DNA of 64,000 bases from IMG/VR virus record IMGVR_UViG_3300042340_000379, positions 143,856 through 207,855 of that record, one strand, 5' to 3'. Under the pieces are notes generated by a model. That model worked only from the letters and a program-made list of their open reading frames with translations, did not search any database and was not told the DNA's origin. How positions within the stretch are numbered: the first letter of the stretch is position 1; the number at the start of each line of letters is the position of its first letter. The position numbers were made by a program, and so were the translations under genes. Positions 1-64,000 of this stretch are shown piece after piece.

Positions 1-107
1 GGTGAAGCGTTTATAAGTTGCGCGTCTGTTGCGCTCTCGATGGCAGTCTCGAGAGCAGCAAAAGTCGGGTTGTTATACGAAAAGCGATCGCCAAACGTAA
101 ACGTCAT
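1..107 (-). CDS. 5' part of a virion morphogenesis-region gene (runs off the window)
   Basis: ATG at 107 overlaps the TGA of the upstream gene; reads MTFTFGDRFSYNNPTFAALETAIESATD... Confidence 0.6.
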   Translation of the reverse strand, partial: MTFTFGDRFSYNNPTFAALETAIESATDAQLINAS

Positions 108-565
108 CAGATTGCGCCATTCGCCTCAAGAATGCGATCGCACTCAGCAACAACAGACGCATAATTAGGAAAGCGAGTTTTCACTGCTTTGATTCTAGCT
201 AGATCAACCGGATTTGCTTCCTCAAGATCAAGGACATAAGCCTTAACCTTTGAGTGATGCGCATCTGATTCTAAAGGAAGAACTACTTCGTCTTCGCTAG
301 TTTCAGCTAGCTTAGCCGAGTCAACCTGAAGACCAACAACCAGTTTAGTGTCTTCAGTTGGTTCGGCCTTAACTTTTACAGGCTTTTGGTCAGTAACCAA
401 GTGAACATGAAAAGCGCCAGGGTAGTAAGAGATCAGCTTTTGGGCCACTTCATCTTCTACAGTCAGCACATCACCAGAGTAGACAGCTGAAAGCTCACCG
501 GGTTTCCATTGCCCCTCAGTGAGGGGGACATTTACGTTGCTAATAACAATCAGGGTGTGAGCCAT
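107..565 (-). CDS. hypothetical head-operon protein
   Basis: 152-aa ORF translationally coupled downstream of the capsid genes. Confidence 0.6.
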   Translation of the reverse strand: MAHTLIVISNVNVPLTEGQWKPGELSAVYSGDVLTVEDEVAQKLISYYPGAFHVHLVTDQKPVKVKAEPTEDTKLVVGLQVDSAKLAETSEDEVVLPLESDAHHSKVKAYVLDLEEANPVDLARIKAVKTRFPNYASVVAECDRILEANGAI

Positions 566-1248
566 TAGATAACGATTTCAACCTCTTTAGCGTCTACAGT
601 TGCGGTGACAACATCACCAGTTGCAGCAGTAGTAGAAGTAACAACTGCAATTAGTAAAGAGCTGTCGTAACGAACGTAATGAGCAGCAGGGGCAGATAAG
701 AAAGGCGAAGAAACGTCTTTGCTATGCACCATTTTCTCAGGAGCAACACCCACGGTAGCCCCAACAATCTCGTTGTGGGGAAGATTCCCGTAATCAAGAG
801 TCGGGGGATCAAAGATGATATCGTGTTTAGCCCAGGCGCTGCCAGAATACTTGTAGAAATTAACGAGTTTGAAGTACTCGCCCATGTCTACAGCATGAAG
901 ACGCACGGGGCCAGTGCCTCCAGTAGGAGGAGCTGCGGCGTTAGAAGCAGGGGCAGAAGTTACAACTGGGTTGGCGCGAGTGGGAAGAACATAAATGGGA
1001 GTCACAACAGTTGCAGAACTGGGAACCGCTGCAACGGTAACAGAACTCGCGCCGATAGAATACTTCTTACCATCGAGCCGAACAACGCCAGCAGCATAAG
1101 GGATGGTTAGAACATCAGTGGTAGCGTTATAGGCTACAGTCCCAATGGTAAGGCCAGAAACGACCCCACCGTAAGGATAAACTCGCATCCCGCCGCGCAT
1201 TGCCTGCGGGAAGCGATCAAAGTCAAATTGTTGGCCGACAGATGGCAT
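565..1248 (-). CDS. putative capsid decoration / head structural protein
   Basis: 227 aa, rich in Ala/Thr/Val beta-type sequence, immediately after the MCP, with GGAG RBS. Confidence 0.55.
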   Translation of the reverse strand: MPSVGQQFDFDRFPQAMRGGMRVYPYGGVVSGLTIGTVAYNATTDVLTIPYAAGVVRLDGKKYSIGASSVTVAAVPSSATVVTPIYVLPTRANPVVTSAPASNAAAPPTGGTGPVRLHAVDMGEYFKLVNFYKYSGSAWAKHDIIFDPPTLDYGNLPHNEIVGATVGVAPEKMVHSKDVSSPFLSAPAAHYVRYDSSLLIAVVTSTTAATGDVVTATVDAKEVEIVI

Positions 1249-1294
1249 GGATTACTCCTAAAAAGCAGATTGGCGAGATGGTGAACAAAAAGAT

Positions 1295-2623
1295 CTAGAA
1301 AGTACCGAAGCTTTCCATCGAACCCAGAATGAGGGTATCGTTGATCTCAGTAGCTTCACACACAGTGAGGATAGCAATCCACTCTGGGTATTTAGCAAAG
1401 GGAAGGAAAGAGTCACCCATCTGCATAGTCCGTCCGGGAGGAGAAGGAGGCTGCTGGTCAGGGCCAGTTCGCATCCACAGACCAGGAGAAGCATCAGGAG
1501 ATTCACCCACACAGTGGTGAGTAAGACCGAGAGTTTCCTGGGCATCTTGGTAATGGCGGGGTGCCATCAGAGCAACCTTATTCGGGGGCCAGTAGTTGGT
1601 GACAGTGTTGGTCTGAGGATGGCGGAAGAGACCGTCAAGAATACGGATTTTTACACCAGCAATAGCTTCAATGTCCCCACCTGGGCCGTAGCTAATAAAC
1701 TGAGGACTGGTGACAGCACCCACTCCAGTCGCAGTAATGCTGCGACCACCAGGCTGACCATCTGCGCGAGCATAATCACCAAAGAGACCCAGTTGACCTG
1801 AGTAAGCTTTCACAAACTCGTTTTCTTGAATCACAGTATAGAGTTCGCTAGAGATAACCATCTCAGTGAACTTATTCTTGTTGGTCTTCCAAAGGAAGTG
1901 CTTAATAAGGCGCAGAGTGCGAACAAGATCAGCTTGCGGGTGAGTCCAAGGGACGCCAGCGCGACCATTGGCATCAGTAAAGAGAAGAGCCTCAGTCCGA
2001 CCTTTATCGTTAGTCAACGCGGTAGCTGCGGTATAAGCAGTACCAGTAATAGTTGCGTTAGCTGCTACAGTAGCGTTAAAGCCTTTGTAGTGGAAAAGGT
2101 TGTGAACAGGAATGTGGGTCGAAACGTTGATCGACTGGTTGGTGCGGGGGTCAGTATAATTAATCCCACCCAGCAGAACTTGAGCCCGGAAAAAGTCCAT
2201 CGTCCGCTTGTGACGATTGATCATTTTCCGCACACGATCAGCGATGATTTGTTGAGGGTTGTACTGATCGTTGTAGGTACCAGCTTTGCGCAGCTGGTTG
2301 ATCAGGCCTTGGTCAAGAAAGTCATCTTCACGAACAACAGCGGGAGAAACTTCGCGCCGACGAATGCGCTCATTCTCAGCGAAGTTACCAGCAGGAACGC
2401 CAAAGCGAACAATGGGCATAATGCCTAAACCTTCAACAACCTGTTCGATTGTGATGGTACGCTCAGGAATATTCTGAGAAGGGAAAACATCGTCTAAAGA
2501 GCCGATTTCAATCTGCTCGTAAGAACGGGCCAGCATAGTCAGGTTCAAGGAACCTAGCGCTGTAACGTCACCGATGTATTCGTAATTTGTTGAGGAGGGG
2601 GTTAACTCGGGATGCGTAGACAT
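1295..2623 (-). CDS. major capsid protein (HK97 fold, phage capsid E-like)
   Basis: 442 aa after the protease/scaffold; lambda-gpE-like pattern (LDDVFPSQ...GIMPIVRFG...QVLLGGINY...PWTHPQADLVRTL...FLPFAKYPEWI). Confidence 0.85.
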   Translation of the reverse strand: MSTHPELTPSSTNYEYIGDVTALGSLNLTMLARSYEQIEIGSLDDVFPSQNIPERTITIEQVVEGLGIMPIVRFGVPAGNFAENERIRRREVSPAVVREDDFLDQGLINQLRKAGTYNDQYNPQQIIADRVRKMINRHKRTMDFFRAQVLLGGINYTDPRTNQSINVSTHIPVHNLFHYKGFNATVAANATITGTAYTAATALTNDKGRTEALLFTDANGRAGVPWTHPQADLVRTLRLIKHFLWKTNKNKFTEMVISSELYTVIQENEFVKAYSGQLGLFGDYARADGQPGGRSITATGVGAVTSPQFISYGPGGDIEAIAGVKIRILDGLFRHPQTNTVTNYWPPNKVALMAPRHYQDAQETLGLTHHCVGESPDASPGLWMRTGPDQQPPSPPGRTMQMGDSFLPFAKYPEWIAILTVCEATEINDTLILGSMESFGTF

Positions 2624-2639
2624 TTATCAGTCAGGTTCC

Positions 2640-3905
2640 TTAATAGAGTTGAGCGGAACGCTGACGCTGTTCGCTCAATTGGTTATGCTTTTGGATAATG
2701 TGAGCGTAAGGATTTTCATCCGAAACATTAGAGCCTTCAGCGTTCTGGTCAGAAGTATCATCTGATTGAGAACCTTGCTGCTTAGTCAAAAGCTGGGCAT
2801 TTTGAGCGCTCATTTCAGATAAAGCGGTAAACACAGCCTCTTCTTGTTCAGAAGGAAGACCAGCTGTAATAACAGCCTTAAAAGAATCTTTAACAGGCTG
2901 GCTTAAATTAAGCTTTTCAATTTTGTCGAGCTTAGAAGCAAGTTCTTGGCGAGCAAGTTTTTGATTTGCTTCATCGGCTGAAGCTTTTGCTTTCTCAGTC
3001 TCAAGCCGCTGGGTCTCAACCTGCTGGGCAAGAGTAATTAGCTGAGAAGCCAGTTGAGAAGGATCAGCAAAACTTTCGGAAGCAGGGGCCGCAGGTTGAT
3101 TTACAACAGCGGGTGCTTCGATAGTTTCAGGCTGAGCCGAGGTGGCTTGAGTTGTAATCATAGAACCTGGTGATTTATCAGTCTGGGTTAAGCTAAACAC
3201 AAATGTATTTGCCAAGTCTGCGCAACTTGAGTAAACTTCTGTCAGAGCAACGTTTCGAGGCATCCGGGTTAAGAAAGGGCGGTTGGTTAACGCGCAGCCA
3301 ACCAACAGAGTCCCAAGGGATTCTCCGTTTTCTTTAGAAACAGCATTCCGAATAATTTCAGCCGAGGAATACCTAAAGTAGTCTTCAGCAACTTGGTAAT
3401 AAGCATCAGGCTTAGCATCAAATTCTCCAAAGAGAGTATCGCCAAGTTGATACAAACGATCCAAGAAAGCAACAGCAGGAGCACCTTCCATAGTGTCCCG
3501 ATTAATCGGGTGGCCATAGAATAAAGGAGGCTCATACCCAGTTACATTCGCGTTGAAGTTGCGCATCATATCCGCAAAGTCTTCAGTAGTAAATGAGATC
3601 GGCCCATACTCTGGGTGTTCCCAAGTGCCAAGAACAGCGATAGGAACTCGGAGTCTAAAACCCTGGCTTAAAAGAGGGCCGTATTGAAGACCAAACTCAT
3701 CAGAGAGTTGGATAGTTACGGTTGCATCCCTGTTCTCGGACAGAGTTTCTGAAGTGGGTTCGTCTTCCGATAGTTCTTCAAGTACCTCTGAGCTTTTAAC
3801 ATTAGGCGCATCTGCCTGATTGGAGTTGTCTTCGGTAGGCTCAGAGAAGAGTTCATCAAGGTCATCGTCTAGAAGGGCAGCAATTTGGGTGGGAGTTAAA
3901 GACAT
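2640..3905 (-). CDS. Mu-like prohead protease with C-terminal scaffold
   Basis: GTWEHPEYG, YGHP, APAVAFL, FRYSSAEI and LVGCALTNRPFL motifs of Mu gpI-type proteases; coiled-coil C-terminus. Confidence 0.85.
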   Translation of the reverse strand: MSLTPTQIAALLDDDLDELFSEPTEDNSNQADAPNVKSSEVLEELSEDEPTSETLSENRDATVTIQLSDEFGLQYGPLLSQGFRLRVPIAVLGTWEHPEYGPISFTTEDFADMMRNFNANVTGYEPPLFYGHPINRDTMEGAPAVAFLDRLYQLGDTLFGEFDAKPDAYYQVAEDYFRYSSAEIIRNAVSKENGESLGTLLVGCALTNRPFLTRMPRNVALTEVYSSCADLANTFVFSLTQTDKSPGSMITTQATSAQPETIEAPAVVNQPAAPASESFADPSQLASQLITLAQQVETQRLETEKAKASADEANQKLARQELASKLDKIEKLNLSQPVKDSFKAVITAGLPSEQEEAVFTALSEMSAQNAQLLTKQQGSQSDDTSDQNAEGSNVSDENPYAHIIQKHNQLSEQRQRSAQLY

Positions 3906-3920
3906 TTTGTATAATACAAA

Positions 3921-4748
3921 TTAAACAGCAGATTTTTTCTTGCGGTACTGAGTCATTTTTTCTTTGGCGGCATAAGCAAAGGCCTCGCTAAGCTCTGAGT
4001 CAGTAGAAAATGCGCCTTCAAGTGAGCCTGTCTTTTCTTTAAAAGCTTTCTTGTATAAAACGACGGCATAGACTTCTTGATCCTCGGGTGAAAGGTCAGG
4101 TCTAGAGTTAGCTTTTTCAGTTGCCTCAGCAAAAAGCTTTGCGTCAGAGGCCATTACGACTGGCTCTTGAGCCTTAGATTCTACCTGTTGAACTTTTGCC
4201 TCAACGGGCTTAGCTTGCTGAGGCTGACTAAAAACTTGGTGTGAAGCGCAAATATAGTTCGAGAGAACTAAAACCCCATAACTTTGGCAAGTAAGTTGGT
4301 TTAAGCTAGAGTCTAGAGTGGAAGCTTTACAAGTAGCGCAGGAGGGCGCTTGAGAAAATTCAGGAATAACGGCAGATGCATCAGCGTGGATCTTTCGGGA
4401 CATCGCTGCTGGATCTGAGAGTCTTGACAATGCTTGAGCCAAAATCTGAGACATAGATTCGCTATGATTAGATTCTGGCTGTGTAAATACAGAAGGATGG
4501 GGCTCGGTTAAAGTAGTGTAATCAGTACTGCGTGCAACAATCTCATGAGGTTGTGCAGCAAGAGTTACAGGGCCAGGCGGCTCAGCAACCACAGGCTGAG
4601 CAGGCTGTGTCGCGGCAGACGGCTCTACAGGTTCAGAACTTGATTCAGATAAAACTTGCTCAGATGGCAGTGGGTCAACACCATTTTCTCTGCGATGTTG
4701 ATTTACTGATTGAGCGAACAAGTTGTTAATAAGTTGAGTTTCCTGCAC
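3921..4748 (-). CDS. hypothetical protein with small Cys/His cluster
   Basis: 275 aa low-complexity ORF with CATC...C...C..H; lies in the head operon. Confidence 0.55.
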   Translation of the reverse strand: MQETQLINNLFAQSVNQHRRENGVDPLPSEQVLSESSSEPVEPSAATQPAQPVVAEPPGPVTLAAQPHEIVARSTDYTTLTEPHPSVFTQPESNHSESMSQILAQALSRLSDPAAMSRKIHADASAVIPEFSQAPSCATCKASTLDSSLNQLTCQSYGVLVLSNYICASHQVFSQPQQAKPVEAKVQQVESKAQEPVVMASDAKLFAEATEKANSRPDLSPEDQEVYAVVLYKKAFKEKTGSLEGAFSTDSELSEAFAYAAKEKMTQYRKKKSAV

Positions 4749-4828
4749 GTAAAGCGCCCATAACTATGAGCTCAGAGTAAACGCTCAGCATAAATTTACG
4801 GTGTTCAATCTAAAGGTATTAATATAAA

Positions 4829-5443
4829 ATGATGCCATCGTTTTCAAACCTACTGGCAAATAGGTGTCTCGTTTGGAACTTAAGTGGCCGGTTGGGTGGT
4901 CTTCCTAAAGAGAGAATTCCAATTCCAAGCTTGAGAGCTAGATTAGAAGTATCCGACAAGATTTTGAATCAAAAAGGAAACTCCTATGCTAGCCCTAACA
5001 TATGTCAAGCCATCCTCCAAATTGAGGCAGACTTTGAGAGCCTTATCACAAGTTCTCAAATCGAGAACGGCAAGCTAACCTGTTGGCTAGAAGATGAGTT
5101 CAGAAATTCTACTCAGCAGAGCTTCGACGTTTCTGACTGGATAGATGGAAGCCGGTTTGGTAAATCAGGAGAGGCTATTAGCTATCAAAAGTTAATAGCC
5201 GCGCAGATGATTCGACATGGGTACTCAATCCATGAAGAAATTGGGATTGGGTTTACTGTGCTCGACTTTGCGGGCCAGTCAGCGTCTACCAATTTGAGCC
5301 GCTGCAACTGCTCTAGCAAGCAATCGCCCTGTGAGCATATGCTGCTTGCTAAAGAGTACGCCGCGCCTGGAAATCGAAAACTGTTAAAGGAGATTATTGG
5401 TTTTGAATACGTCCCAGCTAATAGTGGTCGCTCCATTAACTAA
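4829..5443 (+). CDS. SWIM zinc-finger domain protein
   Basis: C-terminal CNC-x6-CEH motif. Confidence 0.6.
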   Translation: MMPSFSNLLANRCLVWNLSGRLGGLPKERIPIPSLRARLEVSDKILNQKGNSYASPNICQAILQIEADFESLITSSQIENGKLTCWLEDEFRNSTQQSFDVSDWIDGSRFGKSGEAISYQKLIAAQMIRHGYSIHEEIGIGFTVLDFAGQSASTNLSRCNCSSKQSPCEHMLLAKEYAAPGNRKLLKEIIGFEYVPANSGRSIN

Positions 5444-5551
5444 AGAGACTCTCTCCCTTCGGCAGCTGCGAAGAAGGGAAGCTCCTATAGTCGATCGCAT
5501 CTATATCTCTGTAGGTGCGATCGCAACACACAAACATTTGGAGGCGGCAAA

Positions 5552-5875
5552 ATGATTGAAGTAGGACAAGAATTATTCGTAACAGGTGGGAGGTACAATA
5601 GTGTTGGCTGAAAACGAGTCGAAAAGATCGGGAAAGTATATTTTACTTTTGAGGGCGATCGCGGGCGTTTTTATATAAGCAACCTTCGAGAGGATATCAA
5701 AACCAACTATCCCAGGCAATGTTATCTGACTGATAAGGAACACTTTGAAAGACTTGAGCTTGAGAGACTAACATCGGCTATCAAGGATCGAGTCAGGTAT
5801 CCTATTAATTTAGGGCAGGCGCAGGCGATCGTAGCTATTCTTGGTCTTACGTCATTGTCTAGTCATGATCAATAA
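5552..5875 (+). pseudogene. phage hypothetical gene interrupted by an in-frame TGA at 5609-5611
   Basis: GGAGG RBS and ATG 5552; the frame stays open after the TGA (KRVEKIGKVYFTFEG...) to TAA 5873-5875. Confidence 0.6.
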
Positions 5876-6144
5876 GCGTATCCACAGCTATGCACCGCCT
5901 TCTATCATCGGATGGATTGGCGACTACCATCGATCGCGCAATCGTCCCAAAGCCCATCTAGGGGGCAGGCGATGTTCACATACTTCATCTCGTATCTTTG
6001 GGCTAACAGTTGGTGTAACTGAAAGCATTCATGACACTTGATAGCATCACCTATGAAGAAAATCAAGAAATATTTATTGAAGGATTGATGGAATGTGTCT
6101 ATGTGCTAGCTGAAGTGCGAGGACTGTTGTAGGAATTTTCTATT

Positions 6145-6543
6145 ATGAACACTCAAGAATTGCAGGAAGCTTACTATGAGCTTCCCTATCACACTCGGCA
6201 TAAATACGTTCGTATACTCCGATTAATTGATAAGGGCGTCGATACACTAAACGAAATATGCGCTGAGTTAAACGAGAAACCTCAATCCTTAGACCAGAAG
6301 TTAAAACGCCTCAAGGAACTAGGAATAATTGAAAGAGACCGAAAAACACCAAGAGGTATGCTGGAATATCAATATCGATGGGCCGATGGTATAGAGAAAG
6401 ATGATCTGTTTCAACTTATGAAAGAAACTATAACTTCAGATGGTAAACTACTAGAAAAACTATCTGACTTCAATCCTGCCTGGTCTAATAAGGCGGCTAT
6501 AAAATGGTTTGATTGCTTCATTGAGCTTGCGGATAAAATATAG
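6145..6543 (+). CDS. winged helix-turn-helix DNA-binding protein
   Basis: TLNEICAELNEKPQSLDQKLKRLKELGIIER, an ArsR/MarR-type wHTH. Confidence 0.75.
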   Translation: MNTQELQEAYYELPYHTRHKYVRILRLIDKGVDTLNEICAELNEKPQSLDQKLKRLKELGIIERDRKTPRGMLEYQYRWADGIEKDDLFQLMKETITSDGKLLEKLSDFNPAWSNKAAIKWFDCFIELADKI

Positions 6544-6549
6544 AAAACC

Positions 6550-7332
6550 ATGAGTTATCAACCTCGCCTTTCAGACAAAAAACTTTCCGACGCTTTAGAG
6601 AAAGCTAGCGAGCTTATCCCTGAATTCAAAGACATACAAGAGAGAGACTCTCGCTCCCTTCCTCTTCTACTCGCTACTGTGTTTGATTCTCTAGCCTACG
6701 GAGAATTAGACTTAGACTTTAATGTACTGAGGTGGGCAATTGAAGCTTATGCTGGCATTAGGCTAATTCGGTGTGTAGATCCTCTTTTGAAGATCCACGC
6801 CCAATTAGTGAAGAAGGGTTATAGCTATGAAAAACCTATTCAGTATGCTGCGGGCGATCGATATGTAGGTTATGTTAAAGACCCGTTAGAAGACTGGTCT
6901 GTTCTATCTTTTAGCAGCCAACACCCTGGATTTATCGTTCTTGTTCGTCAGGGCAGAAAAGAAATTAGAGATGAATGTGCAAAGTGGGAGAAAGCTGGAG
7001 AAGACATTCGACTTCACAAAGCTGATCTTCTTACCCGCGAGATTCATATTCGCCTGGCTGACAAAGAAGACGGTTCTCTATACAAAGTTTTGTCTCATGG
7101 TAAGAACTGCTTTCTAGTTGATGGGCCTAATTCAAGCCCTTTCTTTCGGTATGGAAGTTTTAACGACATTGGATTTATAGCTAGTGCAAAAGAGGACAGC
7201 TTCAACTTGTTTCAGGCTGAGGGCGCGATGGTGCATTGGAAGAATATGAATTGCGCTATGTATGATATGGCTTTCCTGATTGAAATCTTTGAGGAAGTTC
7301 TTGCTAAAGAAGAAGAAGAGGTGGACTCTTGA
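6550..7332 (+). CDS. hypothetical protein
   Basis: 260-aa ORF in a coupled operon. Confidence 0.6.
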   Translation: MSYQPRLSDKKLSDALEKASELIPEFKDIQERDSRSLPLLLATVFDSLAYGELDLDFNVLRWAIEAYAGIRLIRCVDPLLKIHAQLVKKGYSYEKPIQYAAGDRYVGYVKDPLEDWSVLSFSSQHPGFIVLVRQGRKEIRDECAKWEKAGEDIRLHKADLLTREIHIRLADKEDGSLYKVLSHGKNCFLVDGPNSSPFFRYGSFNDIGFIASAKEDSFNLFQAEGAMVHWKNMNCAMYDMAFLIEIFEEVLAKEEEEVDS

Positions 7333-7913
7333 AAACCGAATACTACTCTATCCGTAGTCAAACAGGCGAACTACTCTACATCCACTCTAGCAGCAATGGC
7401 AATGCTGATTGTTGTGGCGATCGCACCTACAATCTAGACTATGTGGGTGACACGGTATATAAAGCTGAGGACTACACTACCGCCCTCTATGCCAGCCACC
7501 ATTCAACTGAGTGGTATAACAGCACAGAAGACAGACCTAAGTGGTATACACCCAAGATTGGTCAAGATGTTCTAACTGTAGTCAAGGTTGTAGAGACCAT
7601 CGAGATTGAAGACCTGGAACCTCAATATGATCTAGCTCCTTCTTATTCTGATGACTTAGCTTTTGTACTGAACTATAGTGCTGTTTTTGATATCGAGCAC
7701 ACTAAGGATCGTAATAAGACCGTATTCTTCATGAAAGGCAGAAAAGCCAAGTCAATAGATTTTCACCCTGGGAGATGTGTTTTTCGGAACCTTCATCTTG
7801 AGGGCATCACCAGTCACCCTGAATTTCCCTTAAATAAAAGAGCTGACAAGTTCTTCCAGGAAAATCCCAATGCTTTTATTTTTGTAACTGAACCTATAGG
7901 AAAGCTAACATGA
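7329..7913 (+). CDS. hypothetical protein
   Basis: 194-aa ORF overlapping its neighbours by 4 nt. Confidence 0.6.
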   Translation: MKTEYYSIRSQTGELLYIHSSSNGNADCCGDRTYNLDYVGDTVYKAEDYTTALYASHHSTEWYNSTEDRPKWYTPKIGQDVLTVVKVVETIEIEDLEPQYDLAPSYSDDLAFVLNYSAVFDIEHTKDRNKTVFFMKGRKAKSIDFHPGRCVFRNLHLEGITSHPEFPLNKRADKFFQENPNAFIFVTEPIGKLT

Positions 7914-8238
7914 TCAATGACGCAATTCAACCATTTTTAGATGCTGGGTTTAAGAAATTTCCTAAAAATGACTTTCAAGAATACGCTGAATTTGGATTAC
8001 AAAAACGAATTGAAGATGAAAAAGGAACCAAATATTTTGTAACTTTATACGTGTACGATTTCTCAAAAATTCCGAATTACCCAAATCCTAAAAAATTGAC
8101 TTCCATTTAGATTTTCGAATTGAGTCTGAATTGCTTGACAAAGGCGTTGAAATTGACGTGGCTATCATATCTCCTAAAGACGCGCTACAGACAGCAGAGA
8201 CACTTTGGATGGCCTTGAAAGGTAAATACTATGAGTAA
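7910..8238 (+). pseudogene. phage hypothetical gene frameshifted in an A6 run (about 8090-8095)
   Basis: The 66-aa ORF continues in the -1 frame (IDFHLDFRIESELLDKG...LWMALKGKYYE*) up to the next gene start. Confidence 0.5.
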
Positions 8239-8632
8239 GTTTACTATTCTAGTAAAGCATCCACCAGGAATTCAAACGCAATTTAGTAATTGTGACATTG
8301 AATACACCATCTCATTCTCTACTATTCATAAGTTTGAGACAGATGAAGCTCAAATCCTTAAAGCTTTTCAAGATGCTGTAGAAAGCTGGGTGACTTCTAC
8401 AATTGAAGGTAAAGAGCGTTATCTAGTGGCAGGGCGGTATATTGATATCGAGCAACTTCTTCGCTCGTTAGATAAACCGTCACTTCATAAGTGCTTAGCA
8501 AAACATGGGATATTAGATTTCAAAATAGCTGAACCACCTATGACGTTTGATTGTTGGAACTCTCAGACTAACCTAACGCCCCATGATTTAGACGTTGAGG
8601 ATATAGGAGAATGGTCAGACGACTGGCCTTAG
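8231..8632 (+). CDS. hypothetical protein
   Basis: 133-aa ORF. Confidence 0.55.
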   Translation: MSKFTILVKHPPGIQTQFSNCDIEYTISFSTIHKFETDEAQILKAFQDAVESWVTSTIEGKERYLVAGRYIDIEQLLRSLDKPSLHKCLAKHGILDFKIAEPPMTFDCWNSQTNLTPHDLDVEDIGEWSDDWP

Positions 8633-8647
8633 TAAAAGCAAGGAGGC

Positions 8648-10069
8648 CTAAGCCAATTTCCCAGTAGGCTTCTGAGCAGTTTTAGGCCGTGCGGTCTGCA
8701 AAGGTTTCGATACCCCAGTAGGCCGACCGGCTCCCTTCACTTCTTTGTAAAGCACTTTCTTAATAAACTCGGTGTCGCCTTTATCGTGCGGGCGATCCAA
8801 AGCGCGAACCATCTGCCGAACCATTTGGTGATCAGACGCGTTGTTCGGGTTGAAATAACCTTTGTCGGTCATGCCGCTTACAACCTGCATCATAGCCACT
8901 CTATCTTCAGCTCGATCGCTATATATACGAGAGAATGAAGCGGGATGCCTGGCTGACTCGCGGTTAAAGTTGTATTGAATTAAACGCCCAAACGCCTGGC
9001 GGGCAATCGGCATCATGAACAGATTTCTGTAATGCTCAAGGTTGCCGTAGTAAAGTTCCATCCTGCGCTCAACCCCAGCTTCGTTATTGTTGAGTTCATT
9101 AGTAATTAGGAACGGGGGAATACCAAGAGGAAGCATTTCTTGTTCACTCACGTATCGAATCGAGTCAATAAAGATAGAACCGATGTTGTTGCCTGGGGTT
9201 AAAGAACCAACATCAGGCTTGTTTGTCCCATCTTGCTGTGGCAAAAACAGCATGTTGCCGCTTGAGTCCAGGTTCTGAATAGTCTCTTGAAATACTTCCT
9301 GAGTTGTAAGAGTTCTTTCTTCTCCAGTAGAAGGATCAATCGCTGTTCGACTAGTAGGGTAAACCGGCATTTTTACATACAGAAGCGGGTTGCCGTACCG
9401 GTCAAGTGCCGAGGCCATCATATCAACCAGGGCGTCTTTCAGCCGATGCCATTTATAGCAAGGCGCAACCGCTGAGTAACCATAGTAGTTACCAAACGCC
9501 GCGTTGTTCGCAATATATATGGTCTTCCAAAAAGACAAGCTTTGCTCAGGCTTAAATCGATTAGGAGTTTGATAGATACCAGATTTCCAGTAGCCACCAG
9601 CTGTCTCCTTACCTTCAGTCAACATCCCATTTTTATCAGGACGGATGACAATTGTGTTGGGCTGGTAGGTAACTAACCCATCTAGAGAAAGCGTACCAAA
9701 CTTTAGGTCATACAAATTCTCGCTAACAGAGAAGCCAGCCCAAAGCGTAGTAAATATAATCTGGTATAAAACTTCATGCCACTCTTGGTTAGTGCCATCT
9801 TGGAGAGTTTGAATATTAAAATTCAGAAACTCTTGGATTTCAGGGTCTGGATGGTGAACCGGGCCCACAGTTGAAAGAATAGATTTCACCATCATATTCA
9901 AAGCTGTAAACAGAATGGTGTCTTGATAGACCATCTGCTCATACGTTTTCAGCTTTTGCATAGACGGGCGCAGGGTAGCGATCGGCATCGAACCCTGCTG
10001 ACTAAAATGTCCTCGAGCCTGTCGTTTAGACTCGAACCGCTTATCTGTTACATAAAGAGATTGGGGCAC
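8648..10069 (-). CDS. portal protein (Mu gp29 / DUF935-like)
   Basis: 473 aa; LWAGFSVSENLY, FGNYYGYSAVAPCY, ALDRYGNPLLYVK and LIQYNF motifs. Confidence 0.85.
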   Translation of the reverse strand: MPQSLYVTDKRFESKRQARGHFSQQGSMPIATLRPSMQKLKTYEQMVYQDTILFTALNMMVKSILSTVGPVHHPDPEIQEFLNFNIQTLQDGTNQEWHEVLYQIIFTTLWAGFSVSENLYDLKFGTLSLDGLVTYQPNTIVIRPDKNGMLTEGKETAGGYWKSGIYQTPNRFKPEQSLSFWKTIYIANNAAFGNYYGYSAVAPCYKWHRLKDALVDMMASALDRYGNPLLYVKMPVYPTSRTAIDPSTGEERTLTTQEVFQETIQNLDSSGNMLFLPQQDGTNKPDVGSLTPGNNIGSIFIDSIRYVSEQEMLPLGIPPFLITNELNNNEAGVERRMELYYGNLEHYRNLFMMPIARQAFGRLIQYNFNRESARHPASFSRIYSDRAEDRVAMMQVVSGMTDKGYFNPNNASDHQMVRQMVRALDRPHDKGDTEFIKKVLYKEVKGAGRPTGVSKPLQTARPKTAQKPTGKLA

Positions 10070-10339
10070 TTAGAGAACGCCAGCTTTAAATAGCTCTTCT
10101 TGAAGTTTGTAGCCTTCGAGCAGCCACATTTGGTCTTCTACTTTTTTCCTGGCAACTCTACGGCCAATCTCAAGATTGAAATTGGATGGGTCAACACAAG
10201 AGCCGCTGCCCTCTAAAGTAAAACCATTCTTCAGCTTGTAGGACACAACCAAGCATTTGCCCCAGAAGACATGCTCTTCAGTTTCCGCTTCATCCAATAG
10301 CTTTGCAATTTGGTCTAGAGTGACCCGGTTCTGACTCAT
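10070..10339 (-). CDS. Gp49 family protein (N4 gp49 / Sf6 gp66), candidate nucleotide-signal sponge
   Basis: LKNGFTLEGSGSCVDPSNFNLEIGRRVA...MWLLEGYKL signature. Confidence 0.8.
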   Translation of the reverse strand: MSQNRVTLDQIAKLLDEAETEEHVFWGKCLVVSYKLKNGFTLEGSGSCVDPSNFNLEIGRRVARKKVEDQMWLLEGYKLQEELFKAGVL

Positions 10340-10406
10340 GTCTCTAATCCTAGAGTGTGCGCAATTCTGATTAAACTACCCAAGCACCCCGTTAAGGTGC
10401 TCAGGT

Positions 10407-10949
10407 TTAGAAAAAGCGTGAGGTTGAAGAAGTGGGCGCTTGAGGGAATTGAAGCTTAGAATTCTGCTCCATACGCTGCATTTCCATCTTGCGCTCGGCC
10501 TGGCGATTATGCGATTCTCGCTCGCGAACGATGTTTTCCACCTCATGCGCAATCGCCTTTTTGAGCATGTCGTCTAAACCGTGCCTTTCAAACCAAGGGT
10601 CTTTACCTAACCAATCTTGTACAGGAATTGGTACAAGTTGGTTTATGGCTAGCCAAGATGAAAAGTCATACTTTTTAGCAACTCGCTTGATATCATCTTG
10701 AGACTGGTTGTATTCGTCAAAAATCTGCTGCTCGGTAAGTCTGTACCTAACACGGTCGAAAAACTCAAACAGCTCAAGAGGGTCAAGCCTTCCAACTAAT
10801 TCATAGAACACATCAACAAGTTCTGTTCTATGAATGGGGAAGTTCTCTAGGAAACGATGGCCTTGCGGGATGCAAGGCTCATAGTATCCTCGGTCAACTC
10901 GCTGGCGACGGCGGATGATTTGGGCTTGAGTTCGCCACCGAGCTTTTTT
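10407..10949 (-). CDS. -1 frameshift extension of the tail assembly chaperone (gpGT-like)
   Basis: The -1 frame from GCA AAA AAG is open (KARWRTQAQIIRRR...) and runs into ORF 10407..10811. Confidence 0.75.
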   Translation of the reverse strand, partial: KKARWRTQAQIIRRRQRVDRGYYEPCIPQGHRFLENFPIHRTELVDVFYELVGRLDPLELFEFFDRVRYRLTEQQIFDEYNQSQDDIKRVAKKYDFSSWLAINQLVPIPVQDWLGKDPWFERHGLDDMLKKAIAHEVENIVRERESHNRQAERKMEMQRMEQNSKLQFPQAPTSSTSRFF

Positions 10950-11629
10950 GCATCATCCATGTCTGACTCATCAATAGTAAACATATTGATAAAGACGGTC
11001 GCTGCAAACTGAACGTCAGCAATGTCCCATTCATCAAGAACTGAGATGACATCTTTAGGATGCTCTACTGGTACATCGTTTACAGCCGAGAGGCAGTAAG
11101 CCAAAAGAAACTCTTCAAGGCTGCAGCCCATTTCAGCCATGCCGGTGTACTTTTGGTCAGCAGCAAACTGAACGCCAGTAGAAGGAGTACGAAACTCAAT
11201 CGAGAGATTTGGACTAGGAAAGCGCCCTTTAGGAATACGGTAAGTAGGCTGGTACTGCTTGGTAAGATTCTCAGCAATTGCTTTAGCAGCTTTAGCCTGA
11301 TCTTTTGACATAAAGAAAGCTTCAGTAATCGCCACAGTTAGAAACTGGCGGTCACGAATCGGGAAAGGCTCAAGCCGATCAACCATGTCGCGAGGCTGAG
11401 CGTCCAAAGGCTGGTCGTTGATTTCCTGCATACTCTGAGCTAGCATTAGCTCTTCTACAGAGTATGGGTTGCGATCACGCTCAGGGTAAAGACGGCGGGC
11501 GCTGCGATAGGTGCCGTAAGTCGGCTCGTTAAAAGAGATAGAATACTGCTTAGAAGGAAGCTTTTCTGCTGCAATGCGGATCATAAGCTTTTTATTAGGA
11601 ACAATCTCATTCTCACTTTTATTAATCAA
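10847..11629 (-). CDS. tail assembly chaperone (tandem duplicated domain)
   Basis: Two similar halves (ISFNEPT...EELMLAQSMQEIND...DRQFL and IEFRTPS...EEFLLAYCLSAVND...DVQFA); A-AAA-AAG slippery site near the 3' end. Confidence 0.7.
   Translation of the reverse strand: MINKSENEIVPNKKLMIRIAAEKLPSKQYSISFNEPTYGTYRSARRLYPERDRNPYSVEELMLAQSMQEINDQPLDAQPRDMVDRLEPFPIRDRQFLTVAITEAFFMSKDQAKAAKAIAENLTKQYQPTYRIPKGRFPSPNLSIEFRTPSTGVQFAADQKYTGMAEMGCSLEEFLLAYCLSAVNDVPVEHPKDVISVLDEWDIADVQFAATVFINMFTIDESDMDDAKKLGGELKPKSSAVASELTEDTMSLASRKAIVS
10943..10949 (-). promoter_or_regulatory. programmed -1 ribosomal frameshift heptamer A-AAA-AAG
   Basis: Correct phase, followed by stem CTCGGTGGCGA...TCGCCAGCGAG. Confidence 0.75.
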
Positions 11630-11644
11630 GCAAAGTGGTCAATT

Positions 11645-12286
11645 ATGCAAAAGCTCATTTTTACTTTAATTTTAAGGTTAGGTTTGCTAGGAGCTGTACT
11701 TAGCGCGGGATTTCTCCTAGCTTTAGGCAAACTACCTGGCAAGAATCAGCTAGCCGAGTTTGTGTTCTCAGATAAAGTTGATGTCGATGTGCGCGAGATT
11801 AAGCTGTCTGAGATCCAAGCAGTTGCTAAACTTATAACCGCTGAGCAAGATTACGAGGTTAATATTCCTCTGCGCTCAGACCGGGAAGTTTTAGGAACGG
11901 TTGTGGGTAGTACCAAGCTTATTTACATCGCAAGGGGAACCGTCTCTGCTGGAGTAGACTTAAGCAAAGTGACTATTAAGGATATTGAGAACACACCTGA
12001 AGGATTAGTCTTAAACCTACCCGCTCCAAAAATTCTCGAAACAGAACTGGATGTATTTAAGTCTGCAGTGTTCGGGGAAAGCAAAAGTGTCTTTGGGCCT
12101 GACGTACTTGATAAGCTAGTCGTTCAGGGTCAACAAGAAGGAAAGATTGCCATTATGGAGCAAGCTTGTAATAGCAACCTTCTCCTAGAAGCCGCCCAGA
12201 ATGCTGAAAAGAGCCTGGCCGCAATTATCAAAGTTAACATACCTAACGGTGATTGCTGGCAGGCTGAACAGACAAAAATGTCGTAA
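11645..12286 (+). CDS. DUF4230-like membrane-anchored protein
   Basis: N-terminal TM helix; KLIYIARGTVSAGVDLSKV...LNLPAPKIL motif. Confidence 0.75.
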   Translation: MQKLIFTLILRLGLLGAVLSAGFLLALGKLPGKNQLAEFVFSDKVDVDVREIKLSEIQAVAKLITAEQDYEVNIPLRSDREVLGTVVGSTKLIYIARGTVSAGVDLSKVTIKDIENTPEGLVLNLPAPKILETELDVFKSAVFGESKSVFGPDVLDKLVVQGQQEGKIAIMEQACNSNLLLEAAQNAEKSLAAIIKVNIPNGDCWQAEQTKMS

Positions 12287-12320
12287 AGTAGTAGGGTAAT
12301 CCTAAAGCTTCTATAACGTC

Positions 12321-12548
12321 ATGCTAGCCTATAAAAAAAGAGACATTATCACTTATCAGTCTTTAGTCCTAATTATGTTAGGTCTAATTATAGCTTTGGC
12401 TTCCATTGGCTCTGTTACAATGGGGACACTCTCAAGTCGTATTGATATTCTTGAAAAGAAAGTGGATGCTCAAGCTGATCAGCAAATAGAGCAGAAAGCT
12501 AAGTCAGAAGCGATTACTAGAGAACTCACCATCCTTGAGAATAACTAG
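12321..12548 (+). CDS. small membrane protein with coiled coil
   Basis: One TM helix then a heptad-like tail. Confidence 0.55.
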   Translation: MLAYKKRDIITYQSLVLIMLGLIIALASIGSVTMGTLSSRIDILEKKVDAQADQQIEQKAKSEAITRELTILENN

Positions 12549-12870
12549 CATGCAAAAGCTAATGAGAAAGCTTTTCCATCTTGGCCCTCCTGAATCGCTC
12601 ATCGAAAACGTAAGCGTAAACTTTGATTCTCATCCAACTCTACCCGGCATGTTAGAGGTAGAAATTACAATCAGAGCTGTAGTCAGCCCGCATATCCTCA
12701 AGCATAAACTAACTAGTGTTGCTTTTGGCCCTAAAGGAAAACTAGAACAGTTTCTCCGTCTGGCCATGCCCTATGTCAACAGCGGAGAGAATTTAGAGGA
12801 GGTTCTTAATTTTGCCAATAAGCTTATCTCTAAAAACAAGCCGCAGAATCCTGGGACGGCTAAAAGCTAA
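12535..12870 (+). CDS. hypothetical protein (likely start ATG 12550)
   Basis: ORF between the small membrane protein and the giant gene. Confidence 0.5.
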   Translation: MRITSMQKLMRKLFHLGPPESLIENVSVNFDSHPTLPGMLEVEITIRAVVSPHILKHKLTSVAFGPKGKLEQFLRLAMPYVNSGENLEEVLNFANKLISKNKPQNPGTAKS

Positions 12871-12916
12871 GCGATTTGAGCACATTGACAAATTAAGTTT
12901 CTACTAGTCTGATGGG

Positions 12917-15900
12917 ATGGATCCCCTCTTCCCAGAATTAGACCCGGCTTTAATTGATAACCAGAACTCCGAAGTTCGAGAGCAAATCAGACGGTTAGAA
13001 AAATCAACCCCTGAAGATATTGCTCGCCAAGAGTTAACCACCCCTGACCTTAACTCCATAGGGATTAGTCGGGGGTTTAGACTTCACTACGGAGAAGTAT
13101 CCGATCGCCCTGGCACACGCTACAACATGCTAGGGCAAAAGATCTACGAACCACCGACTCTAGCAATGGAGTCTCAAGTTGGATTTTATGAGCCGGTCAG
13201 CGTTCGCGCCAACGTTTCTCTAGACCAATCCCTACAAGTTAGAGCTGTTAATGCAATCGACTCTATTAACTATGGACGTTCTGTATTAACTGGGCAGCAG
13301 CGAACTGTAACGAGTGGCTTAAACACTATGTTTGGGCGGCAGTTTAGAAGTTTAATGTATGACCAGCAAGTAAGAGCTGCCGGTCTTATGGGGTTAAGCC
13401 GAGAAGACACCCGCGCTCTTTTAGGAGAACCTGCAGTTAGAGAAGGGCTTTATCAAGACGCTGGCTTTAGAACACCCAGCCTTGAATCGATTATGGAGAA
13501 TATGGGCACCGGGATGCCTAGCGCTGAACGCATCAGTGACATAAATAGAATGGGCTTCTACGCCGATCGCTATGCAGATCCTGAGAGCGTTCAGAAACTT
13601 TATCGAGAAGTCAACCAACTAAAAAATGCCCTTGGCGATGGAATCAAATCTGTAGAAAAGCGCTATGCATACCGAAAAGTTAACGGCATGTACGAAAAAG
13701 TCCTTGTTGGCTTAAAGGTTGGAGTAAGAAATTACAATGACCTTTTTGACGGAATGGGTCTCTACAGCGGAACCAGCGCTCCTGCTGTTGAAAGAGAAAC
13801 TGCTTTTAACTTTACTGTTGACTCTAAGGGCCAAGTAATTGAACTTAATACTAATAGGGTAATTAGTGGTTCGCTTATGGCCCTTGGGCCGTCCAGCATT
13901 TCTACTATTGTGGGTTCCTCTCTTATTGGAGGAGAAGGTCGCCGCCAAAGTAGTTCGGCTACAGCGCTGGGCCTTTTAGCTACTTACGCCAGGTCATCAG
14001 AGCTTGAAGCTCGGCACGGTGTTGTAGATGGTGTGTTTAACACCATGATCGCACAAGGAGAATATGGTGCTCTTGGAAGAGTCTTTGCAGAAGCTCTTGT
14101 GTCTCGTAATGAGAAGTATGTCGCCAGCCGGGGCTTAAAATTTGGCGAAGTTGCTGGCCAAATGCTCAGCTCCGTCGGCCATAAAGATTTTAAGAAAGGT
14201 ATTCATGAACTAATTGAGAGTATTTCCTATCGCGGTCTTGAGTACTATTCCAGTCTCCATACTGTATTTAAGGAAAGCTTTGATGAAAACACAGCCCGCA
14301 TGGAGCTGTTTAGAAACCGGCAGTCTCTTCTTACAGCTGCCTTTGACCCTCTTCTAAATTACACGGGTGGGGAAGGCTCCAGATTTGATGGGTTAATTGA
14401 CACCACAATGAAGCGGGTAGTTGACCTAATTCAATCTGATAGCAGTACCCAGCGGTTAAAAATTGCAGGTCAGGATGTAGACATTTCTCTATTTGATGAC
14501 TTAAAAGTTGCGGCTTTAAACATGAGCCCAACAGGTCGAAGTGCTTACGACTTAAGAAAGAGTCAAGTCAGCCGCTCGATTCTGCAACTTATGATGTCGC
14601 CATTCCTAATGCCGCATGAGTCAGGCTACTCAGGGTCTCAGTCTTCCTCCCGCCTTGGATTGTTTGCCATGTCGGAAACTAGGGGTCAGCGGGGTATGTA
14701 CGAGCTTTTTGCCATAAGCCCGTCAAAGCATACCCACGGAATGAAGAGCACAAAGCCTGGTGAGTACTACAAACCTATTGGCTCACAGAGCGCTAAAAGC
14801 TCTGTTATGAAATATATTGGCGGATTTTATAAATTTGACGACACTGCTGCTAAAGTAGCTGAGTTTTATGAGACAAAGACTTTATTTGCAGGTATGCCCT
14901 CATTAAAGCGTGCCAAGCTTGATGACATTCAGATTCACATGCAAAAAGCTGGATATAAAAGTTCTCGAGAGATTATCGAGAAGTATCGAGCAGAGATGCA
15001 GCTAAAAGAGGATAAAGATATTGAAGTTCTACTCATGCCATTTAGAAAGCCTGAGCAGATCTCCCAACGTCTTAAAAACTTGGTAGGGGGTAGACCCATG
15101 CTAGAAATAGCAACGGGTCTTCGCCGCGCAGTGATGAGCCAGAGTGGGCAGCAACTTCGAAGTTATTTCTCTGGAGGAGACTATGGCGTTTCCCTTGATG
15201 TGGGGAAAGCGTTAAGCGGCAACATTCCTGCCGCGCTAAATGACATCCAGTATCAGCAGATGGAGCAAGAGAGATCGCGCATTATTGCTGAACTGGGTCT
15301 AGATGAAAAGAAAATAACGCCGAGACAGCAATCAGAGTTATCTCGTTTGCTAACCTCTCGTATGCGGGAAATTGAAACTCAGTTTAATGAAGGCGGCGGG
15401 TACATTCAAGGTAAAGCCGCTCGCTTAACCATGGTGGGCATGGGCGTGAACATGCTCTCTGACTTTATGCTCGTCAACCAGGAGTACGTCAACAACACAG
15501 CTTTTGGCTATCTACATCATTCCAAGTTTCGAGTTTCAGCTACTCAAAACGTTCGGTATGAAGGAGTGGGGCGAGTTACAGAAGCTGACCCTTATTTTGA
15601 CTGGAAGACTAATCGCCTGGCGGAGGTGTTTAAAGCTGGTACCTCTATCTATCTATCACCTACCCCTCTAAAAAATGAGAGGGCAATGGAGATTCTTAAA
15701 AAGACCGCGCAAAGCATGAGGTCTGAGTTTCTTGCTCGAGGCATTAGCAAACGAGAGAGTGACGCGCAAGTAAGGCGCACGCTTCAAAGCAACTTCAAAT
15801 TTTTAGAGAGCGTAGACATCAAAGATGGAGAAGTCACCAACGCAACGATGCGGGCGGGTGCGTACTCGTTTGATGGGAATGATATGCGGTTCCAAGGTGA

Positions 15901-18900
15901 ATTGGTTGGTTCCTCCCTCCGTCTTGGAATGCTGCCCACAAATAATCGTCAGAGGTTAGGTGAGACTGGATTAAGCGGGGCGACTTCACTTGACTTCTTC
16001 GATGTAAAAATCCCCGGTGTAATCCGCTCAGTGTCTAAAGGCTTAGTTACGGTAGCCAATGACATAAACTTTGCTCCTTCTAGTGGGGGATATGAAGCAG
16101 ACATTAATTTTCTGGTAACTTCAGATATTCCAAGTGGCTCTAGATCCTCTTCTCTTACAAAAGGCCCTTGGTCTATGTATGAAAGTGAATCATTTTGGGC
16201 ACGCGCTCGAGAGCAGGCTATTCAACATAGTTTTGTTTCTAAGCAAACAGCTCAAGAAGGGGTGTTTGGAATCTTAAGCCCAACCGCGTTTAAGGGTTAC
16301 AACTACGAAGCTGGCTTAGATATTCTTAGGGATGCTGAATCTCGACGGGATCTGCTAGCTATTCCTGCTGACCAAACTGCTTTTCTACTTGGTATAGCCT
16401 TTATGGAAAAAGGCGAGAAAGGCCAGCGGTTAAAAGCGGCTATGCGTGAGTATGCTAAAACTCAAAGCTTAGGCTCATCTGTCGGTCTTCTATTAGAAGA
16501 TGTTAACTCGGGGTCTAGCATTGAAAAAATGCGGAATTTAATGCTCTCCACGCCTGACATTATTGAGTTTGCTGGGGGACAAAGCCTAGACCAAATGGGA
16601 GACTACCTTGCTCAACGATTTGAGACAGGAGACTTCGACCCGATTAAAAAGAGCTTAAACCGCATTGTTGGAAAAGCTCTGGACAAGTCTGTTCAAATGG
16701 AGCAGTATGTTGAAGGGCAGTCTAGTCTAGTTAGAACTTTCCAAGAAGGAGATTTTAGCGTTAGAAGTGCCGGTTTAGTTGCTGATGTACTCAATACAAC
16801 TCGCCAATTAATTTATGGTGGCATGACTGTAGGTGATGACCCCCTCCAAGGATATGCTCTTGTAGACAAAGAGAAGGGCGCTCGAGTCGATCGCTTTATT
16901 GAAGATAAAGACTTCCGAGCCGCAACTTTAGATATAGCACAAAAGATGGGAGTTAGAAGTCTGCTTCCTTCCCAGCTTAAGTTAGAGGGAGCCCTAAGCA
17001 GCCTTAAAGAAGGAGACGAACTCTACTCTCAAGTAGAGTCAATGCTCTATTTAATGCATGGTCATTTTAGTACTTCTCCTTTAGTAGCTCGCGCTTCAAA
17101 TATGCTACCTAGCAGAATCCTAGTAGCCGCTGGTTCAGAAGATGCCGTAGCTCTAGAATTTCATTACTCTCTCAACTTAAGCAAGCGAGAGTTTGGCATG
17201 TTGCGCGGAACAGGCGTGGACATAGAGAAGTTTACAGACTTACAAGCCGCTTATGGCGTTGTGGCTACTCACGGCTCAGCCAACAGTACCTCTCGAATGA
17301 TGCAAGTTATCAGCCCGTTTAGTACTGATAAGACTCAAGCAGGCGTGGCTAAAACAATGTCCCGTCTTATCGAGGGTTACAACGACTTTAGCGGCAAGTT
17401 CAAATTCTTAGGCAGCGTTGGAAATCTCAGCCTTCTTGATGAAGTTGTTCGGTCAATGGTGACTGGAAAGACCGATCGCACGCTACAGCTAATGGCTAGC
17501 TATGACTTAGCTAACAGAGCGCTTCGTCATCAAAAAGGTTTAGGGCAATTTACTGAGCAGACGGTAATGAACGTCGCCGGGGCCTTTAACCCAGGAAGCC
17601 TTGATTTAGACAGTGCTTCATTTAGTCAATTGGCCGACCTGGCTAACATTTATGGGGTAAAAGGAAATACTAAAGAAGAGCTAGCCAAAGGGTTACGAGA
17701 AACTGGGCCAATACTTGGCAGAGGTATTCCCTACTATGGGCCTTCAAGAAATCCGTTCGAGATTAAGCGGATGGCAATGGCTCGGGCTGTTATTGACTTA
17801 TCTAAACGACAAAAACAAAAAGGGCACGGCTCCCTAGTCTTTGGAGTCACTTCAGATAATGAAGATGTCAGAGACATCATGAAACGGGAGCGACTAAGCG
17901 CTTATGGATTTGGCTACTCAGACTTTAGGCAAGCTCTTGATTTAGTAAGTGATACTCAAACAGGGCGTCTTCTTTCTGACGGGAATGGCGACAAAGATCA
18001 CGTTCAAAGAATTGCGGGGCGGCTGCAAGATCATGACCGCTCAGTAGAACTTATGATGGAAAAAGCGGCGGGCACCTCAGACACAGAGTCTTTTGTGGAT
18101 GTTCTATATAAAGTAGTCTCTGGTGCTCAGCAAGTTATTGAAAATACTGAACGAGGTTCTGATGATTATAAGCGGGCCGAACGCTTAAGAAGTGAGGTCT
18201 ATCAAACCAAGTCTCTTTTGATGCCTTTTGTTCAAACAGCTCGGGATGGGTCGAAAGGAATCATTAGTCTGTATGACCCAACAGAAATGGGCGGTCAGTT
18301 ACGATTCACCGGAACACCTGCCATTCGCTTGGGTCTTGATGTTCTGTCTAAAGTCCCCGCCCAGTTTGAGGATCACATTTCTGAGGTTGTAGATCGGCAG
18401 CGGCAGATATGGGAGATTCTCCCTGAATTCCAAAGCATTATGGATAGGCTCACAACCGGGCCCATCATGGATGCTAACTTAGGTGAGATTTCTGTCATTG
18501 AAGAGATGCAGCGCCTGGCTATTCAAAGCCAAGAGGATGCCGCGCTTCTCTTTGGTAGCGTTATGGCCCAACGATCGCAAGGGGAGAAAATTAAGTACCC
18601 TGGCGTTTCCTTTGTTGCAGTAGCTGATTATCTAGCTACTCCTATGGAAGCTTTTGTTGGTAGCCGGGTTATGGGAACTGGCTTAGACCAAGTTGTCCGA
18701 GATGCCCAAGCTAGCCTAAATGGAGAAGAGCGGAGAAACAATCGATGGGAAGCAGAGAGAGAAAGGCTTCTAAAGCGAGCGGTTACTCATAGCCAATCAA
18801 CTGAAAAATCAGTCCAGAATAAATTTAAGCTGGCCCAGCGTCGGCGTATGGAGCTTCTACGCCAGCGAGTAAACATTAGAAAAAACCTTAACGAGAATGT

Positions 18901-21900
18901 TGGGCGGTTAAAAGAAGAGCAGCGCGTTATTAAAAAAACTCGTGAGAGAGTTTTTAAGCAAGAACGGGGTGCAAACTACCAAGCGTATAGACTTGATGGG
19001 CTTAGCCAAAGATATAACCATGCTCAAGCTGAGATATATGGTGCTAGAGATAACTCTCAACGAGAACTGAGAGAGCTAAATCCTGAACTCAATCGATTGC
19101 GCAAAGATACAAAATTTATGCAGCGGCAGTTTGTTCAAAACAAACTTCACCAGTTTGTTGTTGAAGGCCAGCACGTTTCTATCTTTAACAAAGAATTTAT
19201 TGCTGGAATTGGCGCACGCGATGGAGTTGTGCAAAGCGAGCTACGAAGCATGATTGCTCAAGCTCCTGAGGGATTTGTCGAAGGACTTAGCTCAGGAGAA
19301 ATTTCAGACCAAAACTACTATGACAAGTTTGTGTCAGTTCTAAGTAAAGTAGACCAGCAAGGTCAAAACATCTACAGAGCTGAGCTGGCCGGAATTGAAA
19401 GCGCAATGGGCCACGCTCTTAGAGATGGCTCAGGTTCTAGAAGCGATCAGCGTCAAATCAAAAAATACATGGGGCGGCGAGCTGCCTTTAACCAAACTCA
19501 GCAAATTGGGTTTGACTTCAAACCTCAAGAATTCGCTGCTCTTCAAAAGCTTCAATCACTGACTGGCTACGTTAACAGAGCGGGTGGCCCTAGCGGCGGC
19601 TCTATTGTTAACCAGCAGCACTCAATCCAAAACGTTGAGCGTCTAAAAAACAAACAAGTCTCTGAAGGCAACCAACTCTCACTAGCTCTTGATGGAAACC
19701 AGACCGCGCTAATTGTCTCAATGTATGGCCGGTTTGGCGTGCAGGGCGGTGACTTTGACGGTGACGCTTACCAGCTCGTCTTTGGATTTAGAGACATTCA
19801 AGAGTCCTTAGTTAAATCAATCAACAAACGGAATCAGATGGAAGATTCCAAATTGGCCCTTGAGCTTGAAATGGGGAGCGGGGAATATGGCAGAGATGTT
19901 CTTTTGCGTCGAGCCCAGCTTAGCAACCAAATTCGAGTTGAACAACAAGGAATTGACGGTCTAATCGGAAAACTTGATAACCAATTCCAAATGGCTGGAG
20001 AGCAGATAAGCCAAGGTGTTCGTCGTCACGTCTCTTCTTTAACAGGTGTTCCCTTGTCAATTATGTTGAACAAGGACGTGTACAGTGATGAACAAGTCTC
20101 TAATATGATCGAGCAGCAACGGGGGATTACGCCTGGCTTAACCGACTTTGGAGATTCTTATGGTGGCGAGGCCACGTCTTACGGCTTCTTATTCAACGAC
20201 ATTAACCAAGACCTTGGAAGTCTAAACGGAAGTCTTGGAGATTACCTAGACACTAAATTGGAAGGAAAGCCCTACGGATTAGACAAAGCTCAGCTTAGCC
20301 AATTTAAGCAGTTGACAGAAGAAGCCATGTCTAAACTTGACTTGGTAAACTCAAATGCTTCTGAACGAGCCCAAGCCTTTGGAGTAGAGTTGGGAACTCT
20401 AAATAACCTGCGCATGAGTTTGGATACCACCCAAAAGTTCATTCAGTCAGCGGCGGGTACAGTTCTTGACATGAAGTCTTTTGATTTAATGCAAGATGCA
20501 ATTGGTTATGTGGGTACTTCTCTAATCGGGGAAGGCTACAACGCAATCACCAGCATGATAGGCCGGTCTACCCTAGCGCGAACTTTAGCTCATGGACTTG
20601 GCGCTGAGTCAATGGTCGGCTTAGACACCGCAGCCCTAAATCTTGGAGGACAAATTCAAGAAAGACTTGATTATCTATTTGCTGGTGGAGAGAAAGCAAA
20701 TACGTCCAGCAATATTAAAGAGAAGTTCGCAGTCGATGAGATAAAACGCACCGCCTATTTTGCTCAAGAGAAAAGCCAACAAATTAGCGGTAAGCTGACC
20801 ATGATTCAGCAAATGATCCGAGACTCTCTAAAACCCAAAGAGGCTGGAGGTCTTATTGGAGCCATAGTTGATAACTCTGCAGATGGGGAAGCGTTCAGAG
20901 AAAAGTTTGACCGACTAGAGAAAAAGGAAGAGCGTTTAGACGCGCTACGAAACTTTGTGTCTACTAGAGCCGTTACCTCAATGGTAGATACAAATGAGCG
21001 GGGGCTCATCAACGCTTTTGGTGCCATCTTCTTAATGGCTGATTACACCAAGGAAAGTTCTCCTGAGAAAATGCTTAGCGACAAATCTGATCGCTATAGT
21101 GTTCTGCGCCAAACTCGAGAGCTATATGAAAAACAGTCTTCCAGGCTTCAGCAAGGTAAAGGTTTAAGTTCAGATTTAGATACTATCACGCGCCTCCGTC
21201 TTCAAGACCCAGAGTTTAGAGACAAGATGGTAAATGATGATGGGTTCCTAATCCGTCAGACCGTTGTTGACTTAATCAATAGTGCTACTGCACAAGAGAC
21301 AACCTCCAAATACTTAGGTTACGATGCTAATGATAGAGTTAGACAAGCCAACGTAATAAGAGAACAGTACATTGGTGCTTTAGCATCAGAGCGTGGACTT
21401 CTCGATGCTTCGTCTGACTTCTACTTTAAAAACGAGCAGCATCAAATGGCTATGATGAGTGCTCTTAATATCAAAGAACAGGACATTCTTGGCTATACTC
21501 AAGGCCAAGTTCAGAATGTATTTTCAGATAGTAATGCAGCTTTTAAAGCTTTAACGGAAAGAACATTTGTTGAGTCAACTTATCTAGGAATGGGACAGGA
21601 AGACTTAGAGTTCTCCAGAAATGTCATTCAGGCTGGTCGCTCCTTAGAGTTTATGGAGTTTGGGAACCAAATAGCATTTGCGCCTTTTGCAGCAGCTCAA
21701 AGCGAAAACCTTGTAGCTATAGAACAGTTAATGCGTCGGGGTAAATTAGATGACCCTGCTTTAATGAGAGAGGTTCAAATCAACAGCTCGGCAAGATTGT
21801 TTGATGCAATCGCCAAGGTCAGCACAAAACTTACCTCTCAGTATGGTTCTTTAGAATCAGCCATTAGTAAAGAGGAAGTGTATAAAGGCTATTCTCAAAT

Positions 21901-22999
21901 GGCAGAGCTGGCTGGAGTATTTGATGTTAGTCGTGATGAATCTAACATGCTTTCTTTAGCCATGGCAGCTAAACCTGACGGTAAGCAGTCTATCTTCGAG
22001 CAGCTTGCTGATTTGTCAGCTGGTCGCGCTAATGTTGAAGAGAAATATAACCAAATTTCAGATATTCACCAGGAAATGAGTACTGCTACTGGAACTCGTA
22101 AACAGTTTCTAGAGCAGCATCTAGCTCTACTTGAAGGTTCACTTGACTCTTATAGACAAGGAATTTCAACAAATGACACCAGCGCAGTAAGAACCGCACT
22201 GGCTGAAATTGGAAATAAAGAACGTCAATTTAGAACTGATCAGTTTAAAAAAGACGAGCGCGGCAGGCGGCTATTAATTCATAGCGCTGGAATGATGCAC
22301 GTCGCGTCAGGTTCTCAAAGTATGGGCGTGGTCAATACGCTTGGTCTGTTTGCAGCCCCTGTTGTTGGAGCTGCTCTTATGAGTGGCGCTGGATTAGATG
22401 AGCGGCTAGTCCTGGGCGGGTACGATTTAATGCAGGGTCTATCTACAGCTGAAGGATTTGCGGATAACAAAATGGCTCAGGCGACTAACAGCATGTTTAT
22501 CATGAGCCGATTACGCCAGCAAATGGCCGAGCAAGAAAGTCTATTTCTAGGTTCTGTAAAAGGCGTAGCGACAGAAGCACTTTACACAGGCCTAGCAGGG
22601 CTCGCCAGCCAAGCGTCCACCAGCCTTATGCGAGCAGCCGGGGCGCGGCAGGCAGCAGGAGGTTTAGGATCCGCACTTGCTGAAGCAGTCGTGACAGCGG
22701 CTGCTTTAGCTTTTTCTCGTAAAGGAAGCCAGTATGGCGTTCAAGACGAGGATTACAGTAGTCTAATGGCGCAATCTTTGTTAGACATGGCTCAGTCTAC
22801 AGAGAACATGATACAAGCTATGATTGAGAGGGCCCAAGACATTGAGGTCGAAACAGAAGACCAAATTGTCACGTTTGACTTTGATGCATCTATGGCACCC
22901 ACAGAATATGAAGAGCGGGTGACTGCTGGGTGGATTGAGTTCTCTGTTGCCTCTGATGAGTTTGATTCTGTCTACTCTGAAATTGGAAATTACGCTTAA
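12917..22999 (+). CDS. giant virion-associated protein containing a two-barrel RNA polymerase catalytic domain (candidate virion RNAP, possibly tape-measure fused)
   Basis: 3360 aa; GGDFDGD at nt 19745-19765 (D2279-D2283); upstream VNRAGGP; GEKIKYPGVSFVAV resembles the start of the beta-prime DPBB; long coiled coils; hydrophobic Ala/Gly C-terminus; located among tail genes. Confidence 0.7.
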   Translation: MDPLFPELDPALIDNQNSEVREQIRRLEKSTPEDIARQELTTPDLNSIGISRGFRLHYGEVSDRPGTRYNMLGQKIYEPPTLAMESQVGFYEPVSVRANVSLDQSLQVRAVNAIDSINYGRSVLTGQQRTVTSGLNTMFGRQFRSLMYDQQVRAAGLMGLSREDTRALLGEPAVREGLYQDAGFRTPSLESIMENMGTGMPSAERISDINRMGFYADRYADPESVQKLYREVNQLKNALGDGIKSVEKRYAYRKVNGMYEKVLVGLKVGVRNYNDLFDGMGLYSGTSAPAVERETAFNFTVDSKGQVIELNTNRVISGSLMALGPSSISTIVGSSLIGGEGRRQSSSATALGLLATYARSSELEARHGVVDGVFNTMIAQGEYGALGRVFAEALVSRNEKYVASRGLKFGEVAGQMLSSVGHKDFKKGIHELIESISYRGLEYYSSLHTVFKESFDENTARMELFRNRQSLLTAAFDPLLNYTGGEGSRFDGLIDTTMKRVVDLIQSDSSTQRLKIAGQDVDISLFDDLKVAALNMSPTGRSAYDLRKSQVSRSILQLMMSPFLMPHESGYSGSQSSSRLGLFAMSETRGQRGMYELFAISPSKHTHGMKSTKPGEYYKPIGSQSAKSSVMKYIGGFYKFDDTAAKVAEFYETKTLFAGMPSLKRAKLDDIQIHMQKAGYKSSREIIEKYRAEMQLKEDKDIEVLLMPFRKPEQISQRLKNLVGGRPMLEIATGLRRAVMSQSGQQLRSYFSGGDYGVSLDVGKALSGNIPAALNDIQYQQMEQERSRIIAELGLDEKKITPRQQSELSRLLTSRMREIETQFNEGGGYIQGKAARLTMVGMGVNMLSDFMLVNQEYVNNTAFGYLHHSKFRVSATQNVRYEGVGRVTEADPYFDWKTNRLAEVFKAGTSIYLSPTPLKNERAMEILKKTAQSMRSEFLARGISKRESDAQVRRTLQSNFKFLESVDIKDGEVTNATMRAGAYSFDGNDMRFQGELVGSSLRLGMLPTNNRQRLGETGLSGATSLDFFDVKIPGVIRSVSKGLVTVANDINFAPSSGGYEADINFLVTSDIPSGSRSSSLTKGPWSMYESESFWARAREQAIQHSFVSKQTAQEGVFGILSPTAFKGYNYEAGLDILRDAESRRDLLAIPADQTAFLLGIAFMEKGEKGQRLKAAMREYAKTQSLGSSVGLLLEDVNSGSSIEKMRNLMLSTPDIIEFAGGQSLDQMGDYLAQRFETGDFDPIKKSLNRIVGKALDKSVQMEQYVEGQSSLVRTFQEGDFSVRSAGLVADVLNTTRQLIYGGMTVGDDPLQGYALVDKEKGARVDRFIEDKDFRAATLDIAQKMGVRSLLPSQLKLEGALSSLKEGDELYSQVESMLYLMHGHFSTSPLVARASNMLPSRILVAAGSEDAVALEFHYSLNLSKREFGMLRGTGVDIEKFTDLQAAYGVVATHGSANSTSRMMQVISPFSTDKTQAGVAKTMSRLIEGYNDFSGKFKFLGSVGNLSLLDEVVRSMVTGKTDRTLQLMASYDLANRALRHQKGLGQFTEQTVMNVAGAFNPGSLDLDSASFSQLADLANIYGVKGNTKEELAKGLRETGPILGRGIPYYGPSRNPFEIKRMAMARAVIDLSKRQKQKGHGSLVFGVTSDNEDVRDIMKRERLSAYGFGYSDFRQALDLVSDTQTGRLLSDGNGDKDHVQRIAGRLQDHDRSVELMMEKAAGTSDTESFVDVLYKVVSGAQQVIENTERGSDDYKRAERLRSEVYQTKSLLMPFVQTARDGSKGIISLYDPTEMGGQLRFTGTPAIRLGLDVLSKVPAQFEDHISEVVDRQRQIWEILPEFQSIMDRLTTGPIMDANLGEISVIEEMQRLAIQSQEDAALLFGSVMAQRSQGEKIKYPGVSFVAVADYLATPMEAFVGSRVMGTGLDQVVRDAQASLNGEERRNNRWEAERERLLKRAVTHSQSTEKSVQNKFKLAQRRRMELLRQRVNIRKNLNENVGRLKEEQRVIKKTRERVFKQERGANYQAYRLDGLSQRYNHAQAEIYGARDNSQRELRELNPELNRLRKDTKFMQRQFVQNKLHQFVVEGQHVSIFNKEFIAGIGARDGVVQSELRSMIAQAPEGFVEGLSSGEISDQNYYDKFVSVLSKVDQQGQNIYRAELAGIESAMGHALRDGSGSRSDQRQIKKYMGRRAAFNQTQQIGFDFKPQEFAALQKLQSLTGYVNRAGGPSGGSIVNQQHSIQNVERLKNKQVSEGNQLSLALDGNQTALIVSMYGRFGVQGGDFDGDAYQLVFGFRDIQESLVKSINKRNQMEDSKLALELEMGSGEYGRDVLLRRAQLSNQIRVEQQGIDGLIGKLDNQFQMAGEQISQGVRRHVSSLTGVPLSIMLNKDVYSDEQVSNMIEQQRGITPGLTDFGDSYGGEATSYGFLFNDINQDLGSLNGSLGDYLDTKLEGKPYGLDKAQLSQFKQLTEEAMSKLDLVNSNASERAQAFGVELGTLNNLRMSLDTTQKFIQSAAGTVLDMKSFDLMQDAIGYVGTSLIGEGYNAITSMIGRSTLARTLAHGLGAESMVGLDTAALNLGGQIQERLDYLFAGGEKANTSSNIKEKFAVDEIKRTAYFAQEKSQQISGKLTMIQQMIRDSLKPKEAGGLIGAIVDNSADGEAFREKFDRLEKKEERLDALRNFVSTRAVTSMVDTNERGLINAFGAIFLMADYTKESSPEKMLSDKSDRYSVLRQTRELYEKQSSRLQQGKGLSSDLDTITRLRLQDPEFRDKMVNDDGFLIRQTVVDLINSATAQETTSKYLGYDANDRVRQANVIREQYIGALASERGLLDASSDFYFKNEQHQMAMMSALNIKEQDILGYTQGQVQNVFSDSNAAFKALTERTFVESTYLGMGQEDLEFSRNVIQAGRSLEFMEFGNQIAFAPFAAAQSENLVAIEQLMRRGKLDDPALMREVQINSSARLFDAIAKVSTKLTSQYGSLESAISKEEVYKGYSQMAELAGVFDVSRDESNMLSLAMAAKPDGKQSIFEQLADLSAGRANVEEKYNQISDIHQEMSTATGTRKQFLEQHLALLEGSLDSYRQGISTNDTSAVRTALAEIGNKERQFRTDQFKKDERGRRLLIHSAGMMHVASGSQSMGVVNTLGLFAAPVVGAALMSGAGLDERLVLGGYDLMQGLSTAEGFADNKMAQATNSMFIMSRLRQQMAEQESLFLGSVKGVATEALYTGLAGLASQASTSLMRAAGARQAAGGLGSALAEAVVTAAALAFSRKGSQYGVQDEDYSSLMAQSLLDMAQSTENMIQAMIERAQDIEVETEDQIVTFDFDASMAPTEYEERVTAGWIEFSVASDEFDSVYSEIGNYA

Positions 23000-23030
23000 A
23001 GCCCTCGTTCGTTTAACCCCTATCTATTAA

Positions 23031-23229
23031 TTGACACTCCTCAGCCTAAAGGCGTGAGGATTCTTGGACTCACTATTGCCTGTAGGACTTGTCCTAGCAT
23101 GGTCTTACTTAGTGATACCTAGTCTTGCAACTAGCTTCTCAAGCGTGAATTGCCGTATGCCCTGCGGTACTACACCTATTCTAATATAAAGCCGTGCTAG
23201 AAGCACGGGGTTTTAAACCCATTTTTTCG
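23031..23229 (-). mobile_element. non-autonomous IS200/IS605-family derivative (LE hairpin plus omegaRNA/RE, no tnpA or tnpB)
   Basis: Minus strand reads TTAT|CGAAAAAATGGGTTTAAAACCCCGTGCTTCTAGCACGGCTTT ... GAATCCTCACGCCTTTAGGCTGAGGAGTGTCAA. Confidence 0.75.
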
Positions 23230-23271
23230 ATAAAAACCTTTTCTTTGTAAGGATTAGAGACAACCGGCGAT

Positions 23272-24140
23272 CGTCAAGAATCCTTGGACGCCAAGATGGC
23301 ACAAAGAACCCCCTTTGGGGGGTGGAGGACTTGTGAGCGAGGATGCCTTTGTTATTAAGAACCTGGGTATGAGTTCTCGAATAGCCATTCACCCTGAACC
23401 ATTCCTCCCGTTTTTGAAAGGCGATCTACAATCTCGGTCGTAAAAGCCGTCTTGGGCTTTGTGTTGATCCGCTGGGCTTCAATGTCTGCAACTCTAAGGT
23501 CATACTTCGGGCCGTCAGGTATCTGGTCAGCAGAGAGCTGGTCAGTCGCAGTCCTCATGTTTTTTACATACTGCTGATAGTCGTTCCAACCCATTTCCTT
23601 TAGCTGGTCGAGGGTATATATTCGGCTACCCTCTCCATCGACCAAGACTATGTACTTGATATTCTCCTGAGCCAGAGGGGCTGAGAGCCAGTCGCCCACG
23701 TCTAGGGTGCCCAGTTCATTCTTGTACCCCATACTCTGGCCCCAGGGTCTACATGCTTCGGCTGACTGCTCATGCCAGAACGCAGCGACCATCTCTGTAT
23801 GATTGTTGCGATCGATGGTGGCTTGCTGATCGATCGATATCGTCTCGGTTGGGTCGATGTCTGGGGAGACTTCTACCTCTCCGCATTCGTAGTAAGACTG
23901 CGCAGCGACATCCTGCTTAGGCCTTTCTGCGAGAATCTTGGGCGCTACGAATTGCGATCCCGCCACGATCGCGCCAACGCTAGATAGCGTCAGTATTGTG
24001 GAAACAATCTTGCTCATAAGTTTCGTCCGTTGTGGTTGTAAAGGTCGGTCCACAAGAATACGTTTACTCTTGTCGACACTTTTTAGTATACGCCTAATTG
24101 CCGATCGCCACCCGTCAAGAATCTTTGGATGCCAAGATGG
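23272..24140. repeat. 28-bp direct repeats (23272-23299 and 24113-24140; 26/28 identical) flanking an inverted gene
   Basis: CGTCAAGAATCCTTGGACGCCAAGATGG versus CGTCAAGAATCTTTGGATGCCAAGATGG. Confidence 0.8.
23355..24053 (-). CDS. membrane-anchored or secreted moron-like protein (likely start 24017)
   Basis: N-terminal hydrophobic segment SKIVSTILTLSSVGAIVAG; opposite strand to its neighbours. Confidence 0.65.
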   Translation of the reverse strand: MDRPLQPQRTKLMSKIVSTILTLSSVGAIVAGSQFVAPKILAERPKQDVAAQSYYECGEVEVSPDIDPTETISIDQQATIDRNNHTEMVAAFWHEQSAEACRPWGQSMGYKNELGTLDVGDWLSAPLAQENIKYIVLVDGEGSRIYTLDQLKEMGWNDYQQYVKNMRTATDQLSADQIPDGPKYDLRVADIEAQRINTKPKTAFTTEIVDRLSKTGGMVQGEWLFENSYPGS

Positions 24141-24183
24141 TCAAAGATCCATTGGCATAGCAACTCATCATGTTAGTCTAACA

Positions 24184-24345
24184 ATGGAGGAAGCAAACGC
24201 CTTTGTTCAAGCCTGGTCACAAGATAACCGGCCTCACATTCAAAATATGCCTGAGGCTGCTAAGCTTAAGGCAGGCGATCGAGAGTTCTTTATTAGTGGG
24301 ATACCTCCCGAAGCTTTCGACAAAATGTTTTCTGACGAAGAATAA
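24184..24345 (+). CDS. small hypothetical protein
   Basis: 3' part of ORF 23938..24345 from ATG 24184. Confidence 0.4.
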   Translation: MEEANAFVQAWSQDNRPHIQNMPEAAKLKAGDREFFISGIPPEAFDKMFSDEE

Positions 24346-24461
24346 TAATGGATCTCTCTACTGCCTGTAGAGATTAATAGAAAGACGGGCTGCATCCAGC
24401 GGCCCTCTTTTTTGCCAAAAATTGAACGGTTTAGCTAAGCTGCCGCTGGTAAGCTTAGTAA

Positions 24462-24977
24462 ATGAGCGCCTCTACCCCCCTTATTGGAATTGCCCACCAA
24501 ATTACCCGGTTTCTTAGAGACCAGGTTCACCTTATGGCGATAGGGAATACTGTCACACCCTGGGCTACAGAAGGAATCGCGCCTTCTATTCCAACTACTC
24601 TGCTAGCTCTTCCTGAAATCTGCGGCTACTTCCCAATCAAAAGAGCAAGCCCAATTGTCCCTCACCAAAATGGAGAGATTCTTTCAGATGGGAGAAAATG
24701 GATTGAAGTTCATGGAAATGAGACAGACCTAGCCGCCGCTGCTTGTCGAGCTATTCTGTTTGAAGCCGACATTCGCCACTCGGTTATTCCTATTCAAGTT
24801 CTTAAATATAGAAGCGCGGGGCTGTTCACAGGCTGCTTTGTCAATGAGGCGATCGACGCTCAAAGCTTCTTTCTGCCTAACGAAATCGTTGGCTACTTAG
24901 ACAGCGCTTGGTACTTTCCTGCAATAGAAGTTCAAAGCAATCAAATTCAAACTCTCCAACTTATTAGGAGATTCTGA
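24462..24977 (+). CDS. putative baseplate wedge subunit
   Basis: HLMAIGNTVTPW...YRSAGLF pattern typical of myophage baseplate proteins; genomic context. Confidence 0.55.
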   Translation: MSASTPLIGIAHQITRFLRDQVHLMAIGNTVTPWATEGIAPSIPTTLLALPEICGYFPIKRASPIVPHQNGEILSDGRKWIEVHGNETDLAAAACRAILFEADIRHSVIPIQVLKYRSAGLFTGCFVNEAIDAQSFFLPNEIVGYLDSAWYFPAIEVQSNQIQTLQLIRRF

Positions 24978-26377
24978 TGCTCGCAAACTTTGCTCTCCTA
25001 ACAGGTTTAAGAGCGTTAATTGACCGCTTTGGTGGTCGGCAAAACATTCCCGAAGAAGAAATTACGGCTTTTATTGGAGCTCAAGCAACAGGCTCTACAG
25101 CCAGAGCTGATATAGAAAAGTTGTTTGAAACTCTTGAAGAAGCTCCTGAGATTATAGAAACACTTGCAGAAGAAGCTGCTGTAAGGTCTATTCTTTCAGA
25201 CCTTTCTCCAAACTTACAGTACGAAGATGAATCCCAAAATGGATTCTCTGCTTATGGTTACTTAGACTCAATTGTTTCTTCAGGTGGTGATAGCGCTAGG
25301 ATCACTCGGCTCTTCGACCCTGACCGGCAAGACTACTTTGGAATCAAATACTACGACAAGTTTACTGGCAAAGGGCGCTACTTTAGATTTAGTTTATTGC
25401 CCGCCATTGAGAACAAAATCTCTCCTTTAATTCCTGGGCAAACAGTCCCAGGAGTTCAACCTGGCATTATGATCAATACCGCCATGCGCCACAGGAATAT
25501 TTTAATTCCTGGCTCTACTCCTGTTTATCAAGCAATTGGCCTCGAGTCCGTTGAGATTCGTCTTTGTGGTTTGCTTAGCGGAGATGAAACTGTTATAAAT
25601 GACACGCCAGGCCCAATAACATTTACAGATAACGAGTTAGGTAATGCAACTAGTGGGTATGACCTCGCGCAATTTTTTAGAGAAGAAGTTGTAATTCCTG
25701 GGGTTCCTGTTGATGTTGAAATCTATGCTTCAGCAGGCCAAGTCGCGCCACTTCAACGAGAGGGCGCTAACCCTAACGGCTCAATTAAAATTAATGGGAG
25801 CCTTTTAATTAAAAGCTTTCGATCACTGTCAGCTCGAGCTTCAAGAGAATACTACTGCATCGATGCTTTTCTTATCAACTATAAATTAGAAAAACGAGCC
25901 GACCCTAAAGGAACTCAAAGCGCGGCAGACCTTGAGATTTGTCAGCTTTCAGCTCAGCAATGGAGAGAAAGCATAGGTGCTACAGATACATCTCCAGAGT
26001 CAGCTAGAGAAGGAAATCAAAATTCACCAGCTCCAGCCGAAGGGCAACCCGCAACCCCTACAGTAGTCCAGTTACCAGAACCTGTATCAAACGCTTGCTT
26101 AACCCTTCTTGCATCTAATGGGTTTGACATTTCAGATTTAAACAAAGCCCCTGAGCCCCCTCCTGTTCCAAGCACTGTTCCTGCTGCAATGGTTGGAGAA
26201 GGAGAGAGGGATAATAATGCTACAACGCCAGCTACAAGTGAAGTTGGAGCAAATGCTCAAACTGCTGGACAAGCTGCTCAACAGGGATTAGAAAATTTTT
26301 CTAATGTTGTTGGTGCTCAAGAACCTCTAAGAGCCCCTCAAGTGCTTATACAAAGAAACACTCAAGTAGCCCCTTAA
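24977..26377 (+). CDS. putative baseplate / tail tube initiator-like protein
   Basis: ILIPGSTPVYQAIGLESVEIRLCG pattern resembling P2 gpU-like tube initiators; genomic context. Confidence 0.5.
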   Translation: MLANFALLTGLRALIDRFGGRQNIPEEEITAFIGAQATGSTARADIEKLFETLEEAPEIIETLAEEAAVRSILSDLSPNLQYEDESQNGFSAYGYLDSIVSSGGDSARITRLFDPDRQDYFGIKYYDKFTGKGRYFRFSLLPAIENKISPLIPGQTVPGVQPGIMINTAMRHRNILIPGSTPVYQAIGLESVEIRLCGLLSGDETVINDTPGPITFTDNELGNATSGYDLAQFFREEVVIPGVPVDVEIYASAGQVAPLQREGANPNGSIKINGSLLIKSFRSLSARASREYYCIDAFLINYKLEKRADPKGTQSAADLEICQLSAQQWRESIGATDTSPESAREGNQNSPAPAEGQPATPTVVQLPEPVSNACLTLLASNGFDISDLNKAPEPPPVPSTVPAAMVGEGERDNNATTPATSEVGANAQTAGQAAQQGLENFSNVVGAQEPLRAPQVLIQRNTQVAP

Positions 26378-26382
26378 CTTTT

Positions 26383-27687
26383 ATGCTGCCGATCGCACTA
26401 CAAAATCATATCGCGGCGGTATCCGAACAGTTCGGAGGATATTCTGCTGTTGAAAAGCTAATTCCTAAAAGCCAGCTCTACTATCTTTCGCTTTTTCCAG
26501 GCCCATTTTTTGTAACTTCTCCCTGGGTTCTATACAGCGCTCAGTTTGAAAACTACGCCCCTGAGTTAAAGTTAGCTGGGCATATTCTTGGCGAGCAATA
26601 CAAAGTTTATAACCGAGAGCTATCATTCCTCTTCAAAGGAAACTCCGCTCTTTTTGGAGAATCAGAACAAGAAAAGCTTCTAATTAACTCTGCTTACAAT
26701 GGTGAGTTCTTCCATATTCAAGTTAGCACTCAGTATGGCCCAAAACTTGTAGTCCTCTGGGTATCAAAAGTTGTTCCTAGAAATGTTCAAGAACGAGCCG
26801 GACGAGCACTCAGGGAAAGTGTTAAGCCAGTTAGCCAAAACTCTCATGAAATATTTCTCAGCTCTGAAGGATTTTCATCAGTAAGAATCTACTCTTACAG
26901 AGGTGTTTCAAAACTAACTGCTAAAGAAATAGAAAATTCGGGACAAGCGGAAGTTATTGAAATTACTAATGGAAGAACGATTAGACTTACTCCAAAAGTC
27001 AGTACTTGGTATGCTTTTGAAGCCAACGGAAGCTCTTTAAGAGTAGCGCCTACAGGAGTGGGTGAAGAGCGGTGGACAAATCATGGCGATGTTTACCATT
27101 TTGAGAGTCAAAATCAATACTTAGTCGGCAGGGACAAGCTTGATCTAAGTGATTTTTCGCTTAGTCGTCAAAATCAAGCCCATCTCTTTGGCCAGTTAAC
27201 AAGCCCGCTGGTAAGTTCAGGAGCTATTAGTGGGAGTAGTGAATTTGCAGGAATTCCGTCAGAACCAACTCAGTTGCTTGTTACTGGATCAATTATTCGT
27301 AAAGGCTTGCTAACATCTGTAAATAGTGATAATATTAACCCACGAATTGTCGTTTTTGGTCTAGGGGTTATTCAAGGGGCAAGCCTTGAATTAAGTGGAG
27401 GGGAGTTTAATTCAACTACTATAACTTACGGGTCTATAGAAGGAAACTCTCCAAGTTCAACTGCTGCCTTTGAACAAAAGATTGAAACTTCTGGCTTGAT
27501 TACTGTAGAGCCTATATTAGTCTCTCCGTTTACTCAAGAGTTTCAAGAAAGCGCGTTTGAAAGCTTCTTTATACCTAGAAGTACAGGATCGCTTGAGTTA
27601 CAGATTTTTCCCCTCTACTTAAATATAAATTTCGATTTTTCCGACACACATAGTTCACTAACACTAGGGCTCCTAGGAACGCTATAA
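26383..27687 (+). CDS. putative virion structural protein
   Basis: 434 aa in the tail operon. Confidence 0.5.
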   Translation: MLPIALQNHIAAVSEQFGGYSAVEKLIPKSQLYYLSLFPGPFFVTSPWVLYSAQFENYAPELKLAGHILGEQYKVYNRELSFLFKGNSALFGESEQEKLLINSAYNGEFFHIQVSTQYGPKLVVLWVSKVVPRNVQERAGRALRESVKPVSQNSHEIFLSSEGFSSVRIYSYRGVSKLTAKEIENSGQAEVIEITNGRTIRLTPKVSTWYAFEANGSSLRVAPTGVGEERWTNHGDVYHFESQNQYLVGRDKLDLSDFSLSRQNQAHLFGQLTSPLVSSGAISGSSEFAGIPSEPTQLLVTGSIIRKGLLTSVNSDNINPRIVVFGLGVIQGASLELSGGEFNSTTITYGSIEGNSPSSTAAFEQKIETSGLITVEPILVSPFTQEFQESAFESFFIPRSTGSLELQIFPLYLNINFDFSDTHSSLTLGLLGTL

Positions 27688-27688
27688 A

Positions 27689-28333
27689 ATGCCAAACATT
27701 CAAGGCAAAGACGCTAACAACGCAACTATTTTTATCCGCTCAACTCGGGCGGGGACGGACTTAGATCCTCATTCTTCAAATGAAGATACTATTGATCGGC
27801 TTGGCCCTGTTGGCGAGACTGCACCAGCTAGTGATACAGCCAGCTCTGGGCTAAATGGGCGATTGCAACGGATAGCCCAGCGACTCACATCATTAATCAG
27901 CGGGATAGGAGCTACCAACGACGCAGCCGCTACCAGTGACACAGGGACGTTTAGCCTAATTTCGCTGGTTAAGCGACTGCTATCTAGGCTGGGCGCGACC
28001 CGGCTTTATGTCGCCACTACAATTGCAACCAGTGGAGACAATACGGTAATTTCTGCCCCTGCTGCTGGGGTGCGAATCGTTATTACTGGTTTGCGGATTC
28101 AGAATAACACATCCACGACAACCACACTTTTGTTAAAAGATGGTGCGGCCACAACTGTATCAAGACTTAGGGCTGTTAGCGATGGGAGCGGCCTGAGTGA
28201 AAACTATGGGCTTGGGGATGAGATTAGGCTGACTGCCGCAACAGCCTTTGTTATTAACCTTAGTGGGGCAAATTCCCACGGGGTTTCTGTGCGTTATTGG
28301 CTTGAAAATGCCTCAACCGGGCTACCTATTTAG
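27689..28333 (+). CDS. putative tail fibre / virion appendage protein
   Basis: Repeated G-x-x-x-x-AA/P-x-SDT...SL...R helical motif and a beta-rich C-terminus. Confidence 0.55.
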   Translation: MPNIQGKDANNATIFIRSTRAGTDLDPHSSNEDTIDRLGPVGETAPASDTASSGLNGRLQRIAQRLTSLISGIGATNDAAATSDTGTFSLISLVKRLLSRLGATRLYVATTIATSGDNTVISAPAAGVRIVITGLRIQNNTSTTTTLLLKDGAATTVSRLRAVSDGSGLSENYGLGDEIRLTAATAFVINLSGANSHGVSVRYWLENASTGLPI

Positions 28334-28344
28334 GAATATGCAAA

Positions 28345-28878
28345 ATGACGTTATTGATGGGTTCAGTAATTGGATTTACCTACGACCAACAGGCCGAACC
28401 GAGTAGCCCTACCGCTGGGCAAACCTGGCGAGAACGCAGTAGTGGCGACGTTATCATTGGCGAATGGGAATGGTCTGGGAGCCTTTGGCTTACTTCAACA
28501 CCGTCTCTTTCTGTACCCTTTGAAACTACCTCTTTCTCCTTAACGGCTGCGTCTTCTACTAGGTGCATCATTGGTGTCAGAGCCGTAGTCGTTGAAGTAG
28601 GATTTTTCGCGCGGATGACCGTACCGCCTTTGGACGCAGCTAACAGTTACCTAGTTACTATTAATTATGGCAGGGGCGATGGTGTTGCGGGATCTACTGC
28701 GCTTGGATCTGCACAAACGTTAAACGCCAACGAAATTAGCTATAAAAGCTCAACGTTAAATGTCTTGGGTTTAAACGCATACAACAACCATGCCGCCTAC
28801 TTTACGATGACAATATCTGCGGGAACTCCGGGTGCCGTTCGTTTTAATCCTTATGCTTTGTATAAAAGGGTGCGCTAA
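28345..28878 (+). CDS. putative fibre / receptor-binding-type protein
   Basis: EPSSPTAGQTW...WEWSGSLW motif common in phage fibres. Confidence 0.55.
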   Translation: MTLLMGSVIGFTYDQQAEPSSPTAGQTWRERSSGDVIIGEWEWSGSLWLTSTPSLSVPFETTSFSLTAASSTRCIIGVRAVVVEVGFFARMTVPPLDAANSYLVTINYGRGDGVAGSTALGSAQTLNANEISYKSSTLNVLGLNAYNNHAAYFTMTISAGTPGAVRFNPYALYKRVR

Positions 28879-29294
28879 TGCAAATTACAATCACGACCGC
28901 AGACGAATTAATGCACGGCCCTTTTGAAGTAGTGGATGGAGCGCCCAATCTATCTAGTATTGCCAGCCCCAATACCCAATCCGCATTGGCCGCTGCCTAT
29001 GCCGCTGGGAGCTACGCTACCTATACCCCGCCGCCAACAACCATCACAGCACCACCCACACCCACCCCCTCGGCCTTCCGTGCGGCTCTAGCGCAGACCG
29101 CTACCTGGATAGCCTGGGCTGAGACTCTATCCTTCGTGAGATACATCAACCTCACGACCGCCGCCGCCCTAGACAACTGGGCCGAAGCGCAGGCCATCTA
29201 CAACGCCATCAAGGCCACCACTTCACCGCCAGAGGCATCAATTACAGCCTGGCAGGCGTTGGCGGATGATAACGGCATTCCTATCACGTTCTAA
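28878..29294 (+). CDS. putative fibre-associated chaperone
   Basis: Coupled to the fibre-like gene; Ala/Pro/Trp-rich. Confidence 0.5.
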   Translation: MQITITTADELMHGPFEVVDGAPNLSSIASPNTQSALAAAYAAGSYATYTPPPTTITAPPTPTPSAFRAALAQTATWIAWAETLSFVRYINLTTAAALDNWAEAQAIYNAIKATTSPPEASITAWQALADDNGIPITF

Positions 29295-29420
29295 GCCTCC
29301 TCCCAGCCCCGCCATGGCCCCGCCATGGCTTTAATCGTCAACACACAGGCAAAAACGATTGATGCATTCTTGCCACAACTATTGGAGCTATAAGCAAAGT
29401 AACCCTTCTCATCCACCTAG

Positions 29421-29714
29421 CTAAGTTAAGCCAACGCGCTCATCAATATGTTGCAGCAAAGTGTAAAGAACAGACAGCTGGTTTATTTCCATTGGTGATA
29501 AACCTCTTTCTTGCATTCTTCTTATATTACGAATAAGAAGATCAAAATGGCGCATATAGTAGAAATCAACTAACTGCCGAACAGCAAGGTCATGACTAAG
29601 CCCATGCTGTTCGGCAAACTCATCGATCGCTATTTTAACAGGGTCACTAACTAATAGTCTGCACTTACTGTTTGCAGTTGTTCTGTGGCTTGCGAGTCTT
29701 GAGTCTTTTGGCAT
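29421..29714 (-). CDS. ribbon-helix-helix-like DNA-binding protein
   Basis: RLLVSDPVKIAIDEFAEQHGLSHDLAVRQLV. Confidence 0.55.
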   Translation of the reverse strand: MPKDSRLASHRTTANSKCRLLVSDPVKIAIDEFAEQHGLSHDLAVRQLVDFYYMRHFDLLIRNIRRMQERGLSPMEINQLSVLYTLLQHIDERVGLT

Positions 29715-29917
29715 GGTTCAAAATCAGGGTCACAGTTTATCAATAAATACTCGCCGTTTAGAACGACCGGCTTATCAGAATAAACCCATACCCCGTCACC
29801 TAATGTAATCGCGTAATGGTCACTTGAAATTAAAAGGCAGTTGTCCTGAACTTTTGCATATTTAGCCAAGTAGGCTAAAACTTTAATCAGATTAATTAGC
29901 TTAGTTAACAAAGACAT
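29651..29917 (-). CDS. hypothetical protein
   Basis: 88-aa ORF coupled to the PAAR gene. Confidence 0.5.
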   Translation of the reverse strand: MSLLTKLINLIKVLAYLAKYAKVQDNCLLISSDHYAITLGDGVWVYSDKPVVLNGEYLLINCDPDFEPCQKTQDSQATEQLQTVSADY

Positions 29918-30152
29918 TTGGACTCCCTTGAATAGCTATACCCCGCCCTGAATTACGATCGCCAATCCTATGAACCGCTCGATTGCCAGCAAAAACAGTA
30001 GGCGAACCACTAATTGCAAAAAAGTTAGTAATTATATCTCCAACTGATGAGGCCTTTCTATTGTTGACAAAAACGTTTCCAAAACAACGAGTCACAGGCC
30101 TTTTCCCCACAAAAGTTGTCTCTAGATCCCTAAGTCTAGTCCAAGCTGGCAT
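29901..30152 (-). CDS. PAAR-like spike tip protein
   Basis: Three repeats: NVFVNNRKASSVGD, GSPTVFAGNRAVHRIGD, GSPNVFVN. Confidence 0.85.
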   Translation of the reverse strand: MPAWTRLRDLETTFVGKRPVTRCFGNVFVNNRKASSVGDIITNFFAISGSPTVFAGNRAVHRIGDRNSGRGIAIQGSPNVFVN

Positions 30153-30942
30153 TTGTAAAATCCTTTATAGTCAGACTGTTTTTGATTTGATTATAGAGCT
30201 CAGTTTTTAAGTTTGTGCTCAAAGTAAAGTCAGGCATATAATCTAAAGTATAGCTTGAGAGCCCGTGAGAAGAAGTAAACCCAAAGCTGTAATCAATCAT
30301 TAGCTTGTCAACAACTTCGATCGCTAACTTCTCGACACTCTTTGTTTCTACCGTAACCCCATACACAACACGGTCAGGTAGGGCTTTAAGTGCAGCGGGT
30401 GTAAGTGGTCTATACACATTTAAGCTCACAAATGGGTAGTCTTCTAGCAAAATTGTCTCTTCATCGAGAAGTCTCTGCCGTCGAGTTTTTTCAGCAAGTA
30501 GTAGTTTCAGTTCCCATTCATAAGGAAGTCCATTGTAAGGCTCGTTAACAAACCGGGCGACAACACTTTCTGAAAGACTAACCTCATCAGTCTGAGACCA
30601 CAGCTCAAATGGCCCCTTTTGATAAACTGTTCCGTCATAAGCTTCTTCAAGCAAAGCAGGAGTCGCAGATGTTTCTTCCGAAAGTAAAACATAACTATGG
30701 ATAAAATAAGCAAACTTTACTTCGAGTCGGTTAGGCCAAAGCGTCAGTGAAAGCTTGAATGGCCGATTTGATAAAGCTTCGAGAGACTGAAAGCGGAAAA
30801 TTTTGTTGTCTAAAAGATTTAACTCATACTGCCATTGCTGATAGAGAAAGGGGTCGTCTAAAGATTCAGTCCTATAGAAAAGAGGAAACGTGTCTCCCTC
30901 AAAGTCAAAATCGCGGAAAGAAATTTGCATGAAAAATCCCAA
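30136..30942 (-). CDS. hypothetical (possibly baseplate) protein
   Basis: 268-aa ORF upstream of PAAR. Confidence 0.5.
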   Translation of the reverse strand: MGFFMQISFRDFDFEGDTFPLFYRTESLDDPFLYQQWQYELNLLDNKIFRFQSLEALSNRPFKLSLTLWPNRLEVKFAYFIHSYVLLSEETSATPALLEEAYDGTVYQKGPFELWSQTDEVSLSESVVARFVNEPYNGLPYEWELKLLLAEKTRRQRLLDEETILLEDYPFVSLNVYRPLTPAALKALPDRVVYGVTVETKSVEKLAIEVVDKLMIDYSFGFTSSHGLSSYTLDYMPDFTLSTNLKTELYNQIKNSLTIKDFTNASLD

Positions 30943-30992
30943 GCTGTACCTCTAAGTATAGCTTGGGATTTTCATCAACAAAAGGTAAACTT

Positions 30993-31283
30993 TTAATCGT
31001 CCATATCTAACTGTATATCAGAAAACTCAACCCCTCCTGTAGAAGGAGAAGATATTTTTGACTGCTGATATTCGTAAGCAGTTGGTGCATAGTTAGCCGA
31101 AAATGACGGGCTAGACGATCTAAGTTGGGGTTCCGGCATTTGTTGAGAAGTTCGATAGCTCCTAAGAAGAAAGGCAAATACTTCAACGTTAGTAACTTTT
31201 CTCGAGAATTCTTCTTTGCTTAGCTCCTGCCTGATGTTTTCTAATTCTTCTTCTAGTTGACCCGTTAAAGCGATCTTTGCCAT
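30993..31283 (-). CDS. ParR-like adaptor / DNA-binding protein
   Basis: Small gene directly after the actin-like ATPase; helical N-terminus and disordered acidic tail. Confidence 0.55.
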   Translation of the reverse strand: MAKIALTGQLEEELENIRQELSKEEFSRKVTNVEVFAFLLRSYRTSQQMPEPQLRSSSPSFSANYAPTAYEYQQSKISSPSTGGVEFSDIQLDMDD

Positions 31284-31289
31284 CTTATC

Positions 31290-32372
31290 TTAGGCTCCCA
31301 CTGTTACAGCATGTCGGTTTAAGTTATCCAATGCCATAATGTTAGCAAAATCAGGGTGCTGAGGAACATAAATTCCAGCATTTGCGGGAAGCCGACCTTT
31401 AAACAAGTAAGCACAGCCACCAAACAACATACGACCGGAAGTAGGAACAAACTGATTAAAGTTGTTTCGAATCTCACCTTGAACTAACTCAAAGAAGTTA
31501 GCAAGAGCATGCTTGGTAAGATCGGTGAAGTCGATCATCTCATTGTTGTCAGCAGGGTAAAAATAGGTAGAGCGCCCATTCTCTCCAGGAATAGGATTAG
31601 CCAGCGCAGTCATGACATCATCAAGGTCTAGTTGACCTCCAACACGTTGGATCATCAAAGGATTGATTTTAATCATAGAAGCCAAAGCCTTACCACCAGC
31701 TAAAGTTGATCCTTTAACTCCATCATAGGAACTACGAAGTAGGATGTTGTTGCGAGGGCCGATCGCAGTAATATCCAGTGTGCCGCCGCCAATGTCAGCG
31801 CCGATCACATTTCCGACAGAAGGAAGGTGGTTAAGTTCACGAGCCATAATAATCGCGTCAACCCCTTCGGGCCGAGGAGCCTCAGGATAAATGCGAACTT
31901 TCATGTCAAATGTACCCTTGTCAGACGTATAGGTGTACTCAAAAGTATCAGTGAGTTTTTCGCGAAGGAACTCGCCTACAGTTCGGCCATCGGTTCGGCG
32001 CTTACTTGGGTCAGGTAGACTCCATTGAAGTACAACCTCGTAATTGGTTTTGTTTCCAATGGGGCCAAGAGTAGAAAGGAGAAAAGGAATAAAGTACTTG
32101 GGATCTAGCTTATCGCGGTTAACCAATCCACTCGCGGCGGCACCATACTCAGAAGCGCGATCGCCAATATGAAAGCGACCAAAATCCCCCTCAACAATAA
32201 TAGAGTCGCTGCCAGGGTCAATTGCGTCACCACCAGGAAAGATGGGAGCAACAATAGATTTTAGATAAATCGGCTGGGTGTGAATCCCATGACTAATAGC
32301 CAGAGTAGAAAAGTTGCCAACATCAATAGCGTGCTGAGTTTTCATACAAAAATTTGGGTAATAAGTGTTCAA
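31290..32372 (-). CDS. parM: actin-like ATPase, ParM/StbA family
   Basis: AIDVGNFST (phosphate 1), PEG, GADIGGGTLD (phosphate 2), LFGGCA (adenosine) and PDFAN motifs. Confidence 0.85.
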   Translation of the reverse strand: MNTYYPNFCMKTQHAIDVGNFSTLAISHGIHTQPIYLKSIVAPIFPGGDAIDPGSDSIIVEGDFGRFHIGDRASEYGAAASGLVNRDKLDPKYFIPFLLSTLGPIGNKTNYEVVLQWSLPDPSKRRTDGRTVGEFLREKLTDTFEYTYTSDKGTFDMKVRIYPEAPRPEGVDAIIMARELNHLPSVGNVIGADIGGGTLDITAIGPRNNILLRSSYDGVKGSTLAGGKALASMIKINPLMIQRVGGQLDLDDVMTALANPIPGENGRSTYFYPADNNEMIDFTDLTKHALANFFELVQGEIRNNFNQFVPTSGRMLFGGCAYLFKGRLPANAGIYVPQHPDFANIMALDNLNRHAVTVGA

Positions 32373-32408
32373 CAGACTCCCTTAGTATAAGCTAAATTTT
32401 TGGGTTGT

Positions 32409-32552
32409 GGGCCATAAAAGGCCCGACGCGGGCCCTAATCGGACTTTCTAGGGCCCTAAAGGGCCCAACGCGGGACGTGAAGGGCCCTTCACGGGACATA
32501 GACGGCCCGACGCGGGCCCTAAAGAGACCAAAAAGGGCCCGTGAAGGGCCCT
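32409..32552 (-). repeat. GGGCCC/AAGTCC array with about 10.5-bp period, copy 1 (inverted relative to the others)
   Basis: GGGCC or GGGAC cores every 10-11 bp, upstream of parM. Confidence 0.85.
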
Positions 32553-32577
32553 AGGCAAACTTGTATCGTACAAAAAC

Positions 32578-32961
32578 CTAAGCCCAGATTACATTCCCAG
32601 GGCGAAAGTTGGCATTAGTATCAATGCGCTTAAGCTGCAATCCGGCTGGCTCTCCTAGCTCTTGCTTAAATTCGCTATAAGAACCAAACTCAATCTTAAC
32701 GCCCCGCTCCTGGTAATAAGGATCATGCTTGATCTGGGCTCGTAAACTCTGCCACTTCTTATATAGATCCTCATTCGTCTGGCGGCTGCACTCGCAAACC
32801 CTAAGAGTCTTGTTGTATAAGGCGCGAGGACTAGCTTTTCTATCCTTCCCGCAGCTAATACATATAATAGAGTAGCGAGCGTCAGAACCGTAATCTCCAA
32901 CCTCCCATCCATTAACGATTGAAGGAACCTGCTTTGTGGGTCGTCCGCGATATCGCTTCAT
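32578..32961 (-). CDS. HNH-related endonuclease-like protein
   Basis: CxxC...CEC zinc motif, YQERGVKI...LKRIDTNANFRPGNVIWA. Confidence 0.65.
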   Translation of the reverse strand: MKRYRGRPTKQVPSIVNGWEVGDYGSDARYSIICISCGKDRKASPRALYNKTLRVCECSRQTNEDLYKKWQSLRAQIKHDPYYQERGVKIEFGSYSEFKQELGEPAGLQLKRIDTNANFRPGNVIWA

Positions 32962-33075
32962 TTTAAGTAAGGGGTAAACGCAACCTCTTTAGTTTAAGTT
33001 GTAAGCCGCAATATAGAAAGGGTTTTTAAAAACAACATCAAAATAAGTGCTACTTTAACTCCACACTATTTCAAG

Positions 33076-33118
33076 AAAGGGGCCGCTAGATCTATTAGAT
33101 CTAGCGGCCCCTTTTTTT
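33076..33118. terminator. strong bidirectional hairpin
   Basis: AAAGGGGCCGCTAGATCTA-T-TAGATCTAGCGGCCCCTTTTTTT. Confidence 0.75.
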
Positions 33119-33131
33119 GAGCAAATCTAGG

Positions 33132-33259
33132 TAAGTATTTATACTTACGATCACAAAGCTGGAGAAAATATGACGCGGATTTTAAGAGACTATCTTTAAC
33201 TAAGTATAAATACTTATGATCGCAAAGCTGGAGAAAATATGACGCGGATTTTAAGAGAC
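33132..33259. repeat. two 59-bp direct repeats (69-bp period), each starting with palindrome TAAGTAT-NN-ATACTTA
   Basis: 33132-33190 and 33201-33259 are nearly identical. Confidence 0.9.
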
Positions 33260-33577
33260 CAATTATGAGGGATATCAACTATGCCCCCCTCCGACTTTGA
33301 GAAATTCAAAGCATCGAAGGTACGGGTATGACGAGTTTGCTCACCACAATTTTTGTGCGTGAGAACAACTCATCTCTTTGATTGAATGTAATTAAACATT
33401 TCACATCAAAGACTTAGTTTATTTCTCATTCACAACACAAGCTATCTGTACTTACTCTCTTACATGAATGAGTACAGATAGCCTACCTACCACGCATCTA
33501 CACACCCAAGCCCGTGCCTACACCCTAGGCACGGGCTTCTTTTTTATTCACCTAGTACACACCAAGGAGAACACATC

Positions 33578-33949
33578 ATGTCTATCTCTTCTTTTCTCAT
33601 TCCATCCATTAAAGGACTAGTCAAGCTAGGACTGCAAGACAGCAACCCACTGTGGGTGCATGACTGTATTCATGCACACGTATCTACACAACTACCACCC
33701 ATACCCATGGGTACACACCAGGTGACTGGTGTTGATGGTCTATCCATCAAGGAGTTCTGGGGTACACACCCACACACACCTACCTACCCAGGTGAACTAG
33801 ATGAGGCACGGGTTGGGATACATCAGTTCCTAGCCTCACCACTAGGTAGCCCTTGCTACCTAGCTAGGTACATCTACTGGTGTACCTACCTAGCCACACA
33901 GGGTATCAACCCTGTGATGGTGACCTATCACCACTGGAGGTCTATGTAA
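33578..33949 (+). CDS. first rightward (early) hypothetical protein
   Basis: AGGAGA RBS; 123 aa. Confidence 0.6.
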   Translation: MSISSFLIPSIKGLVKLGLQDSNPLWVHDCIHAHVSTQLPPIPMGTHQVTGVDGLSIKEFWGTHPHTPTYPGELDEARVGIHQFLASPLGSPCYLARYIYWCTYLATQGINPVMVTYHHWRSM

Positions 33950-34013
33950 TGACCTATCCATACAGGTACCCCTATATAGAGACCCCTCTATATAGGGGGC
34001 CTTATATACACCC

Positions 34014-34057
34014 CCCTACACCATGGTGGTTTAACTAGGTTCGATTCCTAGGTAGGG
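34014..34057 (+). ncRNA. tRNA-like mini-structure (acceptor-like stem plus T-arm)
   Basis: CCCTAC...CTAGG-TTCGATT-CCTAG-GTAGGG; no anticodon arm. Confidence 0.45.
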
Positions 34058-34119
34058 CCTTGCCCGTAGCTACTTCTAGCTACGGGCTTTTGTTTATTTA
34101 CCCATAGAGAACAAACATC

Positions 34120-34515
34120 ATGCAATCACTCACTTCCCTTACAGCAGAACGGGATTTTAAAAAGGCCTGTTCAGAAAAGTACCAAATGGTTTCCCTAGAC
34201 AGGCGGCTTGTTTGTCAGGTAGCTCGAAAGCTACCTAAACAGCGCCGGATAAAAGCTATGGCCCACCTGCTAGAAGAGTACGGCAGGCAAGAGGCAGTTC
34301 CGACAGGCGAGCTAGTGGATAAGCTTTTTGCCCTGGATGCCGTTTATAAAATTAACGACTTGGTAATCGGGGTAGATGTGACCCTCGATAAATCTCGAAT
34401 TGTAGAAAAACGGCAAAAACTGTCTTCCTTATCTGAAGCCCACAAAGCTTTAGGTATCGACAGAACAATAGTGTTTTGTCCAAAGATCCATAAGGATCTT
34501 CAGTCTGCTCTCTAA
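34120..34515 (+). CDS. hypothetical protein, possible PD-(D/E)XK-like fold
   Basis: VDKLFALDAV...IGVDVT pattern. Confidence 0.5.
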   Translation: MQSLTSLTAERDFKKACSEKYQMVSLDRRLVCQVARKLPKQRRIKAMAHLLEEYGRQEAVPTGELVDKLFALDAVYKINDLVIGVDVTLDKSRIVEKRQKLSSLSEAHKALGIDRTIVFCPKIHKDLQSAL

Positions 34516-34588
34516 ACCCTTTAATTCATAGCCGAGCCACAGGCTTAATTGTTCATGGCAAAACGCAAACATTACCTGGAGAACATCT

Positions 34589-34789
34589 ATGTCTTTTCAT
34601 GGAATCTATTACAACCACGCCGCTTCAAACCAAGAGTGGATTCGTCGCTACACCAAAATTGTATGCATTGGCGCTTGTAAGTGCCAAGACGGGAAAAAGC
34701 GCGTGGCCTACATCGCCAGCTTTGGCGATCAGAACAAAGACTTCATCCGCCGCAAAGAAGCTGAAGCTTGGATTCAATCTAAGCTCTAA
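34589..34789 (+). CDS. small early hypothetical protein
   Basis: GGAGAAC RBS shared with neighbouring genes. Confidence 0.6.
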   Translation: MSFHGIYYNHAASNQEWIRRYTKIVCIGACKCQDGKKRVAYIASFGDQNKDFIRRKEAEAWIQSKL

Positions 34790-34863
34790 TCCCAATCTTT
34801 TTATCATGCACGCCCAGTAAAGCCTGGGCTTTTTTGTGTCTAAAACTATCTGGAGAACATCAA

Positions 34864-35313
34864 ATGTCTACTCAAATCTTTTCCACTGCCCAAGCTTGCG
34901 CCGATGAAATCGCCAAGCTTCGCGCCCAGGGCGTTGCTTGCCGTCTTCAGAAAGTTGAAGGCGGTGGCTTCACCGTCGTTCTCATGAACGGTAAAGCCCA
35001 GCCTCAGAGCAAAACTAAAGCTAAAACTGATCCTGCTCCTCACATCCAAATTCGCCAAACTCTCGATGGCGGCGTGTGGTGCAACAAGGGTGCAGGGTTC
35101 TACCCTGTCGTCAAGTTCACCTTGGATGAGGCTATCAAAGCTTTGACTGATCGGTCTTACGTAAAGACCGACAAGAACCTGGATACGAAGAACTACAACA
35201 CGACTTGGGAGTTTAGTCTTAAGTCTCTTGTAGAAAAGGATGAAGCTGAAGAGTGGGGCAATCAAAACGATATGGACGATGAGCTGTACATGAATCGCAA
35301 CGGCCTCCTCTAG
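34864..35313 (+). CDS. early hypothetical protein
   Basis: GGAGAAC RBS before ATG 34864. Confidence 0.65.
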   Translation: MSTQIFSTAQACADEIAKLRAQGVACRLQKVEGGGFTVVLMNGKAQPQSKTKAKTDPAPHIQIRQTLDGGVWCNKGAGFYPVVKFTLDEAIKALTDRSYVKTDKNLDTKNYNTTWEFSLKSLVEKDEAEEWGNQNDMDDELYMNRNGLL

Positions 35314-35383
35314 TCAACAACCTTTTATCACGCACGCCCAGTAAAGCCTGGGCTTTTTTGTACTTATTTAGCGGAGAACTTCA

Positions 35384-35563
35384 ATGGCCCTCTTTCTCTT
35401 CATTCTCTTTTTCATTTCCCTCTGTCTTTTCTTTGCAGAGGACAAAGTAAGCCAACCCAGAATTACGCCTGACATGCTCCTTAGCAAAAAAGGCAAGCCT
35501 CTATATGGGGCAACTTTGCAGGCTCGCATCGAAAAGCTAGAGCGAGCTGGGTACATCCTTTAG
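35384..35563 (+). CDS. 59-aa membrane-anchored protein paralogous to an N-terminal segment of the adjacent RNAP (not in the ORF track)
   Basis: GGAGAAC RBS; MALFLFILFFISLCLFFAEDKVSQPRITPDMLLSKKGKPLYGATLQARIEKLERAGYIL. Confidence 0.75.
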   Translation: MALFLFILFFISLCLFFAEDKVSQPRITPDMLLSKKGKPLYGATLQARIEKLERAGYIL

Positions 35564-35637
35564 TTCACAGCCGAGCCACAGGCTTAATTGTTCATGGCAA
35601 TTTTCAAGCAACAACTAATCAACTGGAGAACAAACCC

Positions 35638-38600
35638 ATGAAATCCTTCACCAAATCTCTGAATTCTTTTGTTACCCGCTCCTTCTCTGTGGGTAAGCGC
35701 CAAATGATCTCTAAGGTCAAAATCGTTCACTCTAAGCGCGAGTTCATCTCGCGTGTTTCTGGCACCTTTCGCCAGCGCTTGAACCCTGCTACTCCAAAGT
35801 CCATTTTTGCTTGGGACGATGTTCAGCTCTCCTTAGCCTTTACTTATGGCCAAGGTTCTCTAGGAATCAAAGCTGACCGCGCCAACGCTGGCATTGGGTT
35901 TGGTAGTGATACCAAACCTAAATCTAAATCTGTTAAGTCCGATTCCATCAAAATCGCACACACCTTTAAGGAGATCCTCGCCCAAACCAAAGCTACCGCT
36001 GTCAAAGTCTTCGAGGCCATTTCCACCGTTTCTAAACTGATTACTCCCGATCTTCTGCTCTCTTCTACAGGTAAGCAGCTCTATGGAGCTGCTCTTAAAA
36101 ACCGGATTGCCAAACTTGTTCGTGAGGGCTACGCAGCCCCTGTTTCTCAACCTGCAGCGGTAAAGGCCGTTGACTTCATGGCGCTTGCTCAAGAGCGCTG
36201 CGCCCAAAGCCTTGCTGCGATCGAAGCAGCTATGGGCTTCACATCCACGGGCACCGTTGTGGCCATGCTTCAATCCGGCCAGGAGCCTGCGCCCATTGCG
36301 CGGCAGTCCGCCTCAAATATGGAGAACATCTCATTGTTTGAACTCAGGGCAAAAGAATTTCCAGCTCCTTCTGTCGAGGAGCTAATGTCTGACCTAAATG
36401 GCGATCGCGCCACCCGCGCTGAAAAGTGCAAAGCCATCTTGGCTAAGCACAACCTCAACACAGTTGGTGAGCTGATCGCTCGCGGCATGGTGTCTCGCAC
36501 CCGCAAAGACTTCTGGCTCGATAGTGCAAGCACTGCGTTCAGTGTGATGCTACTGGGCCACACTCTTGGCCAAATGCCCGCGCCTCTGGACTTCAAGGCT
36601 GGGAATACCTACCTGGTAGGTTTCCCTCTGTTTGATCGCACCTCTGGCGACAAGCAGATTTCCCCGTACAAGTGCGTCATAGGAGATATCGATCTCCTGA
36701 TGGCGTCTGTTCGTAGAGAAGAGCACGACATAAAGAACCTATCTTCTCCTGCTACCAAGAAGGTGTTTAAGAAGCACTTTAAGGTGCTAGAAGATAACTG
36801 CAAAGCCCTGGGCCTGTGGTTGTCTAAGGACGAAGTGGCTAACATGGCCGCTGCGTTGGCCATTAATGAAGTGGCTACCAAGCCCACCACTTTCGCGGTG
36901 CTGGCTTCCCACCTCTGCGAAGTCCTTGATGCTATGGGCATGATGCCCAACCGCGTGTATGCGGTGAATGCTGCGTGGAACCTTCCCCGCTACAAAGCGG
37001 ATCGCGTTATTGTGCGTAAGTTGGTAACCGCACTGCTGCGGGCCCAAGAGGGCATCGGCATGACAGGGTTCAAGTTCATCGACATGTCCACCAGCGAGCA
37101 AACTGGTGAGCTATTTGATGAAGTCGTTATCTGTGGCCAACGCTTTGTCATGGATGACGAAGGCGTTATCTTTGATGACGCAGGTACATCAAAACGGCTA
37201 AACCAGATAATGTTGGCTGCTCCCATTAAGGTAGGCCGCAGTCTACACCCCAACGAGTTCTCTATCTTGAGCGCTCACGACGTGTTGTTGTATCTGCTGG
37301 ACAACATTGTGCTGCCCATGCTCAACCGAAAGGATGTCAAATCTGACAAGAGCTTGGAAATCAGCCGTGTTGAGGAAACCAACGCTCGTGCTGCCCAGTC
37401 CATCAAATCGTTTATTGGCAAATCCATGCCTCTAAACGAGCGGGCTGTTGCGCTTGGTGTTGAAGATGCTGCCTCCAGCATTCTGACCAGCGGCGAAATC
37501 AGCTGCGTTGTCAAGTGGCATCAATCTCTCTTCCGTCGCAACATTGCGGCTGAGGGTTCAGCAGAGATCGCCATCTTCAAAGAAGGCATGCTAGTTGGGC
37601 CTGATAGTCCCTACAAACGCTCGGCTGATGCTACCGAGTATATGATCTTTAGCCAAATGGAGTTAAAGACCTCCACCAATTTCACCGACTATCACCCTCT
37701 CATCGAGCCTATGATCGCTCATGGCAAAGTGATTCAGCCTTTTGGCAACATGAATGCTGTAAGCCTTTCTGCTCACGGTACTCACTATGCCAACCTTGAT
37801 GTGAGCATTCAGAAAGAAGCTGTCAAAGCTTTCTGGGCTAACCAAGGCCTTGATGAGCAACAGCTGCGCTCTAAGTTCAACCTTGAAGGTGTAGTCGGTG
37901 ATGTGTGGATGCACATTGCTGAAGAAACCCTCAACTTCTTGTCCTACAAGGGCTCTAAGCGTTTCAAGCGCTCGGCTAACTTGTACGCTCAAGTCACCAG
38001 CTTCGCGTTTGAAGAGACCAGCCGCTTCCAGTGGTCTGGTCACGTTGATCACCAGATCACCGGCCTGGCGCTCAAGGCTGTGTTAGCTCCTAGCTACGTT
38101 TTCTCTGGGCCTGGTATGGCCTATATGAACTCGCACAAGCGTGCTCAATACGAGATGCGCTACCCCTTGGCTGGTGGCATGCATGACTACTACGATCGCG
38201 CTGCTGTGTTCAGTAACTTCGCGATTGATGATACTGCTATCATCACCAATCCTCTCACGGGCTGGAGCCATATTGACCTGGACATCAAAGTCCGGGAAGG
38301 GCAGGAGACTGGCTTGTTTATCGTGAACGAACATGGCCATCAGGTTCCTCTAAAAGCTGAGCACAATGGTGTGCTTTGCAAAATTCGTTTCCGCACTGTC
38401 GATAAGTTCTCCGTTAACGGCGTATTGGAGTGTCGCCTCTTTTATAAAGTGTCTGAGTACGACTTCAAACTGCGGGCTGGCTATAAAGCCATGACTACCT
38501 ATCATGACGGGTCGATCTTTGACCATAACGCCTACGCTCCCGAGTGGGACATCATCATCCCTGGTGATGCCAACAAAACCCTCGACCTTTTAACTTGCTT

Positions 38601-41127
38601 CCTCCCCGAGGCTGCTGAGTCATTCGGTCGCGCTCCTGAGGGCACTTTGGTTGATGGCGTTGATGTACGTGCCCTGCTGCGTTCACTTAATGCTGAGGCA
38701 TTTGGTCGTGAGGGCATCATTAAAGATGCGCCCAACGACAGCCTCTATGTCAACATGCTCATGTTGAATGAGGGTCGCTACGAGCAACTCCGTAAGTTGT
38801 TCATGACCGCATTTGGTCAAGTTATATGGATGAGCGTTGAGTCTGTAGAAATGCAGATCTTTGTCAACAAATTCTATTCTGCCAACGTTGCTGGTGGTGG
38901 CAAATGGCGCGAGCTGTCTGAAGCTGAGCTGGAAACAGTTGCTAAAGATGGTCTACCCAAGGGTGCTCGCGGCTTCTGCGACACCGCTGATATCAATGAC
39001 CAGAGCAACATTCTGGTTACCTACACTGAGAACGGGAAGTGCATGTCCCTTCACCGTCAGTGGGTCTACGCTTCCACGCCCGAGCTTGGCATGTACATGC
39101 TAGGTAAGCCTGAGTACACAACTGTGAGCCAGGCCGTTTCTGAATCCAGCGTTATGGGCAACGTCATCTATGACCTGGCCCTACGTAGCAACAAAGCTGC
39201 GTTGGAATTCGTCAACCGTGGCGAAATCAACCGCGTGCGCTACTCTCTTATCCATCGCCTAGCAAAAGGCCTTCCTATTGCTATTGATGGCGGCGAAATT
39301 CCTGTGATGAAAATCCAGGGCTCGATCGCTGAAATCGTGGGTAGTTGCAGCGCCAACTTGGCTGCTGCATACGCGGAAGGGCCTAACCAGTTCTTCCAAG
39401 TACTCCTGGAAATCTGCCAGGACAAAGTGCTGCGCTTTGAAGCCGACAACAGCACCTGGGTTAGCATCTACCTCCCTCTTCTCGCTTCTTACGGCGGGCA
39501 GGATCTTGAATCCAACGAAGGCATGACTCTTGCTAGCAAAGTCTATGAGTTGATGACCTCTTGGTACAACGGGGCCGACCCTAAGTCTCAGGGCATCAAA
39601 GTCATCGCGGGGGAAATCTCCAAGATGATGAATAAGTTGGCCGATGGTGGCCGGATGCAGAAGTCTTTGACCTACGGCCCTAAAGGCGTAGGTTTCAAGG
39701 TCGCCGCATTGCCCAACATTCCTACTGGGGAAGTGTGGGTCTATGCTGGCGGTGAAGTCTTTGCCAAAATGCGCAAGCTGTTTGGCAAAGACTTTGCTGA
39801 AAACGCCAAAACTGGCGATAGCTACATCGGTCTGGTGCGTGCGCCTATGACTCGTGTTGCTGTGCTCAAAGTCGTAGTCATCACCAAAGATGACAACCGC
39901 GCCTTGGCCTACAAACTCAATGGCGTGCAGGGCTACATCAGCCCATTCTCCCAGTATTTCAACATGGGAGACTTTGACGGTGATGGTGACTTGTCTATGG
40001 ACGTTAGTGATATCGTCCGTAGCGGTGAGCTTCAACAGGACTCTTTTGCGTCCATGCTCAAGTTCCAGCGGGAAACCCTGGGCTACGACATGATGCTACC
40101 CGAGTTCTGGAAGTCTGCTGCACCCGAGCAGTACTACGCCGACCACTTCTATGTACAGAGCTACACCTCTGTCATGGCTAAAATCGGTGGGCGCGGCCTG
40201 AACTTGGAATCTTCCGAGAAGGCCAACGTCATCACCCGTGCTCAACTGCTAGCCGGTGAGCACGGTGCAATCGGTCAGCAGACCGGCTATGTGTCCAGCT
40301 CATATCAAACCCAGTTCTTTATCACGCTGGCAGCTGAGATTCTGGGTCACCACAACGTAGCTGCATTCGAGTGGATTAAAGGCTCCACCTATCAAACCCA
40401 GGCCTTGTACGAAGTAGCGTTAGGCGGCTACTCTCCTGATATGTGCCGCGTGGCGTTTGGTCTTCTTGACCGCGCCTTCCGTTTGAGCACCACTCAAGAT
40501 TGGTGGCTAAAGCGTGTTGACGCTGAGGTTGCCGGTATGTTGCTTGACGGTACCAAGCACACAGCTTCTTCTCTCCTAGGTACCGAGCCTATGGATAAAG
40601 AGAAGACCCTGTTCACTTCCCTGAGTGAAGGCCAAGTGTTCCCCGCAATGCAGGCTTGCGGTTTTGGCTGGAATGGCTTTGAGGATGACCGCAACCAAGT
40701 GCAACAGTTTGTTAAAGCTGCTGCGCTCGCTGGCGTTGCTAAAAAGCGTGTCAGCGAAATCAAGAACGATGATGCTGGAATTGGTAGCGGCACCTACCAA
40801 AAGCTGGTGAAAACCTACGGCAAGAACATGGCCCTTGTCATGTGTCTTGCTCAACGTCTAATGGACATCAGCCGTAATAAGGCTGAGTTTGGTAAGGACT
40901 ACGACAACGAACTCCGCGCTGAACTCGACCAAATGCTCAAAGGTGTTAAAAGCGATTCTATTTCCGTCGATCTCTATCGTCGGATTGAGAAGACCCTAGA
41001 CGACTCTGTGTCCGCAGAAGTCGTAAGCTATGACAGCGCTGCTATCAACAAGCTTTGCCGCTTTGTTGAAACCGAAGACGCTGCTCCCATTACTCTGGAG
41101 GTTGCTGCCCAAGTTATCGCCAATTAA
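35638..41127 (+). CDS. single-chain two-barrel DNA-dependent RNA polymerase (non-virion, early-expressed)
   Basis: NMGDFDGD (D1445-D1449), LVRAP (R1401), GPKGVGFKVAALP (DPBB start) and beta-like DFKLRAGYKA...WDIIIP lysine pair (K944/K950). Confidence 0.8.
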   Translation: MKSFTKSLNSFVTRSFSVGKRQMISKVKIVHSKREFISRVSGTFRQRLNPATPKSIFAWDDVQLSLAFTYGQGSLGIKADRANAGIGFGSDTKPKSKSVKSDSIKIAHTFKEILAQTKATAVKVFEAISTVSKLITPDLLLSSTGKQLYGAALKNRIAKLVREGYAAPVSQPAAVKAVDFMALAQERCAQSLAAIEAAMGFTSTGTVVAMLQSGQEPAPIARQSASNMENISLFELRAKEFPAPSVEELMSDLNGDRATRAEKCKAILAKHNLNTVGELIARGMVSRTRKDFWLDSASTAFSVMLLGHTLGQMPAPLDFKAGNTYLVGFPLFDRTSGDKQISPYKCVIGDIDLLMASVRREEHDIKNLSSPATKKVFKKHFKVLEDNCKALGLWLSKDEVANMAAALAINEVATKPTTFAVLASHLCEVLDAMGMMPNRVYAVNAAWNLPRYKADRVIVRKLVTALLRAQEGIGMTGFKFIDMSTSEQTGELFDEVVICGQRFVMDDEGVIFDDAGTSKRLNQIMLAAPIKVGRSLHPNEFSILSAHDVLLYLLDNIVLPMLNRKDVKSDKSLEISRVEETNARAAQSIKSFIGKSMPLNERAVALGVEDAASSILTSGEISCVVKWHQSLFRRNIAAEGSAEIAIFKEGMLVGPDSPYKRSADATEYMIFSQMELKTSTNFTDYHPLIEPMIAHGKVIQPFGNMNAVSLSAHGTHYANLDVSIQKEAVKAFWANQGLDEQQLRSKFNLEGVVGDVWMHIAEETLNFLSYKGSKRFKRSANLYAQVTSFAFEETSRFQWSGHVDHQITGLALKAVLAPSYVFSGPGMAYMNSHKRAQYEMRYPLAGGMHDYYDRAAVFSNFAIDDTAIITNPLTGWSHIDLDIKVREGQETGLFIVNEHGHQVPLKAEHNGVLCKIRFRTVDKFSVNGVLECRLFYKVSEYDFKLRAGYKAMTTYHDGSIFDHNAYAPEWDIIIPGDANKTLDLLTCFLPEAAESFGRAPEGTLVDGVDVRALLRSLNAEAFGREGIIKDAPNDSLYVNMLMLNEGRYEQLRKLFMTAFGQVIWMSVESVEMQIFVNKFYSANVAGGGKWRELSEAELETVAKDGLPKGARGFCDTADINDQSNILVTYTENGKCMSLHRQWVYASTPELGMYMLGKPEYTTVSQAVSESSVMGNVIYDLALRSNKAALEFVNRGEINRVRYSLIHRLAKGLPIAIDGGEIPVMKIQGSIAEIVGSCSANLAAAYAEGPNQFFQVLLEICQDKVLRFEADNSTWVSIYLPLLASYGGQDLESNEGMTLASKVYELMTSWYNGADPKSQGIKVIAGEISKMMNKLADGGRMQKSLTYGPKGVGFKVAALPNIPTGEVWVYAGGEVFAKMRKLFGKDFAENAKTGDSYIGLVRAPMTRVAVLKVVVITKDDNRALAYKLNGVQGYISPFSQYFNMGDFDGDGDLSMDVSDIVRSGELQQDSFASMLKFQRETLGYDMMLPEFWKSAAPEQYYADHFYVQSYTSVMAKIGGRGLNLESSEKANVITRAQLLAGEHGAIGQQTGYVSSSYQTQFFITLAAEILGHHNVAAFEWIKGSTYQTQALYEVALGGYSPDMCRVAFGLLDRAFRLSTTQDWWLKRVDAEVAGMLLDGTKHTASSLLGTEPMDKEKTLFTSLSEGQVFPAMQACGFGWNGFEDDRNQVQQFVKAAALAGVAKKRVSEIKNDDAGIGSGTYQKLVKTYGKNMALVMCLAQRLMDISRNKAEFGKDYDNELRAELDQMLKGVKSDSISVDLYRRIEKTLDDSVSAEVVSYDSAAINKLCRFVETEDAAPITLEVAAQVIAN

Positions 41128-41133
41128 TCGCTA

Positions 41134-41286
41134 GGGCCCTATAGGGCCCGCAAAAGTCCGATTGGGGCCCAACGCGGGCCCTTTACGTCCCGTGAAAGTC
41201 CTTTTAGGGCCCGCGTTGGGCCTTTCATGTCCCGTCGAGGGCCCTAAACGTCCCGCAAAAGTCCGATTAGGGCCCGTCAAGGGCCC
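41134..41286 (+). repeat. GGGCCC/AAGTCC array, copy 2
   Basis: 10-11-bp spaced cores immediately after the RNAP stop. Confidence 0.85.
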
Positions 41287-41618
41287 AACCCCTATTTTGC
41301 TGCGCTCTACCCTGCGCGGTTAGAGGGGGAATGTTAGTTTTATTTGTTTGTTGTTAGCAGGTTTAGCTAATGGCAGTGGGTCTGTGTGTTATGCGGTTGG
41401 GCGGCAGGATGTAGATGCTAATAGGTATTTATGGCAGCACTATTATTTAATTGGAGCCTGGTCGCAGCGATCGCGCTGTGTATCTGGCTCGACAAATGAT
41501 TTGCCGACTGCCGTCCCCTGTGCGCGATGCGTTGGGACGGCAGCGGGAGAAAGAAACGCAAATTGCCGTGACTTAATGTCCGGCAGTTTGTAATCCGTTG
41601 AATTAGAGACTTGCTGCT

Positions 41619-42299
41619 ATGTCTACTTCCTCTTCTGTCTACACCGAAAATTTCTCCCTAGAGCACGAAGTCACTTGCAGCCACTTTGCTGCGCAGCTCG
41701 CAGCCAAAACTGAAGGTCGCTGTCTGGAAGTCTCTCGTGAGCTCGTCCGTGGGAAAGATCACGACGCGCTCTTTAGCCTAAGCTGCATTTTCCCAACCGA
41801 GAGCGATAATGGGGTTGTAGTACAAATCGCTCTCAGTGGGTACCTAGATGCGTCTAGTATGAACATCAATGGAAACCTGTATAGGATGGCCGTGCCGTTC
41901 ACAAAAGGTGACCAGCGCCAGACTGACAAGCCCATGCGAATCAAGACTGGGGCTATGAAGCCTCAGGAGTTCAAAGGTCTTCTCTCTGACGAGACCATTC
42001 TCGAGTTGCAGAAGTGGGCGGAGTTGAATGCTGGCGCAAAACGCGCTAGCTTTGACCTGGAGATTCCTGAAGGGGTGGATCTGTATTTCACTTTGTCCTT
42101 CCGTAAAGGAAAGGAAAACCCTTATGCAGTAGACCCGCTGCATATCCTGAAAATGGATATCATTGGTGGTCTCTTGCAGGAGGTTGAGAAGCCCTATGGG
42201 ACAAAAGTTGGGGGTGTGGAGGATTCCCGTTTAGCTGCAAAGAGAGCTGCCCTTGCTGCTTCCACCCTGCCCACGCCTGCTGACGATGACGTGATGTAA
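41619..42299 (+). CDS. hypothetical protein (possible ssDNA-binding protein)
   Basis: 226 aa, beta-rich, acidic C-terminus ADDDVM. Confidence 0.5.
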   Translation: MSTSSSVYTENFSLEHEVTCSHFAAQLAAKTEGRCLEVSRELVRGKDHDALFSLSCIFPTESDNGVVVQIALSGYLDASSMNINGNLYRMAVPFTKGDQRQTDKPMRIKTGAMKPQEFKGLLSDETILELQKWAELNAGAKRASFDLEIPEGVDLYFTLSFRKGKENPYAVDPLHILKMDIIGGLLQEVEKPYGTKVGGVEDSRLAAKRAALAASTLPTPADDDVM

Positions 42300-42369
42300 G
42301 GTTCTATGCAAGCTGCCGTAATCCTACAATAGGGTTGCGGCAGTTTGTATTCACTCTTGGAGAAATCCC

Positions 42370-43176
42370 ATGAAAGCTATGACCATCATCCTGTCTAATG
42401 CCTTGACTGAGCTAGTTTCTTCTGCAGGAAACTGGGACGAGCAGAAAAAGGTAGAGACCTTTCAAGAGTCACTAGAAGAGTTATCTCGCAAAGGGGAGCT
42501 TCCCCTTTGCGAGATAACGCTAGACATAAAAGAGAGCCGTAATTATTACGGCTTGATCGCCTATCTCGAAAATGTCAATGTCTCTCTCTTTGAGAGAGGC
42601 TTTCGGCAGACGACTGTCGAGAGCTTCAAGGTCACGACACCCTATTCCATCAAGGAGGTGAGGAACAAAATCCTCAAATCCTTGCTTACCAATTCAGCGG
42701 TTGTCCCTGCTGAATTGGTAAAGTGGCTCAAATTTGAGCCACTGGTGTTCGGGCTAGACAAGAATTTCGTTCACGGACTCGCACCAGGTCACTACTCAGG
42801 GGAAATGCTGATAGTGAAAAAGGGGCTGTTCGCAAGAACACCCTGCTATCCCATGCCCATTAAAGATACGGAAGGCTGGGAATCAGCCTTCATTGATGGA
42901 ACGTATGTATACAAGACGCCCTCGTCTTGGAGTGCGAGTTTGGTCTCGCGTGAAGATGAGGATAAGGCTGAGGCTAAGGCTGAAGCCGATGCCTCAATCC
43001 AGCAGATTGAGAAGGCCCAGCAATACGTAGGCTGGACAATCAGCGCGATCGCCAGTGGAATAGTCACTCTTACCTCTCCAACTGGAGAAGTAACTCAATT
43101 GACTTCCAGACACAGTGTCTGGAATTATGGGGATAATTCCGAAGACTGGATTGATATAGGGGGGATCTCAATCTAG
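42370..43176 (+). CDS. hypothetical protein
   Basis: GGAG RBS; 268 aa. Confidence 0.6.
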   Translation: MKAMTIILSNALTELVSSAGNWDEQKKVETFQESLEELSRKGELPLCEITLDIKESRNYYGLIAYLENVNVSLFERGFRQTTVESFKVTTPYSIKEVRNKILKSLLTNSAVVPAELVKWLKFEPLVFGLDKNFVHGLAPGHYSGEMLIVKKGLFARTPCYPMPIKDTEGWESAFIDGTYVYKTPSSWSASLVSREDEDKAEAKAEADASIQQIEKAQQYVGWTISAIASGIVTLTSPTGEVTQLTSRHSVWNYGDNSEDWIDIGGISI

Positions 43177-43322
43177 TTTCCATAAACTGCCACTGGCGAT
43201 CGCGCTGGCGGCAGTTTGTATTCAATCGAGGCAACCACTACTCACCCCTGAGCCTCGCAGGGAATGCCCAAGAAAACCACTTTAATCATTTAGCGCACCG
43301 CCGGGAGTAGCGCCCCGGCATT

Positions 43323-43550
43323 TTGGGAGATACCATCGTGGACGCCGAAACCGCATACGAATGTTTTGTTGGATCTATAACGCCTTTTGAATTTGTCGAT
43401 AAATTTGACTGTTTGGGCGATGCTATTAAGCAGCTAATAGCTGAAGAATGGTGGGCTGGCACAGGCCAAGTAGCCCCTGACAATCTGGCTGAACTCATTC
43501 GTGAGTACGCTGCCGATTGGTTAATTGCTAACTATGAGTCTATCCTATGA
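43323..43550 (+). CDS. small acidic hypothetical protein
   Basis: ORF with GGGAG upstream of GTG 43338. Confidence 0.45.
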   Translation: MGDTIVDAETAYECFVGSITPFEFVDKFDCLGDAIKQLIAEEWWAGTGQVAPDNLAELIREYAADWLIANYESIL

Positions 43551-43674
43551 CCACTACGCCTGTCCCTATGCCTAGACTCCCTGCCCGTATAGCCCAGGCG
43601 ATCGCCAGCCTGGGCATAACTACCCTACTGCCGTGACTAGGAGTCACGGCAGTTTGCTGTCAACAAAAGCCAAC

Positions 43675-43968
43675 ATGTATATTCCAGAACTCGACTGCCT
43701 TAGAACAGAAATTGTTCATCGGAGGCTTACAGAGGACAAAAACTTTTACCTATCTGTTCGAGAGTCTCTTTCGAGAACCAGTGGCGAGAAAGACTATGAC
43801 CGCTTTGAACATTGGAGTCATGGGTTTGAAAAGCGGCTTAGAACGGCTACTGCTAGAAAAGATATGAGAGCCAAAATGAGGGAGGAGCGTAGATTCTCAG
43901 CTCTCTTCCGTGAGGGCTGGTTAGCTTGCGATCGCCTTCTTCAACCCGAGTTCTATCCCAACCCCTAA
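43675..43968 (+). CDS. hypothetical protein
   Basis: ATG 43675 within ORF 43633..43968. Confidence 0.5.
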   Translation: MYIPELDCLRTEIVHRRLTEDKNFYLSVRESLSRTSGEKDYDRFEHWSHGFEKRLRTATARKDMRAKMREERRFSALFREGWLACDRLLQPEFYPNP

Positions 43969-43986
43969 CCCAATAAGGAGAGGTTA

Positions 43987-44214
43987 ATGGTTATTACCTA
44001 TAAAGTAAAAAGTCTCACAAGCAGCGGTTGCTTAGTAGAACCCCCTAATTGCGGGCCCTACTACAATCTATACCGTCCGTTTAGCAGTAGCTTTGAGAGT
44101 GAAGAGAGTGCTCTCGCTGCCATACATGAGTGCCTGCTGAAGAGCGAACATCGATTTGAGTATGAAAACCTAGTTGTGGTTCGGGTCTATAACCCTAACT
44201 ATTTAGAGGAGTAA
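43987..44214 (+). CDS. hypothetical protein
   Basis: AAGGAG RBS. Confidence 0.55.
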   Translation: MVITYKVKSLTSSGCLVEPPNCGPYYNLYRPFSSSFESEESALAAIHECLLKSEHRFEYENLVVVRVYNPNYLEE

Positions 44215-44224
44215 GGAGACTATC

Positions 44225-44356
44225 ATGGCCCAACAACTTAAGCGCTGGGAATCGCCGCGAAAGAAGCCCAGTCGCAATGACAAGGGCCGTGGTGGTTCTG
44301 CTAAAGCACGGCAGGTTAGAAAGAAGATGCGCCGTCTAAGCGCTAAGCTCAGCTAG
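44225..44356 (+). CDS. 43-aa highly basic protein (not in the ORF track)
   Basis: AAGGAG RBS; MAQQLKRWESPRKKPSRNDKGRGGSAKARQVRKKMRRLSAKLS. Confidence 0.6.
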   Translation: MAQQLKRWESPRKKPSRNDKGRGGSAKARQVRKKMRRLSAKLS

Positions 44357-44383
44357 TTTTTACTATATATAAGGAGTAATCCA

Positions 44384-44848
44384 ATGTCTATACTCTCTCA
44401 AATCGCACAAGAATCAAATAACCGCCTCAAGCGCGGCTCTTGGACTCCCCCTGGAAATGCATATAGCTCAGCCAGAACAGACGTGAAATTCAACAAGGTT
44501 GAAGTCCGCGTGCTGAATGCGCTTCTCACGTTTACAGAGTGGGATCTTAATGTAAGTGTGAATCTCCACTACGGGGAAAACATGGACGTTAAGCTAAAGA
44601 TCCGCAAAGAGGACTTCAATATGTCATGGGGTGCCTGGAATGTTTGGGCTACCCAGATAGTCCAGGCTATGGATACAATTCCTGAAGCGCACAACGACAA
44701 TGTGGAAGAGGAAGAGCAGGATTTAAACCCTCATTCTCTAGGTTATATGGAAGAGGAGCCAGAGCAGAATTTATACGACTGGCTACCCGATCCATCCGAT
44801 AGATCTTATGTTGGACGCCATCCTTTGGGGCCCTTGGTGTCTTGCTGA
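44384..44848 (+). CDS. hypothetical protein
   Basis: AAGGAG RBS; 154 aa. Confidence 0.6.
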   Translation: MSILSQIAQESNNRLKRGSWTPPGNAYSSARTDVKFNKVEVRVLNALLTFTEWDLNVSVNLHYGENMDVKLKIRKEDFNMSWGAWNVWATQIVQAMDTIPEAHNDNVEEEEQDLNPHSLGYMEEEPEQNLYDWLPDPSDRSYVGRHPLGPLVSC

Positions 44849-45132
44849 GTCACATTCATGGTGAACGTGCCCTCTGGGGCCTCGACTCTAATCCACTTCA
44901 AAACATAAATGCCGCTGGCGATCGCGCTGGCGGTTTTTTGCTACCTAGGAGTACCTTATGCAAGACCTCAAACTTCCCGGCTCTCTTCTTATCCGCCAAG
45001 CACGGCAGTGGAGAAGAGTCGATCACTCCCTCACCCACGCTTTACTCAAAAGCACCCAACATCTTCTCGAACGGCGAGGGATGACCGAGATTGTTTTCGA
45101 TCGCCTGGTCGAAAGACAGCCAAAAACAGCTA

Positions 45133-45285
45133 GGGCCCTTGGCGGGCCCTAAACGGCCCGTGAAAGTCCTTTTAGGGCCCGCAAAAGTCCGATTAGGGCC
45201 CGCGTCGGGCCCTTCATGTCCCGTGACGGGCCCTAAACGGCCCGCGAAAGTCCTTTTAGGGCCCGCGTTGGGCCACTTAGGGCCC
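45133..45285 (+). repeat. GGGCCC/AAGTCC array, copy 3
   Basis: Same unit vocabulary as the other arrays. Confidence 0.85.
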
Positions 45286-45322
45286 TAAGGGATATTCGGC
45301 CACCCTGCCAGGCCTCTTACAT

Positions 45323-45335
45323 CCACTCTCGGCAG
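45323..45335 (+). promoter_or_regulatory. candidate phage-RNAP promoter motif CCAnTCWCGGCAG (exact or degenerate copies at 44996, 47371, 47537, 48032, 48235, 61847)
   Basis: Recurrent intergenic 13-mer upstream of + strand genes. Confidence 0.55.
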
Positions 45336-45375
45336 GGTAGATATGTATTGTCCTATACCAAATCTAAGGTCAACT

Positions 45376-45546
45376 ATGAATTTCAACCGTCGCTCAGCTG
45401 CTTCCATCGCAATGTTAGGTCTTATGGCCGCTCTAGTCGTTGGTACTACACGCGAGGAGTTCCCTCGCACTTGTTCTCCTTGTTCTAGTGGAACTGGAAC
45501 TTGCTGCACAAGCTATATGCCTGTCAGAAATTCTGGCGTTTGCTAG
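45376..45546 (+). CDS. small exported Cys-rich peptide
   Basis: MNFNRRS plus hydrophobic signal-like segment, then CSPC...CC...C. Confidence 0.45.
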   Translation: MNFNRRSAASIAMLGLMAALVVGTTREEFPRTCSPCSSGTGTCCTSYMPVRNSGVC

Positions 45547-45676
45547 AAGAAGCAGCGTAAGCTGTAAGTTCTCCCCGCGCCTCAGCTCTGCTCGCCGCCC
45601 CACATCGCGTCTCATCTCGACTACAGAACCCTCAGTCTTAAGCGGCTGGGGGTTTCTGCTATTTATGGAGAAATTT

Positions 45677-46783
45677 ATGTTGTTACTCGAGATTTTCGCT
45701 GGAGTAGCAGCTGCCTACGTGGGCTCAGTGCTACCTGGCATGGGCATGATCGCCCTCCTAATTTGCAGTTCATGGAACCTTCCGGCTGGAGCCGCTTGCT
45801 ATGCGGCTAGTGTAGTCCTCTCCACATGGAGGGAACTCATTAGCCCAGCCACAAGCGCTGATCCAGAACTCCTCTCGCTAGGTGGCAAAAAGCTGGTCTT
45901 TGCAAACGATCGCGACCAGCAGATCATCTTTGTCGCGTCCGTCAAACTTAGCCTGCTCGCCCTCGGCATCCTGGTAGGGCATTTCCTAGTCCAGATGAGC
46001 GCTGACAACGTCTATTTAATAGCGCCGTTTGTTTTAGTTCCCGTTGTATTGGTGAGCTTGCGAAAAGTTCCCCAAGCAGAAGTTGGTAAAGCGATCGCGT
46101 TTCTAGGATTCTTCCTAGCCGTAATCGCCTGCCTGTCCTGGGTTCCAGCGATTTTGCCGATCCTCTATATGAGCCTTGCGGCCAATCCAAAAGAGGAAGT
46201 TGAGATTAAAGCCAACGCTAACTATGAAATCAAAAAGCTTAGTGGCTCCTCCCACAGCATTGCGTTCTGGGGAATTCTCTCTGGAATGATGCCTGGCTTA
46301 AACCCTGGCGCGATTGTTGGATTTACTTCAGCGCTAGGGCTAGACCCTCGCATTGCCTGTATTTCCATCAACGCCTTAGGTGAAGGCGTGTCCTTAGGCA
46401 TCTTTATCTTTGGTAGAGCTACTGGCAAGACGGCCATCACCGAGCAATTGTCTAAGTTCCTGGGTGAAGTTCTGCCTGGAGATGTAATAATTCCATGTGC
46501 GTTTGGTGCGGTTATTGCGATCGCGCTGATTCCAGTCTTTGTAAAGAGCTTGGATAGCGTGCTGCCGAATGACCAAAAGTATCGCCCGCTTGTAACCGTT
46601 GCTACGTGGGGTGTTAGCGTGTTTTACGCGAGTGTAAACCCTCTTAACTTTGTGTTTCCATACGCTGGCGTAATCACCGGGGTTATAATTGTGGCAGTTG
46701 TGAGTTCCCTGTGCAGAGTCTCGGTTCAAATGCCCGATAAGCTGCGGCCTCTATTGGTCGCAATTCCCATTGTCTTTCTCTAG
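45677..46783 (+). CDS. multi-pass membrane protein, TctA/DUF112-like
   Basis: About 10 TM segments; GSVLPGMG and GILSGMMPGLNPG repeats typical of the TctA family; GGAG RBS before ATG 45677. Confidence 0.65.
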   Translation: MLLLEIFAGVAAAYVGSVLPGMGMIALLICSSWNLPAGAACYAASVVLSTWRELISPATSADPELLSLGGKKLVFANDRDQQIIFVASVKLSLLALGILVGHFLVQMSADNVYLIAPFVLVPVVLVSLRKVPQAEVGKAIAFLGFFLAVIACLSWVPAILPILYMSLAANPKEEVEIKANANYEIKKLSGSSHSIAFWGILSGMMPGLNPGAIVGFTSALGLDPRIACISINALGEGVSLGIFIFGRATGKTAITEQLSKFLGEVLPGDVIIPCAFGAVIAIALIPVFVKSLDSVLPNDQKYRPLVTVATWGVSVFYASVNPLNFVFPYAGVITGVIIVAVVSSLCRVSVQMPDKLRPLLVAIPIVFL

Positions 46784-46795
46784 AGATAAACCCCA

Positions 46796-47104
46796 ATGCG
46801 TACCTATAGCCAAAATCGCCGTAAGTTAAATCAATCCAGAATCACCCGCGTTCTATCTCGAGGCTGCTGCAAGTGTGGCATCCAGTACTCAGGCAATCGA
46901 GTAGCTATTTCAAAAACAAGTGCTAAGCAAGAAACGTTCTGCGAAGTTCATATCCTCAGTGATGCTCTACCCGCCAGGATTAACCGTGAGGTGCAGTTGA
47001 ACCAAGCTCCTTTCTTAGGGCATGTGGTTTACGCTAGTTGCGCCTGGCCTCGTGAAGAACATATGACCATCCGGCAAAAGATAGAAGCGCTGCAAAAGAA
47101 GTAA
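46796..47104 (+). CDS. hypothetical Cys-containing protein
   Basis: CCKC...CEVH. Confidence 0.5.
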   Translation: MRTYSQNRRKLNQSRITRVLSRGCCKCGIQYSGNRVAISKTSAKQETFCEVHILSDALPARINREVQLNQAPFLGHVVYASCAWPREEHMTIRQKIEALQKK

Positions 47105-47179
47105 GCTAAACTTAAATATCGACAGAATATGTAACCCCGGCCCTCAAAAGCTGGGGTTTTTTGTGGCTAAAATAGGGTC

Positions 47180-47353
47180 GGGCCCTAAACGGCCCGCGAA
47201 AGTCCTTTTAGGGCCCGCGAAAGTCCTTTTAGGGCCCGCGTTGGGCCACTTAGGGCCCGTCAAGGGACGTAAAGGGCCCGCGTTGGGCCGTTTAGGGCCC
47301 GTGAAAGTCCGTTCATGTCCCACGCTGGGCCCTAAACGGCCCGCCAAGGGCCC
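47180..47353 (+). repeat. GGGCCC/AAGTCC array, copy 4
   Basis: Same unit vocabulary as the other arrays. Confidence 0.85.
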
Positions 47354-47570
47354 TAGCCTTTTTCCAGCAGCCATTCACGGCAGGTTGAGTTGGGAGATTC
47401 GCAGTGGCACTGCCTACCACCCACGGGTTGAGGGTGGCACGACCGACCAAAACGCCGAAAAGCGAGACAACGTCGTCCCCTAACTCAACTGCAGAGCCCT
47501 TAGCTTCGGCTGAGGGTTTCTGCTATCAGCCAGCAGCCAGTCACGGCAGGGTGTAATGGAGAACTTAACC

Positions 47571-48023
47571 ATGAACCTAAGACCTTTCACACCCGCGATC
47601 GCGCTTCTAGCCTGTGGATTCCTATTCTTAGGTGCAAGCCGCAAACCCAGTCAGGTTAGCAGTTTCGACAGTATCCGCCGCGCTGGTGAACTACATGTTG
47701 AAGTGCTTTCCTGCAATGGGCAGACCTGTACGCTAAAGGCTGGTAATGAAGTTCGTCGCGTAATCAGCCCTGAGCAGCTCGCTCCTGGTACCGGTATGGC
47801 ACGAATATCTAACCAAGCTGGTACGTTGAGCGTCTCGACTTTTGTACGGGACAAAATTCCAGCAGCCAGTCTCGGCATTGTGGAGCGGGTTCTATATATA
47901 GAAAACGCCCGCATTGTCTTTATTGCAGGCGCTGATATTACCTATTTATCCGATGACTGCCAGGTCGGCCAAATGGCCACTAGCCAAGGCAGCGACTCAG
48001 CTGTTTGCCACAAGCAGAAATAA
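47571..48023 (+). CDS. exported hypothetical protein
   Basis: Signal-like N-terminus; GGAGAAC RBS. Confidence 0.6.
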   Translation: MNLRPFTPAIALLACGFLFLGASRKPSQVSSFDSIRRAGELHVEVLSCNGQTCTLKAGNEVRRVISPEQLAPGTGMARISNQAGTLSVSTFVRDKIPAASLGIVERVLYIENARIVFIAGADITYLSDDCQVGQMATSQGSDSAVCHKQK

Positions 48024-48124
48024 GCCAGCAGCCGGTCACAACAGTATAGATATGGGAGTTCTCCAACCCCAGCCGGGTGCTTAGCTACAAAGCTAAGCAC
48101 CTTTTCTTATTGATTGGATTAGAA

Positions 48125-48168
48125 AGTGAGTCCAAGAATCCTCACGCCTTTAGGCTGAGGAGTGTCAA
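48125..48168 (+). mobile_element. isolated IS200/IS605 right-end fragment
   Basis: Exact 44-bp reverse complement of 23031-23074, ending TGTCAA. Confidence 0.8.
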
Positions 48169-48303
48169 TGATTGGTTCACACCTAACCTTCTACGGAGGG
48201 TTAGCTGAGGCCCTGTCATGCCTCACGCTTGCGGCCATTCTCGGCAGTAGGCAAGAGTTCCCTGTTTACCACGTTTACCTTTACCCTAAGAGATCCTAAA
48301 ACT

Positions 48304-49257
48304 ATGACTGCTGAATACACCGCTCTTTACGCCGAAACCGTTGCCGGTACCGAGGACAACGAGATTCTCATTGGCGACCAAGTTTACTTATCGTTCGACC
48401 GCGAAGAAGGCTCGGGTGACAACCTACGCGCTTTTGTGGAGCTACAAGGCCCCACCGTTGAAGACATCGAGAACAAGATCCGCTACTTCGGCTCTATCAA
48501 GATGTACAGCGTCAACGCCACCTTCCGCCTATCCTTCCAGTATCTGACCATCATCAATGGTGTGACCAGCTGGAAAGGCCCCAAATCCAACCCCAACGGT
48601 TATTACGAAGCAGTCTACTTCGTGGAAGGACAAATCCAAAATGGTCGTCGGGAGAGCTTCAAGCTCCCCCGCAACGAAATTTTCAATCCTGCTAACGCAG
48701 GATTGATTGAAGAAATCTTCACCGAGATGAAGACCGCCCAACTGGCCAAATCCGCTGACCAAAAGCTGGATACCAATGGCATCCCATTCACCGAGAAAAC
48801 CATTCTTCTCATGCAGGGCTGGGCTCTTCTAGTGCGCTGCTATCCCAGCCGCGCCAGCTTCAGCCTTTCCAAGCGTAATGAGCTACAGGGGCTGCAAGCC
48901 CGCCTTGCAGTAGCTTCTGGCCAGCCTTCGTATATCGAAGAGCTTGCCATCGTGCCCGCGCCTGCCTACATCTCTGATGCAATCGCGCCTTTCATGCCCG
49001 AGCGTGAAGGCACGGCCCTTGCCATCAGCATGAATGCAGTTGTCGGCCAAGTGCCCGCTTCTAACGGTACCCGTGACGTGACTTTCCGCGAATGGACAAA
49101 CAACAAGACCTTCAGCCCTCAAGCTGAAGAGTTTGTTCGTGCCTTCGTGGCAGAGCCCGTCGCCCTGCTTCTCACTGAGAAGTTGGGTCGTAAGATCACC
49201 GCACTCGACATATCGGCTAATCCACTGTCCTACACAGTTGGCGAAGCTGACATGTAG
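48304..49257 (+). CDS. hypothetical protein
   Basis: ATG 48304 within ORF 48229..49257; C-ending codon bias like the RNAP gene. Confidence 0.65.
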   Translation: MTAEYTALYAETVAGTEDNEILIGDQVYLSFDREEGSGDNLRAFVELQGPTVEDIENKIRYFGSIKMYSVNATFRLSFQYLTIINGVTSWKGPKSNPNGYYEAVYFVEGQIQNGRRESFKLPRNEIFNPANAGLIEEIFTEMKTAQLAKSADQKLDTNGIPFTEKTILLMQGWALLVRCYPSRASFSLSKRNELQGLQARLAVASGQPSYIEELAIVPAPAYISDAIAPFMPEREGTALAISMNAVVGQVPASNGTRDVTFREWTNNKTFSPQAEEFVRAFVAEPVALLLTEKLGRKITALDISANPLSYTVGEADM

Positions 49258-49316
49258 AGCCCATTAGAGCCTGGCCCACTGCTAGGCTCTAATACCCACT
49301 ACCCACACTAGAGTAC

Positions 49317-49353
49317 AAAAGAGGGCCTGACGTATTGTCGGGCCCTCTTTTTT
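49317..49353. terminator. intrinsic terminator
   Basis: AAAAGAGGGCCTGAC-GTATT-GTCGGGCCCTCTTTTTT. Confidence 0.7.
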
Positions 49354-49415
49354 GACTGCCAACCGGACTTTAGGGCAAACAGCCCCAGTTTCCTGGAGTA
49401 GCAACAGAATAGCTA

Positions 49416-49640
49416 GGGCCCGCGTCGGGCCCTAAAAGGCCCGTGAAAGTCCGATTAGGGCCCACGTCGGGCCCTAAAAGGCCCGTGAAAGTCCGATTAG
49501 GGCCCGCCAAGGGCCATGAAGGGCCCGCGTCGGGCCGTTTAGGGCCCGTGAAAGTCCTTTTAGGGCCCGAGGGGGTAAAGTTGGGCCCTTGGCGGGCCGT
49601 TTAGGGCCCGTGAAAGTCCTTTTAGGGCCCGCCAAGGGCC
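49416..49640 (+). repeat. GGGCCC/AAGTCC array, copy 5 (longest)
   Basis: Contains an internal 42-bp duplication. Confidence 0.85.
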
Positions 49641-50174
49641 ATAGCTATTTTGGCGATAAAATACAAAGAGTGAAGAAGAGAGAAAGTCTATGTCTGAATT
49701 AACAGGAAACACGTTCGGTAAAGCAGGTACGCGCTATAAGCTCTGCGTTAATCTGGCCAATAGATAGTGAAGCTGATAAATATAATCCAGAGGGCGATCG
49801 GTATGAGTACGTTAGGCTCGCCAAAGATTCAGAAGGGTGTTACGTCGCGGATTGCTTTATAGAAAACCAGGACGGGAAGCGGCATCCTGGTTACATACAA
49901 GAACCCATTCGTTTCTTAGCCGTGATGCAGCTTGAATTACAGATCTATCTATTCCACATGCGTAATGCTTATGGATTGAGCGTCACAGTCGTAGCAGCAG
50001 AAAGTTACGACGATGCGATCGCCATGGCGGCTACAGAAGAGGGATACTCTGTTGAAGAGTATTTGAGCTTCGGCGTAAAACACCAGATTCTAACTGCCAC
50101 TGAAAAAGCAGTGTTACTCTCCAAGTAAGGAATAAAAGCTATGACCTGTCTGGACGTAGCCTAGCTATTCCAGC

Positions 50175-50209
50175 GAATCCCCGCACCTTTAGGTCGGGGA
50201 GGATGTCAA
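50175..50209 (+). mobile_element. second, different IS200/IS605 right-end fragment
   Basis: GAATCCCCGCACCTTTAGGTCGGGGAGGATGTCAA. Confidence 0.65.
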
Positions 50210-50866
50210 GGGGTTGAACACCTTAAACGGTTCCCCCTGTGTTTTTATATAAATAAGAGAACTCGGGGACGAATTCAAACATCCGGTGCGGGAGCACCCT
50301 GGCAGAGATAGACAGGCCCTAGTTAAGGCACAGCAAGCTATCCGCATTTCCAGAACAAAGACGAATGCAAGATACGCGATCATTTTGACTGAGATTTACA
50401 TTGACCCCAAACACCATAGGCTCGCCTGTTTACAGGAGTCCTCCGCAAGAGGTATAGCCAGAGTAAGGAGTAGGGCAATCAGGAATCCAGCTCGCTACAT
50501 TATTTCCTTCGGCAAGAAATATGTGGGCCAGCCAGCCATCATCCAGCCGCCGATCGCGGCAGTCACCAAAAGGATCATTTGCGTTTGAATCAATCGGCTA
50601 AATAGGGTTAGTGGCATTTACGCCAGTTCATTGAGACCCTACTTCGGAATTTGTGGATACGATGGGATGGTTCCCGGCTCTAGCAGAAGAGGAGCTGACA
50701 GATGTGTGCAATCAATTTTATAATTATCTCTTCTTAAAATTTCTTCCTTTTCTTATTCTGTGTCTCTTGACACCCATGATAAAATTAAAGGTTAACCAAA
50801 CATCCACCTCATAGTCTGAAACCCTCATTCTCTCATTAAAATATTGATGTAAAGCTGCTCAAAGTA

Positions 50867-51391
50867 TTGGGTGGCTTTTATTTTGTATACTTTGAGTGGA
50901 AAATGTTCAGCAAAAGTATGGATTACAAAAAAGTAGAAGCACTGTGTGAAAAGGGTATGTTCGATGTAATGCGCGGACATCCCAATTGTATTGCAGTCTT
51001 GGTGACAATTTCGCCAGAAGTTGCAAGTATGGAATACAAGTTAAAAAAGAGCGCGGCCTGGGTGGTTGCGGCTTACAAGCTAGCTGAGAGAATACTTTAT
51101 TTTAGGCGGGATAAGTATATCCCGTTCCCTACGTTAACTCTCCATTTTTACTTCAACACCGCCGATTTAAATAAAGATACGAAGCTTGGGGCCTATCTTG
51201 TATCTCTAGCCAATAAGAACTCGCTTGTGCCCTATTCTGGCGTAAAAGCTTATGTTCCACCTATCTGGGGAAATACTACGCGAGGCTATGTCATCTTTAA
51301 GGAGTATTTCTCTAGTTTAGACACAAGGCGGCGCGAGGGTGAAGATAGGATTGGGGCGAGAGGGCTTACCCCCTTTTTGTTGAAAATTTAG
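50867..51391 (+). CDS. hypothetical protein
   Basis: 174-aa ORF. Confidence 0.5.
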   Translation: MGGFYFVYFEWKMFSKSMDYKKVEALCEKGMFDVMRGHPNCIAVLVTISPEVASMEYKLKKSAAWVVAAYKLAERILYFRRDKYIPFPTLTLHFYFNTADLNKDTKLGAYLVSLANKNSLVPYSGVKAYVPPIWGNTTRGYVIFKEYFSSLDTRRREGEDRIGARGLTPFLLKI

Positions 51392-51421
51392 AACTACAAC
51401 TACGTACAGGAGTTTAGATAG

Positions 51422-52571
51422 ATGATCGCTATAGAATTTGACTCGGCTCTTTTAGGAGAGACTGGTTCCAAAGAAAAAGATGGACAATACACGCGATTGT
51501 TCCGACAGAGACTTTTGATAGATCTTAAGGCACGCATAGACTTGGAGGTAGAACCGTCAGAAAGCAAGAACGTGCGCTGGCTGGTTCCGTTAGAAAATGC
51601 CCCTGCTTTTACCAGCACTCTTAATACGTATGCCTGGGACAATAATGCTACAAAATTTTAGACCAATGACTAAAGCTCAACAGCTAGTTGGAGAACTCGC
51701 CGCGAGACTTCCCACAGGCGCGAAGTTAGAAGTCTCGCGCCGAAATGACAAGCAGCTTGATATAACTCTGAGTTACACCGCTAACGGTTGCACCGGACAA
51801 TGCATAAGCCTTTGTGACGAAGATTACAACGGCCACGAACCCTGGCTGTGTGCTGTGATTATGCTAAACGGCTTAAAGGCCGATGTTAGAAACCAGTTCT
51901 TCAAAGCAATGTCTCTGCATGGAGTAAAAGTAGAACTTCCTGAGTGGGCGCGAAACAATGAATAGTTTAGAGATGAGCCCACTCGATCATGGCCGCAGGA
52001 TTGTCGAACTCTATGGCCATCGCATTGCTAAAGCCAAAAGCATTCCAGCTTGTGCGGAAGACTCTGAGGGGTATAGTGTGCGCTGGCTAACGCTTAGCGA
52101 AATTGTTAAAGACTACTGGCGCGGGAATGGATACGATCCAATGGAAAGAAACCCAATAGCACAGGGTTATATTCCCAGCAATCGGCTCTTCGATTTGACC
52201 AAACATATTCGAGATATTTAAGTGGAAAATGTTCAGCAAAAGTATTTATGGAGTATTAACCCATGATCAAAGAAATCCGCCTCACTCACACTCGACCGAC
52301 TAACAATCCTGATTCAGGTGAGCTACGGAAAGACTCAGCCATTGCTGTAGTTCGAGAAAATACATACGGTAGCTCTCTAGTCAAGTTCGATCGCTTATTT
52401 GAAACGCTACAGGAAACATTTCCTGGTGCTACACGAGATTCTGTTAATGTCGTTCATTATGGCGGCAACCGCATTAAAGGAACCTTCGGCTTAGAATGGA
52501 CAGTGTTTTATGACATCCATGAAGCGCCTAAAGGTTGGACTGCTATTAGTGAACTAGAGTGTACGCTTTGA
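51422..52571 (+). other. operon of small hypothetical genes (51422-51661, about 51666-51965, 51958-52221, 52263-52571)
   Basis: Tightly packed co-oriented ORFs with RBSs. Confidence 0.55.
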
Positions 52572-52742
52572 CGAGGAAACCATGGCCAATACTGACGATC
52601 TAATTTATTATCAAATGAGCTTACGTTTGCAATTAGAACTAGGTCTATCACTTATGAGATTTAAGTCGTAGCGCCTGACCTGAAAACTAGGCTCTGATTA
52701 ACCCGCCGAAACCGCTCAGTTACCCTGGGCGGTTTTTGCGTT

Positions 52743-52895
52743 GGGCCCTAAAAGGCCCGTCAAAGTCCTTTTAGGGCCCGCTGTGGGACGTTTAGGGCCC
52801 GTCAAAGTCCTTTTAGGGCCCAACGTGGGCCTTTTAGGGCCCGTCAAAGTCCTTTTACGTCCCGCCAAGGGCCGTTTAGGGCCCGCGTTGGGCCC
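52743..52895 (+). repeat. GGGCCC/AAGTCC array, copy 6
   Basis: Same unit vocabulary as the other arrays. Confidence 0.85.
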
Positions 52896-52938
52896 TACCT
52901 AGTTTTTTGGTAAAATAGAAAGATACCCATGGTCGAGA

Positions 52939-53796
52939 TTGATGAGCACCGCAAATTTTGAATGGTTTAGAAAAAACGACGAGCACGGTATAGCTGACAA
53001 GAGACGAGCGTTAGCCGCCGCCTCAGCTACAAAACAACAAATCTCAGAGATACCAGAGCCGCCAAGACCACAAGCCGCTGTTGTTAAACCTACATCAGAG
53101 AATCTTTGGGCTGTTTTAGAATTTGATGTGTTTGGTGCAACTCGTATCCACGGCTTTAAGAATGAAGGAGATGCGGCGACTGCATTACAAACACTGCCCA
53201 CAAAGTTTAGCGCCCAGACAACTAAGCTGCTAAGCATTGCCATCAACCCTCCACGGCAGGGGCAGGGTTTTCTAATCCCAATGCTTTCGCTAAAAGTGGC
53301 GATGGGGGATTATTTTGCTTTTTGCGCGGAACATCCACAAAGTTTGACTAAACTCCAGAGCGATCAGATCGCTCTTGTGGAGAATCTTGCGCGTCAGGCT
53401 GTCACTAAGTACCAAGCTGAAACAGCCCACATCACAGCCTATCTAGAGGACGTTTGTCAAACTGGCAGATTTTTTCAGCCACCAGGGAAAAATTATGTTA
53501 TTGATGCTCAAACTAAGAAAATCGTGATGGCGACAGGACTTGCTGCCGAGAACCCTGGGATTGAAGATATTGAGGCATTATGTTTGTATCCAGACCTTGC
53601 GGTTCTTTTAGCTCTTAAGTCTACCTACCCGCAGACTGTACAGATGGCTAGAGTACTTGCCGCACATTTGTTTGGAGATGTTCAAATCCCTGACACTGCC
53701 GGGGTTTGCATGCTGGAGCCGGGTGCTCCGTTTAAGCTATTGGCTTGGGGTGGACGGGAGTGTCTGATTACTCAAGCCGATTTAATTACCCTTTAA
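52939..53796 (+). CDS. hypothetical protein
   Basis: 285-aa ORF. Confidence 0.6.
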   Translation: MMSTANFEWFRKNDEHGIADKRRALAAASATKQQISEIPEPPRPQAAVVKPTSENLWAVLEFDVFGATRIHGFKNEGDAATALQTLPTKFSAQTTKLLSIAINPPRQGQGFLIPMLSLKVAMGDYFAFCAEHPQSLTKLQSDQIALVENLARQAVTKYQAETAHITAYLEDVCQTGRFFQPPGKNYVIDAQTKKIVMATGLAAENPGIEDIEALCLYPDLAVLLALKSTYPQTVQMARVLAAHLFGDVQIPDTAGVCMLEPGAPFKLLAWGGRECLITQADLITL

Positions 53797-53867
53797 ACTT
53801 GTTTTTTGACGAGGCAACCACTCACCCCTGAGCCTCGCAGGGGATGCCCAAAAGGAGGGCGAAGATT

Positions 53868-56800
53868 ATGCACCTTAAGCCTTTTATGTCTCCCGAAGAC
53901 AGCCCCAATATGTATTTTCTCGAACTACAGCAGCAGAATCATCCAGAGCTTTTGCCCGGAGAGTTATTCCTCTCCAACGTAAAAATGGAACGCGTCGCCG
54001 CGATTGAGGCTGGCGAGGACGAGTTCTACAGCCAGTACGAAGGCGTCCGTGTCGGGGCAATGGCCTACGACAGTCTGCGCAGACACAGACCCAACGAGCG
54101 CCCCGTCTTTCATCGGGGCTACAGAAAATCGCATACAACCAACTACTAAACCAAGAAGGGCGAAGACGATGATCGACACTATCATTCGAGTCGTGTGTAT
54201 AGCTGGCCTGGTCGGGATCGCAATCGCGGCCATCAAGTCAAAGCCCAGCGGTCAGCGCCGGATCAATAATGGGAGGCCGGGGCGACGTATTCGATAGCGC
54301 GATCGCCCACAACCTGACCATATAACCACACTACGGGATTCGCCCCGATAGAGCGATCGGAGAAGTGATGACAAAAGAGATAGAGCGACCCGCCTTTAGG
54401 GAGATCGCAAGTCGGCGCAAGGAGCAGCAGGAAGAGCGTTTAGAGGCCATGCGATCGGAGGCTAAAGCTGGCCATCCGCAATGGCTACAATTCCAAGAGG
54501 CTGTAGAAAGCATTAAAACTACTAGTGTCGCTAAAGTTGAATTAGATCTAGGCAATTATTACGGGACTCTAACCGTAAAGGTAGTGAGCGATCAGCACTA
54601 TGTTGGACTGGAGAACTGGAACGGCTGGTCTTGGCTACCCATCTCGAAGGCGCTATACGACCTATTGATCCAAGAGCTAGGTGGCAGCTAACCCATCAAT
54701 ATAAAAGACTGGTATCAATTGCATAATTTTCACTAGAGGAACAATCATGAAAACTTTGACCGTTAGAAGCGTCGACACAGATCTCAACCTGGTTGAAATT
54801 AACGACGGAGTTCTCGTCGGGTACGAGCATTTCTGTTCGATCGCAGACACTCTACCATATAAAGGAGACGTATACAAGTATGAAGGCTCTGCCCAAATGG
54901 GCGGGCAGCTAACGAAGGCCACCAAGATTCAATCATGATCAACACCACCATCCCAGCCATCTGCTTCTTCGCAGAGGCCTATCGCGACAACAACCGCATG
55001 ACCAAGGCCTACGTAGGCTATTGGGAGAAGTGGTTCTGGCATATTGGAGTTAGCGGGAAGGTGCCCCGCGACCCGACCAAGACGCCTGCCCATGCGATCG
55101 TCCACTACATCCCAGGTGGTCTTTACAAGGTGTTTCCTGGCACTCTAGGAGAAGACCCCACGGTATGTTTCAAGAAGGCCATGATCTATGCCTTAGGGCA
55201 GCATCGGCCATTCAAAAGCGACCCTTCGGTTTGCCACGATCGCTGGCAGAATGAGATATTACCCGCGATCGCGGAACTACAACAACAATTGGAGGCAGTC
55301 CATGTATAAACTTTACGCCCAGCAGTGGAACACATTCATTAAAGAAGGGACTCAGCAAGAGTGCTTGGATGAGGCGATCGCTCGAGGGTGGATAAATCCA
55401 ACGCCCGACACACGACCCGAAAATTGGTATTGTACCGACAGTTTTGCCAATGCCTATTGCAGCATCCGACTTGCTACCGAAGCTTGAATGACAATCACAA
55501 CAACAATTGGAGAATTCCCATGAGAGCCATCGACGACCCAGCCCGTTATGACACCCAGAACTGCCGGGTGTACCGAGTAAACATTGAAACGGGTGCTTAC
55601 GAACTGATCCAGACTGGATCAGTCAAAGCTATGGATCAACTGGTTCGAGACAACATTGGCGAGTACGAATACCCACTCACCATGTACTAGACCAACGATC
55701 GCGACGTGCCAGATGCTCAGAAAATTGCAGAATTTTGCGCGTACATCAAAGGTGGAAAATGAGCGATCGCACGAACCATGGCGAGCTAGAGGTAATGCAA
55801 CTCAAAAGGATGCAGCCATACCTCGAAGCCCACGGCATAACCAGTCCTAAGAAGATTGACAACTACTGGATGGGCCACTACCCAGACGGGACGAATCAAG
55901 TAATTCCCAGCAGGGTTTACGAGCCGCCGTTCCCTGGGTAGCCGATCCATCAACCACCCCGATCGCGCCCTTCCATCCTGCATAGCCCAGGCTCCCACCA
56001 GTCTGGGCCTGACCACGTCCACTACAAGCAAATGCCCAAGGAGGGCGAAGACGATGAAACTCTTTATGGCACCTGACGAAGTATTCCAAGAATGGCCTAA
56101 TATTTTTCAAGATGAAACGTTAATTGAAACGAGTGATGAAAAGTACCTCTGTGCTCAAGCGTTATCAGCGTGGGCTATGGTGTGTGGCCAGAGGGGAGAA
56201 GTACCGACAAATTTTGGAGATGTGCTAGCTAAAGTTGCGAATAGACTTGGTGTTTCGGGAACGCCTGATTCTTTCTCTGATTTTGCTAAAGAAAAAGGCT
56301 GGATTACTTGACATGCGAAACGCCCAAAAAATTACATACGACCAACTACTAACCAAATAAGGAAATCAACACTGATGTATAAAAACGCGATTGATAGCAA
56401 GAAAGTTGAACTAAAAGCCCAGAGGGAACTTGAGTTCCAAAAGAATGCGGAGAGCAAAAAGGATGCAATTCTAAAAGAGATCGAAGCGACTGTCCCAATT
56501 TTCTGGGACTGCTACCAGAAACATATCAAGGCTGGATTTTCTGCCTGGTGGAATGCTGAAGATGTTTTAGGAAGTGGGTATGGCGTTCCAGGCATTGTGA
56601 TGTGGGGGCATCTATTCATAGGTGCAGAGCGAGACTCTGACCGCTGGCGGCTTCGTATTGGATCTTGGAGCAATCAGCAGCAATATACTGGTTCCATGAC
56701 AAAAATCGAGTGCCAGCCAAAGGTTTCAATCGACGCTATGAATAGCCATCGAATGGCAATTGAGGAGAGATTTTCAGAGGGTGTCCAAGAAGCAATTTCT

Positions 56801-57713
56801 CTAATTACAGCTCCCGGCAACAAATCGAGCTTTGCGTCTTGGACTGGCCCGGATGAACTGTAATCCCAAGAATGCAATTAATACTCAATATAAAGACTGG
56901 TACATACTATGCGACAGTTGACTCCTGCTCAGAAGATGGGATTTCCACTTGGAATGTATTACGTGGTTAGTGGGGTAGAAAAAATCGAACTTTTTAGAGG
57001 CCCGTACGATTACCTCTCTATAGCCGTTGGGGTGGTTAACAGTTATACAGGCAAAGGGCTCTGGGTGATGAATAGCCAAGGGCACAAGTTGGACAAAAAT
57101 AAATACCAGAACTCCGAAGGCGAAGCATGGATTGCCAGTTAAACCAGCGCTTATGTCTAACTATCAGTTTGTAGAAACTGTCCATTCAATTGTTACAGCG
57201 GTCGCTTATCCAGTCTTTTGGGTTGTAGCCGTTACGTTCTTTTGGATCGCGCTGGGAGATGAAGACTACAAAATCCACTGGGTCTTGGCACTGATCTTGC
57301 TTAGTGTCGTTTTGTTTGAAGTAGGTCTATTGCATTAAAGGAAGGTTTTTTGAGGCAAGAACATCTAGACGAGATTGCTAAGTACCTGTCTTTTTTCCAG
57401 TAGGGTTTTAAGTGCCATAACCAAGAGCACTATCATTCGCCGGATAAAGTTTGATGAACACCTGATTTTGGGAGAGTCAAGAGTGAATATTTATCTGACA
57501 AACCAGACCGCCGCTGAAATCGTTCAGATCCTTCAGCACCATCAGTATGACGGCACCTTCCCCGATCAGCGGGTAGCAATTGAACTTTTTCTGAATGCCT
57601 ATGAACAGGCATTTCAGGAAAATGAGGCAAAAGTGACAGAGGAACACAATAGCTTTTTGCGGGCACGGATGGCATCGTTCAAGGCCAGCAAGATGGCAAA
57701 CCCCCATGACTAA
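53868..57713 (+). other. hyperplastic cluster of small accessory genes (e.g. 54365-54691, 54747-54938, 54935-55309, 56054-56311, 56375-56863, 56909-57142, 57132-57338)
   Basis: Short co-oriented ORFs, shared leader repeats, dense HIP1 sites. Confidence 0.6.
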
Positions 57714-57927
57714 CCCCACCCCCGACCAACTGATTAACTTATTTCAGCCCACTCCCTGGCAAGCCGGGAACCCGCCAGGGCCGGGGTGGTATTTGGTGAC
57801 GGTAGACATTAGCGGTAGCCGGGAAACCGAGTATGCCTACTGGCTACCCGGAGCCTGGGACGATGCGGAGAATGTTGTAGCCTGGCAACCCCTGCCGGAA
57901 CCGTACCAAGGTAAGGGAAAGGCTTGA
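57706..57927 (+). CDS. DUF551-like protein
   Basis: W...P...GWYLVT...VVAWQPLPEPY. Confidence 0.7.
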   Translation: MTNPTPDQLINLFQPTPWQAGNPPGPGWYLVTVDISGSRETEYAYWLPGAWDDAENVVAWQPLPEPYQGKGKA

Positions 57928-57929
57928 TA

Positions 57930-58071
57930 GGGCCCGCAAAAGTCCTTTTAGGGCCCGTCAAGGGCCTTTTACGTCCCGACGAGGGCCCTAAAGGGCCCGC
58001 AAAAGTCCTTTTAGGGCCCGTCAAGGGCCTTTTAGGGCCCGCAAAAGTCCTTTTAGGGCCCTAAAAGGGCC
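57930..58071 (+). repeat. GGGCCC/AAGTCC array, copy 7
   Basis: Alternating 11-bp and 10-bp units. Confidence 0.85.
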
Positions 58072-58086
58072 ATAGGAAAAATCAGT

Positions 58087-58350
58087 ATGGATATTGATAT
58101 AGAGCAACTTCTGCTTTTAGCGCAACTTGCGAGTCATAGCTGGCGATCCGTAACAGCTAAAATAGATATACAGCTTTTGCAAGCTGTATATGATAGAAAG
58201 ATCGTCTGCAGCAAGCCAGATGTTGTAGTTGATCGCATGCAAGCGTTAATGCTGGCTCGTGGCGTGCCGTTGCTTGGCACTCATGTGCATATAGAGCAAC
58301 AAGACGAATCTCACCTAGATTGGGATTCAATATTAGGTACCTGTCAATAA
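58087..58350 (+). CDS. hypothetical protein
   Basis: AGGA RBS; 87 aa. Confidence 0.5.
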   Translation: MDIDIEQLLLLAQLASHSWRSVTAKIDIQLLQAVYDRKIVCSKPDVVVDRMQALMLARGVPLLGTHVHIEQQDESHLDWDSILGTCQ

Positions 58351-58559
58351 AAGAATGGGTCTAGTTAATTTGCTAGAGCACCTAAGTTCAAGATTCTTTA
58401 GTGGAGCCATTGCTAACCTGCGGGACGCTCATGACAATGCGATCGCGACAGGTGAAGTGGATTTTTAGCGTCCGTACACTTTCCACGCGATCGCCATTGA
58501 CGATTCAATGTATTGGAGTGAAGATAGAGGAGCGCTGAGGTTAATGCCCTCTTAGGGCT

Positions 58560-58892
58560 TTGCAAGCACCACCGATGACGCGCCCTCAACCCCTCTTAGG
58601 GATGCCCGAAAGGGCTGTCGTTGAGCAGAGAATTGCCATGGAAAAGATGATTCACTTGGATGAGCCTCCATACATGGAGGCTCCCGAAGATCCTGATAGC
58701 AGCCCCATCTGGTCAACTTATAACGGGGTATTGATCGAATGCCACACCCGCTGCGTTGACCAGGCTCCGAGCGAAATGCGCGATCTTGGATACATAGAGG
58801 TCGCAAACCCTCACCCATTTGGGGAGCTATGGTGCAAAGAGTCCATGCTAGCTGAAGGATTGCCCTTGATTGAGCGAGAGGTCTTGGTATGA
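58560..58892 (+). CDS. hypothetical acidic protein
   Basis: Coupled (ATGA overlap) to the Cas11d-like gene. Confidence 0.5.
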   Translation: MQAPPMTRPQPLLGMPERAVVEQRIAMEKMIHLDEPPYMEAPEDPDSSPIWSTYNGVLIECHTRCVDQAPSEMRDLGYIEVANPHPFGELWCKESMLAEGLPLIEREVLV

Positions 58893-59722
58893 GTGATGCA
58901 TTAACCCAACTTCGCTACGGGTTCAGAGGGCTTGCCCAACTAGGGTCGTCGTTCGAGGAGTGCTTGGTAGCCGTGCTGCCAGCTCTCAATAGAATCGTGT
59001 CCGACGCCGAGAATTGGCAGTTAGTTTTTGACCTACTGCACTGGGACTGGGAGGGTCTGGGCAGGGCTCCCGTTCCTATTAAGTTGCAAGACCAGCTATT
59101 ACTGGCTCTGTCACCCTGGAAATCGGAGACCGCAGCCATTCTAAGGCGACTGGAAGCATCGGCTCAAGAGTGGGCTGATGCACTCAACGCCGCTGGCCTG
59201 AGTCCCTCTGAGGCTTTGGGGCTGGCAAAGGCTGACATAGAAATGACTGTTGAAAAGGAGTCAGCGCTGACTGCCGTGGCTACTCACAAGAGCGCGATCG
59301 CTCCCCCGCTAGAGATCGTGCGCCAGTATCGTCAGTTCTATCGAGCCAGCAAGATGTACTCGCCCGAGAGAACCAATGCGCTAAAGCCTCTGCTGTTAGC
59401 CAAGGAAGTCATCCAGCGCAGTTCCTCGACTGGTGAAGATCTAGCCGTAGAAGTCGCTGGCCGCATTGCCGCCCACCTGGCCCAGGTGCGTCGTGGCACG
59501 GCCAAGGGTCGATGGGTCATCTCCAGCCAGGATGCCGAGCGGCAGGCGATTTCTGAGTTTGCCAGATTCCTGGTTCATCATCTGCTAGGTGAGAGATTCC
59601 GGGGCGACAAGTCTCAGTTCAGTTCCAAGACTGGCATCGGACTGATTGAGGATGCCTGCTTTTTCCTGTACCTACTAGAGCAAGAGAAAGAAAACGATTC
59701 CAAGGAGGCTTCGCGTGGATAA
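58889..59722 (+). CDS. fusion of an unknown N-terminal domain to a Cas11d / Cas10d C-terminal (type I-D small subunit)-like domain
   Basis: YRQFYRASKMYSPERTNALKPL...TAKGRWVISSQDAERQAISEFARFLV...FRGD...LIEDACFFLYLLEQEKEN follows the cyanobacterial Cas10d C-terminal pattern as I recall it; internal ATG at 59243. Confidence 0.75.
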   Translation: MSDALTQLRYGFRGLAQLGSSFEECLVAVLPALNRIVSDAENWQLVFDLLHWDWEGLGRAPVPIKLQDQLLLALSPWKSETAAILRRLEASAQEWADALNAAGLSPSEALGLAKADIEMTVEKESALTAVATHKSAIAPPLEIVRQYRQFYRASKMYSPERTNALKPLLLAKEVIQRSSSTGEDLAVEVAGRIAAHLAQVRRGTAKGRWVISSQDAERQAISEFARFLVHHLLGERFRGDKSQFSSKTGIGLIEDACFFLYLLEQEKENDSKEASRG

Positions 59723-59972
59723 AGTTCTTGGCTTAGATGTTGTCAACAGGTTCAACCCTGGCGGGATAGAAGCCACTCTGAAGATGTGGCATGAAGACCC
59801 TGAGCAGGTTGGCCGATGGGTAGTGTTCGATGGAGTTCAGGTTTCGCTGAGAGATCGCCTGAACAACCTGCGAGAGGGGGAACGATCGATCTGCCTGGTC
59901 GAAGAATTAGCGTCAGTCGTCGGGGACAATGCACATCTAACCCTGGGGGAATTCCTATACAACGACTTCTAA
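59715..59972 (+). CDS. hypothetical protein
   Basis: AGGAGG RBS; overlaps the end of the Cas11d-like gene. Confidence 0.55.
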   Translation: MDKVLGLDVVNRFNPGGIEATLKMWHEDPEQVGRWVVFDGVQVSLRDRLNNLREGERSICLVEELASVVGDNAHLTLGEFLYNDF

Positions 59973-60259
59973 CTCTTCTTCCACCGCCTCCACCCTCTAG
60001 GAGTAATACTCTCATGGCGAGGGGTGGTTCTTCTTCCGGGACGCCTCTCGCCATCACTTAAGCGCTCTAGATTTCCCTTATGATTGATAGAGCGCTTTCC
60101 ATTTTTGTGGTGAACCACAGTCCCATCGTTAGGCTTAGCACCGGCTATCCGACGATAGGCCCGTCGCCCATCTTTCCATCGACCATTACCCGTGCCCAGG
60201 ATGGCTGCTAGGCGCTTCTTCTTGTGGGCAGGTGACTGTTCGTAGCCAGGTTGAGGCAT
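59969..60259 (-). CDS. small HNH endonuclease-like protein
   Basis: VVHHKNGKRSINHKGNLERL. Confidence 0.7.
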   Translation of the reverse strand: MPQPGYEQSPAHKKKRLAAILGTGNGRWKDGRRAYRRIAGAKPNDGTVVHHKNGKRSINHKGNLERLSDGERRPGRRTTPRHESITPRGWRRWKKS

Positions 60260-60305
60260 AGGAGGGGTGCAGAACGCTCAATGTATTTTAACCAACGGAG
60301 ACTTT

Positions 60306-60626
60306 ATGCCTGAACGAAGAGACGGCTTTTACCTCATCTATGAGTGCGATGGCCACTGCCACTATGATTCAATGGTCATCAAGGCTATCCTCACGAAAGA
60401 GAGCCAAGCAATCGCGCACTACACCCGGATCGAGTCGGCATATCCCGCCAATGGGGCTGGCTGGCGAGTGAAGATGGGATACCTGCCCAAAGACCATGAT
60501 ATGCAAGGCGATGGCGACATCTTGCGCCAGATGGAAGATGTTACACCCACTATTCTGTGTTCACGCGATGCGAAATGGCTTCCGTCCTCCAAGCATCAAA
60601 GAGAGTCCCGTAAGGAGAGGATTTAA
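60306..60626 (+). CDS. hypothetical protein
   Basis: GGAG RBS before ATG 60306. Confidence 0.5.
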   Translation: MPERRDGFYLIYECDGHCHYDSMVIKAILTKESQAIAHYTRIESAYPANGAGWRVKMGYLPKDHDMQGDGDILRQMEDVTPTILCSRDAKWLPSSKHQRESRKERI

Positions 60627-60630
60627 CGCC

Positions 60631-61287
60631 ATGGCCAACCCTATCGACACGTCTCCCATATCCATCGCCCACGTTGACCTGTCAAAAGGCTCTCTCGCTT
60701 TCAAGGACGCACTGACTTTCACGCCCACGATGGACAGGAACCTGATCTTAGTCCTGGATGCGGAGACGGGCATCTACGCTTTTGCTGAGACTAGAGACCA
60801 ACTCATAGAGGAGATCCATGAACAGCTTCGATTCATGTGGCTCGCCTATGCCATGGAAGATGACTACAAGCTCACTCAAAGCGCGATCGCATTTAACAAC
60901 AACAACAACGAGGAAGCTATAACTAAGATAAAAGCAAAAATTATGGAGTTTGATTGCGAGGCAGATCCTGGCGATCCGCATTCCACTAAAACTGAGGGTG
61001 CTGAATTGACGCCAGAGCGAGCCTACTACTACGGCGAGCTACGCGAGACTTTTAGCTGGACATACGAAACCACTTCCCGGTTTGTATTCTCATGTCCTGC
61101 CTCTGCCGATCCCGACAGCTTGATGGACAGATATGCCTATGATGAGCGAGGCGGTGGAGACGGTGCCGATGGCGACTACGAGTCGAGTTGCAGTCGAGTC
61201 GAGTCCTTGGGCGCTCAACCTATCCCAGAGGAACATTTCAACGTCATGAAACTCTACTTGCCTGACCTGACTATATCCGAGGATTAG
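60631..61287 (+). CDS. chimeric-looking hypothetical protein (HicB-like N-terminal half)
   Basis: GIYAFAETRDQLIEEIHEQL pattern; junction at a HIP1 site plus (AAC)5. Confidence 0.45.
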   Translation: MANPIDTSPISIAHVDLSKGSLAFKDALTFTPTMDRNLILVLDAETGIYAFAETRDQLIEEIHEQLRFMWLAYAMEDDYKLTQSAIAFNNNNNEEAITKIKAKIMEFDCEADPGDPHSTKTEGAELTPERAYYYGELRETFSWTYETTSRFVFSCPASADPDSLMDRYAYDERGGGDGADGDYESSCSRVESLGAQPIPEEHFNVMKLYLPDLTISED

Positions 61288-61661
61288 GTTCTATCCCCCA
61301 TTCATGTTTGAGGAACTGTTTATACATTGGCTCGTTCATGGGGCGATCCTCCGTTGGATTGCCGCCTATTCTAGACGATGGATGGCGATCGTCTTTGTTC
61401 GTTAATTACCTTTCTGAGAGGAAATACTCATGCCAAAGATCACAGCAACAGAGGACTAAGCTATGCCAAACGGCCCATATAAAGTTAATCAAGACGACAT
61501 CGATCGCAGCAGCACCCTTGACCAGTCGGATCTAAACCGCTGGTACGTCCTCGTCTCTGGCACCATGCAGTTCGTTCGATCGCAGGAGGACGGCAAGACC
61601 CTGGTGCAACAGCTCAGGGACGACCTGCGGGCAATCTCTTGACGCTCATGGGTACATCAAA

Positions 61662-61700
61662 ACAAATCAACCGCCGAGGATTCCTCGGCGGTTGATTTGT
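61662..61700. terminator. 19-bp perfect inverted repeat, bidirectional terminator
   Basis: ACAAATCAACCGCCGAGGA-T-TCCTCGGCGGTTGATTTGT. Confidence 0.85.
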
Positions 61701-61773
61701 ATAGTACAAATTTTAAGGGACGGCGGTGTTAAGGAGATTTCAATCCCTGGTAGGGATTAGTGTGAACTCACCG
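61701..61773 (-). CRISPR. solitary type I-D-like repeat (61737-61773) plus 36-nt spacer (61701-61736): crRNA-like unit
   Basis: Minus strand CGGTGAGTTCACACTAATCCCTACCAGGGATTGAAAT, with AATCCCT/AGGGATT stem and ATTGAAAN handle, then spacer, then terminator. Confidence 0.75.
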
Positions 61774-61794
61774 CTCAATCTGTACTAAAAGTAG

Positions 61795-61818
61795 AGGGGC
61801 GGCGGTGTTGGGGAGAAC
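61795..61818 (-). promoter_or_regulatory. protospacer-like site with GTT PAM matching the adjacent spacer
   Basis: GTT-CTCCCCAACACCGCCGCCCCT versus spacer CTCCTTAACACCGCCGTCCCT (18/21). Confidence 0.65.
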
Positions 61819-61877
61819 AACACCCTAGCCGCCGCCCTGCTGGTCTGCCATCTCGGCAGTGAGATCCAGCTATGGAT

Positions 61878-61905
61878 ATAGTAGCAGATTTAAGCTAAAT
61901 AGCAA
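61878..61905 (-). promoter_or_regulatory. sigma70-like promoter for the crRNA-like unit
   Basis: TTGCTA-16 nt-TACTAT with a TG extended -10. Confidence 0.55.
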
Positions 61906-62051
61906 GAAATTTACTTTGGATAGTTGGGCAGAATCAGCCTATTTTTGTGCTTACAATAGGTGCAAGGCAATAAAAAAGCTGCGTGGGAACACAGCTTTAA
62001 GAATTACTTGTTTGGGAATCGACAGTCTATCTATCCACTCACTATTTTAAC

Positions 62052-63821
62052 ATGAAACAGAAAGCTGCATCGCCCTCCAGCAGTCAAAGTATCCAAGATT
62101 TAGAACTGAATCAACCTTGCGTGCCCCAAAGTATCCAGGATGCGCTAGCTAAGCTACCGTTAGAAACTCGGCAAAGAATAGAGAAGAACGTAGACAAGCT
62201 TAACCGAGGAATAGATAACGAAATCCTTAGACAAATTATTCACAAAGCTAATCCACAACTGTCTCATGCTTATGGAGTGGCTCTTGTTCGCAGCATACTT
62301 TGGCGTATGGAGCGGGACGCCCATCTATCCAAGATTAAAGAACCTATTTATAGACGCAGCATCCCTGTAAGTATTCTATGGTCAGCATTAAGTGGGGAGC
62401 CCTCTCGCATTTATAACAGCAATGCTAGGGCTCAGAAGTTTATGGGGGCTATTACCAAAGAGATAATCGACCCTCTATGGAGAAGCCGACTTATAACGAC
62501 AGTTCCCCATAACCGTAAGCAGCATAGGTGCCGAATCTTTAACCTAAGGCACGTCGCAAAAACAATCCACAACAGAGAACAAAAACCCCATATGCACCCA
62601 TTTGACTACAACCGCGTTGAAGATTACCAACTACCCCCAGTGGGAGTGGGTCAAGAGAAACTGCCTTTGCTCTGGTCTAAAGACAAAGCAAAGTACATGG
62701 CTATCACAAATGAGACCGGGGAATACCTCAGAAACTGCAAGTTCAGATTTGAGAGCATTGCATGGGATCGCATTGGGCTCTATTGGGCTAAGCAGTATGC
62801 AGACATAACAGCTAAATCTAGGGTGGCCTGCGATGCAAAGATCGGCTCGATCAAAAACGCTATTGAGGGTCTTGAATGGAAAATGGATGTTCAGCATACC
62901 GGGCAGTATCACATCCAGGGCCCAGGCCGTATGCATACCATTGGTGGAAGCATCGCGCTGCCAAAAGCATTCAGGCGGCTCTTTATCAGCCCTGTTAACA
63001 AGAACAACCTAGTACTCGAACTTGACCTTAAAAGCGCTCAGCTCGTTATCCTGAGTAAGTTTTTGGGGTGTACTGAGATCGTAAGCGCACTCCAGGACTG
63101 CCATAGAACGGGTAAATCTATTTGGGGTCTTATACAGCCAGAAGGGGAGTGTGTACCTAAGCGAGCGCTGAAAGTCCTAACCTATGGCCTATGCTTTGGA
63201 GCCAAGCGAGAAGACCTTCTCTATCTATGTAATAAGGAACTCTGGAAGACAGAATGCCCATTCGAGTTCTCAAAAGAAAGCCTAGATAAAGTTTTGGATG
63301 GGTTTTTAGCTCCTTTAGTCATTGAACGAGACAAATGGATGGCACGGTACACAAGCAAAGAGCTCAAAAAGAGAGGCACTAAGCTAACACACAAAAATGC
63401 TCTTGGGCTCGTATTTCAGGCAGGTAAAGAGCTGAAAGAATACGAGGCAAAGTGCAAAAAGTACGGGAAAAAGCCCCTGGATACTAAGATTGCAGGCCGT
63501 TTGCTGGCGCATTATGCCCAAGGTGAGGAGCAATTCATTATGCAGAGCTTCATTGCTAGCAGCGTGATGAAAGAGAACATATTAGACTTTAGCTATGACG
63601 GCCTAAGCGTTGAAGTTCCTATGAATTATGCAGAGATAACAGAACGATACGACGCATGGTTACAGGAATTTGACCCTGACCATCACTTTGAGTACTGTCC
63701 CCTATGGTTCAAACAGAACCCTGACCTAGATGGGCCCGACATGCTAGGCAATATGCTTCAGGAAAATTGGGAGGAGAAGTATAACCAAAAACCAGAAAAC
63801 CTTAAATATTTTCCTGAATAG
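62052..63821 (+). CDS. family A-like DNA polymerase / replication protein lacking an evident exonuclease domain
   Basis: GRMHT, ELDLKSAQL (motif A), KRALKVLTYGLCFG (motif B), HYAQGEE and FSYDGLSV (motif C). Confidence 0.7.
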   Translation: MKQKAASPSSSQSIQDLELNQPCVPQSIQDALAKLPLETRQRIEKNVDKLNRGIDNEILRQIIHKANPQLSHAYGVALVRSILWRMERDAHLSKIKEPIYRRSIPVSILWSALSGEPSRIYNSNARAQKFMGAITKEIIDPLWRSRLITTVPHNRKQHRCRIFNLRHVAKTIHNREQKPHMHPFDYNRVEDYQLPPVGVGQEKLPLLWSKDKAKYMAITNETGEYLRNCKFRFESIAWDRIGLYWAKQYADITAKSRVACDAKIGSIKNAIEGLEWKMDVQHTGQYHIQGPGRMHTIGGSIALPKAFRRLFISPVNKNNLVLELDLKSAQLVILSKFLGCTEIVSALQDCHRTGKSIWGLIQPEGECVPKRALKVLTYGLCFGAKREDLLYLCNKELWKTECPFEFSKESLDKVLDGFLAPLVIERDKWMARYTSKELKKRGTKLTHKNALGLVFQAGKELKEYEAKCKKYGKKPLDTKIAGRLLAHYAQGEEQFIMQSFIASSVMKENILDFSYDGLSVEVPMNYAEITERYDAWLQEFDPDHHFEYCPLWFKQNPDLDGPDMLGNMLQENWEEKYNQKPENLKYFPE

Positions 63822-63879
63822 GATAAGAAAAACTTATATAGTACGAATATAGTACATAAAAAGTTTAATAAATAAGCTG

Positions 63880-63922
63880 AGCTTATGATCAATATAACTA
63901 AAACTTATATTGATCATAAGCT
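63880..63922. repeat. 18-bp perfect inverted repeat in an AT-rich region (candidate origin or cruciform)
   Basis: AGCTTATGATCAATATAA-CTAAAAC-TTATATTGATCATAAGCT. Confidence 0.8.
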
Positions 63923-64000
63923 TTTATTTTTTCTATTTTGAATTTCTAAAAAAAATATATTTTGTGGCCCAGGGGGGGGGGGAGCCATTCGGAGGTCGCT

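What the first reader, a model, noticed from the sequence alone, without database searches (positions are those of the whole stretch)
32409..58071. Seven oriented intergenic arrays with helical (about 10.5-bp) GC/AT periodicity
Seen: 140-225-bp arrays at 32.4, 41.1, 45.1, 47.2, 49.4, 52.7 and 57.9 kb, built from alternating 11- and 10-bp units (e.g. GGGCCCGCAAA AGTCCTTTTA GGGCCCGTCAA GGGCCTTTTA). Units are shuffled between copies while the phase is kept. The copy upstream of parM is inverted, so all copies point away from the 33-kb divergence. Inference: the selected property is anisotropic bendability or wrapping. Candidates are strong gyrase sites (as for Mu SGS) relieving supercoils from phage RNAPs, a distributed parC-type centromere for the ParR-like protein, or handles for genome internalisation.
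Basis: partly seen in the sequence, partly recalled or inferred. Interest (0 to 1): 0.75.

Follow-up and report, generated by a model that had tools for sequence, protein, structure and literature searches.

The report
Seven parC-like iteron arrays, cyanophage
A large phage of cyanobacteria carries seven long, oriented arrays of a GGGCCC-type protein-binding motif spaced exactly one DNA turn apart; one array sits where a plasmid-style actin segregation system keeps its centromere, so the phage may use one DNA-binding protein both to grip its genome and to control several operons.

Summary
Seven intergenic arrays of 145-228 bp hold 108 half-sites with core G-(G/T)-C-C. Spacing alternates strictly 10/11 bp, with 5 exceptions. 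These are the only places in the window with a 10.5-bp GC/AT Fourier peak: power 21-31, against at most 6 elsewhere and at most 10.9 in shuffles. Seven positions of the 21-bp unit are invariant in 50 units while the spacers vary (41 distinct units). So a base-specific protein site is selected, not bendability alone.

Array A1 is inverted. It lies directly upstream of an actin-like (ParM/Alp7A-fold) gene and a 96-aa protein with a ribbon-helix-helix-like N-terminus, a disordered linker and a conserved acidic C-tail. This is the ParMRC layout. A relative with 83% identical ALP keeps a GGGCCC array there with other spacers. Relatives at 62% identity or less lack it.

The other six arrays sit at operon starts, four of them after terminators and two just before -10 boxes. 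All seven lie within 26 kb of a 208-kb genome.

Best reading (about 0.45): parC-like centromere/operator arrays for the ParR-like protein. Binding is not shown. It is a new variant of a known kind.

The parts
32408..32552 (-). Array A1: 13 half-sites plus 1 degenerate, directly upstream of the actin-like gene (the parC position).
   Evidence: Fourier power 21.4
41133..41287 (+). Array A2: 15 half-sites. It starts a few bases after the stop codon of the 1829-aa ORF, with no terminator in between.
   Evidence: power 22.3
45132..45286 (+). Array A3: 15 half-sites.
   Evidence: power 23.4
47179..47354 (+). Array A4: 16 half-sites plus 1 degenerate (GGGAC).
   Evidence: power 22.0
49415..49642 (+). 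Array A5: 21 half-sites plus 1 degenerate; the longest array, with one 20-bp phase slip.
   Evidence: power 25.9
52742..52896 (+). Array A6: 14 half-sites plus 1 degenerate (GGGAC).
   Evidence: power 24.9
57929..58073 (+). Array A7: 14 half-sites. It runs from the stop codon of the upstream ORF to about 13 bp before the ATG at 58087.
   Evidence: power 30.6
31290..32345 (-). Actin-like protein (ALP/ParM-like), 351 aa from the ATG (360 aa from the first TTG at 32372).
   Evidence: Pfam ALP_N and Alp7A_like_C, PHROG 691 'partition protein'. The AF2 model matches Ta0583, Alp7A, ParM and MreB at E 1e-10 to 1e-6. The phosphate-binding motifs DxGN and DIGGGT are invariant in the family.
30993..31283 (-). 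96-aa candidate adaptor (ParR-like): predicted strand-helix-helix N-terminus, S/P/Q-rich disordered linker, conserved acidic C-tail G-V-E-F-S-D-I-Q-L-D-M-D-D.
   Evidence: The family is tiny, 6 representatives among 1.84 billion proteins. There is no significant match to a solved ParR.
32384..32389 (-). -10-like TATACT of the ALP operon promoter, about 22 bp downstream of the last half-site of A1. The motif TAGCTTATACT is conserved in relatives L021, L022, L024 and L279.
32558..32576 (.). TTGTA-TCG-TACAA palindrome at the distal edge of A1. It is the one remaining copy of the TTTGYAC/GTACAAA repeats that relatives without GGGCCC arrays carry upstream of the ALP gene.
49657..49662 (+). -10-like TAAAAT, 16 bp after the last half-site core of A5.
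   Evidence: read directly
52911..52916 (+). -10-like TAAAAT (TGG-TAAAAT, extended -10-like), 16 bp after the last half-site core of A6.
   Evidence: read directly
44911..44934 (+). Intrinsic-terminator-like hairpin plus T-run upstream of A3.
47133..47158 (+). Intrinsic-terminator-like hairpin plus T-run immediately upstream of A4.
49320..49354 (+). Intrinsic-terminator-like hairpin AGAGGGCC...GGCCCTCT plus T6, upstream of A5.
   Evidence: read directly
52712..52738 (+). Intrinsic-terminator-like hairpin CCGCTCAG...CTGGGCGG plus T5, abutting A6.
   Evidence: read directly

Best explanation
Each array is a landing platform for a sequence-specific dimeric DNA-binding protein. The protein recognises the GGGCCC-type core (minimal form G-K-C-C) and binds one site per helical turn, so 13-22 dimers line up on one face of the DNA and form a continuous, probably bent or wrapped, nucleoprotein filament.

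The most likely binder is the 96-aa ribbon-helix-helix-like protein encoded just after the actin-like gene. Array A1 is then the parC centromere and operator of a ParMRC-type (type II partition-like) module. The bound adaptor would present its conserved acidic C-tails to the actin-like filament and at the same time cover the -35 region of its own promoter.

The other six arrays sit at the starts of successive rightward operons. They would be further attachment points for the same complex and would also place those operons under the same regulator.

What is shown: the anatomy of the arrays, their selection at base level, the actin fold of the neighbouring gene, the position of A1, and conservation of a GGGCCC array at that position in a diverged relative. 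What is inferred: the RHH fold, which protein binds, the contact between tail and filament, and the regulatory effect.
For: 1. Strict 10/11-bp alternation over 108 sites puts all sites on one face of the helix.
2. Seven unit positions are invariant and the spacers are free, 41 distinct units out of 50, so selection is base-specific.
3. The window and its 99% relative L024 differ at two positions in A1, both in spacers.
4. The 83% relative (L021, L279) has 9-10 GGGCC(C) sites at 10-11 bp at the same place with different spacers, followed by the same -10 box.
5. A1 lies between the ALP promoter and the next gene, which is the parC position.
6. The ALP model has the actin/ParM/Alp7A fold.
7. The 96-aa protein is predicted as a short N-terminal strand region, helix 8-23 and helix 32-48, then a disordered stretch, with a tail conserved across the family. 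Language-model look-alikes are mostly RHH families (RHH_1, RHH_3, RHH_6, MetJ), at lead-level scores of 0.80-0.84.
8. The putative DNA-facing strand residues differ between lineages with the arrays (K-A-T, K-V-K) and without them (R-H-T, N-R-S).
9. In known systems one ParR dimer binds each 10-11-bp iteron, the iterons double as the operator, R1 parC is intrinsically curved, and about 12 dimers make one turn of the pSK41 segrosome (PMC2241845, PMC5016525). The arrays here hold 13-22 sites.
10. [quoted passage not shown]
11. There is precedent for several centromere arrays that overlap promoters: omega of pSM19035 (PMC5016525).
Against: No binding evidence of any kind exists.

The 96-aa protein has no significant sequence or fold match to ParR or to any solved RHH protein. 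Its model is of low confidence (pLDDT 62.6).

All relatives, including the window phage, keep TTTGYAC/GTACAAA palindromes upstream of the ALP gene. These could be the real adaptor site, which would leave the GGGCCC arrays to another protein.

Known type II loci have a single parC, not seven.

Two arrays (A2, A7) abut a stop codon with no terminator and no visible promoter nearby, so 'operator' does not fit every copy.

Only one of the seven arrays gives an independent test of orientation relative to transcription.
Confidence: 0.45

Rival explanations
1. The arrays are operator or enhancer arrays for a different sequence-specific regulator, phage or host, not yet identified. They define a regulon of early or middle operons that happens to include the ALP operon. 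The ParR-like protein binds only the TTGTA...TACAA palindrome.
For: Four arrays follow intrinsic terminators, and three are followed by -10-like boxes with the last site over the -35 position. The TTTGYAC palindromes are the element common to all ALP loci, with or without GGGCCC arrays. Almost all genes of the 33-64 kb block are orphans, so an unrecognised regulator could be among them.
Against: No candidate regulator was found. The palindrome persists even though the adaptor's putative DNA-reading residues change between lineages, which argues that the adaptor does not read it. Arrays of 13-22 sites are far larger than ordinary operators and match centromere-type complexes.
Confidence: 0.27
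2. The arrays are purely structural DNA. They are intrinsically curved or anisotropically flexible segments (GGGCCC in phase with T-runs) that act without a dedicated protein: as upstream promoter activators, as preferred wrapping sites for gyrase or a host nucleoid protein, or as topological barriers between operons.
For: The 10.5-bp S/W peak is very strong. GGGCCC repeats show cation-dependent gel anomalies (Brukner 1994, as cited in PMC3402463). T3-4 runs recur every 21 bp in phase.
Against: Seven positions are 100% invariant, and the G/T choice covaries with the preceding base (GGG, or A/C/T followed by G-T; never GGT). Bendability alone would tolerate many other S-rich words. The relative L021 keeps GGGCC(C) but changes the spacers.
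Confidence: 0.1
3. The arrays are a selfish or neutral repeat family, expanded by unequal recombination and gene conversion between intergenic copies, with no function for the phage.
For: Arrays share mosaic segments of 40-110 bp at 80-100% identity. They are lineage-specific: absent from relatives at 62% ALP identity or less, and from 42 kb of the syntenic 172-kb relative.
Against: The contrast between invariant cores and free spacers indicates purifying selection. Array length and sequence are identical in a second sample, with 2 mismatches in 17.9 kb. Placement is consistent relative to terminators, promoters and gene direction. No transposase, terminal inverted repeats or target duplications were seen.
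Confidence: 0.1
4. The arrays act as RNA. Once transcribed, they fold into multi-hairpin structures that terminate, process or stabilise mRNAs.
For: Any transcript of an array is very stable: -83 to -148 kcal/mol against -47 to -96 for shuffles. A2 and A7 are probably transcribed by read-through. GUCC can pair with GGGC by a G-U wobble only on the sense strand.
Against: There is no consistent advantage of sense over antisense: A2 folds better as antisense. The predicted folds are long-range and differ in every array. Units such as ACGTCCCGTGAAAGTCC cannot form the local hairpin. RNA function gives no reason for a strict 10/11-bp phase. There is no Rfam match.
Confidence: 0.05

Closest known systems
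parC/ParR/ParM of plasmid R1 (type II partition)
   Same: An actin-like ATPase gene is preceded by direct 11-bp iterons that are both centromere and operator. One ParR dimer binds per iteron, the DNA is curved, and a small adaptor is encoded next to parM (PMC2241845).
   Different: R1 has 10 iterons at one locus. This phage has 108 half-sites in seven arrays spread over 26 kb, a 21-bp (10+11) super-unit, and a GGGCCC-type palindromic core. The adaptor shows no detectable sequence homology to ParR. The gene order is the same as in R1 (ALP, then adaptor), but the replicon is a 208-kb phage.
pSK41 parC-ParR segrosome
   Same: A continuous array of 20-bp repeats, each made of two 10-bp half-repeats and bound by a dimer of RHH dimers. 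About 12 dimers make one superhelical turn, with the C-tails clustered for ParM (PMC5016525). The 21-bp unit with two unequal half-sites, and the 13-22 sites per array, fit this geometry.
   Different: pSK41 has only four repeats at a single locus. The fold and binding of the phage protein are unproven.
AlpA/AlpC/alpS of Corynebacterium prophage CGP3
   Same: A phage-encoded actin-like protein with a co-transcribed adaptor that binds many short repeats in the operon's upstream region. It is needed for efficient phage DNA replication (PMC4446434).
   Different: alpS is a loose TTAAnnG motif concentrated at one promoter region. Here there are seven long, strictly phased arrays. The proteins show no evident homology.
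Omega repressor and parS1-3 of pSM19035; dispersed KorB OB sites of RK2; dispersed sopC sites of phage-plasmid N15
   Same: One centromere-binding protein (an RHH protein in the case of omega) binds several separate iteron arrays that overlap promoters. Partition sites therefore double as a global regulatory network. In N15 and RK2 the sites are scattered over the genome (PMC5016525).
   Different: Those systems use Walker-type ParA motors and 7-bp heptads or 16-bp palindromes. Here the partner is actin-like and the sites are phased at 10.5 bp.
Mu strong gyrase site; E. coli BIME/REP elements
   Same: They are intergenic and bound by topology-related enzymes.
   Different: No shared sequence or architecture was found. 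The SGS is a single central site. REPs are imperfect palindromes without 10.5-bp phasing. Gyrase binding was not testable here.

Membership tests
Type II (ParMRC) partition locus | Actin-like (ParM/Alp) NTPase gene | tested here: met
   Pfam Alp7A_like_C scores 22.8 bits (cut-off 22). ALP_N scores 24.1 bits, just under its cut-off of 26.3. PHROG 691 'partition protein' matches at 3.7e-8. The AF2 model matches Ta0583, Alp7A, ParM and MreB at E 2e-10 to 1e-6. No sequence-level hit to a solved ParM.
Type II (ParMRC) partition locus | Small adaptor encoded next to the ATPase, with an N-terminal ribbon-helix-helix DNA-binding domain and a C-terminal filament-binding tail | tested here: inconclusive
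   Position, size and predicted strand-helix-helix plus disordered linker plus conserved acidic tail all fit. Atlas look-alikes are mostly RHH families but only at lead level, 0.80-0.84. There is no significant PDB sequence or Foldseek match, and the monomer model has pLDDT 62.6.
Type II (ParMRC) partition locus | Tandem direct repeats of about 10-11 bp immediately upstream of the operon, overlapping its promoter (parC) | tested here: met
   A1 has 13-14 sites at 10/11 bp and ends about 22 bp before the conserved -10 TATACT.
Type II (ParMRC) partition locus | Centromere confined to a single locus at the operon | tested here: not met
   There are seven arrays across 26 kb and none elsewhere in the 208-kb contig by three pattern scans.
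Type II (ParMRC) partition locus | The adaptor binds the repeats and couples them to filaments; the locus stabilises a replicon | not testable with these tools
   Needs EMSA or footprinting, co-sedimentation and stability assays.
Omega/pSM19035-type dispersed operator-centromeres (type Ib) | Several iteron arrays overlapping promoters of different operons, bound by one RHH protein | tested here: inconclusive
   Arrays sit at operon starts: terminators precede A3-A6, and -10 boxes follow A1, A5 and A6. The binder is unproven, and no promoter was found next to A2 or A7.
Omega/pSM19035-type dispersed operator-centromeres (type Ib) | 7-bp heptad iterons and a Walker-type ParA partner | tested here: not met
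   The unit is 21 bp (10+11). The adjacent motor is actin-like, and no ParA was found among the window proteins scanned.
Sequence-independent curved or bendable DNA (nucleosome-positioning-like, UP-like) | 10-10.5-bp periodicity of S/W content | tested here: met
   Power is 21-31 at 10.5 bp, against 6 or less in the background.
Sequence-independent curved or bendable DNA (nucleosome-positioning-like, UP-like) | Selection on composition or phase only, with no base-specific conservation | tested here: not met
   Seven positions are invariant in 50 units, and the K position covaries with its 5' neighbour.
Strong gyrase site / BIME | Gyrase binding and cleavage; a single central site (SGS) or a REP palindrome mosaic (BIME) | not testable with these tools
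   There is no assay here. The architecture differs: direct phased repeats in seven copies.
Structured RNA element | A conserved secondary structure supported across copies, on the sense strand | tested here: not met
   Folds differ between arrays and there is no sense-strand bias. No Rfam family matches.
Coding tandem repeat (heptad peptide) or CRISPR array | An open frame with codon-periodic variation; or repeats separated by unique spacers | tested here: not met
   Five of the seven arrays have a stop in every sense frame (A4 and A6 each keep one open frame). Variation is not 3-periodic. The units are contiguous with no spacers.

The most novel reading that the evidence does not exclude
The phage runs an actin-based machine with a multi-site centromere. 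Seven ParR-type nucleoprotein rings along 26 kb of its early region tie that region to ALP filaments, to position, pull or partition the replicating 208-kb genome. The same rings sit on operon promoters, so genome handling and the transcription programme are mechanically coupled. This would be the first type II (actin) system with dispersed, promoter-embedded centromeres, and the first in a cyanophage.
Probability: 0.25. Interest if true: 0.8.

Novelty: new variant of a known kind. Interest (0 to 1): 0.6.

Why it matters
Actin-like segregation systems are understood mainly from a few plasmids that carry one small centromere. Here a large phage of cyanobacteria has the same gene pair, but 108 strictly phased sites in seven arrays placed at operon starts.

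If the small protein binds them, the system shows how a centromere-binding protein can be turned into a regional organiser and regulator of a viral genome. It would also give a ready-made, very regular DNA scaffold for structural work on ParR-type filaments. If another protein binds, there is an unknown DNA-coating regulator to find. Either way the arrays are a clean, testable handle on the otherwise orphan early region of an uncultured jumbo cyanophage.

Tried and rejected
RNA structure. Sense and antisense folds are equally stable, and no structure is shared between arrays. Rfam gave no hit in the whole window, and there are no tRNAs.

Coding repeat. Rejected on stop codons and on variation that is not codon-periodic.

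CRISPR-like or transposon-like element. The units are contiguous without spacers. The apparent terminal CTAGGGCCC/GGGCCCTAG symmetry is just the ordinary unit edges and is absent from several arrays.

Restriction-site avoidance or enrichment. GGGCCC outside the arrays occurs 8 times, near the roughly 10 expected by my own estimate.

Known phage relatives. Nothing in 50,697 GenBank phages by DNA or by ALP tblastn.

Pattern scans for arrays elsewhere. IMG/VR returned only this phage's own contig plus unrelated coding repeats and a few unrelated GGGCCC iteron clusters. They yielded only analogous arrays with no shared gene context, so they say little about close relatives.

The adaptor. Foldseek and PDB sequence search found nothing. 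A profile search of 1.84 billion proteins found only 6 representatives.

Arrays upstream of orthologues of other array-flanked genes. The only diverged homologue found (49% identity, on a 1-kb contig) has no array, but its synteny is unknown. A look-up meant to extend the 172-kb relative past the A2-equivalent position failed.

The motif CACGGCAGGKT downstream of A3 and A4 was checked as a possible promoter. Its enrichment is weak: 31 matches against 22 expected.

A wedge-model curvature calculation was not run, because I had no verified parameter table.

Full report
SOURCE. The window is the last 64 kb of the IMG/VR contig IMGVR_UViG_3300042340_000379, which is 207,855 bp long. It encodes a major head protein and a portal. 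It also holds 25 copies of GCGATCGC. From general knowledge this is the HIP1 palindrome typical of cyanobacteria, so the sequence is most likely an uncultured jumbo cyanophage. The same phage occurs in a second sample at 99.99% identity over 17.9 kb, with no change in any array. Nothing similar exists among 50,697 GenBank phages.

OBSERVATION. Seven arrays are present at the stated places. Tandem Repeats Finder reports period-21 arrays at six of them. The 41.1-kb array is not in that table but is confirmed by reading and by the Fourier scan. In 150-bp windows the Fourier power of G+C content at 10.5 bp is 21.4-30.6 in the arrays. The maximum over 6159 windows outside them is 6.0, and the maximum over 20 shuffled windows is 10.9.

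Laid out in register, all arrays share a 21-bp unit: A-G-G-(G/T)-C-C-C-G-y-s-w-a-(G/A)-G-(G/T)-C-C-n-T-T-T. This holds for the 32.4-kb array only after reverse-complementing it. Taking G-K-C-C as the core gives 108 half-sites. Successive cores are spaced 10, 11, 10, 11 and so on. There are five exceptions: four 21-bp gaps where a degenerate site (GGGAC or TGGTCTC) is skipped, and one 20-bp slip in A5. The arrays hold 13, 15, 15, 16, 21, 14 and 14 sites.

Of 50 complete units, 41 are distinct, yet G3, C5, C6, C7, G14, C16 and C17 never vary. Spacer positions carry 0.1-0.7 bit. The G/T choice covaries with the base before it: GGGCC, or A/C/T followed by GTCC, and never GGTCC. The arrays are not coding and not CRISPR-like. 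Three different pattern scans of IMG/VR find the phage's own contig only inside window 30.6-64 kb, and together they detect all seven arrays. Seven is therefore probably the complete set for the 208-kb genome.

WHAT IS SELECTED. A strict one-turn phase alone could reflect bendability. Invariant bases next to freely drifting spacers mean that a protein reads the core.

Two comparisons support this. The window and a 99% relative (L024, L277) differ at two positions in A1, both in spacers. A relative whose ALP is 83% identical (L021, L279) has, at the same place, 9-10 GGGCC(C) sites at 10-11 bp. Its spacers are different (GGGCCCT rather than GGGCCCG, and no GTCC variant), and the same -10 box follows.

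RNA folding gives no shared structure and no sense-strand bias, so the unit of function is double-stranded DNA.

CONTEXT. A1 lies between a small HNH-like gene and the start of an operon on the minus strand.

- The first gene of the operon is actin-like. It matches Pfam ALP_N and Alp7A_like_C and a PHROG 'partition protein'. Its DxGN and DIGGGT motifs are invariant in the family. Its AlphaFold model matches Ta0583, Alp7A, several ParMs and MreB at E 2e-10 to 1e-6.
- The next gene encodes a 96-aa protein conserved in every relative of the operon. It has a short N-terminal segment with alternating hydrophobic residues, helices at 8-23 and 32-48, an S/P/Q-rich disordered linker, and a conserved tail G-(V/L/M)-(E/D)-F-(S/G)-(D/E)-x-x-L-x-M-(D/E)-D.
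- That is the beta-alpha-alpha plus tail plan of ParR-type adaptors (PMC5016525). A language-model search returns mostly RHH families, at scores that are only leads.
- There is no significant sequence or fold match to a solved structure. The family has only six representatives among 1.84 billion proteins.

The last site of A1 ends about 22 bp before a conserved TAGCTTATACT -10 box.

The other six arrays lie in the co-directional block to the right of the 33-kb divergence. Intrinsic-terminator-like hairpins precede A3, A4, A5 and A6. TAAAAT boxes follow A5 and A6, 16 bp after the last core, so the last site lies over the -35 position. A2 and A7 instead abut the stop codon of the preceding ORF, and A7 ends about 13 bp before the next ATG. 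The flanking genes are orphans.

RELATIVES WITHOUT ARRAYS. ALP operons at 62%, 39% and 38% identity lack GGGCCC arrays and lack any 10.5-bp peak. They are L022, L032 from a syntenic 172-kb IMG/VR phage, L033 and L023.

Upstream of the ALP gene they carry TTTGYAC/GTACAAA palindromes. In L033 these form a 16-bp repeat of 2.6 copies. The window and L021 keep one such palindrome at the outer edge of the array.

The putative DNA-facing residues of the adaptor's first strand are K-A-T (window), K-V-K (L021), R-H-T (L022) and N-R-S (L023, L032). The palindrome persists across these changes while the GGGCCC arrays appear only with the K-x-T/K type. This fits an adaptor that reads the arrays, but it does not prove it. 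It also leaves open that the adaptor reads the palindrome and that something else reads the arrays.

MECHANISM PROPOSED. In R1, ten 11-bp iterons upstream of parM bind one ParR dimer each, act as operator, and are intrinsically curved (PMC2241845). In pSK41, 20-bp repeats made of two 10-bp halves bind dimers of RHH dimers. About 12 dimers make one turn of a superhelix whose inner face presents the C-tails to ParM (PMC5016525).

The 21-bp unit here has a strong and a weaker half-site, and each array holds 13-22 sites. That fits this geometry, with at least one full turn per array. I therefore read A1 as a parC-type centromere and operator.

The other six arrays would be additional attachment and control points. 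This parallels the omega protein of pSM19035, whose three parS arrays overlap three promoters, and the dispersed sites of RK2 and N15 (PMC5016525). A phage precedent for an actin-like protein plus an adaptor plus upstream repeats is AlpAC/alpS of prophage CGP3, which is needed for efficient phage DNA replication (PMC4446434).

The periodic GGGCCC and T-run composition probably pre-bends the DNA for wrapping; GGGCCC repeats show cation-dependent gel anomalies (cited in PMC3402463).

CONFIDENCE. I put about 0.75 on the statement that a sequence-specific protein binds every turn on one face of the DNA. I put about 0.45 on that protein being the ParR-like adaptor, with the arrays being centromere/operator sites. 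The rivals are another regulator (0.27), structural DNA only (0.10), a neutral repeat family (0.10) and an RNA element (0.05).

NOVELTY. The gene pair and an upstream iteron array are a known kind. Four features are new:
- the number of sites (108) and of arrays (7);
- their placement at successive operon starts within 26 kb;
- the strict 10+11 super-unit with a palindromic GGGCCC core;
- the setting in a jumbo cyanophage, with an adaptor family unrelated in sequence to known ParRs.

Noticed in passing
window 33132-33190 and 33201-33259: A 59-bp direct repeat in two copies (93% identical) at the 33-kb divergence. It contains the near-palindrome GTATTTATAC and a -10-like TATACT. The same element lies beside the ALP locus in relatives L022, L023, L032, L033 and L277. 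It is a candidate for early promoters or an origin element. A 22-bp-arm bidirectional terminator sits just before it, at 33073-33117.
   Followed up: partly
window 32558-32576; L033 8764-8805; L032 about 9845-9885; L022 about 675-700: TTGTA-TCG-TACAA palindrome at the outer edge of A1. TTTGYAC/GTACAAA motifs are conserved upstream of the ALP gene in every relative, and form a 16-bp repeat of 2.6 copies in L033. This could be the ancestral operator or centromere, or the site of another factor.
   Followed up: partly
window 32578-32961 (-): A 127-aa protein with weak HNH-endonuclease PHROG hits. Its C-terminus is a degenerate HNH-like motif (KRID...GNV.W), and its N-terminus reads MKRYRGRP, which is AT-hook-like. 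It is conserved upstream of the array in L021, L022 and L024, so it looks like a resident gene rather than a mobile homing nuclease.
   Followed up: partly
window 47359-47555 (+): A structured non-coding stretch of about 190 nt between A4 and the next gene. It has a 12-bp closing stem and its own terminator-like hairpin; the RNA fold z-score is -2.7 and there is no Rfam hit. It is flanked by direct repeats CCAGCAGCCAnTCACGGCAGG at about 47365 and 47530, with a third copy at about 48025. It is a candidate small RNA.
   Followed up: partly
window 23030-23074 and 48125-48169: An exact 45-bp inverted repeat. One copy lies just after the 3360-aa ORF and the other after the gene at 47556-48023. Its function is unknown.
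   Followed up: no
window 34513-34561 / 35552-35600 and 34784-34837 / 35308-35361: Two pairs of duplicated intergenic modules (92% and 87% identical). The second pair includes a terminator hairpin, GCCCAGTAAAGCCTGGGC followed by a T-run. This suggests a duplicated gene cassette in the 34.5-35.6 kb region.
   Followed up: no
window 47163-47483 (+): A 106-aa ORF, called as a gene in the JGI annotation of the same phage (L155 4222-4542), runs straight through array A4. It is probably a spurious call created by the stop-free frame of the repeat.
   Followed up: partly
window 12917-22999 and 35638-41127; L033 1-5033: Giant ORFs of 3360 aa and 1829 aa have no Pfam or PHROG match. At the position syntenic to the 1829-aa gene, relative L033 carries a protein of more than 2545 aa with helicase (AAA_30, UvrD_C_2), NADAR and Macro domains. 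No RNA polymerase was identified in the window.
   Followed up: partly
window 29901-30152 (-): A PAAR-motif protein (PHROG 281, 1.4e-9) lies in the same minus-strand gene string as the ALP and adaptor genes. The order ALP, adaptor, 268-aa protein, PAAR is conserved in L021, L034, L277 and L278.
   Followed up: no
L150 870-1100; L074 1540-1700; L144 1700-1930; L079 835-940; L261 about 7560-7700; L273 730-880; L025 and L030, L027, L028: Unrelated metagenome, MAG and viral contigs carry their own arrays of GGGCC(C) cores alternating with A/T runs at 10-11 or 21 bp. One example is CGGGCCCGACGAAGGCCAAAG repeated about 6 times in a Hydrogenedentes MAG, next to an Abi_alpha gene. No gene context is shared with the window. 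GGGCCC-type phased iterons may be a recurrent solution.
   Followed up: partly
whole window: There are 25 copies of GCGATCGC (from general knowledge, the HIP1 palindrome typical of cyanobacteria) in 64 kb at 47% G+C. The syntenic relative L032 has 15-bp-period coding repeats, which look like pentapeptide repeats. Both point to a cyanobacterial host.
   Followed up: no

What the first reader, a model, noticed from the sequence alone, without database searches (positions are those of the whole stretch)
58889..62052. Candidate phage system that co-opts host type I-D Cascade: Cas11d fusion plus self-targeting crRNA-like unit upstream of the replicase
Seen: within 3 kb and with no other cas genes in the window, there is a Cas11d-like fusion gene, a solitary I-D repeat-spacer-terminator unit, and a PAM-flanked partial target. 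The target lies about 30 bp from a copy of the recurrent phage promoter-like motif (61847-61859) that precedes the DNA polymerase-like gene. Known: type I-D is common in cyanobacteria; partially complementary crRNA-like RNAs (CreA/CreR type) direct Cascade to repress promoters; solitary repeats can act as RNA anti-CRISPRs (Racr). Inference: the phage supplies a guide and a modified small subunit to the host Cascade, either to poison it or to turn it into an RNA-guided regulator that couples phage replication to host CRISPR status. I know of no described system with this combination.
Basis: partly seen in the sequence, partly recalled or inferred. Interest (0 to 1): 0.93.

Follow-up and report, generated by a model that had tools for sequence, protein, structure and literature searches.

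The report
Phage Cas11d mimic and solitary CRISPR repeat
A 208-kb lake cyanophage carries a stand-alone copy of the small subunit (Cas11d) of the host's type I-D CRISPR complex, fused to an unknown domain, and 2 kb away a single CRISPR repeat with a spacer-sized tail; both are most likely separate anti-CRISPR devices of kinds already described, not one new RNA-guided regulatory system.

Summary
The main observations hold. ORF 58889-59722 (+) encodes 277 aa. Residues about 126-276 are a full Cas11d domain (hhalign E 8.5e-28 to a Cas10d C-terminus; Z 17.7 to PDB 7sba_J). Residues 1-125 are a helical domain found only in this fusion family. On the minus strand, 61773..61737 is a solitary repeat whose 3' 22 nt are identical to cyanobacterial arrays, one of them beside a complete I-D operon. 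A 36-nt spacer-like stretch and a terminator follow. The first 20 nt of that stretch match 61815..61796 at 17/20, with a GTT PAM. The phage has no Cas7d or Cas6d.

The linking interpretation is not supported. Twelve relatives' loci with the fusion gene show no such repeat. A second, unrelated phage has the same repeat unit without the gene or a self-match. The self-match has only 4 contiguous PAM-proximal pairs, with mismatches at positions 5, 6 and 17. The "recurrent motif" occurs once.

Both parts belong to known kinds: orphan viral cas genes and solitary repeat units (Racr). Katz et al. Table S3 lists a cas10d hit at matching coordinates in a Lake Mendota virus record. The best reading is two independent anti-I-D candidates, with the partial match a footprint of the spacer's origin.

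The parts
58889..59722 (+). Gene for a 277-aa viral Cas11d fusion protein ('vCas11d'). Residues 1-125 (58889-59263) are a family-specific six-helix N-domain. Residues about 126-276 are a complete Cas11d small-subunit domain.
   Evidence: Cas11d homology and fold. (N-domain has no relatives outside this fusion family).
58399..60633 (.). Mobile module shared at 93% nucleotide identity with metagenomic phage contigs L001-L003. It holds an upstream ORF ending at 58892 (the longest frame starts at TTG 58560, 110 aa; the relative's gene call of 84 aa would correspond to an ATG near 58640) that overlaps the vCas11d start, then vCas11d, an 85-aa ORF (59715-59972, overlapping the vCas11d stop), a weak HNH-like ORF on the minus strand (59969-60259) and a 106-aa ORF (60306-60626).
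   Evidence: blastn; gene calls; weak HNH hits.
61737..61773 (-). Solitary CRISPR repeat, taken as 37 nt by analogy with host repeats. Positions 61759..61738 are identical to the 3' 22 nt of cyanobacterial array repeats. The last base is T where the non-terminal repeats of the host arrays have C.
   Evidence: The Symploca array with this core lies beside a complete I-D operon.
61701..61736 (-). 36-nt spacer-like stretch directly 3' of the repeat. Host arrays of this repeat family have spacers of about 33-39 nt.
61655..61700 (-). Terminator of the repeat unit: an 18-pair hairpin (61700..61662) followed by a T-run on the minus strand.
61796..61818 (-). Partial match to spacer positions 1-20 (17/20; mismatches at spacer positions 5, 6 and 17), with GTT at 61818..61816 in the PAM position.
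   Evidence: The GTN PAM of I-D is taken from PMC9123187.
61797..61839 (.). G+C-rich hairpin whose 3' arm (minus-strand sense) is the partial match.
   Evidence: Fold (z -8.7 for the 191-nt stretch).
61853..61882 (+). Sigma-70-like site (9 of 12) upstream of the 589-aa gene; a consensus match only.
62052..63821 (+). 589-aa gene of unknown function. A family-A polymerase-like fold is a weak lead only.

Best explanation
Two separate counter-CRISPR elements sit in an accessory region of a roughly 208-kb lake cyanophage.

(1) vCas11d is a phage gene descended from the Cas11d-coding 3' end of a cyanobacterial cas10d, fused to a helical N-domain that exists only in this family. It most likely enters the host type I-D Cascade at a Cas11d position in the minor filament (Cas10d C-terminus plus two Cas11d). 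[quoted passage not shown] That would make it a dominant-negative subunit, as shown for the Cas-derived AcrIB3 and AcrIB4.

(2) The solitary repeat, with its 36-nt tail and terminator, is most likely transcribed from the minus strand and cut by host Cas6d. It would then tie up Cas6d, Cas5d and Cas7d in useless complexes (Racr-like), or load as a guide that has no cleavable target.

(3) The PAM-flanked partial match 79 nt away is best read as a footprint of origin. A spacer taken by a host from this phage lineage would come from a PAM-flanked site. The repeat-spacer unit could then have been captured by recombination at that site. The mismatches in the seed now keep the phage from being targeted by its own RNA.

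Shown: the homology, fold, solitary state, orientation, terminator, PAM and mismatch pattern, the distribution in relatives, and the absence of other cas genes. Inferred: expression, binding to Cascade, inhibition and the capture history.
For: Cas11d identity.

A viral family of its own: 33 viral C-domains and 28 host Cas10d C-termini fall on opposite sides of one branch (support 100/99). Viral domains are 34-45% identical to the best host, while the 120 listed host C-termini are 65-94% identical to the Coleofasciculus query.

The N-domain is always fused. Its profile found 24 hits among 1.84 billion representatives, and all seven of the new ones of about full length (246-301 aa) that were tested carry the Cas10d C-terminal domain.

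All contexts are phage or prophage, without cas genes.

Precedent: Cas homologues that build defective complexes, and 358 orphan viral cas genes including six 'cas10d, CAS-I-D' hits of about 310-440 nt (five of them 411-438 nt). One lies at 203125-203562 of a Lake Mendota record, against 203140-203565 in this genome.

Repeat: the 22-nt core is identical to arrays in Caldora, Coleofasciculus, Symploca and Calothrix genomes, and sits beside a complete I-D operon in Symploca. The same architecture occurs in the unrelated phage G007. Racr precedent: at least 86 lines typed I-D in the stored part of a supplementary file of SRU hits, and Racrs cluster with acr genes.

Footprint reading: the match is far beyond chance, carries a GTT PAM, and has mismatches at positions 5 and 6.
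Against: No transcript data exist. The sequencing runs found are DNA contigs from lake metagenomes. No promoter was found upstream of the repeat on the minus strand.

No known acr or aca gene was recognised next to vCas11d.

The host is unknown, so a matching I-D system in the host is not shown. The same repeat core also occurs in Calothrix NIES-4105, where no Cas10d was found, so the repeat family may also serve type III systems.

Only 22 nt of the 36-nt stretch are clearly homologous to the nearby site, so the capture story is a reconstruction.

Nothing excludes a pro-phage use of Cascade.
Confidence: 0.5

Rival explanations
1. The phage RNA and vCas11d work together. They turn host I-D Cascade into a non-cutting, RNA-guided binder of the phage's own intergenic site (61796-61815) and so regulate the downstream putative replicase gene.
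For: All three pieces lie within 3 kb. The partial match is real and has a GTT PAM. A promoter-like site lies 38 bp away. Regulation by partly matching crRNA-like RNAs is established for other subtypes (10.1101/2024.10.29.618823).
Against: The gene and the repeat do not co-occur in any relative examined. The phage G007 unit has no self-match. Only 4 contiguous PAM-proximal pairs precede the mismatches at positions 5 and 6, against at least 9 in described cases. The site is upstream of the -35 box, not over the promoter. The claimed recurrent motif is unique. The replicase label is unproven.
Confidence: 0.07
2. The repeat unit is a one-spacer guide for conflicts between phages. Host Cascade loaded with it destroys co-infecting relatives that carry the perfect protospacer. 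The phage's own copy is protected by seed mismatches. vCas11d is unrelated, or tunes this use.
For: The spacer-sized tail (36 nt), the proper PAM at the homologous site and escape-like mismatches in the phage's own copy. Virus-borne arrays are known, including cyanophage N-1 (PMC4916379).
Against: No contig with a perfect or better match was found. There were none in viral contigs, and all 37 metagenome hits had flanks without similarity. There is only one repeat, so no repeat-derived 3' end. An inhibitor of the same Cascade in the same genome would work against such a use.
Confidence: 0.12
3. The repeat unit is an inert scar of past recombination with a host array, and vCas11d has a role other than CRISPR inhibition.
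For: No promoter was found. There is no conservation of the unit in relatives. The final base differs from array repeats, and terminal array repeats are often degenerate. A 17-base pattern search of viral contigs would also return some chance hits, so not every solitary hit need be functional (own estimate).
Against: The hairpin and the 8-nt handle region are intact, and a strong terminator sits exactly one spacer-length downstream. The same layout is seen in an unrelated phage. vCas11d is a conserved, diversifying, phage-only family that keeps the whole Cas11d fold.
Confidence: 0.15

Closest known systems
Cas-derived anti-CRISPRs and orphan viral cas genes (AcrIB3, AcrIB4, AcrVIA2; Katz et al., bioRxiv 10.1101/2023.06.24.545427)
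   Same: A stand-alone homologue of one Cascade subunit in a virus that has no other cas genes. The proposed action is assembly into a defective complex. Six 'cas10d, CAS-I-D' hits of about 310-440 nt (five of them 411-438 nt, the size of the Cas11d domain) are in their Table S3. One is at the same coordinates as this gene, and one is in the record of my locus L117.
   Different: The copied subunit is the small subunit Cas11d, not Cas5, Cas8 or Cas3. It is fused to a novel 125-aa domain. The subtype is I-D and the hosts are cyanobacteria. Nothing has been tested. The survey labels the hits cas10d, and its main text mentions neither Cas11 nor a small subunit.
Cas11d of type I-D Cascade (McBride et al. 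2020, bioRxiv 10.1101/2020.04.18.045682; Schwartz et al. 2022, PMC9123187; PDB 7SBA)
   Same: The same fold over the whole 146-residue subunit (Z 17.7) and clear sequence homology.
   Different: Host Cas11d is translated from an internal start inside cas10d in a cas operon. Here it is a separate phage gene with an N-terminal extension, 34-45% identical to host versions that are themselves 65-94% identical to the query host sequence.
Solitary repeat units / RNA anti-CRISPRs (Racr; Camara-Wilpert et al. 2023, PMC10651486)
   Same: A single CRISPR repeat in an intergenic region of a phage without cas genes. It resembles repeats found beside a matching subtype and lies near a candidate anti-CRISPR gene. 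SRUs typed I-D are already listed in their supplement.
   Different: It is 2 kb rather than within 1 kb from the candidate acr. No promoter is evident. It carries a spacer-length tail ending in a terminator. That tail partly matches the phage itself.
CreA/CreR and viral Cracr regulatory crRNA-like RNAs (Liu et al., bioRxiv 10.1101/2024.10.29.618823)
   Same: A repeat-like element plus a spacer-like stretch with partial complementarity to a PAM-flanked site.
   Different: Described cases have at least 9 contiguous PAM-proximal pairs and target host cas or toxin promoters. Here there are 4 contiguous pairs and the site is in the phage. None is described for I-D.
AcrID1 of Sulfolobus viruses (PMC7689449)
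   Same: An inhibitor of a type I-D system that acts on the large-subunit side of the complex.
   Different: AcrID1 is a small protein unrelated to Cas proteins, from archaeal viruses. I found no anti-CRISPR reported for bacterial I-D systems in the searched literature.
CRISPR array of cyanophage N-1 (Chenard et al. 2016, PMC4916379)
   Same: A cyanophage that carries host-like CRISPR repeats without cas genes.
   Different: N-1 is reported to carry a multi-repeat array. Here there is one repeat.

Membership tests
Cas11d (type I-D small subunit) | Sequence homology to the C-terminal, separately translated part of Cas10d | tested here: met
   (E 8.5e-28 by hhalign; covers residues 5-143 of the 146-residue 7sba_J).
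Cas11d (type I-D small subunit) | Cas11d fold | tested here: met
   (TM 0.73; Z 17.7, rmsd 2.1 A over 135 residues).
Cas11d (type I-D small subunit) | Encoded inside cas10d of a I-D operon and made by internal translation | tested here: not met
   It is a stand-alone phage gene with an N-terminal fusion. The genome has no Cas7d, no Cas6d and no remainder of Cas10d. All 12 related loci are phage-like.
Cas11d (type I-D small subunit) | Assembles in the minor filament of Cascade | not testable with these tools
   Needs co-purification or a complex structure.
Cas-derived viral anti-CRISPR | Orphan cas homologue on a virus that lacks the cognate system | tested here: met
   A hit at the same coordinates is listed in Table S3 of Katz et al..
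Cas-derived viral anti-CRISPR | Sits among known acr, aca or anti-defence genes | tested here: inconclusive
   Neighbours have no family hits. The only recognisable neighbour is the solitary repeat 2 kb away.
Cas-derived viral anti-CRISPR | Inhibits CRISPR interference | not testable with these tools
   Needs an interference assay.
Solitary repeat unit / Racr | Repeat closely similar to host CRISPR repeats, with no second repeat nearby | tested here: met
   (22 nt identical). There is no degenerate copy in the flanks: 9 of 37 by my own position-by-position comparison of the sequence read.
Solitary repeat unit / Racr | Intergenic, on a mobile element without cas genes | tested here: met
Solitary repeat unit / Racr | Own promoter directly upstream; expressed as a small RNA | tested here: inconclusive
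   No minus-strand promoter-like site was found. No RNA runs were available. The terminator is on the correct strand.
Solitary repeat unit / Racr | Host carries the matching subtype | tested here: inconclusive
   The host is unknown. Four of five genomes with this repeat core have Cas10d. In Symploca the array adjoins a complete I-D operon. Calothrix NIES-4105 has the repeat but no Cas10d was found.
CreA/CreR/Cracr regulatory crRNA-like RNA | At least 9 contiguous PAM-proximal base pairs with a promoter target | tested here: not met
   The phage's own site has 4 contiguous pairs, then mismatches at positions 5 and 6. No convincing site was found in 156 kb of host loci, including five I-D loci, but the true host is unknown.
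CreA/CreR/Cracr regulatory crRNA-like RNA | Functional PAM beside the target | tested here: met
   GTT at 61818..61816 on the minus strand. The GTN PAM is taken from PMC9123187.
Virus-borne mini-CRISPR array | Two or more repeats flanking a spacer | tested here: not met
   Single repeat.
Virus-borne mini-CRISPR array | Spacer matches related viruses | tested here: inconclusive
   No meaningful match in viral or metagenome contigs. The collections may lack the relatives.

The most novel reading that the evidence does not exclude
The phage RNA and vCas11d act together. vCas11d remodels a host I-D Cascade loaded with the phage's crRNA-like RNA so that it binds without cutting. The target would be either the PAM-flanked partial match upstream of the putative replicase gene (self-regulation tied to host CRISPR status) or perfect matches in competing phages.
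Probability: 0.07. Interest if true: 0.85.

Novelty: new member of a known kind. Interest (0 to 1): 0.5.

Why it matters
I found no anti-CRISPR reported for bacterial type I-D systems in the searched literature. The only I-D inhibitor I found comes from archaeal viruses. I-D is common in cyanobacteria.

A small-subunit mimic with an added domain would be a new way to disable a Cascade from within. It would also be a tool to probe what Cas11d does during R-loop formation and nuclease activation.

The family is small, phage-only and well defined, with a confident model, so it is directly testable. The solitary repeat would be a candidate I-D RNA anti-CRISPR.

The PAM-flanked self-match is a small but instructive case of how a phage may pick up a repeat-spacer unit from the array that once targeted it.

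Tried and rejected
1. Nucleotide similarity of 57000-64000 to the phage and plasmid collections: none.
2. Rfam and tRNA scans of the window: nothing.
3. Single-sequence search of IMG/VR for the fusion protein: no confirmed locus. The alignment query gave three.
4. Search for the spacer or target 20-mer: none in viral contigs. The 37 metagenome hits all had unrelated flanks, so they are chance.
5. Host assignment through 167 spacers from fetched arrays: only chance-level hits. The best was 19/20 from a Caldora array, E 0.001 per query.
6. Test of whether the N-domain is a second, diverged Cas11 copy: hhalign N against C found nothing. No fold or feature relatives.
7. Test of whether the N-domain matches the Cas10d region before Cas11d: no.
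8. Degenerate second repeat upstream of the partial match: 9 of 37 identical, chance level (own comparison of the sequence).
9. A second direct repeat (61700-61717 against 61877-61894, 14/18), which would link the distal half of the spacer to the -10 box: expected about once by chance in this region, so dropped (own estimate).
10. A hairpin-plus-GGAAAT site in L117: not in a convincing context.
11. DNA runs from lakes: the same phage at low depth with one variant in the terminator loop; no RNA.
12. Taking all 41 viral pattern hits as solitary repeat units: rejected, because a 17-base pattern is expected to give some chance hits in a collection of this size (own estimate). Only the exact 21-nt match in G007 and the clear mini-arrays are relied on.

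Full report
SETTING. The window is the last 64 kb of a single 207,855-bp virus record. IMG/VR classes the record as linear and CheckV rates it 97% complete. It is a tailed phage: the window holds a major capsid protein (1295-2623, minus strand), a Mu-type portal (8648-10069, minus strand) and an Alp7A-like actin (31290-32372, minus strand). DNA runs that hold the region are lake-water metagenomes.

THE GENE. ORF 58889-59722 (+) encodes 277 aa and has no Pfam or PHROG hit.
- Its C-terminal half matches the extreme C-terminus of Cas10d/Csc3. TIGR03174 positions 817-944 of 946 give E 8.7e-16 (57.2 bits against a cut-off of 60). PADLOC Cas10_Id positions 898-1039 of 1048 give E 6e-24.
- That part of Cas10d is what type I-D systems also translate separately as the small subunit Cas11d (PMC9123187).
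- A profile of the protein and 25 homologues aligns to a Coleofasciculus Cas10d at residues 945-1097 of 1107, with probability 99.8 and E 8.5e-28. It also aligns to PDB chain 7sba_J, named Cas11d, over residues 5-143 of 146.
- The AlphaFold model (pLDDT 91.4) superposes on 7sba_J with TM 0.73 and Z 17.7, rmsd 2.1 A over 135 residues. The next unrelated fold scores Z 7.7.

THE N-DOMAIN. Residues 1-125 form six helices.
- They do not align to the rest of Cas10d or to the protein's own C-domain.
- They have no fold match above background and no look-alike in the Atlas.
- A profile of the N-domain, read against 1.84 billion representative proteins, found 24 proteins. All seven of the new hits of about full length (246-301 aa) that were tested also carry the Cas10d C-terminal domain.
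- The fusion is therefore the family's fixed architecture.

THE FAMILY.
- Homologues are 246-301 aa.
- All twelve loci examined are phage or prophage contexts. They contain capsid, Mu Gp36/Gp37, tape-measure and integrase genes, and many small unknown ORFs on one strand. None has cas genes nearby.
- In a maximum-likelihood tree of the Cas11d domain, 33 viral and 28 host sequences fall on opposite sides of one branch, with support 100/99.
- Viral domains are 34-45% identical to the nearest host Cas10d C-terminus. The 120 listed host C-termini are 65-94% identical to the Coleofasciculus query.
- This fits one capture followed by divergence in phages.
- The nearest relative (97% protein identity) shares with this phage only window 58399-60633, at 93% nucleotide identity. 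That stretch is a mobile module: an upstream ORF and an 85-aa ORF that both overlap the vCas11d reading frame, a weak HNH-like ORF on the other strand, and a 106-aa ORF.

THE REPEAT UNIT. On the minus strand, 61759..61738 is identical to the 3' 22 nt (hairpin plus handle) of array repeats in Caldora, Coleofasciculus, Symploca and Calothrix genomes. Those arrays have a period of 69-76 nt.
- In Symploca sp. SIO1C2 the array lies beside a WYL gene and Cas3d, Cas10d, Cas7d, Cas5d, Cas6d, Cas4 and Cas1.
- Four of the five genomes checked have Cas10d. No Cas10d was found in Calothrix NIES-4105, so the repeat family is not exclusive to I-D.
- In the phage the repeat is the only copy.
- Its last base is T, where the non-terminal repeats of the host arrays have C.
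- A 36-nt stretch follows (61736..61701), then an 18-pair hairpin and T-run that the scan scores as a terminator on the minus strand only.
- The unrelated, complete 119-kb phage G007 has the same layout: the same 22-nt core, a final T, 35 nt and a terminator, directly behind a gene on the same strand.
- Solitary repeats typed I-D in viruses are already catalogued: at least 86 lines typed I-D in the stored part of a supplementary file of SRU hits in the Racr paper.

THE PARTIAL MATCH.
- Positions 61716-61737 and 61795-61816 agree at 19 of 22.
- Read as crRNA against protospacer, spacer positions 1-20 match 61815..61796 at 17 of 20, with mismatches at positions 5, 6 and 17.
- The three bases on the 5' side are GTT, which fits the GTN PAM of I-D.
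- The next best site in 416 kb of both strands is 15 of 20 without a PAM. None of 2000 shuffles reaches the local alignment score. The match is real.
- Beyond 22 nt the similarity is weak.
- The matched site is the 3' arm of a G+C-rich hairpin and lies about 38 bp upstream of a promoter-like site at 61853-61882.

ARE THE PARTS ONE SYSTEM? The evidence says no.
- None of the twelve vCas11d loci has a I-D-like solitary repeat in the 1-10 kb held. Neither do the three whole IMG/VR records, which are fragments.
- None of the repeat-bearing viral loci encodes vCas11d. G007 lacks it over its whole genome.
- The G007 spacer has no self-match.
- The module shared with the nearest relative stops 1.1 kb before the repeat.

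WHAT THE PARTIAL MATCH MOST LIKELY IS.
- Spacers are taken from PAM-flanked sites. A spacer derived from this phage lineage will therefore have a PAM-flanked relative in the phage.
- Recombination between a spacer in a host array and its protospacer would place a repeat-spacer unit next to that site. The spacing of the two copies (79 nt) is close to one array period (about 73 nt). This step is inference.
- The mismatches at positions 5 and 6 are of the kind that let a phage escape targeting. They leave only four contiguous PAM-proximal pairs. The described regulatory crRNA-like RNAs were collected with at least nine.
- I therefore rate self-regulation as unlikely. I cannot exclude a guide role against relatives, but no contig with a better match was found. 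I also looked for sites in host I-D loci, as viral Cracr RNAs would have, and found none. The true host is unknown.

RELATION TO WHAT IS KNOWN.
- Katz et al. showed that Cas homologues in mobile elements act as anti-CRISPRs by building defective complexes, and listed 358 orphan viral cas genes.
- Their Table S3 contains six 'cas10d, CAS-I-D' hits of about 310-440 nt (five of them 411-438 nt, the size of the Cas11d domain). The predicted hosts, where given, are cyanobacteria.
- One hit is at 203125-203562 of a Lake Mendota record. The hit in this genome is at 203140-203565, so it is very probably this same gene. Another is the record of my locus L117.
- The main text of that survey mentions neither Cas11 nor a small subunit, and nothing there shows that these hits were tested.
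- Camara-Wilpert et al. showed that solitary repeats act as RNA anti-CRISPRs and tend to lie near acr genes.
- Both elements are therefore new, untested members of described kinds. What this work adds is the exact identity of the protein (a whole Cas11d plus a private N-domain), its phage-only clade, and the anatomy of the repeat unit.

VERDICT. The 'co-opted regulatory system' is not supported. Interest is moderate: a testable first candidate inhibitor of bacterial type I-D, from a family already flagged in a survey.

Noticed in passing
window about 41145-41275, 45145-45265, 47195-47305, 49415-49625, 52760-52885, 57925-58050: Clusters of a roughly 21-nt tandem element (core GGGCCCGYRAAAGTCCTTTTA) recur in six intergenic places. 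The ORF 57924-58064 is only this repeat translated.
   Followed up: partly
window 12917-22999 (+) and 35638-41127 (+): Two very long ORFs (3360 aa and 1829 aa) have no Pfam hit.
   Followed up: no
window 31290-32372 (-): An Alp7A-like actin (ALP_N and Alp7A_like_C hits at about the cut-off) in a roughly 208-kb phage; possibly used for DNA segregation or positioning.
   Followed up: no
window 59969-60259 (-): A weak HNH endonuclease-like ORF (Pfam E 0.003, PHROG E 0.002) lies on the opposite strand inside the module shared at 93% identity with other phages. It may be a homing nuclease that moves the module.
   Followed up: no
window 61768-61790 with 61701-61736 (minus-strand RNA): In the predicted fold, the 5' flank of the repeat pairs with the spacer-like stretch (61777-61787 with 61702-61712, plus a 6-bp GC stem). 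The repeat hairpin would then sit on top of a longer stem. The 191-nt stretch folds with z -8.7.
   Followed up: partly
L039:2123-2210 (G007:C1:47715-47800): An unrelated complete 119-kb phage has the same repeat core, also ending in T, then 35 nt and a terminator, directly after the stop codon of a gene on the same strand.
   Followed up: partly
window 62052-62231 (residues 9-60 of the 589-aa protein): A weak Aca2/YdiL-like hit (E 0.0055, below the cut-off) at the N-terminus of the gene downstream of the repeat unit, and a weak phmmer hit to AcrVA1 (E 0.14). Both are probably noise.
   Followed up: no
window 60631-61287 (+): The first 100 or so residues of this 218-aa ORF resemble HicB/PHD-like antitoxin folds in the Atlas (TM 0.6 normalised by the short hit only; feature score 0.79). 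This is a lead only.
   Followed up: no
window 61681: One lake metagenome run (X2) has A instead of T at the centre of the terminator loop. The four runs laid otherwise showed no differences over the parts they cover.
   Followed up: no
L018:6214-6255: A Stigonema MAG has a solitary copy of the same repeat, with a 5' half similar to the phage's. It lies between chromosomal genes, just upstream of an ORF that I read by eye as an aspartokinase-like start.
   Followed up: partly

What the first reader, a model, noticed from the sequence alone, without database searches (positions are those of the whole stretch)
58889..59722. Stand-alone phage-encoded Cas11d-like domain fused to an unknown N-terminal domain
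Seen: residues about 139-270 follow the Cas10d C-terminal pattern motif by motif (YRxFYRA, LKP, TAxGRWVIS, ERQAI, FAR, GD, LIxDxCxFLYxLEQxKEN). An in-frame ATG at 59243 could give a free small subunit. Known: Cas11d is made by internal translation within cas10d and is needed in several copies for stable target binding. Inference: a dominant-negative subunit mimic (anti-CRISPR), or an adaptor that brings a new roughly 118-aa effector onto Cascade.
Basis: partly seen in the sequence, partly recalled or inferred. Interest (0 to 1): 0.86.

Follow-up and report, generated by a model that had tools for sequence, protein, structure and literature searches.

The report
Cyanophage Cas11d mimic, probable anti-CRISPR
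A freshwater jumbo cyanophage carries a 277-residue protein whose C-terminal half copies the small subunit (Cas11d) of the type I-D CRISPR complex and whose N-terminal half is an acidic domain of unknown fold; it is most likely an untested anti-CRISPR, and this locus is already listed in a published table of orphan viral cas genes.

Summary
ORF 58889-59722 (+, 277 aa) is intact. Residues ~128-277 are homologous to the extreme C-terminus of Cas10d/Csc3, which is the whole Cas11d small subunit (profile-profile E 2.7e-33; Foldseek top hit Cas11d 7SBA_J). Residues 1-131 are a confidently modelled, strongly acidic six-helix domain with no detectable relatives. The window is the end of a 208-kb Lake Mendota viral contig, distantly related to Ma-LMM01-type cyanophages, and holds no other I-D cas gene.

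The two-domain protein defines a conserved family under purifying selection. Its members sit in unrelated mobile-element contexts, never beside cas genes, and form their own clade outside true Cas10d.

The best explanation is a type I-D anti-CRISPR acting by small-subunit mimicry, as AcrIB4 does for type I-B. This is inferred, not tested.

The novelty is limited. Katz et al. (Table S3) already list this exact locus as an orphan viral 'cas10d'. New here are the Cas11d identity, the fused acidic domain, the family, and sister architectures (solo and C-terminally fused).

The parts
58889..59722 (+). Whole gene: 277-aa two-domain protein (acidic N-domain plus Cas11d-like C-domain)
   Evidence: ORF. 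There are 25 full-length homologs of 268-291 aa. dN/dS is 0.27 against the 97%-identical copy; against the 78%-identical copy dN is 0.18 with dS saturated. Independent contigs are identical over the ORF.
58889..59281 (+). N-terminal domain (residues 1-131): six helices, strongly acidic, no detectable relatives outside the family
   Evidence: AlphaFold2 pLDDT 93.2 with six helices. Net charge is median -11 and pI 4.5 across the family. Nothing was found in Pfam or PHROGs, PDB sequences, Foldseek PDB, the ESM Atlas, against the C-domain or against full Cas10d. It also exists as a free 126-127 aa protein.
59270..59719 (+). Cas11d-like domain (residues ~128-277), equivalent to the complete type I-D small subunit and the C-terminal domain of Cas10d
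   Evidence: tblastn with a genuine Cas10d hits 59231-59716 only.
59243..59245 (+).
   Evidence: No Shine-Dalgarno-like motif in the 20 nt upstream. The position is Met in 11 of 26 members and Phe in 10. L001 and L004 have no start codon at all in this stretch.
59276..59278 (+). In-frame GTG (Val130) with AGGAG 15 nt upstream; the only other candidate internal start, weak
   Evidence: The spacing is long, and the motif is absent from the 78%-identical homolog L019.
58399..60340 (+). About 2-kb cassette (upstream small ORF, the gene, downstream small ORF) shared at 93% nucleotide identity with an otherwise unrelated element (L016)
   Evidence: blastn of window 50001-64000 against L016. Apart from short, weaker matches at 60286-60633 (84-98% identity), the flanks do not align.
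58560..58892 (+). Upstream 110-aa ORF whose stop overlaps the gene's start (ATGA); function unknown
   Evidence: No Pfam or PHROGs hit.
59715..59972 (+). Downstream 85-aa ORF whose GTG start overlaps the end of the gene; function unknown
   Evidence: No significant family hit.

Best explanation

Proposed mechanism, step by step:
1. The C-terminal domain is a diverged copy of Cas11d, the small subunit. Two copies of Cas11d, together with the Cas10d C-terminus, form the minor filament of I-D Cascade.
2. Cas11d is required for binding double-stranded DNA targets and can join the complex when supplied in trans.
3. The phage protein is proposed to take a Cas11d position, or to cap the Cas10d C-terminal or Cas11d interface, during or after Cascade assembly.
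4. Its acidic N-terminal domain then sits where the displaced DNA strand or the Cas11d filament should be. R-loop formation and target binding fail. This is subunit poisoning.

Shown here: the homology and fold of the C-domain; the orphan position in a phage; the conserved two-domain family under purifying selection; its separate clade; its mobility as a small cassette.

Inferred: binding to Cascade, inhibition of interference, and the role of the N-domain.
For: 1. The C-domain matches all of Cas11d by sequence and structure.
2. There is no other I-D cas gene in the 64-kb window or in nine related loci, and no Rfam family, CRISPR repeat families included, reaches threshold.
3. The carrier is a virus. 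It has a portal and a capsid protein, it is an IMG/VR contig of 208 kb, and its capsid and portal resemble only Microcystis and Microcoleus phages.
4. The closest Cas10d sequences are cyanobacterial, and type I-D is common in cyanobacteria (PMC10212523).
5. The family comprises 25 full-length clusters at 90% identity plus further 50%-identity representatives. They lie among small unknown genes of mobile elements, beside ArdA, DUF932, integrase and HNH genes, with no conserved neighbour.
6. On a tree of the Cas11d domain the family is one clade (SH-aLRT 97), apart from the Cas10d clade (97). This is the same pattern reported for AcrIB3 and AcrIB4.
7. Both domains are under purifying selection.
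8. Cas11d is needed for dsDNA binding and assembles in trans (bioRxiv 10.1101/2020.04.18.045682).
9. AcrIB4, a homolog of the Cas8b C-terminus (the Cas11b region), blocks type I-B upstream of DNA binding (bioRxiv 10.1101/2023.06.24.545427). Replacement of Cas11 has been proposed as its mechanism (bioRxiv 10.1101/2025.06.06.658234).
10. The N-domain is strongly acidic (median net charge -11), as are many DNA-mimicking anti-CRISPRs, including AcrID1 (PMC10212523).
Against: - There is no functional, binding or expression evidence. No RNA run could be listed.
- The host is inferred, not known, and whether it has a type I-D system is unknown.
- No known anti-CRISPR or Aca gene was recognised beside it.
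- The Cas11d-like domain keeps a basic charge (+4), so it has not visibly lost a DNA-binding surface.
- The N-domain also exists alone in other elements, so it may have a target of its own unrelated to Cascade.
- In the Listeria work, over-expressing the genuine Cas5 or Cas8b proteins did not inhibit immunity. Resemblance alone therefore does not make an inhibitor.
Confidence: 0.55

Rival explanations
1. It is a fusion of two independent accessory or anti-defence modules, as in the natural fusion AcrIE4-F7. The Cas11d-like half acts on type I-D Cascade. The acidic N-domain acts on a different host target, such as another defence system or a DNA-binding protein, rather than serving as a steric block on Cascade.
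For: The N-domain occurs as a free 126-127 aa protein with no Cas11d-like domain in the locus (P0042, P0043). Cas11d-like domains also occur alone (L021 ORF 4766-5194, P0045, P0047) and fused to a different C-terminal domain (P0038 group). AcrIE4-F7 is a published fused anti-CRISPR (PMC8887544, abstract).
Against: The N+C architecture is stable across the 25 full-length clusters down to about 45% identity. This suggests the two halves work together. No target of the N-domain is known.
Confidence: 0.15
2. It is an adaptor or hijacker rather than an inhibitor. The protein joins host I-D Cascade as a working small subunit and uses the N-domain to recruit or redirect the complex for the phage's benefit, for example against competing elements.
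For: The Cas11d-like domain is well conserved (63% mean column identity) and keeps a basic charge. This is compatible with a working small subunit.
Against: The phage window has no CRISPR array or guide and no other cas gene. The N-domain has no enzyme-like conserved residues and no relatives. No precedent is known to me.
Confidence: 0.08
3. The Cas11d-like helical bundle has been reused for a job unrelated to CRISPR, for example nucleic-acid binding in phage replication or regulation. The similarity to Cas10d reflects only common descent.
For: There is no functional evidence at all. All neighbouring genes are unknown. The family sits outside the Cas10d clade.
Against: About 35% identity to cyanobacterial Cas10d is retained over the full domain, including the most conserved Cas10d motifs. 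The family is confined to cyanobacteria-linked sequences, where type I-D is common.
Confidence: 0.15
4. It is a decaying remnant of a captured cas10d gene, with no function.
For: Only the last ~150 residues of a ~1100-residue protein are present.
Against: The ORF is intact in all members. dN/dS is 0.27, and dN is 0.18 with dS saturated. The family is conserved across unrelated genomic backgrounds. The domain boundary coincides with the natural Cas11d start.
Confidence: 0.02

Closest known systems
AcrIB4 (Listeria; Katz et al., 'Diverse viral cas genes antagonize CRISPR immunity', bioRxiv 10.1101/2023.06.24.545427)
   Same: A mobile-element protein homologous only to the C-terminal part of the Cascade large subunit, the region that is also made as the Cas11 small subunit by internal translation. 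It is encoded outside cas loci and forms its own clade apart from the true Cas proteins. AcrIB4 inhibits upstream of DNA binding, and Cas11 replacement has been proposed as its mechanism (bioRxiv 10.1101/2025.06.06.658234).
   Different: AcrIB4 targets type I-B in Firmicutes, while this protein derives from type I-D (Cas10d) and is linked to cyanobacteria. This protein carries an extra ~130-residue acidic N-terminal domain. Its activity is untested. Sequence similarity to AcrIB4 was not tested because no sequence was at hand.
Cas11d, the type I-D small subunit and C-terminal domain of Cas10d/Csc3 (PDB 7SBA chain J; TIGR03174)
   Same: Same fold and clear sequence homology over the entire subunit.
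   Different: It is not encoded inside cas10d, not in a cas operon, and not made from a conserved internal start. It is fused to a foreign domain. It lies outside the Cas10d clade at ~35-40% identity, whereas cyanobacterial Cas11d regions are 70-85% identical to the P0040 query.
Orphan viral cas genes catalogue (Table S3 of the same Katz et al. paper)
   Same: This exact locus is listed there: IMGVR_UViG_3300042340_000379, query cas10d, CAS-I-D, 38.3% identity, contig 203125-203562, E 3.7e-20. That span equals residues ~128-273 of this ORF. It is one of six 'cas10d' entries, with predicted hosts among cyanobacteria.
   Different: It is only a table row. The paper's text never mentions I-D, Cas10 or Cas11. 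It does not note that the hit equals the small subunit, that it is fused to another domain, or that it forms a family.
AcrID1 (Sulfolobus virus SIRV3), the only described type I-D anti-CRISPR
   Same: Presumed target system (type I-D). Acidic character of the inhibitor, or of part of it.
   Different: AcrID1 is a 13-kDa archaeal-virus dimer that binds Cas10d and is not a Cas homolog (PMC10212523, PMC7689449). No PDB chain other than Cas11d and Cas10d was matched by this protein.

Membership tests
Cas11d / Cas10d C-terminal domain (type I-D small subunit) | Sequence homology to the C-terminal ~145 residues of Cas10d/Csc3 | tested here: met
   PADLOC E 6.1e-24; TIGR03174 E 8.7e-16; hhalign E 2.7e-33. 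The TIGR03174 score of 57.2 bits is below the 60-bit whole-protein cut-off because only the last domain is present.
Cas11d / Cas10d C-terminal domain (type I-D small subunit) | Helical-bundle fold of Cas11d | tested here: met
   The Foldseek top hit is 7sba_J (Cas11d): E 9.5e-5, probability 1.00, TM 0.73 on the target, 141 columns.
Cas11d / Cas10d C-terminal domain (type I-D small subunit) | Encoded within cas10d and produced from a conserved internal translation start | tested here: not met
   No cas10d body lies upstream. There is no conserved start codon before the domain.
Cas11d / Cas10d C-terminal domain (type I-D small subunit) | Located in a type I-D cas operon (cas7d, cas5d, cas6, cas3') with a CRISPR array | tested here: not met
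   tblastn with Cas10d, Cas7d, Cas5d, Cas6 and Cas4 of a genuine locus (L006) finds only the Cas11d-like stretch, both in the window and in nine related loci. Cas3' was not among the queries. No Rfam CRISPR repeat family and no CRISPR-like repeats were found.
Cas11d / Cas10d C-terminal domain (type I-D small subunit) | Groups with Cas10d sequences in a phylogeny | tested here: not met
   It forms a separate clade of 33 fused members plus 2 solos (SH-aLRT 97), against a Cas10d clade (97). This was a quick search on 144 columns, and the tree is unrooted.
Cas11d / Cas10d C-terminal domain (type I-D small subunit) | Assembles into the Cascade minor filament and supports dsDNA binding | not testable with these tools
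   Needs co-purification, gel-shift assays or a complex model.
Cas-derived anti-CRISPRs (AcrIB3 / AcrIB4 type) | Homolog of a Cascade subunit encoded on a phage or mobile element outside any cas locus | tested here: met
Cas-derived anti-CRISPRs (AcrIB3 / AcrIB4 type) | Forms its own clade, diverged from the cognate Cas protein | tested here: met
Cas-derived anti-CRISPRs (AcrIB3 / AcrIB4 type) | Inhibits interference by the cognate CRISPR-Cas system | not testable with these tools
   Needs an interference assay in a type I-D strain.
Cas-derived anti-CRISPRs (AcrIB3 / AcrIB4 type) | Sequence similarity to AcrIB4 itself | not tested
   No AcrIB4 sequence was available from a tool. None is expected, because AcrIB4 derives from Cas8b and this protein from Cas10d.
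AcrID1 family | Sequence or fold similarity to AcrID1 | tested here: not met
   PDB sequence and Foldseek searches return only Cas11d and Cas10d as significant matches.

The most novel reading that the evidence does not exclude
The Cas11d-like bundle is a general 'Cascade-docking' module that mobile elements of cyanobacteria have recruited several times. It appears alone, with the acidic N-domain described here, and with a different ~120-residue C-terminal domain. The acidic N-domain would be a new-fold DNA mimic or blocker that the module places inside type I-D Cascade. This would be a modular Trojan-horse class of anti-CRISPRs and the first bacterial inhibitors of type I-D.
Probability: 0.3. 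Interest if true: 0.75.

Novelty: new member of a known kind. Interest (0 to 1): 0.5.

Why it matters
Only one type I-D anti-CRISPR is described, AcrID1 from an archaeal virus, and none from bacteria. Type I-D is a main CRISPR type of cyanobacteria, including bloom-forming Microcystis, and is being developed for genome editing. A cyanophage inhibitor would bear on phage-host dynamics in lakes and would give an off-switch for type I-D tools.

It would be a second, independent case of small-subunit mimicry after AcrIB4. Its added domain could show how such mimics disable the complex. The gene is small and self-contained, so the test is easy.

Tried and rejected
- **Internal start giving a free small subunit: not supported.** Met119 is not conserved and has no Shine-Dalgarno motif. 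Two homologs have no possible start codon in that stretch.
- **N-domain as a second, diverged Cas11d copy: rejected.** hhalign of the N-domain against the C-domain finds only an 11-column overlap artefact.
- **N-domain derived from the part of Cas10d just upstream of Cas11d: rejected.** hhalign probability is 0.1%.
- **Identifying the N-domain led nowhere.** Tried Pfam, PHROGs, NCBIfam, PADLOC, PDB sequence profile, Foldseek PDB and the ESM Atlas on the N-domain, and Foldseek BFVD on the whole-protein model.
- **Related phages in GenBank (INPHARED): none.** No match by DNA or by protein for this gene.
- **Conserved neighbour or Aca-like regulator: none** across seven loci. Neighbours have no family hits.
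- **CRISPR array or solitary repeat in the window: none.** The only repeats are 21-nt tandem arrays without spacers.
- **Expression evidence: none.** No RNA run could be listed.
A narrower alignment found one further viral solo gene.
- **Some short hits are not counted as mobile-element forms.** P0039 (and P0056, on a long branch) sit inside the Cas10d clade. P0041, P0046 and P0054 carry Cas10d-like sequence upstream of the domain. These are probably fragments or split cas10d genes.

Full report
**1.

The ORF at 58889-59722 (+ strand, 277 aa) exists. Contigs from two lake-water runs cover it without a single difference. One of those runs may be the sample the window was assembled from.

Residues ~132-273 match the extreme C-terminus of Cas10d/Csc3 models:
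- PADLOC Cas10_Id: E 6.1e-24, profile positions 898-1039 of 1048.
- TIGR03174: E 8.7e-16, positions 817-944 of 946.

Pfam and PHROGs find nothing.

A profile of the family against an alignment of 12 cyanobacterial Cas10d proteins gives probability 99.9% and E 2.7e-33. Residues 128-277 match Cas10d 1003-1157 of 1163. Against PDB sequences, the C-domain profile matches Synechocystis Cas11d (7sba_J) over residues 5-143 of 146 at E 7.4e-7. The phage domain therefore equals the whole small subunit and begins where Cas11d begins.

The AlphaFold2 model built on the family alignment is confident (pLDDT 91.4, all-helical). Its best Foldseek hit in the PDB is Cas11d 7sba_J (E 9.5e-5, probability 1.00, TM 0.73 on the target), followed by the Cas10d chains of 7SBB and 7SBA.

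**2. The N-terminal half**

Residues 1-131 fold into six helices with high confidence (pLDDT 93.2). I found no relatives for this domain:
- PDB sequences, Foldseek PDB and the ESM Atlas give nothing.
- A BFVD search with the whole-protein model gives nothing.
- It is not a second Cas11d copy.
- It is not derived from any part of Cas10d.

The domain is strongly acidic: median net charge -11 and pI 4.5 across the family. The Cas11d-like half is basic: +4, compared with +1 for the same region of Cas10d. Its conserved positions are mostly hydrophobic or structural (F12, N42, Q44, F47, D48, W54, D68, W95, L99, G103, P106). Nothing suggests an enzyme.

**3. The carrier**

- The window encodes a Mu-like portal, an E-type major capsid protein and an Alp7A-like actin.
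- It is the last 64 kb of IMGVR_UViG_3300042340_000379, a 207,855-bp viral contig.
- The capsid and portal resemble (27-32% identity) the Ma-LMM01 group of Microcystis phages and a Microcoleus phage. For the capsid protein these are the only matches. The portal also has weaker, partial matches (about half its length, E about 1e-7) in mainly Bacillus phages.
- The DNA occurs in several lake-water metagenomes.
- tblastn with all proteins of a genuine type I-D operon (L006: Cas10d, Cas7d, Cas5d, Cas6, Cas4) finds only Cas10d residues 995-1153, at 59231-59716.
- No Rfam family reaches threshold, and there is no CRISPR-like array.

This is a jumbo freshwater cyanophage carrying an orphan Cas11d-like gene.

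**4. The family**

The large protein collection holds 25 full-length homologs of 268-291 aa, down to 44% identity. Both domains are conserved, with mean column identity of 37% for the N-domain and 63% for the C-domain. One homolog lies in a Chroococcidiopsis genome bin, the only one among 185,579 species genomes.

Members sit in long same-strand runs of small unknown genes in phage-like or mobile contigs. Neighbours include ArdA, DUF932, DUF7168, PAPS reductase, HNH and integrase genes, and never cas genes. Seven loci share no neighbour.

Against a 97%-identical copy in a different element, only about 2 kb around the gene (58399-60340) aligns at 93% nucleotide identity. The rest of the flanks do not align, apart from short, weaker matches at 60286-60633. 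The gene therefore travels as a small cassette.

dN/dS is 0.27 overall (N-domain 0.32, C-domain 0.16). Against a 78%-identical copy, synonymous sites are saturated while dN is 0.18. Both halves are under purifying selection.

**5. Relation to real Cas10d**

An exhaustive HMMER search of 1.84 billion representatives gave 64 hits. They comprise:
- the fused family;
- full-length Cas10d proteins (best is P0040, 37% identity, inside a genuine type I-D operon);
- free-standing 143-160 aa Cas11d-like proteins;
- a second fusion type, with the Cas11d-like domain first and an unrelated ~120-residue C-terminal domain (P0038, P0050, P0052, P0057, P0058).

Cyanobacterial Cas10d proteins are 70-85% identical in this region to the P0040 query.

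On a tree of the domain (93 sequences, 144 columns, quick search, unrooted):
- The fused family is one clade (SH-aLRT 97; 33 fused members plus 2 solos).
- The Cas10d sequences form another clade (97).
- Four of the five members of the second fusion type, and several solo groups, also lie outside the Cas10d clade.

One solo gene (142 aa) lies in a 93-kb viral contig from soil crust (L021, 4766-5194). The N-domain also exists alone as 126-127 aa proteins, one beside an integrase, with no Cas11d-like domain in the locus.

**6. The internal start**

The ATG at 59243 (Met119) is real but has no Shine-Dalgarno-like motif. The position is Met in 11 of 26 members and Phe in 10. Two homologs have no ATG, GTG or TTG in the 32 codons before the domain. 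A GTG at 59276 has AGGAG 15 nt upstream, but this is not conserved. A free small subunit made by internal translation is therefore not a family trait. It remains untested for this phage.

**7. Mechanism**

Published work establishes the following about type I-D Cascade:
- Its composition is Cas10d1:Cas7d7:Cas5d1:Cas11d2, with the Cas10d C-terminus and two Cas11d subunits forming the minor filament (PMC9123187).
- Cascade lacking Cas11d does not bind target dsDNA, and Cas11d supplied in trans restores both assembly and binding (bioRxiv 10.1101/2020.04.18.045682).

From this I infer that the phage protein docks through its Cas11d-like half into, or onto, the minor filament. The acidic N-domain would then block the filament or the path of the displaced strand, so that R-loops cannot form.

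The closest tested precedent is AcrIB4. It is homologous to the last 90 residues of Cas8b and blocks type I-B before DNA binding (bioRxiv 10.1101/2023.06.24.545427). Replacement of Cas11 has been proposed as its mechanism (bioRxiv 10.1101/2025.06.06.658234).

I put this explanation at about 0.55. The rivals are:
- a fusion of two independent anti-defence modules (0.15);
- a use unrelated to CRISPR (0.15);
- an adaptor that hijacks Cascade (0.08);
- a dead remnant (0.02).

**8. Prior knowledge and novelty**

[quoted passage not shown] Given the contig range of L010, that span corresponds to residues ~128-273 of this ORF.

Six such 'cas10d' rows are listed, with predicted hosts among cyanobacteria where a host is given. 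The paper's text does not mention I-D, Cas10 or Cas11. I found no paper naming a second type I-D anti-CRISPR, and a 2023 review states that AcrID1 is the only one (PMC10212523).

The kind of thing (a viral cas-derived anti-CRISPR candidate) and the locus itself are therefore already on record. New here are:
- its identification as the complete small subunit;
- the conserved fusion to an acidic domain of unknown fold;
- the extent, selection and phylogeny of the family;
- the sister architectures.

I file it as a new member of a known kind, with moderate interest.

Noticed in passing
window 32422-32550, 41126-41296, 45136-45285, 47172-47342, 49419-49651, 52735-52885, 57891-58068: Dispersed arrays of a 21-nt tandem unit (about TAGGGCCCGCAAAAGTCCTTT, containing GGGCCC) sit in the gaps between + strand gene blocks, 36 copies in all. 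They have no spacers, so they are not CRISPR arrays. Short-read assemblies break at them. The strict pattern is found in none of the other fetched elements, only in L010, which is part of this same contig. They may be regulator-binding or transcription-punctuation sites of this phage. The 46-aa 'ORF' at 57924-58064 is made of the repeat.
   Followed up: partly
window 12917-22999 (+) and 35638-41127 (+): Two giant ORFs of 3360 and 1829 aa have no Pfam match at all.
   Followed up: partly
window 31293-32372 (-): An Alp7A-like actin (ALP_N plus Alp7A_like_C, both weak) hints at plasmid-like segregation or a cytoskeletal function in this jumbo phage.
   Followed up: no
L014 3970-4770 (P0038); also P0050, P0052, P0057, P0058: A second fusion family has the Cas11d-like domain at the N-terminus followed by an unrelated ~120-residue domain ending in a conserved 'LHIGxKVSxxIPxEFAxxLQ' stretch. 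P0038 lies next to an IS605 OrfB/TnpB gene, outside any cas locus.
   Followed up: partly
L021 4766-5194; L015 507-968 (P0047): Free-standing 142-153 aa Cas11d-like genes lie in a 93-kb viral contig and in a short contig of small unknown genes. P0047's group and P0045, the protein most similar to the L021 ORF, fall outside the Cas10d clade. They are closer analogues of AcrIB4 than the fused protein.
   Followed up: partly
L023 3001-3384 (P0043), L022 3-383 (P0042): The acidic N-domain occurs alone as a 126-127 aa protein. In L023 it lies directly after a tyrosine integrase gene in a 102-kb contig.
   Followed up: partly
P0037 (233 aa): This protein fragment has two Cas11d-like domains in tandem and falls within the cyanobacterial Cas10d clade. 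It may be a duplicated small-subunit region of a cas10d gene.
   Followed up: no
window 61662-61700: A perfect 18-bp-stem palindrome lies between gene blocks; it is followed by a T run on the - strand (the + strand was not checked). Likely a terminator, perhaps two-way.
   Followed up: no
window 33132-33190 and 33201-33259: A 59-nt direct repeat is present in two copies (93% identical), 69 nt apart, in an intergenic region.
   Followed up: no
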